Shown: positions 1 to 64,000 of the stretch, piece after piece | How positions within the stretch are numbered: the first letter of the stretch is position 1 | How the letters are laid out: each line of letters begins with the position of its first letter | NCBI GenBank assembly: GCA_964036045.1 | Contig: OZ038378.1 | Span: 144,460,001-144,524,000 of the forward strand | Length of the DNA: 64,000 nt | Reading direction: 5' to 3' | Source of the DNA: Eutreptiella sp. 'Long Island Sound 2002' | Lineage: Eukaryota; Protista; Euglenida | The notes under the pieces: model-generated | The model's input: only the letters and a program-made list of their open reading frames with translations | The model's database searches: none | What the model was told of the DNA's origin: nothing | Made by a program: the position numbers and the translations under genes

Positions 1-250
1 TGCAGTTTCAGCCACCACTTCGTGAGCAGCCCGGGAATCGTCGTCCACATCATCAAAGGCGCCCCAAGCCTCTCCAATGACTGCATTCAAATCGGTACCC
101 ACCCGTGATGGAGGCTGCATTGCAAGCCCATCTCATCCTGTTCACAAGTGTTGCATATTCACAATCGCATTCACAGCACAATCATATCAGCAAGATCAGA
201 AATGTCTATTGCACGCCGAGTGGAATCTTTAGTTCTTGGTTCTCGAAAAG

Positions 251-2916
251 GGTATTTGGTAATACTTAGTACCAAACGAGGTAAAACTTAGTAAAATTTG
301 GTAAAACTTAGTAGAAACGAGGTAAAACTTAGTAAAAATAAATTTATTTTGATAAATCTATTTTTGTAAAGTTATGTTTACTAAGTTTTACCTCATTTCT
401 ACTAAGTTTTAATCCCCTCCCCCCGGCTGCCGTTTTAAACAAGGTAGTCAACACTTTGATGGTAGGTGGTACTTTTGTTTAAGGGCACCAGGCCCCCGCG
501 TCGACTCCCGGCCACTTGTGTTAGTGACGCCCCACCCAGGCCAAACCATCATGCACACCAATTAGTTGGCACTCAGCCAACATAACAAAATATAATTGGG
601 ATCGGTCATTAGAAACGGTGTACATCTGAGCCACCTCCCAATGCAGTCTTGGGGTCCTCGGGGTGGAGGCCGACTTGGGACGAACAGAGTAGCTTCAGCC
701 ATTTCACGCAGCAACCACAATCTGTCATGTGGCACTTGCAATATTGTCCTTCACAATGCGTTGAGACCGGGCGCAATGCAATGTCAAGAGACATGCTGGA
801 TGGCAACTGACACCATCAATCTGCCCAATGAAGGTGGAATGCAGGGGTGCAATTGCAAATGCAAGGGCACAGAAAGCATCCAAAATCTTTGCCCACTTCT
901 TCCGCTGCTGTGCTTGAATGCCTTCTCGCTCGGCAATCAGAGGTGGCCGACAAGTGGGCCGGGTGGCTACATAGCCCCTGCCGCCTCGGGGGTCCCCACC
1001 GCTTCACAACGGGGGGCAGAATCAGAGGTGGCCCACAAGTGGGCCGGGTGGGTACATAACCCCTGCTGCCTGGGGGGTCCCCACCGCTTCACAACGGGGG
1101 GCAGAATCAGAGGTGGCCCACAAGTGGGCAAGGTGGCTACATAACCCCTGCCGCTTGGGGGGTCCCCACCGCTTCACAACGGGGGGCAGAATCAGAGGTG
1201 GCCCACAAGTGGGCAAGGTGGCTACATAACCCCTGCCGCTTGGGGGGTCCCCACCGCTTCACAACGGGGGGCAGAATCAGAGGTGGCCCACAAGTGGGCA
1301 AGGTGGGTACATAACCCCTGCCGCCTGGGGGGTCCCCACCGCTTCAGAGCGGGGGGCAGAATCAGAGGTGGCCCACAAGTGGGCCGGGTGGGTACATAGC
1401 CCCTGCCGTGTAGGGGGTCCCCACCGCTTCACAACGGGGGGCAGAATCAGAGGTGGCCCACAAGTGGGCAAGGTGGCTACATAGCCCCTGCCGCCTGGGG
1501 GGTCCCCACCGCTTCACAACGAGGGGCAGAATCAGAGGTGGCCCACAAGTGGGCCGGGTGGCTACATAGCCCCTGCCGCCTGGGGGGTCCCCACCGCTTC
1601 ACAACGGGGGGCAGAATCAGAGGTGGCCCACAAGTGGGCAAGGTGGCTACATAACCCCTGCTGCCTAGGGGGTCCCCACCGCTTCACAACGGGGGGCAGA
1701 ATCAAAGGTGGCCCACAAGTGGGCCGGGTGGGTACATAACCCCTGCTGCCTGGGGGGTCCCCACCGCTTCACAACGGGGGGCAGAATCAGAGGTGGCCCA
1801 CAAGTGGGCAAGGTGGGTACATAACCCCTGCCGCCTAGGGGGCCCACCGCTTCACAACGGGGGGCAGAATCAGAGGTGGCCCACAAGTGGGCAAGGTGGC
1901 TACATAACCCCTGCCGTGTAGGGGGTCCCCACCGCTTCACAACGGGGGGCAGAATCAGAGGTGGCCCACAAGTGGGCAAGGTGGCTACATAACCCCTGCC
2001 GCTTGGGGGGTCCCCACCGCTTCACAACGGGGGGCAGAATCAGAGGTGGCCCACAAGTGGGCAAGGTGGGTACATAACCCCTGCCGCCTGGGGGGTCCCC
2101 ACCGCTTCACAACGAGGGGCAGAATCAGAGGTGGCCCACAAGTGGGCAAGGTGGGTACATAGCCCCTGCCGTGTAGGGGGTCCCCACCGCTTCACAACGG
2201 GGGGCAGAATCAGAGGTGGCCCACAAGTGGGCCGGGTGGCTACATAGCCCCTGCCTGGGGGGTCCCCACCGCTTCACAACGAGGGGCAGAATCAGAGGTG
2301 GCCCACAAGTGGGCCGGGTGGCTACATAGCCCCTGCTGCCTGGGGGGTCCCCACCGCTTCACAACGGGGGGCAGAATCAGAGGTGGCCCACAAGTGGGCA
2401 AGGTGGCTACATAACCCCTGCCGCTTGGGGGGTCCCCACCGCTTCACAACGGGGGGGCAGAATCAGAGGTGGCCCACAAGTGGGCAAGGTGGCTACATAA
2501 CCCCTGCCGCTTGGGGGGTCCCCACCGCTTCACAACGGGGGGGCAGAATCAGAGGTGGCCCACAAGTGGGCAAGGTGGCTACATAACCCCTGCTGCCTAG
2601 GGGGTCCCCACCGCTTCAGAGCGGGGGGCAGAATCAGAGGTGGCCCACAAGTGGGCCGGGTGGCTACATAGGGGGCAGAATCAGCAGTGGCGGCAGTTAG
2701 AAGGAGAAAAACTTATTTTTTTTGGTAAATTTATTTTTCTACTAAGTAAATTACTTAGTAGAAAGATAAATGTATTTTTCTACTAAGTAATTTACTTAGT
2801 ACAAAACCCACCCCAGGAGGAAAAACTTAGTAAATATTTTTTACCAAGTTTTGAAACTTAGTAAAGAAATAGATTTATGAAAATAAATTTATTTTTACTA
2901 AAATTTACCACGGACC
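251..2916. mobile_element. Non-autonomous Foldback/Mutator-like element with long AT-rich modular imperfect TIRs
   Basis: 11-bp direct repeat TTCTCGAAAAG at 240-250 and 2917-2927. Termini are GGTATTTGGTAA and (reverse complement) GGTCCGTGGTAA. The block TAGTAAAAATAAATTTATTTT(G/C)ATAAATCTATTT is shared in inverted orientation, and both arms are built of AAAACTTAGTA modules. Confidence 0.75.
936..2690. repeat. 85-bp GC-rich minisatellite, ~20.5 copies
   Basis: ATCAGAGGTGGCC recurs at 936, 1021, 1106, 1191 ... 2633 (period ~85). The period is not a multiple of 3, so the overlapping ORFs are artefacts. Confidence 0.97.
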
Positions 2917-4099
2917 TTCTCGAAAAGTGAATGGTATTCATTCACCAACAACCGATCCCCCCCTCCACCGTTAACTGGAGCGCTTTTAAAGGGAGACCCG
3001 TTTGTAAAGATGGAGAGTTTTTGGGGCCCAACTGAAGAATAATTGGCTGCATGCAGACGTGGTCCACTGGACCTCCTCCCTCAATTTGCAGGCTCTAACT
3101 ACCACTTAACCGCCTACAACGGTCATGGGTGGTTGAGGTTAGAAATTTCCTATCCGCTCGGGGCGATGGCAATCTTGGGTGTGCCTCAACCGTCTGCCAT
3201 AAGGCCGGACGTCTGGAATTCTTACTGACCTGGTGTGGGGCGCACCACAACGCTATAATGCTACCTTTCATAATGGGGTGGCAACTCGAACCCTGGCCCC
3301 TCTCTGTCTATTTCAGATCCATTTGGGTCCTCTAATGTCGTGTTTCGAAATTCTGACCTCCGAATGGCTTCACCGGTAAACCGCCGCCCCTACACAGACA
3401 CACTCAACAGGCCCTGCCCGCATCTGTTGGACCCCCGTGCTGGCTCAAGCCCAAACCAACTTCAACAAGGCAGACCGGTGGCAAGATGAGTGCGGAAGTT
3501 GAGGGGGTTGAGCGTCAGTCCACGAAAGGGGGATGGGCCAGGAAGGCAACAGACATGATTGGCCTCTCTGGCTGTCTCTCGCTCCTCTTCTCCCGCAACC
3601 CATACACTAGTGCCTAACCATCCCCTGCACCCCCCGCCACCACCACGCCTGACTCTTATAACAGGGCACAACCACGCTTCAGCACATAAGCAGAAAAGAT
3701 GGCGCGTTACAACCGAGATACGTCTCGGGTAATGCAGTCCCCACGCACGGGCAGTCCCCAAAAGTCTGTGGGTGCCTCACCGACACACCACATTTCTTGT
3801 TCTGTTGTGGAGTCACTTGAGCCCAGTGAAACAGCAGGATCCAACAGATTTCATCGGATGACCACCGTCAGCGGCGACTGAGCCAAGAGACGGCCGCCAA
3901 CATGCGCTTGATAACACTTGCGTTTTGCTTTGGTGATGTTGGAGATTATCCTACGCAGTCACACTCGCCATCACTTCACAATCCCAGGATGGAAGGCTGT
4001 GGAACCACTGCGGTGGGTCTGCACTGGTAAGAGCAAGAGGAGACGTTGTGAGCCCTTGTGGTCATCTCTGGGCAACAACCACAGCCTGGAGGACTGGCG

Positions 4100-4440
4100 C
4101 ATTGACGGGGTATTGAAGTGGGTACGCATCACGAATGTATATGCCTCGGTTAGGGTTGCCCTGCACTCACCCCCTGACCTGATGGGGTGTGGGTGACCAC
4201 GTAGGATGGGCTGACCTCTCCTGAAGTGAACGTTGTGTTTTGGGACTGAGGAGTTGTGTGACAAAAAAAAAAGAATGCCCTTCCACTACGCCACCGATCA
4301 CAAGAGGGGGAACATCCTGCACTCCTGTACAACAGTAATGACCCTCAACCACATTGACTGGTACCAACCAATACGGGGGGTGTTTAAGTGGGTACGCATC
4401 GTGAATGTATGTGTCTCTTTTAGGGTTGCCCTGAACCTAC
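4100..4440. repeat. Diverged ~65-bp direct repeat pair
   Basis: AAGTGGGTACGCATC...TAGGGTTGCCCTG occurs near 4115 and near 4387. Confidence 0.6.
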
Positions 4441-4835
4441 AAATGTGTGTGGGACCGGAGGAGTGATGCCCCCTCTCGTCCCCCACCCCCACGCACCCGC
4501 GCAGGAGCAGTTGGCAGTGACAGACGCGACGACCAAAGGGGGAAAATAGCAGATAGAGCAACCGCCATCCCCTTGTAAATGCATTGTGTCCAGAATGCTC
4601 ACACACTTTGTGGTCACTTGTTTCGACCGTGCCGGGGTCTACTGGCACCCATACCATGGTCCACTGATGGCGGCAGCTCTTGGACTAACTTCTGCCTGGG
4701 GGATCTACACCCCACCTACCCGGAATTTCCAAAATACGCCCCTCCCCCATATTACGCAGGCGGCATACGAAGAGGAAATCCTGGGCCCTGCACATGTCAC
4801 ATACTGCAGGTCCAAGCACTTGTCTAGTGATAGCG

Positions 4836-6247
4836 CGAGACTGCCGTAATCTGGCCAACCCAGCCTCACAGCCACCGGCATCACAGCGAACCCAAATCTT
4901 CAACATACCAGCAACACACGTACCCACCCACCCAAGAATACGTAGGCGGCATGCTATGCTAATCCCTAACCTGAGCCCTGCACATGTCACATACTGCAGG
5001 TCCAAGCACTGGTGTCGCAGACAGTGGAGAGGCTCTGCCGAAGTGTGGCCAAAGCAGCCTCACAGCCGCTGGCACCACAGCGACCCCAAATCTTCAACAT
5101 TTCAGTGATACACGCACATCGGCTGCCGCGGGTGGACGCCCTTCGAACACACGCCCATCCGTCGCTCAACAGTCTGAGGCTGTCACACGTGCTTGGAGTC
5201 AAACCTGAAAACATTGCAACACAGTGCGAATTCTAAAGTTTCGCGGAATCCTAATTTTTGCGTTGGGTGTTTTGAATTAATTATTAGCAAAAATTTTGCG
5301 GCAGCATCCAAAATGGGCAAAAATGGGCAAAAATTATTTCTTTTTTGCAATTTTTTTGGCGGAACCCATTTTTGTGTAGGGTGTTGGACCAAAATTTAAT
5401 TTTTTTTGCAGTTTTTTTTTTGCGTTTTGGGGACTGGGGTTGATTCCTTTTGTTGCTACTGCAAGAAACCGTGCGTACCTTGGCAACAGCCGCATTCAAA
5501 TATGCATGTCCCGAACTAGCCCCTTTATCTGCTTTGGGGCACATCAACAGCCACATTCCACTATTTTAACACTTGTGACAATCCCGGATGCATCAAAGCA
5601 AGGTGCAGAACGGGGCATGAGACACGGAAGAGGGGGACAACAAGCAGTGGGGGAAACTCTCCCGCGATTCTGGCATTCTTGCAAAAAGGGGGCAGGGGCA
5701 AAAGTTATTTTATTTTTGCGATTTTTTTTGCGGAACCCATTTTTGCGTCAGGCATGAAGCCAATAATCAATTTTTTTGGCGTTTTTTTTTTTGCGCACAA
5801 CAACACCTTGTGCTAGGAATAAAATGTTTTCGCAAATCTTTAGAATCGCATGGTAGCGTGAGACTGCCGTAACCTGGCCAACCCAGCCTCACAGCCACCG
5901 GCATCACATTGAACCCAAATCTTCAACATACCAGCAACACACGCACCCACCCACCCAAGAATACGTAGGCGGCATGCTATGCTAATCCCTAACCTGAGCC
6001 CTGCACATGTCACATACTGCAGGTCCAAGCACTGGTGTCGCAGACAGTGGAGAGGCTCTGCCGAAGTGTGGCCAAAGCAGCCTCACAGCCGCTGGCGCCA
6101 CAGCGACCCCAAGTCTTCAACATTTCAGTGATACACGCACATCGGCTGCCGATGGTGGACGCCCTTCGAACACACGCAGTAGCGTCGCTCAACAGTCTGA
6201 GGCTGTCACATGTGCTTGGAGTCTGACCTGAAAACATTGCAACACGG
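4836..6247. repeat. ~390-bp direct repeat pair (4836-5222 and 5860-6245)
   Basis: Colinear match from GAGACTGCCGTAA..TGGCCAACCCAGCC to AAACATTGCAACAC in both copies. Confidence 0.85.
5225..5852. mobile_element. AT-rich MITE-like insert between the 390-bp repeats
   Basis: Imperfect inverted termini TGCG(A)ATTCTAAAG..TT.GCG / CGCAAATCTTTAGAATCGCA; no clear TSD. Confidence 0.4.
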
Positions 6248-6614
6248 CGGCGAAGGCGGCATTGGGCTGTGCGGCAATGACACAGACCGCACGAGGAGAA
6301 GCCCGGCTCCGGACTCACTGGGGTTTGCCCGTGAGCCATGGATCAGGAAACCTTCGACGTTGCACATAGTACACACGCTGCGCACGTTTCTAAAGACCTT
6401 CAGCAGCGCCTTTGGCTCCCCGCTTTGGGGATCGTTGCGCCAAAAAACATTTCTGTTGCGCTCTCGCTTGCAGGTCTTCCCGCTTCCGCGTTGGCGTAGG
6501 TTGGGGATCCAAAATGGGAGGAGGTCGAGGAATCCTGAACCAGACCTTAGAGCTGCTCATCATCGGAAAACGAGTGAATCCAGTTCCCAAAAGATACCAC
6601 GAAACAAGGATTGA

Positions 6615-6990
6615 TCACATGCCCCCTTGTGCACATGCCATTCGTACCACACCTTCTGTGACGCAGACGACGGTAATGGGCCTCGACACACATTCACCAC
6701 TGAGCCCCACTGCGACCCAGACCTTGGGCTCATTTGGGCACTGTGTTGCTTCGCGACCTATACTGCCCACGCCAGCAGCAACGCTGTTGTGGTCGTGCCC
6801 CATTCTCCATGCTTGAAAAGCAGGCCAATAGTAAAGGTGTTGGCCGTTTGAGCTTCTGTACACTGGTCGACCCTGTTTCGTCAATCCGGGCACCATTTGA
6901 TATGTGCCCATCCGCAATGGCTGGACATCCGCGGCGCCCGACACACGCACAGCCTTGCAACAAGCGCTGTGGGAAGCCCGGCCCGCCCAC
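6615..6990 (-). CDS. Probable exon encoding an extracellular-type Cys/Trp beta-rich module (CCKAVRVSG..QP.RMGTY..GRPVY..YLYY..W.MG..G..CP..W)
   Basis: The ORF-track translation has the spacing typical of a widespread small secreted module in algae and invertebrates. The upstream frame differs, implying an intron or frameshift. No gene name recognised. Confidence 0.55.
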
Positions 6991-7480
6991 CCGCGACAAG
7001 ACCCGGCGGGAAAGTGCTCGTGGTGGTGGTATACGTGGTGACGAGCAGTAGTGGAGGCAGTAGCATATCTACCATTGTACCATCTCGCTTGACACCATTC
7101 AATAGACCTACGTCCTATTCTCTGACAATACCTAATCAGCACAATTGACGGATAAATATACTCGGTTCATAAGTCTCGTTCATGGTATGTACCTAATGCT
7201 AAGTGACACCTTGTTTAATGAATGAATTTCAGTGCATATTTCATGCTATTATCGCATCAACAAAATTGTGCGGCACCAAGAATATCAATGCATGCTACAC
7301 TAGCTATGCACAACGTCTCCTTTTGCCTCTTAGCAATCAAGTTAAAAAGAAAAAATCAGAAAATAACAAGAAAATAACAAGAAAATAACACATCGAGCAA
7401 CAGTAGTTTACCTATTTTACACAAAGCAAAAGCAAAGAAAAAAAAAAGGATAACCCAATTGATGTCATTAGCTTTGTGAC

Positions 7481-7523
7481 TAGGCTTGGGAAGGACTCGC
7501 TATGCTCCTCCTTCCCAAGCCTA
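7481..7523. other. Perfect 15-bp inverted repeat hairpin
   Basis: TAGGCTTGGGAAGGA (7481-7495) pairs with TCCTTCCCAAGCCTA (7509-7523); extendable with CTTTGT/CAAAG. Confidence 0.9.
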
Positions 7524-7682
7524 CAAAGGCCGAAAGTATCAGAAGTTTCGCTGCGTACCAACAAGTACACGTTTTATTACGCTGATTTTAGTTGAAAACC
7601 ATGATTAAAAAACCCGATTTTCAGGCAAAATGAGTTCAAGGTGGCCTACAACCGGTCCCCATATCTCGTTACATTACCTCTT

Positions 7683-8190
7683 CACCTTTCAAACGAGCCC
7701 AACGGTTCGTTCCAACTCAACGGTATGATGGAGAACGACCTCCGACAAATGGGACCATGAACTCCAAATTGCTACTTTTCACCAAAATGCAAAACCCCCA
7801 TTGCTTATAACTCCGGGCCAACGGGGCTTGAATGGGCAAACAATTGATCTTTTGCATTCTTCTAGGTCCAAATAACTCCATTATGCTTGGTTGAGGACTT
7901 GGTTACCTATGTGCTTCCAACCTGACTACGTGCCGACGGGTACACGTTTTGACGTGGCAGGGTATGCACAACATACACCTGATTTTACCTAAAACTGACC
8001 ACCAAAGATGCAATTTTTGCAAGAAATGGGTGTGAGACGGCCTGTGACGGGTCCCATTATACTTTTAGGACATGTTCTCAGCTTTCAAACGAGCCCAACA
8101 CTTTGTTCTAACTCCACGGTATGTTGGAGAACGAGCTCCGACGAATGGACCCACAAACCGAAAATGTCCATTTTTGACTAAAATGCGAAA
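7683..8190. repeat. Diverged ~100-bp direct repeats ~400 bp apart in a probable non-autonomous element
   Basis: CTTTCAAACGAGCCCAAC...GGTATG.TGGAGAACGA.CTCCGAC near 7686 and 8083. Confidence 0.6.
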
Positions 8191-11100
8191 CCCCCGGCTG
8201 ATATATCTAGGGGCCATTGGGGGTACACCGGGCAAACTAATGGCCTTTCCCCTCCCTCTAGGTCCAAACTACTCAAATATGCTTGGTTGAAGTCCCAAGG
8301 AAGCATGTGGATGCAATAGGAACTCCGGGGGGGAGACCCATGATTTTGGTACGCAGGTGTTGTGACAGCACCCAAAAACACAGCTTAAAAAGCACGTATC
8401 TTTGAGTTTTCGCCCCCATGTGCTCTCTATAGAGGCCATAGGGACGTAACATTGCTTATACCCGTTCCATTGGACCCATACGGGACTAGTTTGCACAAAG
8501 GTTGAATCCCTAGGCCGGGATATAGCACTTTGACAAGGCTGTACAATGGAGACAGCAACCTTATCTAAGTACTGTTTTTTTCTACCTTTTGTACCCTCTT
8601 TCTAGGCATCAAGAGGAGGCTAGAGGGATCAACCTTGGGCATTTTCACATCATTTGGGTGCAAATGAACTTGGATTGTCACTTGGTTCGTTGCTAGACCC
8701 TCGTGGTTTCGCTACAACAGGCCTACGAAACAGGCCAAAATGGCCAAACTGAGCCCACTGTATAAAAACTTGAAAAAATCATATCTTTGGCCTACCGGCT
8801 CAAATTTTGATAAACCGAAAGCCAAATCTGGGTAGTTTTTGACGCTGAACACGAATATTGAGTCAAAATCCCGGCGTCGAACAGTCTGCTGGCGGAAATC
8901 GACGATCGGTGTTGCGAAACAGTGATTCGTGCAGTTTTGCGAAACACCGATTTTACAGCGTTATTCGGGCTTTAAAACCCTTCACATTCATGGTCTTAAA
9001 TCGAATTTTTGTCAACTCTAGCTAGGTGCTGAGTTCAACAGGACAAATCACGGCGACAACCACTGGTCACGCGTGCGCGCCGATTTTTGACCAGAAATCC
9101 GGATTCTGGCCAGTAAAAAAAAATCCCTGATATACAACCTTGTAGGGCCCGTCCTGCCATCCACAAATGTGCCTTCGGTTCGTCCGGACCTTGGTCCGTT
9201 GTCACCATTACGGCAGGGCCAATCCGGCGGGATAATCACCGGGGTCAGCTTTACAGCTGAGCGTCGCAGGCGGCCGCGGAGGCCCCTCCCCCGCGGCCGG
9301 ACAGCGAACGGCGGGCCTTGCGGCCCAGGGGCAACAACCTGAGCAATGGAGTCACATCAAGATGGCGCAAAGATTCGGGATCCGTCGCTGGGCACAAGAG
9401 TTATTGGGTGCATAAGAGTTATTGGGAGACGGAGCTACAAACGGACCGAAGTAGGCAGGAACTGGCTGCGAGTAGCTGTGCAACTTGGCACATCTTGAGA
9501 ACTAGTGTACAGGGCACAAACCGGAAAACTGCGGTGTGCATCGCCTGAAAATGGGACAGACATGGAAAGCTTTGGGGCCCAGTTTCGGAGCCATCACCGG
9601 TCCTTAGACTGCCCTTTTGGATAGGCTCTGTCACCCCGCCTGCCATACTCTCTCTACCGCCGCCTGTGTTGAACGGCCGGCCGGGTTGGTGGGTGGGGTT
9701 TGCGCCGGCCCAGCACTTTCAGCGAATTCTGAGGAGTAGTGTGCCCTGATGGTGCTTTGTTGCCGGTGTGTCGCTGCCTCTGCGATGACGGACAGGCGCG
9801 CGCTACCTTCACGCTCATGCTGATTGCAGTGTTTGCTATTTTTCTGTCGCTTGCTTCAGCTAACTTTTTGATCACTTTGCATTATATTGTATGCCTGTTT
9901 TCGTTTTCCTGTTTTCTCCCTGTACTTTTCAGCCGCATGTGATTTGGTACAACCAGGTGCAGACCAAGTATAAAGATGCACTGGTCTGTTACTGTGGAGT
10001 GCATTGCCAATGTCAACCTGGCTGCCAGGACTATTCAATTTTTGCAGCGGAATTGCAGTAGAACTATTTGTTTTGGGCTCTCGTATGCTCTATGTCCTGT
10101 TGGTGAACGATGCCCATAATGGAGGATTTCTGAAGGAAAACCCAGTCAAACTACGGCAACGTGACGTGCAACAACAACTGGGACTATCTTTGCCTCTGCA
10201 GGCTAACGAAAATGGTTTTGGACCGGGGCCTCTTTCCTGGACCCCCCACCCCGGCCCCCCAAGGATGGGGTGGGGGGGGGGCTGCCCGCCCACAGCCGAT
10301 GTGCAGGCCCCCAAACTCTCAGGGAGGTGGGGGTGACGCTCTCCTCTCTTCACTCTCATCACTGGTTGTGAGCGTCGCTCTCAACCAGCCATGCCCTGCC
10401 CACAACCCCGGGGCCTGAGCATGCCTGCCGGCCACCTTCCCTCCGCAGGGGGCTATTCAAGCAGCCGGTGGGCACATTCATTGAAAAAACCAGCAAAAGG
10501 TCGGTTGACCGGGCAAAACTCGGTTCAATAGCGGTGGCGTTTGCTATGTGTTGGGCAGAAAACAGAAGAGAGGAACGGAAATCCTGTCCGTTAAACCAAG
10601 GGCCACGATGCTGAAGGATGTGGCCGAGAACGCACAGGCGACGCACCATTACCCATGCCAGCCCTCATAGAACTGGAACACCGGGGGATGAAGGGACAGC
10701 CTGCACAGTGCGTGCCCCTTTTGGTGCCCACGCCTGCCATCTCCGGGTCCACAAAGGGTGCAGGCGTACACACATCACGCAGACACTCATCGGTCCGTCA
10801 TGCTGGCGAGTACGTCACATGTCACCCAACCTTCGGTCCTCTCACATGTGCATTGTGGTCCCTTGGGCTATGGCTGCTCTCACAAGGAACCGGTGCTTTG
10901 TTAGACTCCGGTACCACACACCCTACTGAGTGCTGAAACCTGCACTTTGATCCATAGCTGTAGCAACAGGGATTCTCACGACTATCCGCTGTTGGGCCCC
11001 ATCGTTGGAAAACACCTGGTGGAGCAGCTGCCCATACACCAAGTACAGCAACCACCTCCAACTTCACTGCCGTGTCCCACAAATACACCGACCCATTCCT

Positions 11101-11799
11101 CAGCTAACAATCCTCCCTCTCCCGAACGATCCCTGTCACAGTCAGCCACGGGATGATCTTTTGGTCATGGTCATGATCATCGTCAGCACTTCACCGGCCG
11201 CATTTTGTGGCATGAAGCTTCAGACCTTTCCACAAGCGAAGACTCCCAAAACGCTCCTTCGGCCCATGTACGGTAGTGCGCCATGACAGCATCGCTTGTC
11301 ACCCAAATGGTGTTGGGGCGGCAGGCCAATACCGAGACGCAAGAGTTGCTGCTGTTGTGGCTTCTGTTGGTGTCAGTGCTTGTACCAATTGGTGGCCCAA
11401 ACACAGTGCCATAATGGGGGAAGCGGCCCCTTTGTTTTAGGTACCAGCACCTCCCTTCCCCTCTTGCACGGCGTCACTTGGTGCAATGGTGGACCCCAAC
11501 AGGGTTTTGGCCGCCGGAGGCCCGGAGCAGGGGCAAGGAGGGGGGGGGGTGTTTTGGAAGGTTGGCAGGTGGCCGGCGGGGGGGGTATCCAGGTGGGACC
11601 CCAACATATGGGTATCAAAATGATCCGCGCGACGTGCTGATCTTTTCAACTACACAGAAATGGGGTAAAAAGTATTTCTCAAAAAAAACTGTTCTACTGT
11701 GCCAAGGGTGGGATGGGGAGGTGTGCAAGGCATCAAAATTCTGCTTCGTGTTTTGCACAGACATAGCACCAAAAGCTGAAACTCAATGCAACAGCAAAC

Positions 11800-12515
11800 T
11801 ACATCAGTGAAAGAACATTTGACATCCGACTTAGGGATGACAAACACTGGTGCACTGGGCTTGGAACCCCAACCTGGCATCCCCTTCTCTATATGAACCA
11901 GGTGTCCCTGCTCATGTAACGCCTGTGTCATGGCCCGAACAACAAGACTAATCTCCGTCTTAGCCAACTGTACCCCCGCCATAGCACTTAGGGATGTTTC
12001 TTCAACAACATTATCCCAAGTCTGTGGGGGGATTTCAACACATCCCGCTGACCCCAAACCCTTGGCGGCCAGCTCCACAGAGACAACAGGGGGGGGGGGG
12101 GTCTACCCCCAGCATCCGGGCGTGGCTTGGGACTGGTAGGTGAAGTAACAATCTGGACAGAGCGAACATCATCAATTGTCAGTATAGCCACAGCATTGAA
12201 AATTTTCTCCACAGTGGGGTCCGGGGCATCACGGTGCTGAACCATAACGTTACACAACACTCTCAACATCAAAAACAGGGGTTTCCACAGTCTAGCAAAA
12301 GGTGTGTCAGGGGGTCTAGGCACTTTTTGGGCCAGACGCCAGAGTCTAGACCGGTACTTACGGAAACTCCGGCCCTTAATGGGCCCAACCCTAGCAGAGC
12401 TGGTGTCAGGAGGCGCCTCTGGAGAGATGGGGTCATCCCACAGTCGTCGACTTCGCAGCCCGGGTTTCGCGAGGGCAGCAGACTCGGGCGCAAGCCTTTT
12501 CAACCGTTGGTCAAG
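11800..12515 (-). pseudogene. N-terminal part of DIRS-type reverse transcriptase ORF
   Basis: ORFs 11988..12536 and 11650..12078 join across a poly-C frameshift (~12088-12101). PSAPVFVIPKSDVKCSF matches the RT SPxFxxPKxxxKxR motif; the sequence degenerates after ~11800. Confidence 0.68.
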
Positions 12516-12523
12516 GGGGGCGC

Positions 12524-12780
12524 AAAAGTGCTCCAAGCATCGCTGGTCCGACTACTTGGGGCAGGCAAGTACGACCACTTACGCTGGCACTGTTGGAGGA
12601 GGCTTGGGGCAACGTTACTTATCAGACATGGAGCGACCGTCCAAGAGTTGCTCGCGTGGGGGAGGTGGAGATCCGTTAAGTCTGCCCGTCGTTGCGTGGC
12701 TACCTGGGAGGACAGCCCCTGGACCGATGAGCACCTGCCCAGGCCAGCTCTGGTGGAGGGAGAGGTCGGGCGGTGGCAGT
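12524..12780 (+). pseudogene. Tyrosine recombinase C-terminal fragment (HxxR, W, catalytic-Tyr position)
   Basis: LRWHCWRRLGATLL..ELLAWGRWRSVKSARRCV; the expected Tyr position is TGC (Cys) at 12693-12695. Confidence 0.8.
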
Positions 12781-13149
12781 TCATTAAAGGCACTGCGCGC
12801 ATGGCCAGATTGTTATGGCCAATGTCTCTTGCAGCGGGACGAAAACTCGATGGCTGGAGGTCGGACGGTTCGGACGCCGACGATGGAGCCCACTTGGAAG
12901 CCTTGGATACCATCGACCCACCATATGGAGCCGAAGGCGCAGCAGCCAGGAAGCGGACGCGAGCCGAACCTGCCATCTCGGGACAGGGGCCGAGTACTGA
13001 GAAGGATGCACCTGGTAGACCACCGGCCGTGGGAGCAATCACCTCGCCGTCCAAGAGGATCCCCAAGAAAGCCCGAGTATCCCGTGGAGCGACACATGTC
13101 GAAGTCACCGCCAAGATCGGACACCTGGCGGCCCGTCGGGGGGGGCGCT

Positions 13150-14036
13150 TGTCAGCACGCCATTCTCGACCATTGCTGGCAATCAGGAACTCGGTGCCGT
13201 CCCGCACGATGAATTTGAACTTGCCCCTGTAGTATGTTTCCTCACCAGACTCAGATCCACTGTCGGATGAACTCTCTGTAGAACTGCTCCTGGATCTTCT
13301 GGGCCTGCGTGACTTCTTGCCCTTGTGGGATGAGGAGGAGGACCTGTGGCGTCGAGTTTTGTGCCTTGATGTTGATCGACGTCGTCGAGAACCACGCCCC
13401 TTATGGTAACGCTCGTCGTACTTGGTAATAAGGAGCTTCCACAGATCGTTAGCAGGGACAGAGGGGTCCTCCAGGAGCTCTTCATCCAGGGCCTTGGTCA
13501 GCAGCTGGCAGAGGTCCGTCATCCATTCTGGGATCGCCGGCTCCTGTAAGAACTCTTCGATCAATCCAGCAGTGAGAACCCCTTTTAGGTAGTCTGTCTT
13601 GGCGGATTTTGACTTGGACTGGGCAGCCGACTGGGCATCCAATTTACGGCGAAGATCAGCAATTTCCTGGTGGAGAAATTCGACTGCGTGCGGAGCCCCC
13701 GTCGGGGCGCCGCCTCCCATCTGGGTACCAAGTGGCTTGAATTTCATGGCTGCACAGTCATATCTTACTGAAGCTACGTCCTCCCAGGCCACCACCAAGT
13801 CAAGCATGCGTTCCAACCCCACTTGTAAAAGAGTGGCCATTCCCGCCAGCATCTCTGGCACGTTTTTACCCTCCTTTTGCCACTCCATCGTCAAGGCAGA
13901 CGCCCTCTTAGCAAGATAGTCTCCTTGAATCCTCTTGATCCAGTTTCCGCAAATGCCCTCAGCTTGACTATCTCAGAATCCACCTCATCCATTGGCCTCT
14001 TTTTATCTAGTACCGGTGTCTTAGACTCTGGCATTT
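13150..14036 (-). pseudogene. gag-like ORF (helical N-terminus, Arg/Ser-rich block, truncated at REWRADKRPP)
   Basis: First ~250 aa of ORF 12500..13894 plus a frameshifted upstream piece MPESKTP. Architecture parallels the gag-like ORF at 21254-21700. Confidence 0.55.
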
Positions 14037-15337
14037 GACCACAGAGTTCGCCAAAAAACAAAAATAAATTCACTGCAATAAGATACAACACAGGGGTGCA
14101 AACTGTGCATTATAGCAAAACAACCCTTTCAGCAGAGCATGAAAGGGTATTTTTTCATGCATTTCTCATCTCTCCACAGAAATCTGAGCATTTTAGCATG
14201 AATACCTCGGGTCAAAACATTGTTTTACCGCTCACAGTTGGTAATACAAAAAATCCTATTGCCTTTGGCAAGGCACCCGGAAGACTAACTGTTGGCTGCG
14301 GGCATCCTTGGGGGCAGGGAGGGGGGTGTGTGTGGCTCCGGGGCTTTCAGGGGGCCCATGGCGCCGGCTACATGGGCGCAGTGACCACTACATGGGGCCC
14401 CATGGGTGCTGGAGTACCCGTATTGTCACCGAATGCCCACCTAAACCCATCCAAGGGGCGACAGAAGGGTTTTGAAATTTTTGAAAACCTTCAACGGCCT
14501 AAAAGCAAGCAATTTCGGGGCTTTTGGTGGGCCAAGCTACATGGGCCTAGCGGCCACTACGTGGGTCCTCATGGGTGCTTGAGTACCCGTATTGTCACTA
14601 AATGACCGCCCAAACGCAGGGGCGACTGAAGGGTTTCGGAAAAGGTCGATTTTTCGAAGAGAGAAGACTAATTGTTGGCCGGAGGCATCCTTGGGGGTGG
14701 GGAGCGCCGTGATGTCTGGTTTTGGATGAACCAGCACGATCCTGACCTCATGCCACACTTACTCAGTTCAATGTTCATGGATTGTCTTGCCTTGCTGCCA
14801 CCGTAGCACAAACCAGACCAGTGCCGAATGTTGCCTTGAGTTCACCACTCGGGGCGGTCATCGAATGTTTCTTGGGCTGTCAAACGGGCAGAAGATCTAC
14901 TTCCACCACATCACCACACGCACGATCCAGGGTTCAAACGCACCTCACTAAGCCTTGCACCGGCTATACTATGACGATGCTAGGCTGTGTATAGTGAAAT
15001 AGCAGTTGCAAAACCGCAGGGAGAGGGGGGGGGGGGGCTTCTGGGCTTTCAGAGAGCCCATGGCCCGGCTCCATGGGCCCAGCGGCCACCAGGGTCCCAA
15101 TGGGTGCCACAGAAGGGTTTCAGAAAAACTCGAATTTCGAAAACTTTCAGGGGTCACTGCACAGCATAAAAACCATCAATTTTGGAGCTTTCCAGGGGCC
15201 CATGGCCCAGGCTACATGGGCCTAGTCGCCACCACGCGGGTACCCATGGGTGCTGGAGTACCCGTATTGTCACCAAATAACCCACCCAAACCAATCCCAA
15301 GTGCGACGAAAGGGTTCTGCAAAGAGTGAAATTTTCG

Positions 15338-15914
15338 AAAATTCTATTGCCTTTGGCAGTGGACCTTGAAGAGAGGCTCACAGTCAGCCAACACTCAGTT
15401 AGTCAGGCAAGCAGTCAGTCAGACAGTCAGGCGGGCAAGCAGGCAGGCAGACAGAAACACACAGATTGGGTTTTTTCAGTCGCAGACCCGGCTACTAGCA
15501 GTGGGGGCAGCATCAAACAGAACAAGTGATGGTCGAATGGTAATGCAGCCGACCACAGACCTGAAGGTCGGCGGTTCGATTCCCAGTCGGTTGGCCGGCG
15601 GCGGCGGCGGCCGAATTGTCAGCTCTGCCCAATCTGTCCCTTGTTCAAACCGTTCTGAGCACGAAGTTTTTTGACCCCCCCCCCCCCCCCCAACCTGCCC
15701 CCCAAAAAGTGATATCCAGTTTCAGGGGATAGAGGCCTCAGAATCAGAAAATCCATTGGGGGATCGTCTTATTGGGCAAAATAATGATTTTACAAGGGGT
15801 TAGACATCAAATATCATGCCTTGGGGTATGCTACGCGAATGATCCCCCCAAAAAGGGGGGTATATGACGCCCGCGCGTGCGCTTGATGTAACAACCTCTC
15901 TTCGAGGTGATTTT
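15338..15914 (+). mobile_element. ~580-bp repeat family member with subterminal inverted repeats and an internal tRNA-like segment
   Basis: Starts AAATTCTATTGCCTT; IR ACCT(T/C)GAAGAGAGG ... CCTCTCTTCGAGGTG. Homologues at 40970-41580 and in every 2.3-kb unit; partial copies near 14250, 31668, 61196 and 62940-63215. Confidence 0.65.
15523..15595 (+). pseudogene. tRNA-derived segment (Pol III A and B boxes), not a functional tRNA
   Basis: A box TGGTCGAATGG at 15530-15540 and a perfect B box GGTTCGATTCC at 15573-15583. The acceptor and anticodon stems do not fold canonically. Confidence 0.55.
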
Positions 15915-18562
15915 CACGTGTCACTCGAAAGCCTCAAAAACAGCAATTTTGGGGCTTTCGGGGGGGGTCCATGACCCTGGCTACATGGGCCTAGTGGCCA
16001 CTACGTGGGTCCCCATGGGTGCTCGAGTACCCGTATTGTCACCAAATGACCACCCAAACCCATCCCAGGGCCACGAAAGGGTTCCGGCAAAAGTCGAATT
16101 TTCGAAAATTCTATTGCCTTCAGACACATCGTGCAAACAGATAGGATCAACAGCTCAGCCAGCCCTCGCCAGAGACGTACCTGAGACACCACCTGAGGGT
16201 ACTCCAGTGGGAGGTGTTGGGCCAGTGCTTCCATAGCACAAACGACGGCCATCAGGATACGACATGCACCACCCGGAATCCTGACCACCAAACGGCCTCT
16301 CGCGGAAGATGGCTGGTGTGATTGGAGCTGGAGCACCCACATGCGTGGCCCCCTCGCCGTGCGCAAAGATGAACAAACACGACAGGAGCCACAACACTGC
16401 GAGGCCATTCATACCATAAATGTAAGCCATTTTGGTCTGTCTGTCTGCGGGGAAAGCAATAAAAAGCAAGGCACTTCCGGGTACGGACTGGTTTGGGGTT
16501 GCAGGAGAACATTGTCTACATCATCTGCCCACAGACGGCAGCGGAACATATTTCTAGTCCGTGCGAGTGGAACAGTGGTCCGTCCCTCTGCTCGCAGGTG
16601 CTGCCTCAAGCCCTCGGTCCCTCCCACGCCGGCGCCGGCGATGCTTCACTTGAAGTCTTTGCCAAGAAACCACCTGGAGGGAAGGATTCTGGGGGAGGAA
16701 TGCTGAAATGCTGGATGGGAGCATGAAAGGAGACGATTCCAACGCACCTCTGTTCCAACCAAACTTTTTTTTTTCCAGGCTCAACAAGTTCGATGAGTAT
16801 AATGTGAGCTCTCAGGCAACAGCCTGGGTCAAGAAATAGGGCATAAAGTACAAACGAGGGTTCCACATTTGTCATGTGTTCCAGCTTTACCTGGGGAACT
16901 GTCTCTGTTCAGTACCTGCTTGGTCTATCCCTTCACCCTTGTTCCAACCCAACATCCAGGTTTCTGTGGGGCTGTTGAATGTCCGCGCTCACTTCCAAAC
17001 AACAGCACAGTTGTCTGATTATCCGGCACGGACACATCGTCTCAGTTGAGGGCTTATGGACATCCAGAAAGGCCAGCACAACAAGTACTACCACTGCACA
17101 AAGGCACAAGGGGGGCGGCCTGTTCGAAGATTGACACCGGGCTGTGTGCGAAAACTTTTGGGGGCCCGGAGAGGGGGGTTAGGTTGGTTGCCTGGTCAAC
17201 CACCGGGGTCCCCCAGGGGGGTCAGTGGGTACCCCAACATACATAACTCAAAATGATTCCCGTGACGTGCTGATCGTTTTGAACATACGCAAGTGGGGTC
17301 ATCTTTGCCATGGGGTTTGGGGGGGGGTACATGCAACGCCATCCCATCAGAGACCAAGTGCACAAGCCAGCAGAGGCCACTAATGGATGACATCCGGATG
17401 CCTCAGGTGGGTACCCTCTGCCAAATGTTGTGGAGGGCGCTGGATGCGCAAGGCGCAGTGGATTTCCCCCACCCCGGCTCACGAGCAACACGAATGACCT
17501 CGATCAGCTCAAGCAGGTCACACAACCCAGAATGCACCAGCACATGGTATGCCACCCGTCTTCATGGAGCAGCCCTCCACACAAGCGATGAGTAGGGGTT
17601 AAATGTTTTGAGTGGCCCAAACTTGCAGCGGTAATGATGGCCTGGGGGCACTTGTGAAACACAATCTGCACAAGTTTGAGCGGCTCAGGCAGAAGCATCT
17701 TCCTGACGGCTCTAGAAGTTTGTCAGTCACCCTCTCCTAACCACCAGTCAAACTGAAAGTGCGGACGCACTGTTTTGCGTTCCCCTCGACTGGTAGTCTT
17801 ATGAATAACAAGTGGCTGATGGCAGATGGCCATCTCTTTTCTCAACAACAATGATACATCTGCCACGCCGTTGCTGCATCATGAAGGTTTTGCAAGAACA
17901 GATCGTGCAAATGAATCAACCCCTGTTTGATAGTGGATACCTTTCTATTCATTTTGCCTACAAGAAATAAAGTGTTCTCCAGTAGTATCGCATTACGCCC
18001 AAACAACATGTCCTGATGCTTGGGTTTCCTGCAATTATAAGCGGTGTTATGCTTTGCAGTCCTCACTCGGTTTTTAATTCCCCACAGAGCTGCACTAGCA
18101 CCGACCAGTGGCCACAGTAGAAGAAATCGGCGACACTGCAGTGCAACATGTCAGGTGGATCTCCCTTTGACACGTTTGAAACCAGCCGCATAAATACATC
18201 TGGGCGGATACATTGCTATTGAAAGTACTCGGGCAGTTCTACAATGGAACCAAAAAATTGTCATGGTTCAGCATTGTTTGGGGGATGTTATTTTCTACTG
18301 AAGCAGATATCAATTACAAGGTAGGGTCATTTAGTGGGCGCACTTAGTGCACTGTGTGCGCAGTGCGACTATTTGGACGTCTGGCCGTAGTAGAAACCCA
18401 TACTCTGTGATAATCTGGGCATCATTGTTGTTTGACAGCAGGTTTTGATGCTTCTTGTACATTGGGGATGTGGCATTGTTGGATGCTCACCCAGTTGGAC
18501 CCACTTCCACCCTTTTTAACACATTTTTTTGCTCATTTCCACCACATCCACTCCTTTTTAGG

Positions 18563-18690
18563 TTGATTTCTCCCCACTATGGGGACCCCGAGAAGACACG
18601 GGTGATGTAGCCATATTGATTTCTCCCCACCATGGGGACTCCGAGAAGGCAGCGGTGATGTCGCCTTATTGATTTCTCCCATCGTTCCAT
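18563..18690. repeat. ~52-bp tandem repeat, ~2.3 copies
   Basis: TGATTTCTCCCC recurs near 18564, 18618 and 18670. Confidence 0.7.
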
Positions 18691-19400
18691 GTACATGAGA
18701 AAAGCATTGGAGTTCACCCTCTTGACCCTCAAGAAGCTGGTGTTAAGTAGTGAGTTAAGCGAATCTACGTCATCGAGGCAGCAAATTAGTTATATGGGTA
18801 TTGATGCCTACTCTGCCAAGGAATTTTGGCTGCAGTATGGGCACAACGACATACTTCCTCGCGAACATTTGTTTCGCTTCTTTTTCTTTCTAAAGCACAC
18901 TCTACCTCATGGGTGTGCTCATCTCCTCTCCGGAGCAAAGGGGTGCTCTGAGGATGCTTGGTGGGCAAGCGTGCATCGTGTTTGTTCTTAATTGAATGGT
19001 GTTGTCGCCGAAATTCAATGGGTGGAAAGATTGTCGGAGTGGAACCGCGTCCCACACTTTATTTTGTCACACATTACGTGGATAGCATGCCCATCGCTTC
19101 TATAGGAGGCATCCTTTGTGATGTCCTCTTCAATCCAAAGTATGCCGGTTGTGTATATAAAGTAACGGTTGTCATTGATGGTCTTGGCAACATTGATTAG
19201 ATTTGTCCATTGGTCGCCGGGACACCGGCAGATGTTCTCATTTGGGATCGCGAAGGGCCCAGAAGATGCAAGGGACAATATATGGATTATGAGACGGGTC
19301 CCATGGATGGTGCCTCCATGTGGCATGGCCATTTATCGGTCGAAAGACTTTGACCGATTGACAAAAGGAGCACAACGATGTTCATGGTTCCTATAGGGCA
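18689..19400 (+). pseudogene. PIF/Harbinger (ISL2EU/IS5-like, DDE_Tnp_4) transposase pseudogene
   Basis: VDSMPI ... FNPKYAGCVYKVTVVIDGLGNI ... AGTPADVLIW ... MDGA gives the three acidic motifs. There is one frameshift and an in-frame TAG at 19198-19200. Confidence 0.75.
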
Positions 19401-20899
19401 CGTATTGAGCACTTGTTTGCACACAAACACAAATACAAAAAAATGTACGTTATGTACTTTGCTTTTTAGTGGAAACAGGACTACAAAAAATTGCATGATT
19501 GTGCCCTTATCACAATATGGGATTACTAGCCGCTACTCCGATGGCATGTGAATGAAACACTGCCTTTGGAGCCTCACTTTGCATTGTGTGTCACTAGTGC
19601 GATACGTTAATTTACAAAAGCAACGTATTTCTGAATGCTCCTCTCCTTTGGCCTCTCTCGGCCCCACTCCTCTTGTGGCAGACCACTGGCAGGGAAGAGT
19701 TTGGGCGGTGCACAGTATCATTGGGCCATGAGGCAACGGATACCGGGCTCGCATACGCCCCCGTGTCACAGGCGCATGGTCATAACCACATAGTTCAGTG
19801 TTTTTCCTCATTGGGAATCATTGGGAAGGGGGGGGGGGTGGAACAATGCGGGTGGTCTTTTGCTTTCACATATGTAGAAAAAGTCTGTGGCACATTCAGT
19901 GTGTACGACCGCCTGCCACATGCAAACCAGTGCCTGGAAGAATTGGAAATGTACAGAGATAGGCATGACAGATATCGCACGTAAGGTGCGAGGTGTCTGG
20001 ATGGTCACACGTAAACAGCTGAGTCGGGAACCCACTAGTTGACACTTTGCAGTGTGCTCGTTGCACTCTAGCCGGGTTGGCCTCGGATGCCCAAGTTGCT
20101 GTGCCCCATGCGGGCCGTGTCGGTTGTTCCCTTTGTGTGTTGCTTGCCACTTGCCTCGATGCTACTTGTGGTTTGGGTGAACATTCATTTCCTCCAGTAT
20201 TTCAAGAGCAGCAAAGTAAGCCGGATCTCTGCTGATTGCACCAACCCTGTTGGCTGGCGGCCCAACTGGTGCCACTGTCAATCTAATGTGTGGCAAGTGT
20301 GGGAAGTGCGAAAAGACGGATTTGTAACCGGATGTGCTCCACACAATTCATGCAGGCAGCGATGTAGGCCATTGCACCACAATGTGCCGGTGCACTGTCA
20401 GTGTTGCTTGACCTATGCCACACTTGGATCTATAAGACAAAGCCAATGATATGCACTCAATCGGCATGTATAAACACAGCATGGATGTGCCGGAAGCATG
20501 TTGTAAGCGGTTGCTCTCCGTGTGCACACTCATGGCGCAATGCCGGCAATTTAGTAGCCACCTTTGACTGCGCAGGCATATACAAAGAAATATACAAAAT
20601 AACACTACGCATGCACGCATGCACACACGGCATGGCAGGCACGCATGCACATAGAAAGGCGACAAGCCGACAGGCGGGGCAGCAAGACGGCCCCTTGGGT
20701 CGTTGGGCGGCAGACAACAAAGTGTTGCGCGACAACGCGCGTTGCTAAGGACAGGCAGCACTACTGGTTGCAGCATTGTTTTCCCTACCGGTGCGGGGTG
20801 TGTGGTCAAAGCACAACATCCCCATCCCAGTCTGAGGCCTGTCTGCGGGCATCCGACTGTCTAGGCACAGAGAGAGGTGGCGGAAGGGAGTTGGGAAGT

Positions 20900-22860
20900 T
20901 GGGGGTCGGGGAGGGGCACAGCGGAAGAGTTGGGAAACCACTGTGTGATGACCGGCCACGGATCGGTGGGGAGGGCCAGAGAAAGGGGAAGCCCCCAAGC
21001 AAGGTGAGGGCGGCGCAAGGGGCAGCCTTGGCCAAGGGGCCACAGAACCCCCGCCGGGAGTGGCGCGCGAGCACACAACAGAGCACAATCGAGAGTTCAG
21101 CCGCAAAGCGAGAGATACGAAGTTCCGCCGTTTGTGTGTGTGTGCCGCGCATAAGAGCACGTAGACAAGTAGGCAAGTCCTCCTCCCTGAGATAGCCCCC
21201 GGATCAAGACATCGTGCTTCTTCACTGCTACTCACACACAGGGATTCGCGGGGATGAAGAGCCCCCCCCCCCCCGTACGAACTCCCACTATTGGGTTGTT
21301 GCGCACGGAGGAGGGAGCCCAAGCGCTGCTCACAGACAAATATCGCGAGGCTAAGGCCTGTCAAAAGCGGAAGGCCAAGCGGGCGGATCGCAAGGGCACA
21401 GGTCGAGACCACGACGGGACGAAAAACAAGTGCTCGTACTCCTCATCAGAAATGTCCCCGGGCTCTTCTGATTTCACCGACAGCTCCTCGGAGGACGGTG
21501 GCCGCGTGGCGCGGAAGTCATCCAGTTCGTCGCCGACGCCGGACTACCAGCGGGTCTTTGAGAGCACGCAGCACTCTGCCTGGGGCGCCTGCCTTCGTGT
21601 GGACAAAGGGAGAGCCCCAATTCGGAAGCTGCAACCCGGGGGATCTCGTGAATTGCGCGCGCCAGCCGAAAACCCCTTGCCGTGTCTGCGGCCACTGCCA
21701 CTAGTATTGGCAAGGGGGCGCGCACAGCTGCCGCGGGCAGTTCGCTAAAAAGCACAGAATCGGGAGCGGGTGGGGGGGACCGGAGCCACCGTCAAGCTCC
21801 TCGCCCCCCCCCCCCCCCGCCCTCATTCAGAGGGCCCTGCCCCGATCCCCGCATGCCAGTGTTCCATGCCCTGCGACGGTGGGAATGGCGCATTTGCCGG
21901 GAGCAGTATTGAAGACGATCGAGGAAGCGAAATACAGACTCCGGATGCCATCACCCTCTCCAACGCCATTGCCCACTTCCGAGAGGCGGCCGCTTCCAAC
22001 TTCGCCATCACGTACGCTGGTACAGCGCTTCAAGGGTTCGCGAAAGACACCAGAGGCGGTTATTCAGACGCCCTGCGGCGTCTCACGATCACCTTCCGGA
22101 GGTAGCCGGGGGTCCAGCGCCAAGGAGTGCCCGCAAGATCATATGCTCACGTTTGTCCGCACCACGGGGTCGGACAATGACCTCAGGCGCGTCCTCGCGG
22201 CCGTGCGGGTATCGGAGAAGTTCAAGTGGATCGAGCCCATCGTCTACCCAAGGGATTGGAAAATGGTTGACGCGGTCGCTGCCTTCCACGACAAACGCCG
22301 GGGGACAACAACCAAGTACTGGGCATCCACGTGGGCCTTCGGCAGCTTGTGCCGGCTCGCGTCACGGCCGGACGAGTGGGAGGTTGTGGCACTCGCAGCC
22401 CTCAGCATCGCGTTCGGCCTTCGGGCAAAGGAGGCCGTCTCCGCTCACTACGACAGCACTGCTGTCCGCTGGCAAGGCGCAAAGGGCAGCCTCGGGCCCT
22501 GCGAGGAGGTGCCGGGGCCCTAGACCGCGAAGTGGGCGCAGCTCCTCTGGGACGTCCGCGAGCGCCGCGGCTACCATCCTGAGAGCCCGGCGTAGCACCC
22601 CACCAGGCACAGCCTGCACAAAGCCCTCAAAGATGTTGTCAGCCGCCCGAATTCGGGGTGTTCGCTCCCGCACTGGCACAGCTGGCGGCGGTTCGGAAGC
22701 ACTCAACTGCGCTGCTTGGGCGCCCCCACGGACATGCAGCTACATTGAGGGGTGGTGGGCGACGCCGGGGATGCTTCGCATCTCCGCCTACCCACCGCAC
22801 ACCAGATTTCTAGCGCGACCTCAAGCTTGCGAGGCGGGCTCCGTGGCGCACTAGCTGCAC
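20900..22860 (+). mobile_element. Tyrosine-recombinase element: gag-like ORF directly followed by YR, no RT/RH
   Basis: A Lys/Ser-rich gag-like ORF ends in PKTPCRVCGHCH*YW; ~200 bp later the YR begins. A poly-C run lies at ~21803-21820. Confidence 0.72.
21900..22853 (+). pseudogene. Nearly full-length tyrosine recombinase, disrupted
   Basis: ALQGFAKDTRGGYSDALRR (core-binding), LSIAFGLRAKEA (box I Arg), GAKG (Lys), HSWRRFGST (HxxR), GWWATPGMLRIS. Several stops and frameshifts; the Tyr position is TCC at 22783-22785. Confidence 0.85.
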
Positions 22861-23554
22861 CCTGAGTCGATACCCATGGCAGTGCCCTCAATGTCATGAT
22901 CGCTAGTGTCCACATTGATAACCTTCAGCAGACACCTGAGTCTGATTGCCCAGCGGGACGCCCCAGCCTGCTTGCGGACAGCCCTGATGTTCTTTTTTCG
23001 TCATGGCATACTTCTCGGGCGTCTCGGAGGCGTCACACGCATAGCCCGCTCCGGCTCTGCCAGCACGCGTGTTGTTGTCCTGCCCTGCAGGTTTGTGTGT
23101 GGCGGCCCCTGCTGCCGACGTGGCCCCGTCTCCCGCCACGGCTCCCAGCCTACCGCGCCCAGAAGTGAGGCCTGCCGCCAGTAGGTCCAAAAACGCGAAG
23201 GCCGCTGGGGACTATTTAGGGGAGAGGTCGTACCTGGCGACGTCGACGTCCCAGTGGACCGAGAGGGAGAAGAGGAAGGCGTCTCGGTAAGTCACGAAGG
23301 CCGAGTTGACCATGGAGACGCCTAGCAGTCGCCCGAAGAGCACCGCGCAGCGAGTTGTCGTCAGAGTCATCGAGGTTGTCCAGCAGGTGAAGCCACTGTC
23401 TAGAACTGCCGTGCGGCTTTCCACCAGTACTTCCTCTGCCAGGCTGGGGGTGTCCAGCAGCATGCATCGGACAGAGTCAAGCGTCTTCAACTCATCCGCG
23501 ACCAGCTATTCCCGTTGCCACTCCTGTGAAGCTGCCAGGCGCTTGGGGCCCTTA

Positions 23555-24180
23555 GAGGGAGATATACGCACCGCGCGCGCACCGCGCGTGCGTTTCTACC
23601 AACCCTTTCCTGCATTTTTCACATTTTTTCAGGGTGGCAAGGACGCGGTGGCCTAAGGGGTAAGCACACAACAACGGAGGCCTCCACTCCATCCTCCTCA
23701 CCAATGGTGGTTGTGGCCGCCCACACCCCCTGCCAGGGGAGGGCCGTAGGAAGAGGAAGAAGAGGATGTAGAACTCTCCGGTACGGCCGCTCGACCGAAG
23801 AGCCTAGTGCCCCACAGGGTGCCCAAGGGTGCCCAAGGGGAAGAACAAGGTGACTAACAGTGGACGCACAGACTCACTACGAAAAATGCGCGTACTTCAG
23901 CGGAAAACGTTTTGTGCCTCTGATTTTTCATTTGTTCTCTATAGAGGGAGGGGCGAGGCACCCGTGGCAATTGTCCGCCATCGCGACAGCCATCACAACC
24001 TGGCTTGGCGCCCTATCCCGCAGCCACGGCACACGGGCTCACCACAAGGGAGGGGCAAATAGTGGTGAGGTGCAGAAAACAGCACAAGGGGAAAGAAAAG
24101 GTTGTACGCGCACGTGGAAAACGAATGCACCGCGCGCGCACCGCGTGGTGCACCGCGCGCACCGCGCGTGCGTCTCCCTC
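23555..24180. mobile_element. 626-bp Tourist-like (PIF/Harbinger) MITE
   Basis: TTA at 23552-23554 and 24181-24183; termini GAGGGAGA / TCTCCCTC; subterminal GCACCGCGCG repeats at both ends. Confidence 0.62.
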
Positions 24181-25418
24181 TTAGATTGGCGGCGGCCACA
24201 AGCATCCGGCGCTGCACCCACTGAAGATCCACGAGCCGGCGACCACGATGGCTGGATGTCGGACATGGCAGCAGAGCGGTGCGCGAAAAACACAGAAAAT
24301 TTTTATGTACAACAAGGAAGGAGATGCTCCAAGTGGAGTCAGTCTTGCGCACACCCACCAACTCTGTGCGGAACTTACGTTCCTTTGGGGCTCCAGTGAC
24401 GGGAAGCGCACGTATATCTACAAATGCAAACTGCGCACGCGACTCGCCTGTCAAGTCCAAACGTCGCAAACGCAACTGGAACCGCCGCACACACGCCACA
24501 TGTGCGGTGAGGGAGAGACCAGCCATTGGTGTCGCCCGCACGCACTATGGTGCTCAGCACCGGACACTACATCTTCAGGATCCTGGCCTCAGGCAGCGGC
24601 TTTGGACAAAGCAAGAGGCACCAGAATACAATGACTCGAAGGAAGGCCATTGTAATCTGGGGGAAGGAAATACCTTCCCCCGCATCCATTCTTGAGCATT
24701 TGGGCCAAGGGAAGGGAGTGGAAGCCCTACATATACCTGACCGTACCACTTTTGTGGTCAACATTGCCTATTTTGCTATTTTGGGTAGGCTTGTTAGGAT
24801 CTGGTATGCAGTGCTGTCATACCCCATTTTTAGCCCTACGCACACCTTTGTAAGCCCAAATGCTCCACCCCAAGCATCCAAAAACCTTCTCAAAGGTGCT
24901 CATTTGTGTTCCCCACCCTTAAAATAGGGTGTGTGGTCCATACTTGCCCTCCCATCCCCAAGCCACGGGGGGGGGGGGGGTGGCCGTCGGCACTTATGCC
25001 ATTCGGAAATATTTGGAACGGTGAAAAAATATCTTTTTGTACTTCCTGCATGCTTGTGGGCGATTCCTATTACGCTCTTACTATTTGTTGTTCATTCCCG
25101 AACCAAGTGTAATAATCAAAATGCACCAGAAGCCTGGCTGATAGCACAAACGTGCGGCAATCTGTCCCAATAATATGCTATTTCTTCACCATTGCGGACC
25201 TCCATATTGTCTGGAAATTGGGCAGCCCGTTTGGCCGCTGTCATATGTTTGCCACGCTTTCTCGGTTGTGATGGCTGTTTCCCCGATTGCGTTGCTTGCT
25301 GAGCTTGCTTGCTTGCTTGCTCAGATGGTGCTGCTCAATCAGGAACTCATCAGAAAAAGGAGCAGACATGCATCTTACTATTTGTCTGCCAACGAACAAA
25401 ACAAATGCATGACCAACT

Positions 25419-25665
25419 AGCTGCAGAAGTTGTGACCTTGAACTACAAGAGCGCAACAAAAATGTGACCCTGACCATGAGATTGCTGTCAGCTGCAGAAA
25501 TTGCGACCCTGAACTATTGGAGCGCAAAAAAAAAATTGACCCTAACCATGAGATTGCTGCCTGCCGCAGAAGTTGTGACCCTCAACTACTGGAGCGCAAC
25601 AAAAAGGTGACCCTGACAAAGAGATTGCTGCGAGCTGCAGAAGGTGTCACCCTGAGATTGAATGG
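25419..25665. repeat. ~71-bp diverged tandem repeat, ~3.4 copies
   Basis: GC(T/C)GCAGAA recurs near 25420, 25491, 25563 and 25634. Confidence 0.75.
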
Positions 25666-26479
25666 ATGGAGCAAAAAGCTGACAGGGAGACCAAACAAGA
25701 AACAAACATTGCACTACACCGATGCTACCCCAAGTTTCTGAGATTCGGAAATATTTGGAAATATTCAAAATGTTCGGGATTAGCAGCCCTGGCTCTGATT
25801 CGGAAATATTAAGAAATATTTGGAAATGTTCGTTTCCGAACCAGTGGTAAACCCTCCTGCAATCCACTATGTACTGTGGGCTGTGCCCTTATTGAAGTTT
25901 CGCTCATATAGATAGACCAAAGGCCATCCATGCGTAGTACAGGACAAAGTCAGGAGAACCAACACCAGCGGCAAAGACCGTCATCCTGGGCACTCCTCTG
26001 GCCTTAGAGGTTGACCACAGGGCCCTGGTGTCCACCAAATCTGACGGCCCTGAGCACTGATGTTAGTGCCCCTCGCTTACCCTGATTTTCCCGGTCTCAC
26101 TATTATTCTTTTTCACCCAATACCTGTTTTTTCTGCACTGTGATTTTCGCCTTTTCTGCCCCTCATTTGACACTGTCCCTAGGGGGTCATGGATGCCTGG
26201 TTACACAGCTCCTACATCACATACAAGATGCCGTGTTGGAGGTACCCGCATCGTCTGCTTCCTCTCCAGAGTCAAAACTCGGATCAGACATATATTCCAA
26301 AATGATAGTGTGAGGAATGGCATCCGCCTGAGCAGAGTGTAGCTGCCACCCAAGGGGCGGGGGGGGGGGGGGGATGGGCACCAACAAAGATGTGCTGCTG
26401 TGGCATCCGAAGTCGCTAAATTATCACTTGAAATGGCGAAGTTGACTCCAGAAGGCACTCGAGCAATCTCTGGGAATCA

Positions 26480-28140
26480 AAGATCAGAGCTGTTCAATGC
26501 TACGATTGTCAAAAAAGGCGATGCGGTAGCGGACATGACACGCAGTAATGATAAGCTGAATCTGATACCAGGAAATGCAGTGGGACCTGCCACGCCCTAA
26601 GGCATCCCACGTGCGCAGATACATATAATACACAGCCCAACAGTGAGTGCAGCCAGGCATGAAGGGCAGTGGCAAAGCCAAATGGCAGAAACAAAGCCAC
26701 GGCCTGATGTCACACAGTACACATGCGTGGATGCGCATTTCTTTTTTGCGTTCCAGCCACACCGGAAGGCGAGAAATCTCTCGGAATCGAGGATCAGAGC
26801 TGCCCAATGCTAAGAGTGTGCCACAAGGCGATGCAGTAGCGGACATGACAGATGGTGATGACAAGCTGAATCTTATACCAGGAAGTAAAAAATGCCGTGG
26901 GAAGTGCCACGCCCGAAGGCATCCCACATGATTTTTTTCTTTTTTGGTTCGGACCTCGGTAAGCTGGCAAAGCCCTATTGCCAGACGGTACTCGAGAGGT
27001 CTCGGAATCAGGGATCAGGGCACTCCAGTGCTACAGTTGTCCCACGGCTCCGTGTTGTAACGGACATGACACGGAGGTAGCGCGAGCGAAATCTGCAACC
27101 AGAAGGTGCAGCGCGAACTGCCACGCCCGTGGACATCCCAAGGTGCTGCTGGAGCACCAAGAAGACTGAAGGCTGAGAAGAATCAGCGGGTTGCATTGCA
27201 TACAATAACAGCATCAGAAAGGGATGGGGAGACAACATTCAGGCATTCGTTGGTCACTATCAACGGGGCTGAGAACACTGCTGTCCCATTGCTGGTTTGG
27301 GGTGAGTGGGGACAGTAAGGGGTGCACGGAGGCGTTTTGCGTCTCCACCCTCCTCCCTGCAATGCCAAAACTGCAGTCACTGCTCTCTCTCAAAGTGAAC
27401 TGTCTCCGGTCAGTCCATGTACAGCTCTACCCAGGCACCGCATCCTGAATTTTAAAGATTCTTGCTCGACTTCCTTGGGGTGCACTACTGTTGTGGAATC
27501 ATGGTCCATTGATTGTTCTGACATATACACAGTGGCGCCGCAGTGGACCAATAAAATATAAACAGACCTGAACCGGAATGCAAAACATATGTTTTTGGCA
27601 AAGCATTGGTTTGGATGCAGGGGCTTGGGGGGGACGCTGGAATGCTTTCTGAGGCGATCCACAGTGGCAGCCCCAGAAAATGTCCTCCTCCATCATGGAG
27701 CATTGCTCTTGCAGAAGCTGGGCTGCATCTCTTGTCATGGGCTGCATGACCTGATGTCTGAGGGCACGCAACGCCTGAGAACAGAGCTGCTCTTTCTTGG
27801 TGTTGTACATTTGAGTCCAATGCATATAATATACAGCCCAACAGCGAGTGGGGCCAGGCGTGAAGGGCAGTGACAAAGCCAAATGGCAGGAAGAAAGCCA
27901 CTGCCTGATGTCACACTGGACACATGCGCAGATGCATTTTTTGGGGGGGGTTCCGGCCACAGCAAGCTGGCAAAGTCCGCTCACCAGAAGGCACTCGAGC
28001 AATCTCTCGGAATCAAGGTTCAGAGCCGTCCAATGCTACGATTGTCAAAAAAGGCGATGCGGTAGCGGACATGACACGCAGTAATGATAAGCTGAATCTG
28101 ATACCAGGAAATGCAGTGGGAACCGCCACGCCCGAAGGAA
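26480..28140. repeat. Dispersed/tandem diverged modules with core GGCGATGCGGTAGCGGACATGACAC...AAGCTGAATCTGATACCAGG
   Basis: Copies near 26517, 26827, 27050, 28053 and 57757. Confidence 0.75.
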
Positions 28141-28548
28141 TCCCACATGCGCAGATACATATAGTATACAGCCCACAGTGAGTGGAGCCAGGGCCGGCAT
28201 TCGTGTGCCTAGGGGCCCAGTCATGTCCAACCTGAGCTTCCTGACAGAGGTGCACATGCACCACCAGGGAGGCCCGCTCTGTGGAAGAGGTGCCAATCAC
28301 CACTATGCGAGCACGTTTAGTTTACAGTCTTTTATTAGGCATGCCCAGGTGTGCTCTCGAGAAGCTCTCGGATTAAGGGAAGCTATGTACACAGGGCGGC
28401 AGTGCCCCCACCGTACAAGCGTGTTCCACGGCAATGCCTGGAGGGCGTAAATCAACGGTGCCACGTGGTCCTGTCTCCTGCATATGTACCCTTTGGGGAC
28501 CGCGCCTGGGGGCAAAAGGGTGTACAATGCAATTTGATGCGTGGCGTA

Positions 28549-30003
28549 CTAAGCGCTGGCTGACCCGGTATCGCTGCTGATGGGTCCTTCAGACCCCATA
28601 TCGCTGCCCCCTTCTGTGAAGGAGTCATTGTCTTCGTGGGAGAAGAGATCTTGGAACACTGAGTGCACCTGAATCCCCATCTCGGCGCATGTGTTCAACA
28701 GCGTTGAAAGGAAGCCGTCGGTAACCTCGTTGCTCGAGGGATTTGCCGTGACTGAGGCCATGTTCTCAAGAAAGGCTCTGCGCCAGTTTTCCAGTAGTTT
28801 AAGGTGCGTTGTGGGGAACACCACCATGCTGGGCAACGTGTTGGCAGGCCTTGGCTGATGCTTACTGAGACGAGGCTGCGTAATGAAGACATTATTGTCG
28901 GACACCTCATCAAAAACGCTCACATGGCTTGCTCCAACATCAAAAGTCTCGTCCACCAGACAAACATGGCTCCATTTCTTGCCACCCCAGTGACAGTTGA
29001 GGATGAATTCCTCAATTTGCGTCTTTGCCAGTTGTGCTGCTTGAAGCATCAATCCAGGCAGTGGGCAGCGCAGAGAAAGACGAACCAGATCAGCACCATT
29101 GGCAGCAGCAAACTTCGAAAACTGTGTATGAACGTGGCCACTTGTATCCGAATGGACTCCATATGGTCCCAAAGCCATCACAATGACCAAGCGTTCGGAA
29201 ACGGGAGCCTTCGCAAACGTAGGTTGGAAAGGCGGAAGTCCAGCAACTATGTCCACTATCGTAGTGACTTGCTTGCACGTGCGTTGTTGCATTGCCTTCA
29301 GGGGCTCCAACTCCAACTTGCTTCGCATATCCAACTTCGCCAGTTGTCTTTCTATCACCATCTTCTCGTGACCCAATTGACGGTTGGCCTTCTTCAATTG
29401 TGCAACGCGCATCTTCACTTCCTGAACGATTGCCTTCTTCTCCCTTGCAAACTCTGCTTGATGCTGCCGCAACCTTGATCGCTCCTTTGAGCACTCTTGA
29501 GCCAAATTGAGCAGGAAATCATTATCCTCCGCCTCATTGGCAAGGTCCAAACCCTCCATCTTCATGTAAGTCAAGCATTGGAGGGCCGTGGAGAAGAGCA
29601 ACTTCTTCTGGTGGAATGCAATTTCGCCATTCTCAAATTTCTCCCAACGTGTTGCCGGCTCAGAATTGTCACCAAACCGTTTCAAATAATTGGCAGCTTG
29701 CCTTTGTTGCCGTCTTGCTAAATCTCCAATTCGCTTCTGCATCCAATTAGCAGGCAATTGGTCACGAATACCTCCCTCCGAGGGACGAAGGCTATCTTGA
29801 CACCCTGTGGAATCACCGTCACATGACAATACGCCATCATCCACAAAACTTGATGTGAGTTCCTCACATGGATGACACGATGGTGTGGGGCGGCCTGGCT
29901 CCAAAACATGGCCATATCTGGTTGACCCTTGAAAACTATACGGATCATGCACCATTAGATCAGACTTCGCAGTAATGAGTGATGGCATGAAAGAGGACAT
30001 CAT
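28549..30003 (-). CDS. Intronless 485-aa protein: central coiled coil plus a C-terminal divergent GT-A/GT34-like domain (SL-bearing retrocopy A)
   Basis: Uninterrupted ORF. The first ATG lies 15 nt after the SL relic; the track's GTG start at 30036 lies inside the SL. Heptad-rich region at aa ~160-240. Confidence 0.85.
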   Translation of the reverse strand: MMSSFMPSLITAKSDLMVHDPYSFQGSTRYGHVLEPGRPTPSCHPCEELTSSFVDDGVLSCDGDSTGCQDSLRPSEGGIRDQLPANWMQKRIGDLARRQQRQAANYLKRFGDNSEPATRWEKFENGEIAFHQKKLLFSTALQCLTYMKMEGLDLANEAEDNDFLLNLAQECSKERSRLRQHQAEFAREKKAIVQEVKMRVAQLKKANRQLGHEKMVIERQLAKLDMRSKLELEPLKAMQQRTCKQVTTIVDIVAGLPPFQPTFAKAPVSERLVIVMALGPYGVHSDTSGHVHTQFSKFAAANGADLVRLSLRCPLPGLMLQAAQLAKTQIEEFILNCHWGGKKWSHVCLVDETFDVGASHVSVFDEVSDNNVFITQPRLSKHQPRPANTLPSMVVFPTTHLKLLENWRRAFLENMASVTANPSSNEVTDGFLSTLLNTCAEMGIQVHSVFQDLFSHEDNDSFTEGGSDMGSEGPISSDTGSASA

Positions 30004-30018
30004 GAACGACGACTCACT

Positions 30019-30046
30019 GGAAAAAAAAATAGACACTCAGAAGGTG
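30019..30046 (-). other. Genomic relic of the euglenid spliced leader
   Basis: Minus strand reads CACCTTCTGAGTGTCTATTTTTTTTTCC versus the euglenid SL (AC)ACTTTCTGAGTGTCTATTTTTTTTCG. Confidence 0.9.
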
Positions 30047-30289
30047 ACGAAGACATGCGGGCAACACGTGCATAACATGCACAAACCAAGTACAAAAGAC
30101 CCTACTGCAGTGTGAGGAACACACCTTCGTTCACCTCTTGACCTTGCATGTTGCTGGGACCTCATTGCCCAGGCCGAGAGGTTTACTCAGGTATGTTGAG
30201 ACCTATCCCTATCTCTACTGTCCCTCCCTGTCAACATCCCATGTCACCATGGGCATCCACTAGCATAGGCTAGGAAGGGACAACTACTC

Positions 30290-30660
30290 GTGTCTAAAGG
30301 GTAGAGACACGCTTTTTGATCACACCATTCAACCAACTCTTGTTTTTTCAACCTACTTGTGTTTGAGGTAAGGGATAACATGTTCGATCGCACCAGTCAA
30401 CCACCTCTTGCTATTTCAACCTCCTTGTGTTCGAAGGAAGGAAGCGACCATTCAACAACCTCTTCTTTTTTCAACCTACTGGTGTTCAAAAGAAGAAAGG
30501 GACAACAGGTTCAATTGCACCATTCAAAAAATTCAATCACACCGTTTGGCCACGTTTAGTTGCACCATTCAACCACGAAGGGAAAACATGTTCGGTTGCA
30601 CCATTTAGAAACAGAAAGGGACAACATATTTGATCCCACCATTCAACCAAAAAAAGACCA
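30290..30660. repeat. 33-bp minisatellite (GAAAGGGACAACAT.TTTGATCCCACCATTCAA), degenerate here
   Basis: Clean 3-4 copies at 60075-60185 in copy B; a longer, more decayed array here. Confidence 0.7.
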
Positions 30661-31892
30661 TTTGGATTTTCGTACATCTCCTTCCAATGGTTTGCACACT
30701 TCTAATAGTTTGCGACGGGTGGTTCGAACAGGTTCGTATGGGTGGCTGCAAAATTTTCATACAGATTTCCTTATGAGTGCTTCAAATGGATTGTGATGGG
30801 TGGTTTGCACATTCTTGTTTGAGCAACTTTGCAACTCAGCAGCCCAGCAACCTTTTATGCATAGGCGCATGCACAGGGTGCGCTTGATGAATCAACTCTC
30901 GTTGCGACATTCTTGCAAGGGGCACAACTCGGCTCGGAATAAATTCCTGTCTCTCAATGAATTACTGGGATTTGAAACTGAAACACGGTACTCTAGAAGG
31001 TCAAATTTCTTCTGCAATATGTTGCTTGCCATTAAAACCTCTAAAATGGACACTGCACTCAGATGTCATGATTTGCACCACAAAATTCAACAATACAATC
31101 TGCTGGCATAGGAATTTGGCCCAGTCCTGGTAGGGAACTCGACCTGGGACTGACCATTCATCCCGCTGGCCTCAAAACAGGGCACCACGTGTTTGCCAAG
31201 CAATTTAACTTACTGCGGCCTACACGACGCTTGCTGAGAAAAATAGGGATTCCTGGGGGACAGGTAGATAATTCAGATCTAAGATAAGAAGCTGCATCCT
31301 TTACTAAAAACCTCAAATCTGTGGGGCTGTCATTTTTTTTTGGGAATTTCTCGTTCCTAGGAAAACAACTTATCTTGGGTACCCCCTAGATTCTACTCCC
31401 CCGTATTGAATCAGGCTGGTTTTTAGGATCTGGACAATGTTCCCCACAGACATTCGGCAACAATCTAAGCTAAAATTGAGTGACCGTGCCAGGGTGAACT
31501 AAGGAGAATGACGCTCGGCGAATATCCCATGGCCCGTGAGAGAAGCCTTTACTACATGCAGGGGCTTCAACCAGCCATGTGGACTGTATAAACCTTAATG
31601 GGTAATGCTTAGATTTTTGCATGATGTCCTAAATGAGGCATCAGTGAGGGTTTGCGGTATGTTGCAAATTCTATTGCCTTCGGCAAGGCACCTCGAAGAG
31701 GGGAGAAGGACCACCATTGTTGAGTTGCTGAGGATTTAAAACTGCATAAGCAGGTTGTGCCAAAGCCCCCTTGGGAGCCCCCCACCCCCAACACCCAAAT
31801 AGGGTGAAAACCACATAAAGAGGGGCTAAAACATGCTTTACATGGGATATTTGATCATTTTGGATGGTCAGAGTATCAAAAAAACCAGTTCC

Positions 31893-32018
31893 CCAAATTT
31901 CCATATTTGAGCTCCCTAGGCTGGAAAATTGCATCCAAATTTCCATGTTTGAGCTGCCTAGGCTGGAAAACTGCATCCAAATTTCCATGTTTGAGCTGCC
32001 TAGGCTGGAAAACTGCAT
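31893..32018. repeat. 42-bp VNTR, 3 copies (2 copies at 61422-61505)
   Basis: Unit CCAAATTTCCATGTTTGAGCTGCCTAGGCTGGAAAACTGCAT. Confidence 0.92.
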
Positions 32019-32053
32019 AAGCAGGTGGTGCCCTAGCCCACTTGGGAGCCCCG

Positions 32054-32320
32054 AAGGAATGCTGGCTACGTCACGGGTGCACAAGCGGCAGACAAAACAA
32101 AGCGTAGAAAATGTGGCTCGTCAGTGGCCTACAAGACCATAGGTACCTTTCTGTCAAAAGTGAAACGCAAAGATGCCCATGGGTAGTTCACTAAGCAAAC
32201 AAAGACAGTGGGCACGCAGCGGTACGCCTTGAGCCGCCGCCATGCAGGGCCCACAGGATCTCTATTTATGTCATATACTGAGTTCTGTGACAAATGCAAA
32301 CGCCGCCCCCCCCTCCCCCC
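32054..32320. repeat. 3' terminal direct repeat (pLTR-like); partner at 53429-53700
   Basis: Colinear, ~90% identical by eye, from AAGGAATGCTGGCTA to ACAAATG.AAACGCCG.CCCCC; the RT ORF stop lies inside this copy. Confidence 0.88.
32112..32156 (-). ncRNA. Candidate hammerhead-ribozyme-like motif (second copy 53487-53531)
   Basis: Minus strand GAAA-GGUAC-CUA / UGGUCU-UGU-AGGCCA hairpin / CUGACGAG, with palindrome AGGUACCU. Stem II is not formed by the adjacent bases. Confidence 0.45.
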
Positions 32321-32780
32321 GGGGCTGTTGCCCGAAGCGGATGGATGATGACGGGTTCAGCAGGCGGGTAAGGGATTGCAATACAGGAAAATCAAGGCAC
32401 CAGTCGGCGCAAACGTCGGTGCACGGTCCTGGGTGTGGCATGTGCCAGGAGGCATATGCACCGTGGCACCAGTGTGCCGTTGACTGCACCCAGCGGTGCA
32501 GCCTGAAGGAAATAGTATCCCGCGTCGCCGGGAGTGTATATGTGACGTGCATGCACCATTGCAGTGTGGTGTCGACGTCCCATGGTGTTCGGCTCATTAT
32601 GCGGGGCACTGCGGAGTGCAATGCGCGCAAAACTGCTGAACGGGAGTATCCAGACAAGCATGCAATCTGTGCCCACGTTGTATTGCTCAGCAGGCAAGAG
32701 ATCCATGTGTGTAGGAACGGTTCTACGTTGAGTACTACTCCCACAATGATGTTGGATACGCGCTTGCTGTGGCATTTGGG
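32271..32780 (-). pseudogene. C-terminal (thumb) part of the Penelope-like RT
   Basis: IACLSGYSRSAVLRAL resembles the PLE LxxxGYPxxxIxxA motif; joins in frame to KYPVTLQT once 32781-35017 is removed. Confidence 0.7.
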
Positions 32781-35017
32781 TTTGCAAAGGCGGAGCACAA
32801 GAACACTGCACAGAACTTGGGGCAGCAGTACAATGTATCACCAAGACCGGCGATGCCGGCGATAGAATGCTGACCCTGCCCTCCAAGAGAGCCATGGCTG
32901 CCCACATATAAAGCGGACGCAGTCCCAGCGCACAGCGGTCAACGGACGAGACTGACACTACACAAGTACCTGGGAACGAAAAAGTCACCCCCTCAACATG
33001 TGAGACTGCCGCCACCTGAGACGGTGATCATGCTGGACCCAACCACACGCAACCATGGTACCCAATAAAGGGCGGGGTGCAGCATGCAACCCCCCCAAAC
33101 AAAACGAGACACGGTTGGGGTCCGGTGGGCGGACGGCCGAGCCCAGAAGCGGTGCGGCCGCCGTGGGTGGGTGGGCGGGAAAAGACAGAAAATCTGCCTA
33201 AGAAAGGAAGCGCAAACAAAAGTTGAAACGAGGTTCAACTAGTGTTTGCAAAGGCGGAGCACAAGAACACTGCACAGAACTTGGGTATTCATTCTCCGCC
33301 GCAACCCTCCCTGCCCCCCCCCCCCCCCAGCCCTAGCCACGCACTAGTGCCATCAGGAACCCGCTGGGCATAGCGCCGCTGGGGAACCTGAAGGGTTGAA
33401 TCTGAGTCCTAAAACCCCTCTGATTCCTAAACCCCCCCCCCAACCCATAAAACTCCCCATAGGCCTTAGGGCCGGCACCGCAAGTCAAGACAGCCAAAGC
33501 GACGGGCGATACGGGCTGTATGCTCCCGGACCCACACACGGTGATGGCGACACAGCGGCAACAGCATCAGATCCGTCAGCGCCGAGTAGGGCTGCAGGTG
33601 GGCGCCCGGCTGCTCTGCAGCCAAACGGCCACGGCGCCGGGCGCAACTCGGCCAAGCCGAGGCTCACTCAGCAACTCAGCAACGAACCAAGATCCATAAC
33701 ACCGGCCTTAGGGCCAACACTGCAGGTAGCCAGATGGGGCTTTGGCTCAACAAAGTGCTTACGTTGGCGGTGCTGGTGCCGCGACCGTCATTGCTGTTGG
33801 TCCCGTTGCTATCAACGCAAGTGCTCGAAGCATCCACGACTTTAGAGGGCGTGTGGATCGCGTCGCGCATCGAGAGGGCGGCGGCGAGCAACATCTGCGC
33901 CAGTCCTTCAGCGCTGTCGCTGCCAGTGCCGCTGCTCATGTTCCCGCTGTTGCCAATGCCAGTGCTCGAAGTTCCACGCCTGCAGGTGATGTGGCGACAT
34001 AAAGGCAACCACACTGCTGTTGCCACCGCCAGAACTGCTGGTGCCGCTGCTGCTGCCGCCAGCGTCACCGCTGCTGGTCCGACTGCCGCCAATGCCAGAG
34101 TCTGATGGCTCAATACCTGCAGATTGTGATGGCGATACAGAGGGAAAACCACTGCTGCTGCCGCGGCTGCCAGAGCTGCTGGTGTTGCTGGTGCCAGTTT
34201 CACCGCTGCTGGTCCCGCTGCCGCCAACATCGGGTGTTGATGCTCCTACCACTGCACATGGTGACGGCGATAGAGAGGCAACACCACTGTTGCCGTCGCT
34301 GCTGCAGAGCTGCCACCGCGGGTGCTGGTGCTGCCAGTGTCACTGCCCCGGCGGCGGTGGTGAAGGACCCGACCGAGCGCAGCGTCAAACCGTCGTGCGC
34401 AAGCGCCTCCAGCGCAGGGGCCCTCTGCAGCGACGCAAGCAGGCCGCACTGCACGCACTGCACCGCAGCGTCGAGCCCGTTGTTGAGCTCCTGCAGGTCC
34501 GTTGTCGAGAAGGCCTGGGCGTGCGTGTCCACCTCCGTCTTGAAGGCCGCCACCGACTGCGCCACAACCTCCGTCGTGCCGTTGGCCGTGAGCTGCAGGA
34601 CTGCCACAATGTCTGCGACTAGCGTGGTGACCTCGGAGGAGCGGCTTGAGCCGCAGAACCATGTCCACATCGCACTCGACATTGTGCACGACCGCCGGCA
34701 GCAGCGCCGGGCCCCGCCCCGCGTCCGCCAGGGCCTTGACCTCGGCGATGGCGGGGGTCGGGCCCACGAGCACCGCACTCTCCACGGTGGCCAGGCCGCG
34801 GTCAACCAGCCCCTTCTCAACCCCCGCGATCTGCTTCATGCGGTCCAACAAGGAGCCGCAGCACCCGCTTGTCGCCTCAGCATGCTGACCCGCCGGCACC
34901 GGCCCTCGGGCCCATGGGGAGAGGGCAGAACACTACCCCCCCCCCTACAAATTAAAGACAGAAAAACTGCCTAAGAAAGGAAGCGCAAACAAAAGTTGAA
35001 ACGAGGTTCAACTAGTG
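32781..35017. mobile_element. Two head-to-tail modules (464 bp and 1773 bp) inserted in the RT, each ending in a hairpin plus CTAG
   Basis: Shared 41-bp start (32781-32821, 33245-33285) and 64-bp end (33181-33244, 34954-35017). AGTTGAA-ACGAGG-TTCAACT stem then AG|T; TGG flanks both sides. Confidence 0.6.
33676..34899 (-). pseudogene. GC-rich frameshifted ORF of unknown function with Ala-rich repeats
   Basis: Strong coding-like GC3 bias; protein-like helical text MKQIAGVEKGLVDRG ... SEVTTLVADIVAVLQL across a frameshift. Confidence 0.4.
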
Positions 35018-35490
35018 GTCTGCAGGGTCACTGGATATTTAAGGTGCCAGTCTTTTGTTAGACCGGAGGGCTGCGCGTAGATCAATGGGGGGTAGTCCGG
35101 ATGCAAGTGTGTGGTGACTCCCATGGCTGTGAGGGAAGGACCCATGCACGCACCGTTGCATACTTGGTTCTCAAGGTTCATGCATTCACATAGCATAGGG
35201 AGTTGCCAGATCTGGGATAGGGTGTCACGGACCTGTTGCATTTCGGCAGAAGCAGACCTTCCTCGTGCTCCAACCAGGACATTGTCCCTGAACTGAGCTA
35301 AGGACAGAATGTTGCCGCGGGGGGTATGCCACAGGGGGTGTCCTCGCGGCGAAAATTGTAGGTTCCCTAGGGTTCTCATCAGATCAACCCTCTTCTTGGC
35401 ACCCCATATGGACCTCAGATCTGCACTTTGGGCGCTGAACGGGCCTCCCATAGGGATGGCTCCCGTGCGTGCCCATATACGACCGGACGC

Positions 35491-35527
<37 letters not shown>

Positions 35528-35900
35528 TCAGTAGAGAAAAGTATACAAGGTTTTCGAGTTCGGTGTGCCTGATGTGTGTGAAATGTGAGCACGTACCCAT
35601 CCTTGCCCTATCAAGTTTTTGGTTGTCCCTGTGGATGCTCCACACGAGGTTGTTGGCGTTCCAGTGGCGGCGCTTTGCAAGCCACCGAATTGATTCTTGT
35701 AAATCCTTCATAACGGACAGGGGAGAAATGTTATTGAACTGCCCCGAGCAATCCGCCTCACCTATTGTTGTGCATTGCCAGTCGGACAAGTCATGAATCC
35801 ATGGCTGCAAATCACTGATTTTCAGAACAAGAAATGCCCCAAGAATTTCGCTTACAAGCAATCGTAACAGCAGGGTGAATGCCCTGGCGGCTGTCTGCAA
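35018..35900 (-). pseudogene. Penelope-like reverse transcriptase core
   Basis: Motif A GEADCSGQFNNI (~35735-35762), motif B' AIPMGGPFSAQSADL (~35420-35460), motif C QFRDNVLV (35281-35295). Confidence 0.8.
35492..35524. repeat. (TG)16 microsatellite frameshifting the RT
   Basis: Lies between FSLLT and QASGRIWARTGAIPMGG, which are in different frames. Confidence 0.95.
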
Positions 35901-38900
35901 ATAAAATCGCTGTACCTGTGGCTCAACGATAGCTGCAATAGGGCACCATAGTATACACTGTTTTGTGAGAGATTTCGCTTTTCCAGAAGGTACAGCAGGG
36001 GCGAGGCGCGGGCTTTGTTGATGGGCCATTTGTCTTTGCGCATGACGGTGTGGAGTGCTGTCTGTATTTGACCGTTGTCCGATGTTGGTCTGGATGTGTA
36101 TTTTTCTTCTGTGAGGAACTGTACTGTCTGGTCCCATAGCCACTGTCGGCAAAAGGCAAAAAGCATGGTGCCGCTTTTGTCGGCAATGCGTACCGTGGCA
36201 ACCGAGTTTAGGTCAAGTGCAATGTTTTGGACTCGGTGACGGAGGGACGCTTCGCCGTCCCACTCGTCGGCAGGTAGGGCTTCAGAAAGGATGGAGGTGG
36301 GAAAACAATGTTGTACGTGTAACATGTGTGCTAATTTCGTAAGGCTCGTGACGGCATGTGTGCGTGAGCGTGTGCCAGGGCAGGGGAGTGGGTCGGTGGC
36401 GCGCAAGGGTGCCCCATGGTGGAGAATGGTGACCGGTAGTAAGGCAAAGTGGCCGTCAATAAGGCGGACTGGTCCGGCTGCTGACCAGAGGTGCAGGTGT
36501 TGCCGGTCACAGTTGCAAGGGGGGGCACTCTTCGCTTTTTTTCGTGTTTGTTGGATAATCGTTCAAAGGCGCGTCGTAAATTGAGGGGGGTAGAGGAGAC
36601 AACTCTCACATGCGCACGGATGGCTTTACATTCCCAAGAACTGCGGTTGGTACTGCGGACCATGCGGTCGAAGAGTGTTTCCATCCTTGACTTTTGGGGG
36701 GGTAACAGGTGTGGTACAGTCACGTTGGCAGGTCGGCATAGTGGGATGTTATTAAGTGAGCCGCAATGCGTTCCACGTCTTTGTTGAGGATGGCTGCCTA
36801 AACATAGTCACGGTTCCTACGCGCAATATGTGCTTGACGTAGAGTGGTTCTCTACAAGTGGTTCTCTCTCTGTGTGTGTGTTATCTACAAGTTCGACAAG
36901 AACTAGTGTCCAGTGGAGTTCTGTGGTGTTTCGGAGCATGTCATGGAAAGTGGAGTCTTCGGTGCCTGCTTGTGTGGTTGTGACATGTTTCCGTAGACGT
37001 TGTGTCGTAGCCAAATTGGTTTTTCTTGCGTCACAGATGAGTAATTGAGTGTGGATGGCAATATAAATAAGGATGGTAGATGGAGCAACTGATGTGTGCC
37101 AATGGTGTGTGCGTCCAATGGCGCGGAGCATGCGGATCAGTGGATGTGTCTCATATGGCAAAAAGGCCACCTGGTCTTGCAACAGCTGAGCCCAACGGCC
37201 CAGGTCTTTGCTGTCCTGGGCACGACGCATACTGCGGGAATATGATTTATAAAGGAACTCACGATGGGGGTGGGGTTGCCAGAGGCTGGAGAAGCTCTTG
37301 GGATGGTTGAGGAAGTAACAGTGCATGCGAAGTCGTTGGAGTGGTTCGAGGGAAGCGATGGTATCAAGGGAGGCGTACAGGAACCATGGTGTTTGCTGAA
37401 ATTGGGTATATGCAACAGGCGCAGCGTGAGGTGGTGGGAGTGTTGTGTTCCTGACAATCCAGCGACGTGACGTGGCATGGTACTGATAATTTGCTGGGGT
37501 CTCAGGCTCACATATAAGGAGATGTGTGTCGGAGGACAATGGCTCATTGTGTTGGGACCACGGCTCGGTGGGAGTGTGGTATGGTTCGCGTGCAAGTGCC
37601 GCTACTGTGGTCCAGCCGTTGACTGCGTTGATGACTGAGCATAAGTAGCGGGTTACATGCGTGGGTGGGGCGACTGTGATGTGTGGTCGTGTGCATGCGC
37701 GCACTTGTGCGTACAGGGGTGTGTGCTGCTCGTAATGAGTTTGAGCCATGCTTTGAAGTGTGGGTGGATGTGATAGTAAAGGCAACATTGGGTGCATGTG
37801 TGCAGCAGCGAATGCGAAGGGTTTCACTTGGTGTGGTTCCATATGAAATTGTGACATGATAACGGATCGAGGCCCGCCGGGTAGATCCATAGGGCTGTAT
37901 GTGAAAGCAGACTGGAATGGACGCTGTTGAGTGGTCAAGTGGATGTGTTCCGCCAGTGCCAACCGTTGTTGCAGAAGGTGTAAATCATGCAGAATATCAA
38001 TTAGTGACGGCTCTTCCGAAGGTCGTTTGTTGACGAAGTGGCACCAGTCTTTGAAATCGTTGCTCGCGGTGGTGCATGCGCGGAGAAGATCAGCGGGGGA
38101 ACGTTGGCGCCGTGGAGTAGTGATCGAAGTCCTGAGTGAAGCGCTCGCCGGGTGGTGTTCGCGGTTGAGAGTGTTTTGAGTGTGGCTTGCATTTCCTCGG
38201 TGGCATGTGCGGCGACCCAGTGTTGTAGCCTGGTCATATTCATGTCGTTCCATTCAGAGAGTAGTGCATCTAGCAGGTCAGTGTGCCAGGCCTTGGACGA
38301 TTGGTCGGGTTGCAGCGGATCCAGATCAGCCCACCAGCGGCGGGACGCACTACCGCTGGTATTCGTTTGTCTCGTTGCTGCTGGCGTGGTCGGAGGATCG
38401 CTGCGTTCGGTTGTGGAACGTTTACCCGCGCACCGCGTTGGTGTCATGATGGCATCCGCATCCTTGTCCTCTGGGCCGGGTAGCTCAGGGCTCGAATCAA
38501 TTTTGTGATGGGTGGCTCTGTCTACGGTGCCCCGGTCTAGATCGCTTTGAAGGAGTTGGTCGAAGCGTTGTTTTACGGGCGGCCATTCTTTGTTGAGGAA
38601 TTGCTGAAATGAGCGGTGGTGCGGTTGCCAGTCCATTTCCAGGAACTGCTAAAATTTGGTATTTACCCGCTCTGCCGTTGTTAACCGCGAATCTGTTTTT
38701 TCCCGGAAAGACATGAGTGTGGAGACTTTGTTGTTCAACTGCACCAGGTCTGTCTTGCACTCCTCTATTATTCTATGCGAAGACTGCAGTGCCTTTACAT
38801 CCGTTTGGAGCTGAAGTATAGCAGCGTGTTGGCTCTGCTGGTCGCTGGCTAGTGCTGTCAGTTTAGAAGTATGCTCTCCCCGAACTTGAGGTACCCGGCG

Positions 38901-39333
38901 CAAGCAGGACTGCATGTCATGGCCAAAGATACCGCAAAACAGGCAACCACGAGAAATGCTGTCGTCTGGAGGAAAGTTGACTTGAGGATCGCTGGTACTT
39001 CACTGTTGCGTGGTCACTGCAGCCACATCGGAGGCACCAGAGGTGATTCGCCGGAGGAGCAGGAGCAGGGTCGCGTACCTTGGTTTCGTACTCAGGGCAT
39101 ACTTTCATCAAGTGTTCCGTCGAGCCACTGATCAAACAGGCACCTTAATGTTTTCGTTCTTGTTGTACCCGGCACTCGTCCGACCAGTGCAGTTCCCCGC
39201 ATGACCAGCAGGGATCTCCTGGTTGACCGCGACCACGGCGTGGTTCTGCTGCACAATCGGCGGAGGTGGCGTCTTCTCGGTGAGGGCATTCAAACGCTCG
39301 ATGGCCCCCGCGATGACAATGAGAGCAGATGAG
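35900..39333 (-). pseudogene. Long N-terminal region of the element ORF: four CCHC-type knuckles, coiled coil, ~900 aa unknown
   Basis: CSHCHRGGHRAFEC, CWSCGELHWSDEC, CLISGSTEHLMKVC and CLRCGCSDHATVKY share one frame, followed by a heptad region LTALASDQ...LVQLNNKV; scattered stops and frameshifts. Confidence 0.7.
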
Positions 39334-39734
39334 CAAGGCTGAGGTAAACGGGTGTCACGGACCCCGACGACACCCAGACACCCTGAAGGGTGTTTTTTTT
39401 TTTTTTAAAAAAATACCATTTTTTGGTGTTTTTTGTTTTTCTTTTCGCCCAAAATGTTGTTTTTCTACATCCCTATGATCTCAAATGCATTTCCTAGCGC
39501 AACTAACATGTTTTTTAAGGGTTCATAGCATGGTGTCACTCAACAGCTCAACCAATCAACAACACAACCCAGAAAAAAAAACAATGTGTTGCAGATTGGT
39601 TGCTTCGGCCTTGTGACCCGAAGTGGCGTTTTCCCACCATTTTCAATTGTTCCTGCTTGTGTGTTTGCAAATTGATGTATTTCGGTGGCCAAGGTGTTTT
39701 TTAGGTGGGTTTGCCCATGGACTGCCGGAATGCT

Positions 39735-40030
39735 CACTGTTATTTCCCGGTGTGCTCTGGATGGTCACTGTAATTTTGGAATGGTTGCTGTTGTTTCCTG
39801 TTGTTTTCTGTTGCACACCGGATGGTCCTTGTTATTTCCTGGTGCGCTCTGCATGGTCATTGTTATTTCTTGGTGTGCTATGGATGGTTGTTGTTGTTTA
39901 CCGGTGTGCTCTGCATGGTCACTGTCATTTCTTGGTGTATTCTGGTTGGTCGCTGTTGTTTCCTCTTGCACCCTGGATGGTCACTGTCTTTTTCCGGTGC
40001 CCTCTGGATGGTCACTATTATTTCCTGGTC
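39735..40030. repeat. ~31-bp minisatellite (GGATGGTCACTGTTATTTCCCGGTGTGCTCT), ~9 diverged copies per 2.3-kb unit
   Basis: Recurrent (G/C)ATGGT(C/T) ... TTTC motif at ~31-bp spacing. Confidence 0.8.
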
Positions 40031-40262
40031 CGTGCACAAGCAACACATGTCACACACAGGCAAACACAAGGCAAAGCAGTGAAGCGGCACCAAATAAACC
40101 GAGACATTGTGCGCGGGCGCACCTGCCCAAATGCTACGAATGTCTGCCTTAAAAGTCCGGAGGCCACTCGCTGCCCTCTGCCTCCCTCACTGCAGGAGCA
40201 TCATGCTCCTGCCCCAAACAAAACCCCCCCCCCCCCCCCCCCCGCCCTCGTCCTGCTCCACT

Positions 40263-40877
40263 TCACTTCAGAGGGCGGTCTGGCCATCTCCTGCATCGCC
40301 GTCTGCATGCTGCTGAGAATGTTGTCGTTGACTGACCACACTGCGACACCGCCCCGGGCAATGGACCGAGTTTGGGCTGCAGGTGAGATGCCAGCAATGC
40401 AATGTCTCCGTTACCGTGCTGCATCAGGGCTGCCTCATCAATCCATGGCCATGCTGTGAAATCAAACACCCAGGTGGCTTTGGCCACAGGGTGAGTCTCT
40501 TCAAATCTGCTGCTAATTTCTCTACGCAGGTGCTGAATGAAGTCTGTTGCCTGAGATTTAAATGTGGACTCCCCCTCCCTCTGGGCTAGCGGTACGCCCA
40601 GAAATGAACACTTCCCGTCATCCATATCCTTTACGTGATCAGAAAAAAATTGCCACCGCGTGCCTCGGAAAGCAGCCAGCTCCGCGAGCGTGGCTAGGCA
40701 CTTGTGCAGTCCTCTGCTGCAGGGAGGCGCACGTTGCATCCGGCTGGAACGCGAGCGACATGAGACCACAGCAGTGGATGACGTCAGCCACAAAATGCAG
40801 CCCAGCGACGAACGTGTACGTGGTGAGCAGCAGCAATAACTCATCGCGGCGCTCCTTAGTGCAAGGTATGGGGGCAA
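40263..40877 (-). pseudogene. Central/C-terminal hAT transposase fragment (repeated in each of the five full units)
   Basis: TTYTFVAGLHFVADVIHCCGLMSLAFQ and FIQHLRREISSRF..VFDFTAWP..HGNGDIALLASHL resemble ZNF862-type hAT transposases; frameshifted. Confidence 0.75.
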
Positions 40878-43800
40878 GGCAAAAGTGAGCCCTCCCTAGC
40901 CCCTAAAGTGGTGCCCCCAATCTTTGGGAAGAATGCCGCTGCCCTCGAGGGTCGCCTAACCAAGGATCAAAAATTCTATTGCCTTCGGCAGTGCACCTCA
41001 AAGAGACGCTGACAGTCAGCCAATCAGTCCCTTAGCCAGGCCAGCAGTCAGTAAGACAGGAACACACAGTTTGGGTTTTTTGTCCGTGGCAGACGCGGCC
41101 CCAAGTAGTGGGGGGATTGTTCACTTTAGGGCAAGCAGTGGCCGAACGGTGATGAAGCTGACCTTTTGGTCGGCGGTTCCAACCCCGATCGGGCAAATAT
41201 GGCACCGCTGCTACCGCCGACAGTCAGCCGACCAGGATGCGAACTGCCGACCGAAACTTTTGCGTCGGCTGCATTACCATTCGACCGGCGGTGGTGTGAC
41301 AGTGATATGCCTCCCCACTGCTTGGAGCCTTTTGAGCGAAAAATTTTGACCCCCCCCCACCCCACCCCTCAAAAAAGTGATATCTTGTTTTAGGGGCTAG
41401 AGGCCTCAGAATCGAAAAATCCATTGGGGGATGGTCTTATTGGCCAAAATAATGATTTTACAAGGGGTTAGACATCCAATATCATGCCTTGGGGTATGCT
41501 ACGCGAATGACCCCCAAAAAGGGGGAGTATACGACGCCCGCGCCTGCGCTTGATCTAACAACCCCTCTTCGAGGTGATTTTGTCACCACATACATTATGT
41601 TGAAAAAGGGGGGCGGGGTTTTGCGTCGTCAAGTGCCCCTAACCCCCCCCCCCCCCCACAGACAAGCCTGAGGTAAACGGGTGTCACGGACCCCGACAAC
41701 ACCCAGACACCCTGAAGGGTGTTTTTTTTTAAAATACTGTTGTTTGTGTTTTTTTTCACCCAAAATGTTGTTTTTCTACATCCCTATGACCTCAAATGCA
41801 TTTCCTAGCGCAATTAACATGTTTTTTTAAGGGTTCATAGCATGGTGTCACTCAACAGCTCAACCAATCAACAACACAACCCAGAAAAAAAAACAATGTG
41901 TTGCAGATTGGTTGCTTCGGCCTTGTGACCCGAAGTGGCGTTTTCCCACCATTTTCAATTGTTCCTGCTTGTGTGTTTGCAAATTGATGTATTTCGGTGG
42001 CCAAGGTGTTTTTTAGGTGGGTTTGCCCATGGACTGCCGGAATGCTCACTGTTATTTCCCGGTGTGCTCTGGATGGTCACTGTAATTTTGGAATGGTTGC
42101 TGTTGTTTCCTGTTGTTTTCTGTTGCACACCGGATGGTCCTTGTTATTTCCTGGTGCGCTCTGCATGGTCATTGTTATTTCTTGGTGTGCTATGGATGGT
42201 TGTTGTTGTTTACCGGTGTGCTCTGCATGGTCACTGTCATTTCTTGGTGTATTCTGGTTGGTCGCTGTTGTTTCCTCTTGCACCCTGGATGGTCACTGTC
42301 TTTTTCCGGTGCCCTCTGGATGGTTACTATTATTTCCTGGTCCGTGCACAAGCAACACATGTCACACACAGGCAAACACAAGGCAAAGCAGTGAAGCTGC
42401 ACCAAATAAACCGAGACATTGTGCGCGGGCGCACCTGCCCAAATGCTACGAATGTCTGCCTTAAAAGTCCGGAGGCCACTCGCTGCCCTCTGCCTCCCTC
42501 ACTGCAGGAGCATCATGCTCCTGCCCCAAACAAAAAAACTTCCCCCCCCCCCCCCGCCCTCGTCCTGCTCCACTTCGCTTCGCAACCGCTTCAGAGGGCG
42601 GTCTGGCCATCTCCTGCATCGCCGTCTGCATGCTGCTGAGAATGTTGTCGTTGACTGACCACACTGCGACACCGCCCCGGGCAATGGACCGAGTTTGGGC
42701 TGCAGGTGAGATGCCAGCAATGCAATGTCTCCGTTACCGTGCTGCATCAGGGCTGCCTCATCAATCCATGGCCATGCTGTGAAATCAAACACCCAGGTGG
42801 CTTTGGCCACAGGGTGAGTCTCTTCAAATCTGCTGCTAATTTCTCTACGCAGGTGCTGAATGAAGTCTGTTGCCTGAGATTTAAATGTGGACTCCCCCTC
42901 CCTCTGGGCTAGCGGTACGCCCAGAAATGAACACTTCCCGTCATCCATATCCTTTACGTGATCAGAAAAAAACAGCCACCGCGTGCCTCGGAAAGCAGCC
43001 AGCTCCGCGAGCGTGTCCAGGCACTTGTGCAGTCCTCTGCTGCAGGGAGGCGCACGTTGCATCCGGCTGGAACGCGAGCGACATGAGACCACAGCAGTGG
43101 ATGACGTCAGCCACAAAATGCAGCCCAGCGACGAACGTGTACGTGGTGAGCAGCAGCAATAACTCATCGCGGCGCTCCTTAGTGCAAGGTATGGGGGCAA
43201 GGCAAAAGTGAGCCCTCCCTAGCCCCTAAAGTGGTGCCCCCAATCTTTGGGAAGAATGCCGCTGCCCTCGAGGGTCGCCTAACCAAGGATCAAAAATTCT
43301 ATTGCCTTCGGCAGTGCACCTCAAAGAGACGCTGACAGTCAGCCAATCAGTCCCTTAGCCAGGCCAGCAGTCAGTAAGACAGGAACACACAGTTTGGGTT
43401 TTTTGTCCGTGGCAGACGCGGCCCCAAGTAGTGGGGGGATTGTTCACTTTAGGGCAAGCAGTGGCCGAACGGTGATGAAGCTGACCTTTTGGTCGGCGGT
43501 TCCAACCCCGATCGGGCAAATATGGCACCGCTGCTGCCGCCGACAGTCAGCCGACCAGGATGCGAACTGCCGACCGAAACTTTTGCGTCGGCTGCATTAC
43601 CATTCGACCGGCGGTGGTGTGACAGTGATATGCCTCCCCACTGCTTGGAGCCTTTTGAGCGAAAAATTTTGACCCCCCCCCACCCCACCCCTCAAAAAAG
43701 TGATATCTTGTTTTAGGGGCTAGAGGCCTCAGAATCAAAAAATCCATTGGGGGATGGTCTTATTGGCCAAAATAATGATTTTACAAGGGGTTAGACATCC

Positions 43801-46800
43801 AATATCATGCCTTGGGGTATGCTACGCGAATGACCCCCAAAAAGGGGGAGTATACGACGCCCGCGCCTGCGCTTGATCTAACAACCCCTCTTCGAGGTGA
43901 TTTTGTCACCACATACATTATGTTGAAAAAGGGGGGCGGGGTTTTGCGTCGTCAAGTGCCCCTAACCCCCCCCCCCCCCACAGACAAGCCTGAGGTAAAC
44001 GGGTGTCACGGACCCCGACAACACCCAGACACCCTGAAGGGTGTTTTTTTTTAAAATACTGTTGTTTGTGTTTTTTTTTCACCCAAAATGTTGTTTTTCT
44101 ACATCCCTATGACCTCAAATGCATTTCCTAGCGCAATTAACATGTTTTTTTAAGGGTTCATAGCATGGTGTCACTCAACAGCTCAACCAATCAACAACAC
44201 AACCCAGAAAAAAAAACAATGTGTTGCAGATTGGTTGCTTCGGCCTTGTGACCCGAAGTGGCGTTTTCCCACCATTTTCAATTGTTCCTGCTTGTGTGTT
44301 TGCAAATTGATGTATTTCGGTGGCCAAGGTGTTTTTTAGGTGGGTTTGCCCATGGACTGCCGGAATGCTCACTGTTATTTCCCGGTGTGCTCTGGATGGT
44401 CACTGTAATTTTGGAATGGTTGCTGTTGTTTCCTGTTGTTTTCTGTTGCACACCGGATGGTCCTTGTTATTTCCTGGTGCGCTCTGCATGGTCATTGTTA
44501 TTTCTTGGTGTGCTATGGATGGTTGTTGTTGTTTACCGGTGTGCTCTGCATGGTCACTGTCATTTCTTGGTGTATTCTGGTTGGTCGCTGTTGTTTCCTC
44601 TTGCACCCTGGATGGTCACTGTCTTTTTCCGGTGCCCTCTGGATGGTCACTATTATTTCCTGGTCCGTGCACAAGCAACACATGTCACACACAGGCAAAC
44701 ACAAGGCAAAGCAGTGAAGCTGCACCAAATAAACCGAGACATTGTGCGCGGGCGCACCTGCCCAAATGCTACGAATGTCTGCCTTAAAAGTCCGGAGGCC
44801 ACTCGCTGCCCTCTGCCTCCCTCACTGCAGGAGCATCATGCTCCTGCCCCAAACAAAAAAACTTCCCCCCCCCCCCCCCCGCCCTCGTCCTGCTCCACTT
44901 CGCTTCGCAACCGCTTCAGAGGGCGGTCTGGCCATCTCCTGCATCGCCGTCTGCATGCTGCTGAGAATGTTGTCGTTGACTGACCACACTGCGACACCGC
45001 CCCGGGCAATGGACCGAGTTTGGGCTGCAGGTGAGATGCCAGCAATGCAATGTCTCCGTTACCGTGCTGCATCAGGGCTGCCTCATCAATCCATGGCCAT
45101 GCTGTGAAATCAAACACCCAGGTGGCTTTGGCCACAGGGTGAGTCTCTTCAAATCTGCTGCTAATTTCTCTACGCAGGTGCTGAATGAAGTCTGTTGCCT
45201 GAGATTTAAATGTGGACTCCCCCTCCCTCTGGGCTAGCGGTACGCCCAGAAATGAACACTTCCCGTCATCCATATCCTTTACGTGATCAGAAAAAAACAG
45301 CCACCGCGTGCCTCGGAAAGCAGCCAGCTCCGCGAGCGTGTCCAGGCACTTGTGCAGTCCTCTGCTGCAGGGAGGCGCACGTTGCATCCGGCTGGAACAC
45401 GAGCGACATGAGACCACAGCAGTGGATGACGTCAGCCACAAAATGCAGCCCAGCGACGAACGTGTACGTGGTGAGCAGCAGCAATAACTCATCGCGGCGC
45501 TCCTTAGTGCAAGGTATGGGGGCAAGGCAAAAGTGAGCCCTCCCTAGCCCCTAAAGTGGTGCCCCCAATCTTTGGGAAGAATGCCGCTGCCCTCGAGGGT
45601 CGCCTAACCAAGGATCAAAAATTCTATTGCCTTCGGCAGTGCACCTCAAAGAGACGGTGACAGTCAGCCAATCAGTCCCTTAGCCAGGCCAGCAGTCAGT
45701 AAGACAGGAACACACAGTTTGGGTTTTTTGTCCGTGGCAGACGCGGCCCCAAGTAGTGGGGGGATTGTTCACTTTAGGGCAAGCAGTGGCCGAACGGTGA
45801 TGAAGCTGACCTTTTGGTCGGCGGTTCCAACCCCGATCGGGCAAATATGGCACCGCTGCTGCCGCCGACAGTCAGCCGACCAGGATGCGAACTGCCGACC
45901 GAAACTTTTGCGTCGGCTGCATTACCATTCGACCGGCGGTGGTGTGACAGTGATATGCCTCCCCACTGCTTGGAGCCTTTTGAGCGAAAAATTTTGACCC
46001 CCCCCCCACCCCACCCCTCAAAAAAGTGATATCTTGTTTTAGGGGCTAGAGGCCTCAGAATCGAAAAATCCATTGGGGGATGGTCTTATTGGCCAAAATA
46101 ATGATTTTACAAGGGGTTAGACATCCAATATCATGCCTTGGGGTATGCTACGCGAATGACCCCCAAAAAGGGGGAGTATACGACGCCCGCGCCTGCGCTT
46201 GATCTAACAACCCCTCTTCGAGGTGATTTTGTCACCACATACATTATGTTGAAAAAGGGGGGCGGGGTTTTGCGTCGTCAAGTGCCCCTAACCCCCCCCC
46301 CCCCCACAGACAAGCCTGAGGTAAACGGGTGTCACGGACCCCGACAACACCCAGACACCCTGAAGGGTGTTTTTTTTTAAAATACTGTTGTTTGTGTTTT
46401 TTTTTCACCCAAAATGTTGTTTTTCTACATCCCTATGACCTCAAATGCATTTCCTAGCGCAATTAACATGTTTTTTTAAGGGTTCATAGCATGGTGTCAC
46501 TCAACAGCTCAACCAATCAACAACACAACCCAAAAAAAAAAACAATGTGTTGCAGATTGGTTGCTTCGGCCTTGTGACCCGAAGTGGCGTTTTCCCACCA
46601 TTTTCAATTGTTCCTGCTTGTGTGTTTGCAAATTGATGTATTTCGGTGGCCAAGGTGTTTTTTAGGTGGGTTTGCCCATGGACTGCCGGAATGCTCACTG
46701 TTATTTCCCGGTGTGCTCTGGATGGTCACTGTAATTTTGGAATGGTTGCTGTTGTTTCCTGTTGTTTTCTGTTGCACACCGGATGGTCCTTGTTATTTCC

Positions 46801-49800
46801 TGGTGCGCTCTGCATGGTCATTGTTATTTCTTGGTGTGCTATGGATGGTTGTTGTTGTTTACCGGTGTGCTCTGCATGGTCACTGTCATTTCTTGGTGTA
46901 TTGTGGTTGGTCGCTGTTGTTTCCTCTTGCACCCTGGATGGTCACTGTCTTTTTCCGGTGCCCTCTGGATGGTCACTATTATTTCCTGGTCCGTGCACAA
47001 GCAACACATGTCACACACAGGCAAACACAAGGCAAAGCAGTGAAGCTGCACCAAATAAACCGAGACATTGTGCGCGGGCGCACCTGCCCAAATGCTACGA
47101 ATGTCTGCCTTAAAAGTCCGGAGGCCACTCGCTGCCCTCTGCCTCCCTCACTGCAGGAGCATCATGCTCCTGCCCCAAACAAAAAAACTCCCCCCCCCCC
47201 CCCGCCCTCGTCCTGCTCCACTTCGTTTCGCAACCGCTTCAGAGGGCGGTCTGGCCATCTCCTGCATCGCCGTCTGCATGCTGCTGAGAATGTTGTCGTT
47301 GACTGACCACACTGCGACACCGCCCCGGGCAATGGACCGAGTTTGGGCTGCAGGTGAGATGCCAGCAATGCAATGTCTCCGTTACCGTGCTGCATCAGGG
47401 CTGCCTCATCAATCCATGGCCATGCTGTGAAATCAAACACCCAGGTGGCTTTGGCCACAGGGTGAGTCTCTTCAAATCTGCTGCTAATTTCTCTACGCAG
47501 GTGCTGAATGAAGTCTGTTGCCTGAGATTTAAATGTGGACTCCCCCTCCCTCTGGGCTAGCGGTACGCCCAGAAATGAACACTTCCCGTCATCCATATCC
47601 TTTACGTGATCAGAAAAAAACAGCCACCGCGTGCCTCGGAAAGCAGCCAGCTCCGCGAGCGTGTCCAGGCACTTGTGCAGTCCTCTGCTGCAGGGAGGCG
47701 CACGTTGCATCCGGCTGGAACGCGAGCGACATGAGACCACAGCAGTGGATGGCGTCAGCCACAAAATGCAGCCCAGCGACGAACGTGTACGTGGTGAGCA
47801 GCAGCAATAACTCATCGCGGCGCTCCTTAGTGCAAGGTATGGGGGCAAGGCAAAAGTGAGCCCTCCCTAGCCCCTAAAGTGGTGCCCCCAATCTTTGGGA
47901 AGAATGCCGCTGCCCTCGAGGGTCGCCTAACCAAGGATCAAAAATTCTATTGCCTTCGGCAGTGCACCTCAAAGAGACGCTGACAGTCAGCCAATCAGTC
48001 CCTTAGCCAGGCCAGCAGTCAGTAAGACAGGAACACACAGTTTGGGTTTTTTGTCCGTGGCAGACGCGGCCCCAAGTAGTGGGGGGATTGTTCACTTTAG
48101 TGCAAGCAGTGGCCGAACGGTGATGAAGCTGACCTTTTGGTCGGCGGTTCCAACCCCGATCGGGCAAATATGGCACCGCTGCTGCCGCCGACAGTCAGCC
48201 GACCAGGATGCGAACTGCCGACCGAAACTTTTGCGTCGGCTGCATTACCATTCGACCGGCGGTGGTGTGACAGTGATATGCCTCCCCACTGCTTGGAGCC
48301 TTTTGAGCGAAAAATTTTGACCCCCCCCCACCCCACCCCTCAAAAAAGTGATATCTTGTTTTAGGGGCTAGAGGCCTCAGAATCAAAAAATCCATTGGGG
48401 GATGGTCTTATTGGCCAAAATAATGATTTTACAAGGGGTTAGACATCCAATATCATGCCTTGGGGTATGCTACGCGAATGACCCCCAAAAAGGGGGAGTA
48501 TACGACGCCCGCGCCTGCGCTTGATCTAACAACCCCTCTTCGAGGTGATTTTGTCACCACATACATTATGTTGAAAAAGGGGGGCGGGGTTTTGCGTCGT
48601 CAAGTGCCCCTAACCCCCCCCCCCCCCACAGACAAGCCTGAGGTAAACGGGTGTCACGGACCCCGACAACACCCAGACACCCTGAAGGGTGTTTTTTTTT
48701 TAAAATACTGTTGTTTGTGTTTTTTTTTCACCCAAAATGTTGTTTTTCTACATCCCTATGACCTCAAATGCATTTCCTAGCGCAATTAACATGTTTTTTT
48801 AAGGGTTCATAGCATGGTGTCACTCAACAGCTCAACCAATCAACAACACAACCCAGAAAAAAAAACAATGTGTTGCAGATTGGTTGCTTCGGCCTTGTGA
48901 CCCGAAGTGGCGTTTTCCCACCATTTTCAATTGTTCCTGCTTGTGTGTTTGCAAATTGATGTATTTCGGTGGCCAAGGTGTTTTTTAGGTGGGTTTGCCC
49001 ATGGACTGCCGGAATGCTCACTGTTATTTCCCGGTGTGCTCTGGATGGTCACTGTATTTTTGGAATGGTTGCTGTTGTTTCCTGTTGTTTTCTGTTGCAC
49101 ACCGGATGGTCCTTGTTATTTCCTGGTGCGCTCTGCATGGTCATTGTTATTTCTTGGTGTGCTATGGATGGTTGTTGTTGTTTACCGGTGTGCTCTGCAT
49201 GGTCACTGTCATTTCTTGGTGTATTCTGGTTGGTCGCTGTTGTTTCCTCTTGCACCCTGGATGGTCACTGTCTTTTTCCGGTGCCCTCTGGATGGTCACT
49301 ATTATTTCCTGGTCCGTGCACAAGCAACACATGTCACACACAGGCAAACACAAGGCAAAGCAGTGAAGCTGCACCAAATAAACCGAGACATTGTGCGCGG
49401 GCGCACCTGCCCAAATGCTACGAATGTCTGCCTTAAAAGTCCGGAGGCCACTCGCTGCCCTCTGCCTCCCTCACTGCAGGAGCATCATGCTCCTGCCCCA
49501 AACAAAAAAACTTTTCCCCCTCCCCCCCCTCGCCCTCGTCCTGCTCGACTTCGCTTCGCAACCGCTTCAGAGGGCGGTCTGGCCATCTCCTGCGTCGCCG
49601 TCTGCATGCTGCTGAGAATGTTGTCGTTGACTGACCACACTGCGACACCGCCCCGGGCAATGGACCGAGTTTGGGCTGCAGGTGAGATGCCAGCAATGCA
49701 ATGTCTCCGTTACCGTGCTGCATCAGGGCTGCCTCATCAGTCCATGGCCATGCTGTGAAATCAAACACCCAGGTGGCTTTGGCCACAGGGTGAGTCTCTT

Positions 49801-51619
49801 CAAATCTGCTGCTAATTTCTCTACGCAGGTGCTGAATGAAGTCTGTTGCCTGAGATTTAAATGTGGACTCCCCCTCCCTCTGGGCTAGCGGTACGCCCAG
49901 AAATGAACACTTCCCGTCATCCATATCCTTTACGTGCTCAGAAAAAAACAGCCACCGCGTGCCTCGGAAAGCAGCCAGCTCCGCGAGCGTGTCCAGGCAC
50001 TTGTGCAGTCCTCTGCTGCAGGGAGGCGCACGTTGCATCCGGCTGGAACGCGAGCGACATGAGACCACAGCAGTGGATGACGTCAGCCACAAAATGCAGC
50101 CCAGCGACGAACGTGTACGTGGTGAGCAGCAGCAATAACTCATCGCGGCGCTCCTTAGTGCAAGGTATGGGGGCAAGGCAAAAGTGAGCCCTCCCTAGCC
50201 CCTAAAGTGGTGCCCCCAATCTTTGGGAAGAATGCCGCTGCCCTCGAGGGTCGCCTAACCAAGGATCAAAAATTCTATTGCCTTCGGCAGTGCACCTCAA
50301 AGAGACGCTGACAGTCAGCCAATCAGTCCCTTAGCCAGGCCAGCAGTCAGTAAGACAGGAACACACAGTTTGGGTTTTTTGTCCGTGGCAGACGCGGCCC
50401 CAAGTAGTGGGGGGATTGTTCACTTTAGGGCAAGCAGTGGCCGAGCGGTGATGAAGCTGACCTTTTGGTCGGCGGTTCCAACCCCGATCGGGCAAATATG
50501 GCACCGCTGCTGCCGCCGACAGTCAGCCGACCGGGATGCGAACTGCCGACCGAAACTTTTGCGTCGGCTGCATTACCATTCGACCGGCGGTGGTGTGACA
50601 GTGATATGCCTCCCCACTGCTTGGAGCCTTTTGAGCGAAAAATTTTGACCCCCCCCCACCCCACCCCTCAAAAAAGTGATATCTTGTTTTAGGGGCTAGA
50701 GGCCTCAGAATCAAAAAATCCATTGGGGGATGGTCTTATTGGCCAAAATAATGATTTTACAAGGGGTTAGACATCCAATATCATGCCTTGGGGTATGCTA
50801 CGCGAATGACCCCCAAAAAGGGGGAGTATACGACGCCCGCGCCTGCGCTTGATCTAACAACCCCTCTTCGAGGTGATTTTGTCACCACATACATTATGTT
50901 GAAAAAGGGGGGCGGGGTTTTGCGTCGTCAAATGCCCCTAACCCCCCCCCCCCCCACAGACAAGCCTGAGGTAAACGGGTGTCACGGACCCCGACAACAC
51001 CCAGACACCCTGAAGGGTGTTTTTTTTTTAAAATACTATTGTTTGTGTTTTTTTTTCACCCAAAATGTTGTTTTTCTACATCCCTATGACCTCAAATGCA
51101 TTTCCTAGCGCAATTAACATGTTTTTTTAAGGGTTCATAGCATGGTGTCACTCAACAGCTCAACCAATCAACAACACAACCCAGAAAAAAAAACAATGTG
51201 TTGCAGATTGGTTGCTTCGGCCTTGTGACCCGAAGTGGCGTTTTCCCACCATTTTCAATTGTTCCTGCTTGTGTGTTTGCAAATTGATGTATTCCGGTGG
51301 CCAAGGTGTTTTTTAGGTGGGTTTGCCCATGGAGTGCCGGAATGCTCACTGTTATTTCCCGGTGTGCTCTGGATGGTCACTGTAATTTTGGAATGGTTGC
51401 TGTTGTTTCCTGTTGTTTTCTGTTGCACTTTGGATGGTCCTTGTTATTTCCTGGTGCGCTCTGCATGGTCATTGTTATTTCTTGGTGTGCTCTGGATGGT
51501 CGCTCTTGTTTCCCGGTGCGCTCTGGATGGTCACTGTCATTTCTTGGTGTATTCTGGTTGGTCGCTGTTGTTTCCTCTTGCACCCTGGATGGTCACTGTT
51601 TTTTTTCTGGTACCCTTTG

Positions 51620-52684
51620 GATGGTCACTATTATTTCCTGGTCCGTGCACAAGCAACACATGTCACACACAGGCAAACACAAGGCAAAGCAGTGAAGCTG
51701 CACCAAATAAACTGAAACATTGTGCGCGGCTGCAAGAATGCCACGGGCAGAGAACCGGGAGCGGTAGCCCGGAAGGACATTGCCACCAGAGAGCTCGATC
51801 ATAAACAGATCCCCAGGAAATACCTGCAGGGAACCCCCGCTCTTCTCCCATTGGCACACCGCTCGGAACGCTGTCAGGACGCCGTCGCGTACGTGTGGCG
51901 GCAGGGTCCCTAAGGCAGAGGACTTCTGACCATTGGATACCCACATTGCCAGTGCAACATGGTGGGGACCTGAGTGATCATGCTTCTTCACGGCTGAGGC
52001 GCGGAAGTTGCTAGTGCCCTGGGCCCATTCAGGGGAGCCACCAAGCTCGGGGAACATCCGACAAGCAGCGCTTTGCATGAGGTCGTCGATGTATTTCAAC
52101 CACGGCCGCCCCTTTTGCCATTGCTGGCGTAACAGGCGCCGCTGGCCTCGGTTTGGTGGTGGTGGTGGTGGAGAGGCGCAAGCCTTGCAATGAATTGCGT
52201 CACCAACTGCGGTTGTGCAGTGTGCATGAGCGGTGCGCGTGCATTGGGCACATTGTACCACTGGACTTGTCAAAAGACAGTGACGGACCAGGCACACGCA
52301 CATGTAGCAGTGGAACTTGTGTTGTACATCAACAGTACCACATAGTTCATGGGTCTGCTTGCCACAGGAAACACATTTCTTAAGGTGCCCTCCAAACTCA
52401 CTATCGCAGGCACCGCAAACGCGGTTGGCACCGGCAAGACCGCTGGGGATGGATGGTGCTGCGCGGGGTTTTGCAGCAACGGTGGCATTACGGGGGGCTA
52501 CCGTGTTCAGGTCGGTAGTGAAACGCCAGCCGTCGTGGGCACCATTGCGCTTGGCCTCCCGGCTGACTTGGGCGTCATGCAACTTGACACCCTGCTCCCC
52601 CAGGGAACGAGTGGCAGCCAAGACGGATTTGTGGAAGGACCACTCGGCGCCCTCCACGTCTTTCTTCACCCAGACACCAGGCAT
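51620..52684 (-). pseudogene. N-terminal part of hAT transposase: two PHD-like fingers, TTF-type zinc finger, DUF4371-like region
   Basis: CGAC..CVSC..HELC..CYMC and C..C..CAQC..HAHC..CKAC; QQWQKGRPWLKY..AACRMF..GTSNF..VKKHDHSGPHH; probable start MPGVWVKK at 52684. Confidence 0.82.
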
Positions 52685-55600
52685 CAACAAAACATACGCA
52701 AGCAAGAAGGGGAAACAACGGACATGTTCTACGTATTTGCAATGCACGTACCACATCCTATGTCCCACATCCCATACCACACATCCCTGAGCCCACATCC
52801 CATCTACTTTCTTTTTGTCACCTCCTTTGCACCTCTACCTGCTATGTGATCGCCGATTGCACGTATACATACCATGACATATGGACGTAACATCCCAAAT
52901 CCCACATCTCCTATATATGTGTGGCCCCCATTGCACCTCTATTTGCCATTTCATCATAGATTTGCATGCACAATTGCACATGTGTGTTCCCCATTGTAGA
53001 GCTACTTGGTACGTCATGCATGAGGGAAAAAAACAAAAGAACTCTCTGCTAGAAGACGTCGGAGAAACAAGGAATGCCAAAAATATCCAAAAAACAATGG
53101 TTCCTTGGTACCACAAGATGCGTTTGTACCTGATACCACCATGAAAAAACAAAAAAACACCAAAAAACATGAAAAAACACCAAACCGCGGCCAAAAACGG
53201 CCAAAAACGGCAAAAAAACAAAAAAACGCGTTTTTTTGTAAAACACCCGACCTCCGTACCCACTTAGCTCAGGCTTGCAGATGAGAGGATGTTTAGGCGC
53301 CATGGCGAACAGACTGGGTTTTGGGGGTACTGATAGGGGTGAACAAGAGGAACTCAGTGTAGACAATGATAGAGATCAGCCAAACGGACGCTCCACTTAG
53401 GAGATATGCCAATGGCCTGACTTCCCCCAAGGAATGCTGGCTATGTCACGTGTGCACAAGCGGCAGACAAAACAAAGCGCAGAAAATGTGGCTCGTCAGT
53501 GGCCTACAAGACCATAGGTACCTTTCTGTCAAAAGTGAAACGCAAAGATGCCCGCGGGTAGTTCACTGAGCAAACAAAGACAGTAGGCACGCAGGAGTAC
53601 GCCTTGAGCCGCCGCCATGCAGGGCCCACGGGATCTCTATTTATGTCATATACTGAGTTTTGTGACAAATGGAAACGCCGACCCCCCCCCCCTCCCCCCA
53701 CCCACCCCCAACACCCAAATAGGGTGAAAACCACATAACAAGGGGCTACAACATCCTTTACGTAGGATATTTGATACTTTTGGATGGTCAAAATATCAAA
53801 GAAAAAAACTGTTTCAGAAATTTCCATTTTTGAGCTGCCGAGGCTGTAAAACTGCACCAGCAGGTTGTGCCCCGGCCCCCTTGGGACCGCCCCCCCACCC
53901 AAATAGGGTGAAAAACACACAAAAAGTGTCTGAAACATGCTCTACATAGCATATTTCATCATTGTGAGCGGTCACAATATCAATTTTTTTTGCAAAGATT
54001 TCCCATTTTTGACCTGTAGAGGGTGGAAAACTGCTTAGGCAGTTCGTGCACACACCAAACACAAACACAAACACAAATTTTTGGGGGGGCATGGCTCAGG
54101 CTAGATGGGCCCAATGGTCACTACGTGGGCCCCCATTGGTGCTCAAGTACCCGTATTGTCACCAAATGATCACCCAAACCCATCCTAGGGGCAACAGAAG
54201 GGTTTCGGAAAAAGTCGAAATGTGAAAAATTTTCAAGTATCACTACACAACCTACGCAACAGCAATTTTGAGGCTTTCGGGGGACCCATGGCACGGGCTA
54301 CATAGGCCTAGCAGCCACGACATGGGTCCCCACGTGTGCTCAAGTACCCGTATTGTCACCAAATGATCACCCAGACGCATCCTAGGGGCAACGGAAGGGT
54401 TTTATGAACAATCCAATTTCAAAAAACTTTCACGAGCCACTAAACAGCATGTCCGGTGTGAAAACGGTTCAGTCCTCAGTGGCAAGGGGCGGCTCAATCA
54501 TGGTCGGTAATAGATATTCGATACCCCCGCCCAGGCAATTCTAGCCAATGTTCCAAGTGTCAGCAAACAATCATATGGGCGGGGGGGGGGCGACTGGGGG
54601 TACCTGGAGTTGGGACCCAAGACCCCCGCTATGGGTTAGGGGGTCCATATACAAAACAAAGTTCTTCAGGACCCAGGTCCAAATACACACACAGCGGCCA
54701 GTATTGTGGCAGTGGCAGTGACAGTGGCATGCCTACTCTGAGAGAGCAGAGGGTGTGCGGAGGGGGCAGAGGCTGCTGGCCAGACATACCCACTCTTTTT
54801 GGCCCAGGGCAGTAGCCCGTGCGGACATACACGCAGCATCATTGAATGTGCTTTATTCCGCTCCTTCCTCTGAGTGCCAATGCGCATATACTGGAGCCCC
54901 CGCCCCCCTGGCAATCTCCCCCGTTAGCGCGCGACGGTCTCCCGGGTGGGTGGGGCGGCGGTCGTCAGGTGACGGTCTCCCAAAAGGGGGTGGGGGGTTG
55001 CAAGGGTATTGCAAGGCATGGGGATAACGTCCGGTGACTCCGGAGACTTGGGTGATTCAACCACCACAGCCTCTAGCCTTGAGGGTTGAGCGCTCTCATG
55101 ATCCATTGGAGTGACCCCACCAGGGCGTATGTACCCAATGTGATAAAACTGTGGCCCATTTGGTGAAGGGCCCACAACAGTGGCCAACACATGTGCACCA
55201 AGTGTGCGTGAGTGGTACCGTAAACGGTCACAGGCAGAAAACATCTTGCGTCTGAAATATCAACATAACACACCCATACGGCAGCTTTGGAGAGAGAATA
55301 TCACAGAACACATGCAGGTGATTGATTTGAAGCAACGGGAAGCAATGCAAGGCCATGTGTAAGGCAGATGGGCAACACAAACCAGCGCAATAGATATTGA
55401 CCCGAAAAACATGGAAGTGAGGGTCTCCCGTGGGGGGGGGGGGGGTTACACGGAGCATCACTCCTTCCTCTGTGTGCCATTTCGCATACACTGCTAAAAA
55501 AAAAAAGAATGGCAAAAAATTCGGCTTTGTGCAAGATACAAGTGCAAATGTGACACACCAGGTGTGATCCTCGCACAGTACAATGCAGCCTATCAACAAA

Positions 55601-55810
55601 TCCGATCACCAAATCAGGTGCTGACAGGCTCGTTTCAGTGCCATTCACCTGTCACTTGAGCACCAACTGCCTTTGGTTACCCGCAATGCTGCCACCTAAG
55701 ACAGAGAGCAATGGTCAGCTCTCACTGACTGAATGCCCCTGCCATAGGCACTTTCAGCCTTGAGTCCAATGATGTGTGTGTCCTTCATGAAAGCGGCAAT
55801 CCACTATGTA

Positions 55811-56102
55811 CAATGGGGAAGTTCTTGCACTGCGTGCGCACTGCGTGCATACTGCGCACGCAGAGGCTGGGATACTCACCCAAGTAATACAGTTGGTGGT
55901 GACCGTATTATTTCCTCAGAATCCATTTCAGAAAAATGAACAATCCAAAAATATTTGACTATTTATGGAAGCACTTTTCCTTTATAGGAAACCAAGGGCA
56001 CAGGATCATTGTTTTACCACCAAAAGGTAGCTAGGGTGCAAGTATTTGCCGACATCCAAAACTTCGCACTGCATGCGCACCGCGCGCACGGCATTCCCAA
56101 TG
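55811..56102. mobile_element. 292-bp Tc1/mariner-type (Stowaway-like) MITE
   Basis: TA at 55809-55810 and 56103-56104; termini CAATGGGGAA / TTCCCAATG; the paralogous empty site CCACTATGTACTGTGGG lies at ~25864. Confidence 0.8.
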
Positions 56103-58255
56103 TACAGTGGGCTGTGCCCTTATTCAAGTTTCACTCATATAGACAGAAAAAAGGCCATCCGTGCATAGTATAGGACCATCACACCAGCAGCAAAGACGGT
56201 CATCCTCGGCACTCCTCTGCCCTTAGAGGGTGACCACAGGGCCCCTGTGTGTATGTGATTTGGGAGCTGTGTAACCAGACATCCATGACCCCCTAGGGAC
56301 AGTGTCAAATGAGGGGCAGAAAAGGCGAAAATCACAGTGCAGAAAAAACAGGTATTGGGTGAAAAAGGAATATAGTGAGACCAGGAAAAGCAGCGTAAGC
56401 GAGAGGCACTAACATCAGTGCTCAGTGCTCAGAACCGTCAGAACTGGCGGCCCAAGAGATTGTAGATGCCGTGTTGGAGTTACCCCCATCCTCTGCTTCC
56501 TCTCCAGAGTCAAAACTCGGATCAGACATATATTCCAAAATGATAGTGCGAGGACTGGCATCCGCCTGAGCAGAGTGTAGCTGCCACCCAAGGGGCGGCG
56601 GGGGGGGGGGGGTGGGGATGGGCACCAATAAAGCTGCCGATGTGCTGCTATGGCATCCAAAATCGCTAAATTATCACTTGAAATAGCGAAGTTGAGACAC
56701 CCAGTGGCACACCAGGAGCAGAGCTGTCGCCGGCAGACAACAATGTGCAAGTCCTCTGCCACGTCCCGACACTGTGCTCTGAACGTGCAGGCCCTTCTAC
56801 CATGTATCACAGGACATCTGCTCTGCCCGCTCTTCCGGGGCCGGGCGACCAACCCAAGAACCGGCGGTGGTGGTGCATGGGGCAGGGCTGGGCAAACGAC
56901 CCTCGCTGTGGAGAACAGCTGTGCGGTGTACCAGAGGAGGGCAGTCCAGTCATAGTTCCAATTTGCACACCACTGGGGCTGCAACCCTGTGTGTATGCAA
57001 TGTTCCTCAAGACACACCATGTTGAGCCATAGGTGTTCAGTCAATTGGGGATGTGTGTTCCAGCTGTTTGGAAGTTTGCGGAGCGAATCGGCAAAAATCC
57101 CTGAAACCAAACGAATCAGCAGAACAAAGCGATGAAATGCAGAACATATCGGCAAGGCCAGCCGAACTGCCACGCCCGAAGGCATCCCGCATGCACAGAT
57201 AAATATAATCAAATAAATATAATACATAATAATATAATACATACCCCACAGTGAGTGGAGCCAGGCCGGCACCCTAGTACCTAGGGGCCCTGTCATGTCG
57301 AACCTGCGCTTACTGACACAGGTGCATGGGTGGGGGCCCATACTACCTCCAGCTGGCATACATGCTGCCTATTGAGGGGCAGGGAGGCGGTCAGGAGGCG
57401 CCAGTCCCCAGTGGAGCAGCTGGTAGGGTAGATGCAGGGGTGCATGGGCGAGAGGTGGTGTACCCCCCCACCCTTGTAATTCCTGCGGTGACATACAAAC
57501 ATCGCACAAATGCCCCCCAGAGGAGTTGCAAGCGACATGTGGCATGCACAAACACATGCATACAACGTGGAGGGCAGTGGCAAAGCCAAATGGCAGGAAG
57601 AAAGCCACTGCCTGATGTCACACTGGACACATGCGCAGATGCATTTTGGGGGGGGGGTTCCGGCCACAGCAAGCTGGCAAAGTCCGCCAGAAGGCACTCG
57701 AGCAATCTCTCGGAATCAAGGTTCAGAGCCGTCCAATGCTACGATTGTCAAAAAAGGCGATGCGGTAGCAGACATGACACGCAGTAATGATAAGCTGAAT
57801 CTGATACCAGGAAATGCAGTGGGAACCGCCACGCCCGAAGGAATCCCACATGCGCAGATACATATAGTATACAGCCCACAGTGAGTGGAGCCAGGGCCGG
57901 CATTCGTGTGCCTAGGGGCCCTGTCATGTCCAACCTGAGCTTCCTGACAGAGGTGCACATGCACCACCGGGGAGGCCCGCTCTGTGGAAGAGGTGCCAAT
58001 CACCACTATGCGAGCACGTTTGGTTTAGTTACAGTCTTTTATTAGGCATGCCCAGGTGTGCTCTCGAGAAGCTCTCGGATTAAGGGAAGCTATGTACACA
58101 GGGCGGCAGTGCCCCCACGGTACAAGCGTGTTCCACGGCAATGCCTGGAGGGCGTAAATCAACGGTGCCACGTGGTCCTGTCTCCTGCATATGTACCCTT
58201 TGGGGACCATGCCTACAGGCAAGAGGGTGTACAATGCAATTTGATGCGTGGCGTA

Positions 58256-59710
58256 CTAAGCGCTGGCTGACCCGGCATCGCTGCTGATGGGTCCTTCAGA
58301 CCCCATATCGCTGCCCCCTTCTGTGAAGGAGTCATTGTCTTCGTGGGAGAAGAGATCTTGGAACACTGAGTGCACCTGAATCCCCATCTCGGCGCATGTG
58401 TTCAACAGCGTTGAAAGGAAGCCGTCGGTAACCTCGTTGCTCGAGGAATTTGCCGTGACTGAGGCCATGTTCTCAAGAAAGGCTCTGCGCCAGTTTTCCA
58501 GTAGTTTAAGGTGCGTTGTGGGGAACACCACCATGCTGGGCAACGTGTTGGCAGGCCTTGGCTGATGCTTACTGAGACGAGGCTGCGTAATGAAGACATT
58601 ATTGTCGGACACCTCATCAAAAACGCTCACATGGCTTGCTCCAACATCAAAAGTCTCATCCACCAGACAAACATGGCTCCATTTCTTGCCACCCCAGTGA
58701 CAGTTGAGGATGAATTCCTCAATTTGCGTCTTTGCCAGTTGTGCTGCTTGAAGCATCAATCCAGGCAGTGGGCAGCGCAGAGAAAGACGAACCAGATCAG
58801 CACCATTGGCAGCAGCAAACTTCGAAAACTGTGTATGAACGTGGCCACTTGTATCCGAATGGACTCCATATGGTCCCAAAGCCATCACAATGACCAAGCG
58901 TTCGGAAACGGGAGCCTTCGCAAACGTTGGTTGGAAAGGCGGAAGCCCAGCAACTATGTCCACTATCGTAGTGACTTGCTTGCACGTGCGTTGTTGCATT
59001 GCCTTCAGGGGCTCCAACTCCAACTTGCTTCGCATATCCAACTTCGCCAGTTGTCTTTCTATCACCATCTTCTCGTGACCCAATTGACGGTTGGCCTTCT
59101 TCAATTGTGCAACGCGCATCTTCACTTCCTGAACGATTGCCTTCTTCTCCCTTGCAAACTCTGCTTGATGCTGCCGCAACCTTGATCGCTCCTTTGAGCA
59201 CTCTTGAGCCAAATTGAGCAGGAAATCATTATCCTCCGCCTCATTGGCAAGGTCCAAACCCTCCATCTTCATGTAAGTCAAGCATTGGAGGGCCGTGGAG
59301 AAGAGCAACTTCTTCTGGTGGAATGCAATTTCGCCATTCTCAAATTTCTCCCAACGTGTTGCCGGCTCAGAATTGTCACCAAACCGTTTCAAATAATTGG
59401 CGGCTTGCCTTTGTTGCCGTCTTGCTAAATCTCCAATTCGCTTCTGCATCCAATTAGCAGGCAATTGGTCACGAATACCTCCCTCCGAGGGACGAAGGCT
59501 ATCTTGACACCCTGTGGAATCACCGTCACATGACAATACGCCATCATCCACAAAACTTGATGTGAGTTCCTCACATGGATGATACAATGGTGTGGGGCGG
59601 CCTGGCTCCAAAACATGGCCATATCTGGTTGACCCTTGAAAACTATACGGATCATGCACCATTAGATCAGACTTCGCAGTAATGAGTGATGGCATGAAAG
59701 AGGACATCAT
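58256..59710 (-). CDS. Second copy of the intronless 485-aa protein (retrocopy B)
   Basis: Open, same length; four amino-acid differences from copy A (SC>LY, P>S, T>A) and about four synonymous changes seen. Confidence 0.85.
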   Translation of the reverse strand: MMSSFMPSLITAKSDLMVHDPYSFQGSTRYGHVLEPGRPTPLYHPCEELTSSFVDDGVLSCDGDSTGCQDSLRPSEGGIRDQLPANWMQKRIGDLARRQQRQAANYLKRFGDNSEPATRWEKFENGEIAFHQKKLLFSTALQCLTYMKMEGLDLANEAEDNDFLLNLAQECSKERSRLRQHQAEFAREKKAIVQEVKMRVAQLKKANRQLGHEKMVIERQLAKLDMRSKLELEPLKAMQQRTCKQVTTIVDIVAGLPPFQPTFAKAPVSERLVIVMALGPYGVHSDTSGHVHTQFSKFAAANGADLVRLSLRCPLPGLMLQAAQLAKTQIEEFILNCHWGGKKWSHVCLVDETFDVGASHVSVFDEVSDNNVFITQPRLSKHQPRPANTLPSMVVFPTTHLKLLENWRRAFLENMASVTANSSSNEVTDGFLSTLLNTCAEMGIQVHSVFQDLFSHEDNDSFTEGGSDMGSEGPISSDAGSASA

Positions 59711-59725
59711 GAACGACGACTCACT

Positions 59726-59753
59726 GGAAAAAGAAATAGACACTCAGAAAGTG
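59726..59753 (-). other. Genomic relic of the euglenid spliced leader, copy B
   Basis: Minus strand CACTTTCTGAGTGTCTATTTCTTTTTCC. Confidence 0.9.
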
Positions 59754-62700
59754 ACGAAGACATGCGGGCAACACGTGCATAACATGCACAAACCAAGTAC
59801 AAAAGACCCTACTGCAGTGTGAGGAACACACCTTCGTTCACCTCTTGACCTTGCATGTTGCTGGGACCTCATTGCCCAGGCCGAGAGGTTTACTCAGGTA
59901 TGTTGAGACCTATCCCTATCTCTACTGTCCCTCCCTGTCAACATCCCATGTCACCATGAGCATCCACTAGCATAGGCTAGGAAGGGACAACTACTCGTGT
60001 CCAAAGGGTAGAGACACGCTTTTTGATCACACCATTCAACCAACTCTTGTTTTTTCAACCTACTTGTGTTTGAGGTAAGGGATAACATGTTCGATCGCAC
60101 CATTCAAACAGAAAGGGACAACATATTTGATCCCACCATTCAAAGAGAAAGGGACAACATGTTTGATCCCACCATTCAACCAAAAAACTACCATTTGGAT
60201 TTTCGTACATCTCCTTCCAATGGTTTGCACACTTCTAATGGTTTGCGATGGGTGGTTCGAACAGGTTCGTATGGGTGGTTGCAACATTTTGGTACAGATT
60301 TCCTTATGAGTGCTTCAAATGGTTTGGGATGGGTGGTTTGCACATTCTTGTTTGAGCAACTTGGCAACCCAGCAGCCTGGCAACCCTTTATGAATGGGCG
60401 CATGCACAGGGCGCGCTTGATGAATCAACTCTCGTTGCGACATTCTTGCAAGGGGCACAACTCGGCTTGGAATAAATTCCTGTCTCTCAATGAATCACTG
60501 GGATTTGAAACTGAAACACGGTACTCTAGAAGGTCAAATTTCTTCTGCAATATGTTGCTTGCCATTAAAAAACTCTATAATGGACACTGCACTCAGATGT
60601 CATGATTTGCACCACAAAATTCAACAATACAATCTGCTGGCATAGGAATTTGGCCCAGTCCTAGTAGGGAACTCGACCTGGGACCATTCATCCTGCTGGC
60701 CTCAAAACAGGGCACCACGTGTTTGCCGAGCAATTTAACTTACTGCGGCCTACACGACGCTTGCTGAGAAAAATAGGGATTCCTGGGGGACGGGTAGATA
60801 ATTCAGATCTAAGATAAGAAGCTGCATCCTTTACTAAAAACCTCAAATCTGTGGGGCTGTCATTTTTTTTGGGAATTTCTCGTTCCTAGGAAAACAACTT
60901 ATCTTGGGTACCCCCTAGATTCTACTCCCTCGTATTGAATCAGGCTGGTTTTTAGGATCTGGACAATGTTCCCCACAGACATTCAGCAACAATCTAAGCT
61001 AAAATTGAGTGACCGTGCCTGGGTGAACTAAGGAGAATGACGCTCGGCGAATATCCCATGGCCCGTGAGAGAAGCCTTTACTACATGTAGGGGCTTCAAC
61101 CAGCCATGTGGACTGTATAAACCTTAATGGGTAATGCTTAGATTTTTGCATGATGTCCTAAATGAGGCATCAGTGAGGGTTTGCGGTATGTTGCAAATTC
61201 TATTGCCTTCGGCAAGGCACCTCGAAGAGGGGAGAAGGACCACCATTGTTGAGTTGCTGAGGATGTAAAACTGCATGAGCAGGTTGTGCCAAAGCCCCCT
61301 TGGGAGCCCCCCACCCCCAACACCCAAATAGGGTGAAAACCACATAAAGAGGGGCTAAAACATGCTTTACATGGGATATTTGATCATTTTGGATGGTCAG
61401 AGTATCAAAAAAACCAGTTCCCCAAATTTCCATGTTTGAGCTGCCTAGGCTGGAAAACTGCATCCAAATTTCCATGTTTGAGCTGCCTAGGCTGGAAAAC
61501 TGCATCAGCAGGTGGTGCCCCAGCCCACTTGGGAGCCCCCCCCCCCCCCACCCCCAACACCCAAATAGGGTGAAAACCACATTAAGAGGGGCTAAAACAT
61601 CCTTTACATAGGATATTTGATACTTTTGGATGGTCAAAATATCACAAAAAAAATCTGTTTCAGAAATTTCCATTTTTGAGCTGCCGAGGCTGTAAAACTG
61701 CACCAGCAGGTTGTGCCCCGGCCCCCTTGGGACCCTCCCCTGGACCCAAATAGGGTGAAAAACACACAAAAAGTGTCTGAAACATGCTCTACATAGCATA
61801 TTTCATCATTGTGAGCGGTCACAATATCAAAATTTTTGGCAAAGATTTCCCGTTTTTGACCTGTAGAGGGTGGAAAACTGCTTAGGCAGTTCGTGCACAC
61901 ACCAAACACCATTGAACCAAGAAGCTTTTGGGGGGGCCATGGCTCAGGCTAGATGGGCCCAATGGTCACTACGTGGGCCCCCATTGGTGCTCAAGTACCC
62001 GTATTGTCACCAAATGATCACCCAAACCCATCCTAGGGGCAACAGAAGGGTTTCGGAAAAAGTCGAAATGTGAAAAATTTTCAAGTGTCACTAAACGCCC
62101 TACGCAATAGCAATTTTGGGGCTTTTGGGGGACCCATGGCACGGGCTACATAGGCCTAGCAGCCACGACATGGGTCCCCACGTGTGCTCAAGTTCCCGTA
62201 TTGTAACCAAATGATCACCCAGACCCATCCTAGGGGCAACGGAAGGGTTTTATGAAAAATCCAATTTCAAAAAACTTTCACGAGCCACTAAACAGCATGT
62301 CCAGTGTGAAAACGGTTCAGTCCTTAGTGGCAAGGGGCGGCTCAATCATGGTCGGTAACAGATACTGGATGCCCCCGCCCAGGCAATGTCAGCCAATGTT
62401 CCAAGTGTCAGCAAACAGCGGAGGACAACGAATCACAGGGGACCAAAAACACGTCTTTTTGTGGACAGTAAAAACACTGCATGGTGCCAATCTGAACAAC
62501 CAATGTACAAAGAAGAGGTATTATGCAATGTCCCAAAGTAAGGGATGCCTCCAACTCAGGTGACCCACAACCCATTAAGCCGACAGGTCGGCAAAACGAG
62601 GCGGCAAAGTGCCACAAACCTAGTGATTCGGCAAAACAAATCGGCGAAGATAATAAACGCAACAATTTGGCAGACCGATTCGGCAAATTCGGCCAAATTC

Positions 62701-64000
62701 GGCCGCCGAATTGGGGGCGGGGTTGACATAGGGGGGGGGGGGGGCACTGGGGGTACCTGGAGTTGGGACCCAAGACCCCCGCTATGGGTTAGGGGGTCCA
62801 TATACAAGAAAAAAGTTCTTTGGGACCCAGGTCCAAATACACACACAGCGGCCACAATACACAAAGAAGTTTTGACCCCCGCCCCAAAAAAAAAGTGTAC
62901 CCAGGTGCGGGGGGGGGGGGGGGTAAGGGGGTCAAAATCCAAGAAATCATTGGGGGATCATTTTTGGTCCTAAAATGATGATTTTACAAGGGGTTAGACG
63001 TCATGGGATTATCCAGCCCACATGGTTTGTTGAAGCCTTTGTATGTAGAACGGGCAACTCCACCGCCATGGGATATTTGCTGAGTTCATTCTACTCCCTT
63101 CACCAGGGCATGGTCACTCCGCTTTTGCAAATGACCTCGAAGAGAGGTTGTTAGATCAAGCGCAGGCGCGAGCGTCGTATACCCCCCTTTTTGGGGGTCT
63201 TTCGCGTAGCATACCCCAATCAAAGCATGCCACAAGAGGACGAATGCACACAGGAATCGCATCAAAACATTGCTGGACTTCAACATTGTCACCTGCAAGA
63301 CAAGCCTACAGCTGGAGCCCATTCCAGTGGCATGCCTACTCTGAGAGAGCAGAGGGTGTGCGGAGGGGGCAGAGGCTGCTGGCCAGACATACCCACTCTT
63401 TTCGGCCCAGGGCAGTAGCCCGTGCGGACATACACGCAGCATCATTGAATGTGCTTTATTCCACTCCTTCCTCTGCCAATGCGCATATACTGGAGCCCCC
63501 GCCCCCCTGGCAATCTCCCCCATTAGCGCGCTACGGTCTCCCGGGTGGGTGGGGCGGCGGTCGTCAAGTGACAGTCTCCCAAGGGGGTGGGGGGTTGCAA
63601 GGGTATTGCAAGGCATGGGGATAACGTCCGGTGACTCCGGAGACTTGGGTCGTCCGGTGACTCCGGAGACTTGGGTGATTCAACCACCACAGCCTCTAGC
63701 CTTGAGGGTTGAGCGCTCTCATGATCCATTGGAGTGACCCCACCAGGGCGTATGTACCCAATGTGGTACAACTGTGGCCCATTTGGTGAAGGGTCCATGA
63801 CAGTGGCCAACACATGTGCACCAAGTGTGCGTGAGTGGTACCGTAAACGGTCACAGGCAGAAAACATCTTGCGTCTGAAATAGCAACATAACACACCCAT
63901 ACGGCACCTTTGGAGAGAGAATATCACAGAACACATGCAGGTGATTGATTTGAAGCAACGGGAAGCAATGCAAGGCCATGTGTAAGGCAGATGGGCAACA

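Follow-up and report, generated by a model that had tools for sequence, protein, structure and literature searches.

A probable Naiad/Chlamys-type Penelope-like retrotransposon with a Gag-like first ORF in the genome of a euglenid

Introduction

The locus described here lies in a stretch of 64,000 nucleotides (referred to as the window) from the euglenid Eutreptiella sp. 'Long Island Sound 2002' (contig OZ038378.1, positions 144,460,001 to 144,524,000), and it raises the question of whether a retroelement that combines Gag-like CCHC zinc knuckles with a Penelope-like reverse transcriptase (RT) inserts within chromosomes with or without a nuclease of its own. A preliminary description, made from the sequence alone, favoured the latter, and proposed a possibly undescribed clade of Penelope-like elements (PLEs) that integrates at C/G homopolymers. 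PLEs of permuted architecture, in which a GIY-YIG endonuclease (EN) precedes the RT, have been described as the Naiad and Chlamys types (Craig, Yushenova, Rodriguez & Arkhipova 2021, PMC8557442). Hosts of Chlamys elements include green algae, Chara, Selaginella and Physarum, and both (C)n targeting and, in Chlamys-2_cBra, an upstream gag-like zf-CCHC ORF have already been reported (PMC8557442). The euglenid nature of the present host is borne out by its spliced-leader 24-mer, which occurs 5,458 times as against no occurrence of a control.

Results

The Penelope-like copy occupies positions 53697-32049 of the window on the minus strand and measures about 5.46 kb once two inserts have been removed, in good agreement with the length of about 5.5 kb reconstructed previously and with the 5,552 bp of L022, a full-length relative in which both terminal repeats are present. 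Its parts are as follows.

53424..53697, minus strand: 5' pseudo-LTR (pLTR) of 274 bp with a G-run at its start; matches the pLTRs of relatives
53304..53423, minus strand: 5' untranslated leader from the pLTR to the ORF1 ATG; collinear with L022 and L023
53278..53303, minus strand: start of ORF1 (ATG at 53303, MAPKHPLI), ending in the first copy of the CTCATCTG duplication (53285-53278)
39334..53277, no strand assigned: insert 1, foreign to the element, 13,944 bp, with 8-bp duplication and terminal inverted repeats
38004..39333, minus strand: remainder of ORF1, 64-65% identical to the intact ORF1 of L024 (tblastn)
36878..38253, minus strand: N-terminal part of ORF2 containing the GIY-YIG remnant, in the -1 frame relative to ORF1
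36849..36877, minus strand: site of a deletion of about 100 bp, where the alignment with all relatives (about 128 bp there) breaks
35017..36848, minus strand: ORF2 linker, RT fingers and palm, with several frameshifts; placed by motif scan and by AlphaFold/TERT matches of an intact relative
32787..35016, no strand assigned: insert 2, foreign to the element, 2,230 bp, with 8-bp duplication
32274..32786, minus strand: RT thumb and C-terminal region of ORF2, matching ORF2 residues 953-1123 (tblastn)
32049..32320, minus strand: 3' pLTR, from the G-run encoding PRGEGG to ...CCTTCGGGG

The direct terminal repeats (53697-53424 and 32320-32049) are 274 bp long and 94% identical by blastn, and the coding region stops 47 nt into the 3' repeat, as expected from the earlier account of an ORF ending inside a repeat of about 270 bp. 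In intact relatives a 274-bp partial tandem copy, which constitutes the pseudo-LTR, stands in front of a unit of about 5.28 kb; the repeat duplicates the 3' end of the element itself.

Insert 1 is flanked by the 8-bp sequence CTCATCTG at 53285-53278 and 39333-39326, and the start of ORF1 is indeed restored on removal of the insert and one duplication, the peptide MAPKHPLIC encoded from the ATG at 53303 then reading in frame with SHCHRGGHRAFEC. The insert has imperfect terminal inverted repeats of about 20 bp, an internal 2.32-kb tandem array of about 5.2 units (approximately 39400-51700) and a 413-aa ORF with a weak match to the zf-C17orf113 zinc finger, and no transposase or Dimer_Tnp_hAT domain was found in it. 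Its putative designation as hAT-like comes from the 8-bp duplication, the short imperfect inverted repeats and the weak zf-C17orf113 match. Insert 2 (35016-32787) is flanked by the 8-bp duplication TGCAGACC/TGCAAACC and lies exactly at the boundary between RT palm and thumb, residues 955 and 953 of a relative's ORF2 meeting across the gap. Many full-length copies with 97-99% identity are present elsewhere in the genome, and insert 2 is a young mobile element. Its removal brings palm and thumb together collinearly, as had been proposed, but in this copy the two halves are in different frames.

A single ORF of roughly 1600 codons, as previously reconstructed, did not hold up: in relatives the coding region is divided between two ORFs that overlap in the -1 frame, and at least two premature stops (39147-39145 and 36819-36817), about five frameshifts and the deletion of about 100 bp near 36877/36849 are found in the window copy. 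The window copy is a decayed, non-functional, twice-interrupted retrotransposon copy, and the locus is without functional consequence. We infer that it landed in a G-run of a host repeat, subsequently accumulated about 6% divergence between its repeats together with the stops, the frameshifts and the nuclease deletion, and then received two insertions of DNA-type elements.

In intact relatives ORF1 encodes about 450 aa with five CCHC knuckles and a helical region; in the window the knuckles are followed by a helical region and a C-terminal region. The coiled coil noticed previously is a candidate feature with weak Pfam matches to coiled-coil families. The Gag-like knuckles noticed previously are real: a motif scan of the window copy found three intact (39327-39286, 39210-39172 and 38945-38904) and two degenerate ones, with weak Pfam zf-CCHC matches, in an ORF1 now interrupted by the in-frame stop at 39147-39145 and by one frameshift near 38997. 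They also belong to the same element as the RT, since three families, 36-86% alike, show ORF1 and ORF2 in the same collinear arrangement. ORF2 overlaps the final 250 nt or so of ORF1 in the window and lies in the -1 frame, an arrangement seen in all three families. In two sister families an in-register slippery heptamer (U UUA AAC or U UUA AAU) is found just upstream of the ORF1 stop; at the corresponding position the window's own family reads A ACA AAC, which is not a canonical heptamer, and a search for a stimulatory hairpin detected none (z 0.02).

ORF2 of intact relatives encodes about 1,200 aa comprising an N-terminal GIY-YIG domain, a CxC linker, a DK(G) motif and a TERT-like RT; in a relative of 1,128 aa the EN lies at residues ~245-322 and the RT motifs at ~645-870. 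Of 20 family members, 12 match the Pfam GIY-YIG family (PF01541), with a best E of 1.9e-5 and an E of 0.012 for the intact relative; no other Pfam family recurs among them. G and R are invariant in the alignment and R, L, K, H, T, E, W, N and P near-invariant at the expected positions, the Y/Y/G/R/H/E/N residues of the domain being conserved in the family. An AlphaFold model of the domain (pLDDT 75) gave GIY-YIG nucleases, including I-TevI and UvrC, as all 12 of its best PDB matches, with a target-normalized TM of 0.78 and an rmsd of 2.2 Å against I-TevI; owing to the small size of the domain, the E-values from Foldseek are weak (0.02-0.5). The family alignment contains no conserved Cys in or upstream of the GIY-YIG core. 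Pfam matches, catalytic residues and predicted fold together refute the absence of an endonuclease, and the notion of an undescribed, nuclease-free clade therefore loses its support; the N-terminal GIY-YIG domain and CxC linker of ORF2 correspond to the published Naiad/Chlamys architecture.

Members of the window's own family (L021, L022, L023 and L027) carry the nuclease as well. The window copy retains the first 77 residues of the domain as a remnant at 37071-36883, in which IY..YAG has become IY..DAR and QRLRKH is kept, and the deletion of about 100 bp has taken out the half carrying the catalytic E and N. Pfam does not recognize a nuclease in this copy. The domain was overlooked because it lies upstream of the RT, its YAG now reads DAR and its E/N half is deleted. 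No domain was found downstream of the RT.

Between EN and RT, an RPxCxC linker motif is invariant in the family alignment and also present in distant members (CxC at 36517-36509 in the window). The DKG-type motif reads ADKS in the window's own and sister families (ADK at 36184-36176 in the window) and VDKG in distant members of the superfamily. RT motifs A (~35765-35727), B (35463-35428) and C (FRDN, 35292-35281) were located in the window. Motif C is D-N in 36 of 42 sequences and never D-D, a family-wide feature. A D-N motif C is expected to impair a canonical RT. ORF2, with a dN/dS of about 0.15, is under purifying selection.

Pfam RVT_1 matches just one of 60 family members, and PDB sequence profiles gave no match to the RT. 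An AlphaFold model of the RT from an intact relative (pLDDT 77) found TERT as all of its 16 best Foldseek matches (E 5e-9 to 1e-4), and by VIA it aligned over ~290-415 residues to TERT with Z of 15.9-12, compared with 11.1 for a group II RT and 10.3 for R2; neither LINE-1 ORF2p nor a retroviral RT appears in the best 50 of either list. Neighbours in the ESM Atlas are GIY-YIG+RVT_1, PLE-type and TERT clusters. From motif A Asp to motif B there are about 90 residues, modelled as two helices flanking strands, a putative insertion in the fingers domain. As judged by predicted structure alone, the RT belongs to the PLE/TERT lineage and not to those of LINE, LTR or group II elements. With the RT model matching TERT best, the repeats acting as pseudo-LTRs and the ORF ending inside the repeat, the original assignment to Penelope-like elements is upheld.

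Copies are dispersed at internal, not terminal, positions on many contigs and chromosomes, which agrees with the interstitial insertion proposed earlier. The family is large, with at least about 1,500 first-look candidates for a 372-bp 3'-end query (40 of them scored) and more than 1,000 non-redundant protein fragments; many genome matches consist of the repeat only or are 5'-truncated. The association with G/C homopolymers was likewise recovered: 12 of 29 3' junctions run into at least 7 G and 5 of 29 into at least 12 G, G-runs precede 5'-truncated copies, and the window copy itself lies inside a G-run of a host repeat. The flanks contain 24 runs of G7 or more in 40.5 kb and the element itself ends in G's; because G-runs are this common in the genome and form the element's own end, the junction sequences suggest, at this strength, a possible preference for (G)n/(C)n targets. 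No target duplication of the Penelope-like element itself could be read at the junctions. Rfam searches detected no hammerhead ribozyme at E up to 1 in 31500-54500 or at E up to 10 in the 3' repeat, the words GAAA and CUGACGA being present, but outside any recognized fold.

Discussion

The element is very probably an autonomous Penelope-like retrotransposon of the permuted, N-terminal-EN Naiad/Chlamys type, its nuclease being Chlamys-like. A metagenome scan and word-based searches with the protein gave only proteins from the same ENA source (one contig traced, ERZ25074135), and an exhaustive protein search returned fragments of the same family alone among the matches listed; the clade is accordingly assigned from architecture and motifs. 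With a nuclease of its own in front of the RT, the element is of a kind previously known from green algae and invertebrates. It shares with Chlamys the domain order GIY-YIG, CxC linker, RT; an EN without the CCHH and CX2-5CxxC zinc fingers that keeps R, H, E and N; the DK motif and, putatively, a long stretch inserted between motifs A and B of the RT; and pLTRs, 5' truncation, (C)n insertion and the absence of a canonical hammerhead. The targets that set Chlamys apart from Naiad are (C)n or (CA)n. Its length falls within the 3.3-8.2 kb of Chlamys elements, and Chlamys-2_cBra likewise has a gag-like zf-CCHC ORF upstream, although that element carries a canonical 3' hammerhead and none was detected here. 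It differs from Chlamys in its euglenid (Discoba) host, which is absent from PMC8557442 and from the other literature found; in an ORF1 with five knuckles, a helical region, the -1 overlap and, in two families, slippery heptamers; and in the D-N motif C. The legend to Fig. 1 of PMC8557442 describes, for some PLE types, an ORF1 that has a coiled coil and is set off by a frameshift. The metazoan Naiad elements (N-terminal EN+ PLEs) share the permuted EN-RT order, the CxC and DKA/DKG-type motifs, an insertion in the fingers domain (putative here), pLTRs, the lack of a canonical hammerhead and targeting of microsatellites or homopolymers, but they have a CCHH within the GIY-YIG core and a CX2-5CxxC finger upstream, neither of which occurs in the euglenid family, and unlike it are single-ORF elements of 3.4-4.4 kb with (TA)n targets.

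Other readings have to be set against this one. The family might represent a separate, deep-branching euglenozoan PLE lineage that gained its N-terminal GIY-YIG independently or branches outside Naiad/Chlamys; no sequence search ties it to any protein outside the host, its RT is too divergent for Pfam and has a D-N motif C throughout, and a multi-knuckle ORF1 with -1 overlap is fixed across families. We nonetheless regard a separate origin as unlikely, since the CxC linker, the DK/DKG motif and, putatively, the long A-B insertion are shared with Chlamys, as are an EN devoid of CCHH or CX2-5CxxC, (C)n targets and the lack of a canonical hammerhead (PMC8557442), and convergence on every one of these details is improbable. 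Somewhat less remote, but still doubtful, is that the family forms a distinct ancient branch within the permuted PLEs, with a functional D-N RT and a Gag-Pol-like -1 fusion; such a branch may have entered euglenids with the green-algal plastid ancestor, because Chlamys is otherwise found mainly in the green lineage.

An EN-deficient PLE of the Athena/Coprina kind, integrating at homopolymers without its own nuclease, was the earlier interpretation; Pfam recognizes no nuclease in the window copy and nothing follows the RT, and a PLE-type RT is common to both. Athena/Coprina elements, however, lack a nuclease, lie at chromosome ends and are capped with telomeric repeats, whereas the euglenid family has an upstream GIY-YIG, established family-wide by Pfam, catalytic residues and fold and extending to the window's own family and to the 77 residues kept in the window copy, and is dispersed over many chromosomes. 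We consider this interpretation hardly tenable. Scarcely better are the prospects of a LINE-like or LTR-like retrotransposon with a Gag-like ORF1 of knuckles and coiled coil, a pol-like ORF2 and direct terminal repeats, even if the CCHC ORF1 and -1 layout recall retroviral and LINE arrangements and the 274-bp repeats recall short LTRs: Pfam found no protease, RNase H, integrase, APE or RLE domain, the RT model scores about 5 Z units higher with TERT than with R2, LINE-1 ORF2p and retroviral RTs are missing from the best 50 of both structural lists, the ORF ends inside a repeat that is simply a partial tandem copy of the 3' end of the element, and GIY-YIG is the PLE nuclease. The resemblance to the -1 frameshifting of retroviral and some LINE Gag-Pol systems extends to the order of a nucleic-acid-binding CCHC ORF1 and, behind it in the -1 frame, an ORF for the polymerase, as well as, in the two sister families, to X XXY YYZ heptamers in register just before the ORF1 stop; it stops short of a detectable stimulatory structure, and the window's own family has no heptamer. 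TERT itself, to which the RT model is structurally closest (Z up to 15.9), has in common with it a putative insertion between motifs A and B, but no TEN or RBD domain was detected in the euglenid protein, which belongs to a mobile element that also encodes a nuclease and a Gag-like ORF1 and has D-N, not D-D, in motif C.

Our current working model for the permuted PLE is that ORF2 would be translated as a fusion with ORF1 through -1 ribosomal frameshifting, as the heptamers of the two sister families suggest. The GIY-YIG nuclease may then nick the chromosome at or beside (C)n/(G)n tracts, whereupon the G-rich 3' end of the RNA could pair with the nicked tract and be copied by the RT through target-primed reverse transcription. 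Frequent 5' truncation, often at an internal G-run, would give rise to solo repeats and to the pseudo-LTR arrangement.

As a probable Naiad/Chlamys member, the element extends the range of permuted PLEs with N-terminal GIY-YIG to Euglenozoa and supports the view of an old, widespread clade. Two features deserve attention, namely a conserved D-N motif C in an RT under purifying selection, and in-register slippery heptamers whose sequence suggests frameshifting of the Gag-Pol type in a PLE. The annotation of Euglena gracilis assigns about one-third of the genome to unclassified repeats and about one-fifth to one-third to LTR elements, and has no PLE class (PMC11252322); the present family probably lies unnoticed among the 'LTR' and 'unknown' bins of that annotation.

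Anatomy of the window copy

On the minus strand, 53697-32049 holds a Penelope-like element (PLE) of an abundant, Chlamys-type family, and this copy is dead. The ORF listing, composition, repeat scans and six-frame reading of the minus strand drew attention to two near-identical sequences, one at 53.7-53.4 kb and the other at 32.3-32.05 kb. By blastn of the two element ends these are direct repeats of 274 bp (53697-53424 and 32320-32049, 94% identity), a pseudo-LTR (pLTR) in which the 3' end of the element recurs as a partial tandem copy. In the six-frame reading, the start MAPKHPLIC at 53303 breaks off and the reading picks up as CSHCHRGGHRAFEC near 39330, the gap being mostly occupied by a 2.32-kb tandem array of approximately 5.2 units. 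An alignment of the window with three copies chosen from the closer ones in its own genome fixed the anatomy, giving four element blocks:

53698-53290, minus strand: aligned element block 1, followed by insert 1
39333-36877, minus strand: aligned element block 2, followed by approximately 100 bp missing
36849-35017, minus strand: aligned element block 3, followed by insert 2
32786-32049, minus strand: aligned element block 4

When aligned to the window, L022, a full-length relative from the same family, measures 5,552 bp including both repeats. The structure reconstructed in the preliminary description is therefore right in outline and almost base-exact. The coding region of the window copy is damaged: stops occur prematurely at 39147-39145 and at 36819-36817, there are about five frameshifts, and about 100 bp are deleted. 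Every protein used was a natural sequence, neither a consensus nor repaired.

Insert 1 (13,944 bp; 39334-53277), previously called a hAT, carries imperfect terminal inverted repeats and lies between two copies of the 8-bp duplication CTCATCTG; no transposase was found within 39334-53277. The units of its array, which makes up most of the insert, are ~99-100% identical and each contains a 31-bp minisatellite, and a 413-aa ORF on the minus strand (52834-51596) had a weak match to zf-C17orf113 as its sole hit. Insert 2 (2,230 bp; 32787-35016), bounded by the 8-bp duplication TGCAGACC/TGCAAACC, is a young, high-copy mobile element with dozens of full-length genome copies at 97-99% identity and with exact ends (approximately 1,560 first-look candidates). 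It has no recognisable terminal inverted repeats and no coding domain, is GC-rich (61-65%) and contains 135-bp tandem repeats. The AlphaFold model and the alignment place it just before the first thumb helix of the reverse transcriptase (RT), so the earlier statement that its excision rejoins palm and thumb is right.

Copies and relatives

A DNA search of the genome (2.28 Gb, 2,317 contigs) recovered copies that are 80-86% identical as well as a sister family with approximately 65% identity. An exhaustive profile protein search gave 1,071 non-redundant matches, and the 150 listed were all fragments of the same family; within one protein cluster, a number of ORF2 predictions have the same length, 1,194 aa. 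Word-based protein searches, with single sequences and profiles, matched only proteins of the same ENA source, a metagenome scan revealed no relatives of the family, and PDB sequence searches of both kinds gave no meaningful match. One family member with the motif QFRDN (P0235, in the cluster of P0009) comes from an MMETSP transcriptome; in some sampled organism, therefore, one or more lineages of these elements are transcribed. Elsewhere in the window, a weak tblastn match to ORF2 residues 684-754 (3841-4058, minus strand; 35-37% identity, E 1e-4) suggests that a further, distantly related member of this PLE superfamily has left a fragment there, from its RT motif A region. The 24-mer of the Euglena gracilis spliced leader is present in the genome 5,458 times, versus 0 for its reversed control, and the pattern is absent from the window itself.

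An N-terminal GIY-YIG endonuclease

The preliminary description presented the element as nuclease-less and possibly a new PLE clade. Pfam scans of the window ORF pieces and of whole intact ORF2s returned neither RVT nor GIY-YIG, and GIY-YIG matches appeared only when the endonuclease (EN) segments of many members were scanned. By eye, ORF2 contains the series IY-x10-YAGKT...QRLRKH...ELVD...YRERxWW...ND approximately 400 residues N-terminal of the RT motifs, and an ESM Atlas feature search with ORF2 led to clusters with GIY-YIG, RVT_1 and the PLE-associated HTH_animal/DUF8422. In an alignment of 20 diverse members chosen from the 1,071 profile-search matches, G and R are invariant and R, L, K, H, T, E, W, N and P near-invariant, with the spacing of the GIY-YIG catalytic residues; no cysteines are conserved in the core or upstream of it. 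Twelve of these 20 members matched PF01541 (GIY-YIG; best E 1.9e-5, intact relative 0.012), and no other family recurred in the Pfam scan of the 20 segments. An AlphaFold model of the EN segment (pLDDT 75) had GIY-YIG domains as all twelve of its best PDB matches, I-TevI (target-normalised TM 0.78, rmsd 2.2 Å over 94 columns) followed by UvrC. The E-values are weak (0.02-0.5) because the domain has only 90 residues, and no unrelated fold was among the matches. The window's own family possesses the complete domain; the window copy retains its first 77 residues, in which YAG has become DAR, the E/N half having gone with the deletion. Pfam matches, conserved catalytic residues and an I-TevI/UvrC fold, together with the presence of the domain in the window's family, refute the absence of an endonuclease, and an EN-deficient PLE was rejected. 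The supposed new clade likewise falls away, since the architecture is of the Chlamys type already described.

Reverse transcriptase

RT-like motifs were recognized by eye: K..WRPI, motif A (E-x-D-C-x-x-Q-F-N), motif B (IPMGGPFSAQ) and motif C (QFRDN), approximately 90 residues separating motifs A and B. Pfam RVT_1 matched only one of 60 RT segments and PDB sequence profiles gave no match for the RT. Its affinity was judged from a confident 609-residue AlphaFold model built with 60 family sequences (pLDDT 77, pTM 0.76). The preliminary description had allowed that the RT might group with LINE clades. In a Foldseek search of the PDB, the top 16 matches to the model were all telomerase RTs (TERT; E 5e-9 to 1e-4), followed by group II intron RTs, DRT9, retron RTs and viral RdRps; structural comparison by VIA gave Z scores of 15.9-12.0 for TERT, 12.2 for a DGR RT, 11.1 for a group II RT and 10.3 for R2; and an ESM Atlas structure search returned streptophyte hypotheticals, GIY-YIG + RVT_1 clusters, TERT and PLE-type clusters. 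As far as the modelled structure can tell, the RT thus belongs on the TERT/PLE side and not with LINEs, and a LINE identity was rejected, the model being nearer TERT than R2. An LTR retrotransposon was also considered and rejected.

The motif A Asp lies at a strand end in the model and the D-N of motif C at a β-hairpin turn, as for catalytic residues. D-N is found in 36 of the 42 members covering motif C and D-D in none, and D-N recurs in a family only 36% identical and in the transcriptome-derived member. Given this conservation, the purifying selection on ORF2 (dN/dS approximately 0.15 among three copies) and the shared length of 1,194 aa, the D-N RT is presumably functional.

Two-ORF layout and expression

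A single ORF of roughly 1600 codons had been proposed, but the better-preserved sister-family copies carry two. ORF1 extends for approximately 450 aa from Met; its five CX2CX3-4HX4C knuckles are followed by a helical region and by approximately 200 residues to which no fold could be assigned, and an ESM Atlas search with ORF1 gave no usable match. ORF2 (approximately 1,130-1,200 aa) is read in the -1 frame relative to ORF1, whose end it overlaps. The window's family shows this -1 overlap too, as does a third family, a distant member of the same superfamily, in which ORF2 is only 36% identical. Because in each of the three families both ORFs keep this arrangement and are enclosed by the same repeats, the knuckle ORF is part of the element, as had been supposed, and not a separate neighbour.

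Just upstream of the ORF1 stop, an in-register slippery heptamer is present in the sister-family copies L024 and L025 (U UUA AAC) and in L063, a member of a second such family (U UUA AAU), and a -1 slip there leads exactly into the ORF2 frame. In families with the heptamer, ORF2 is therefore likely to be expressed by -1 frameshifting in the manner of Gag-Pol. At the homologous site the window's own family reads A ACA AAC, which counts against frameshifting, and no stimulating hairpin stood out downstream on MFE folding.

Comparison with Naiad and Chlamys elements

In elements of the Naiad/Chlamys clade, GIY-YIG is N-terminal and a linker with a CxC motif connects it to the RT; they also have a DKG-type motif and a fingers domain with an insertion, show pseudo-LTRs and 5' truncation, lack a canonical hammerhead and target microsatellites (Craig et al., 2021; PMC8557442). 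Chlamys elements in particular are 3.3-8.2 kb long and have (CA)n or (C)n targets; their EN keeps R, H, E and N but not the CCHH and CX2-5CxxC fingers, the residue after DK varies, and one Chara type has a gag-like zf-CCHC ORF upstream (PMC8557442). The window PLE's family shows an invariant RPxCxC, ADK (VDKG in distant members), about 90 residues between motifs A and B, an EN core without conserved Cys in or before it, a repeat that copies the element's 3' end in partial tandem, and no Rfam hammerhead in its repeats. By architecture and motifs we assign it to the Chlamys type. Rfam found no hammerhead in the element and no match at all in the whole window. Both pLTRs (32100-32160 and 53470-53530) contain, in this order, GAAA, palindromic GGTACC and CTGACGA, a set of words resembling a hammerhead core; it gave no Rfam hammerhead match, and no convincing helix II could be drawn.

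Our literature search found no paper treating PLEs of Euglena in substance. Euglenids and Discoba are not mentioned by Craig et al. (2021; PMC8557442), and in the published chromosome-level annotation of E. gracilis PLEs have no class of their own and a large fraction is listed as 'unknown' (PMC11252322). A Chlamys-type PLE is new for Euglena, and two of its traits, the D-N motif C and the likely -1 frameshifting, deserve specialist attention.

Insertion sites and 5' ends

The window copy sits within the G-run of a host repeat, the two halves of which lie on either side. The flanks (31700-32048 and 53698-54100) represent one repeated host unit, approximately 85% alike between sides and ending in the G-run, with 42-bp tandem repeats at 31893-32018. 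Of 29 3' junctions, 12 run on into at least 7 G and five into at least 12, and three 5'-truncated copies have long G-runs directly upstream. A preference for (G)n/(C)n is thereby supported qualitatively, with the caveat that G-runs are common in the genome and the element itself ends in G's. Among genome-wide matches to the 3' end (query positions 101-372), many begin at the first base of the pLTR, a G-run, with no element leader following; these are either solo repeats or copies whose 5' truncation fell preferentially at the internal G-run. Their starting point hints that cDNA ends may be joined to the target through microhomology between G/C tracts.
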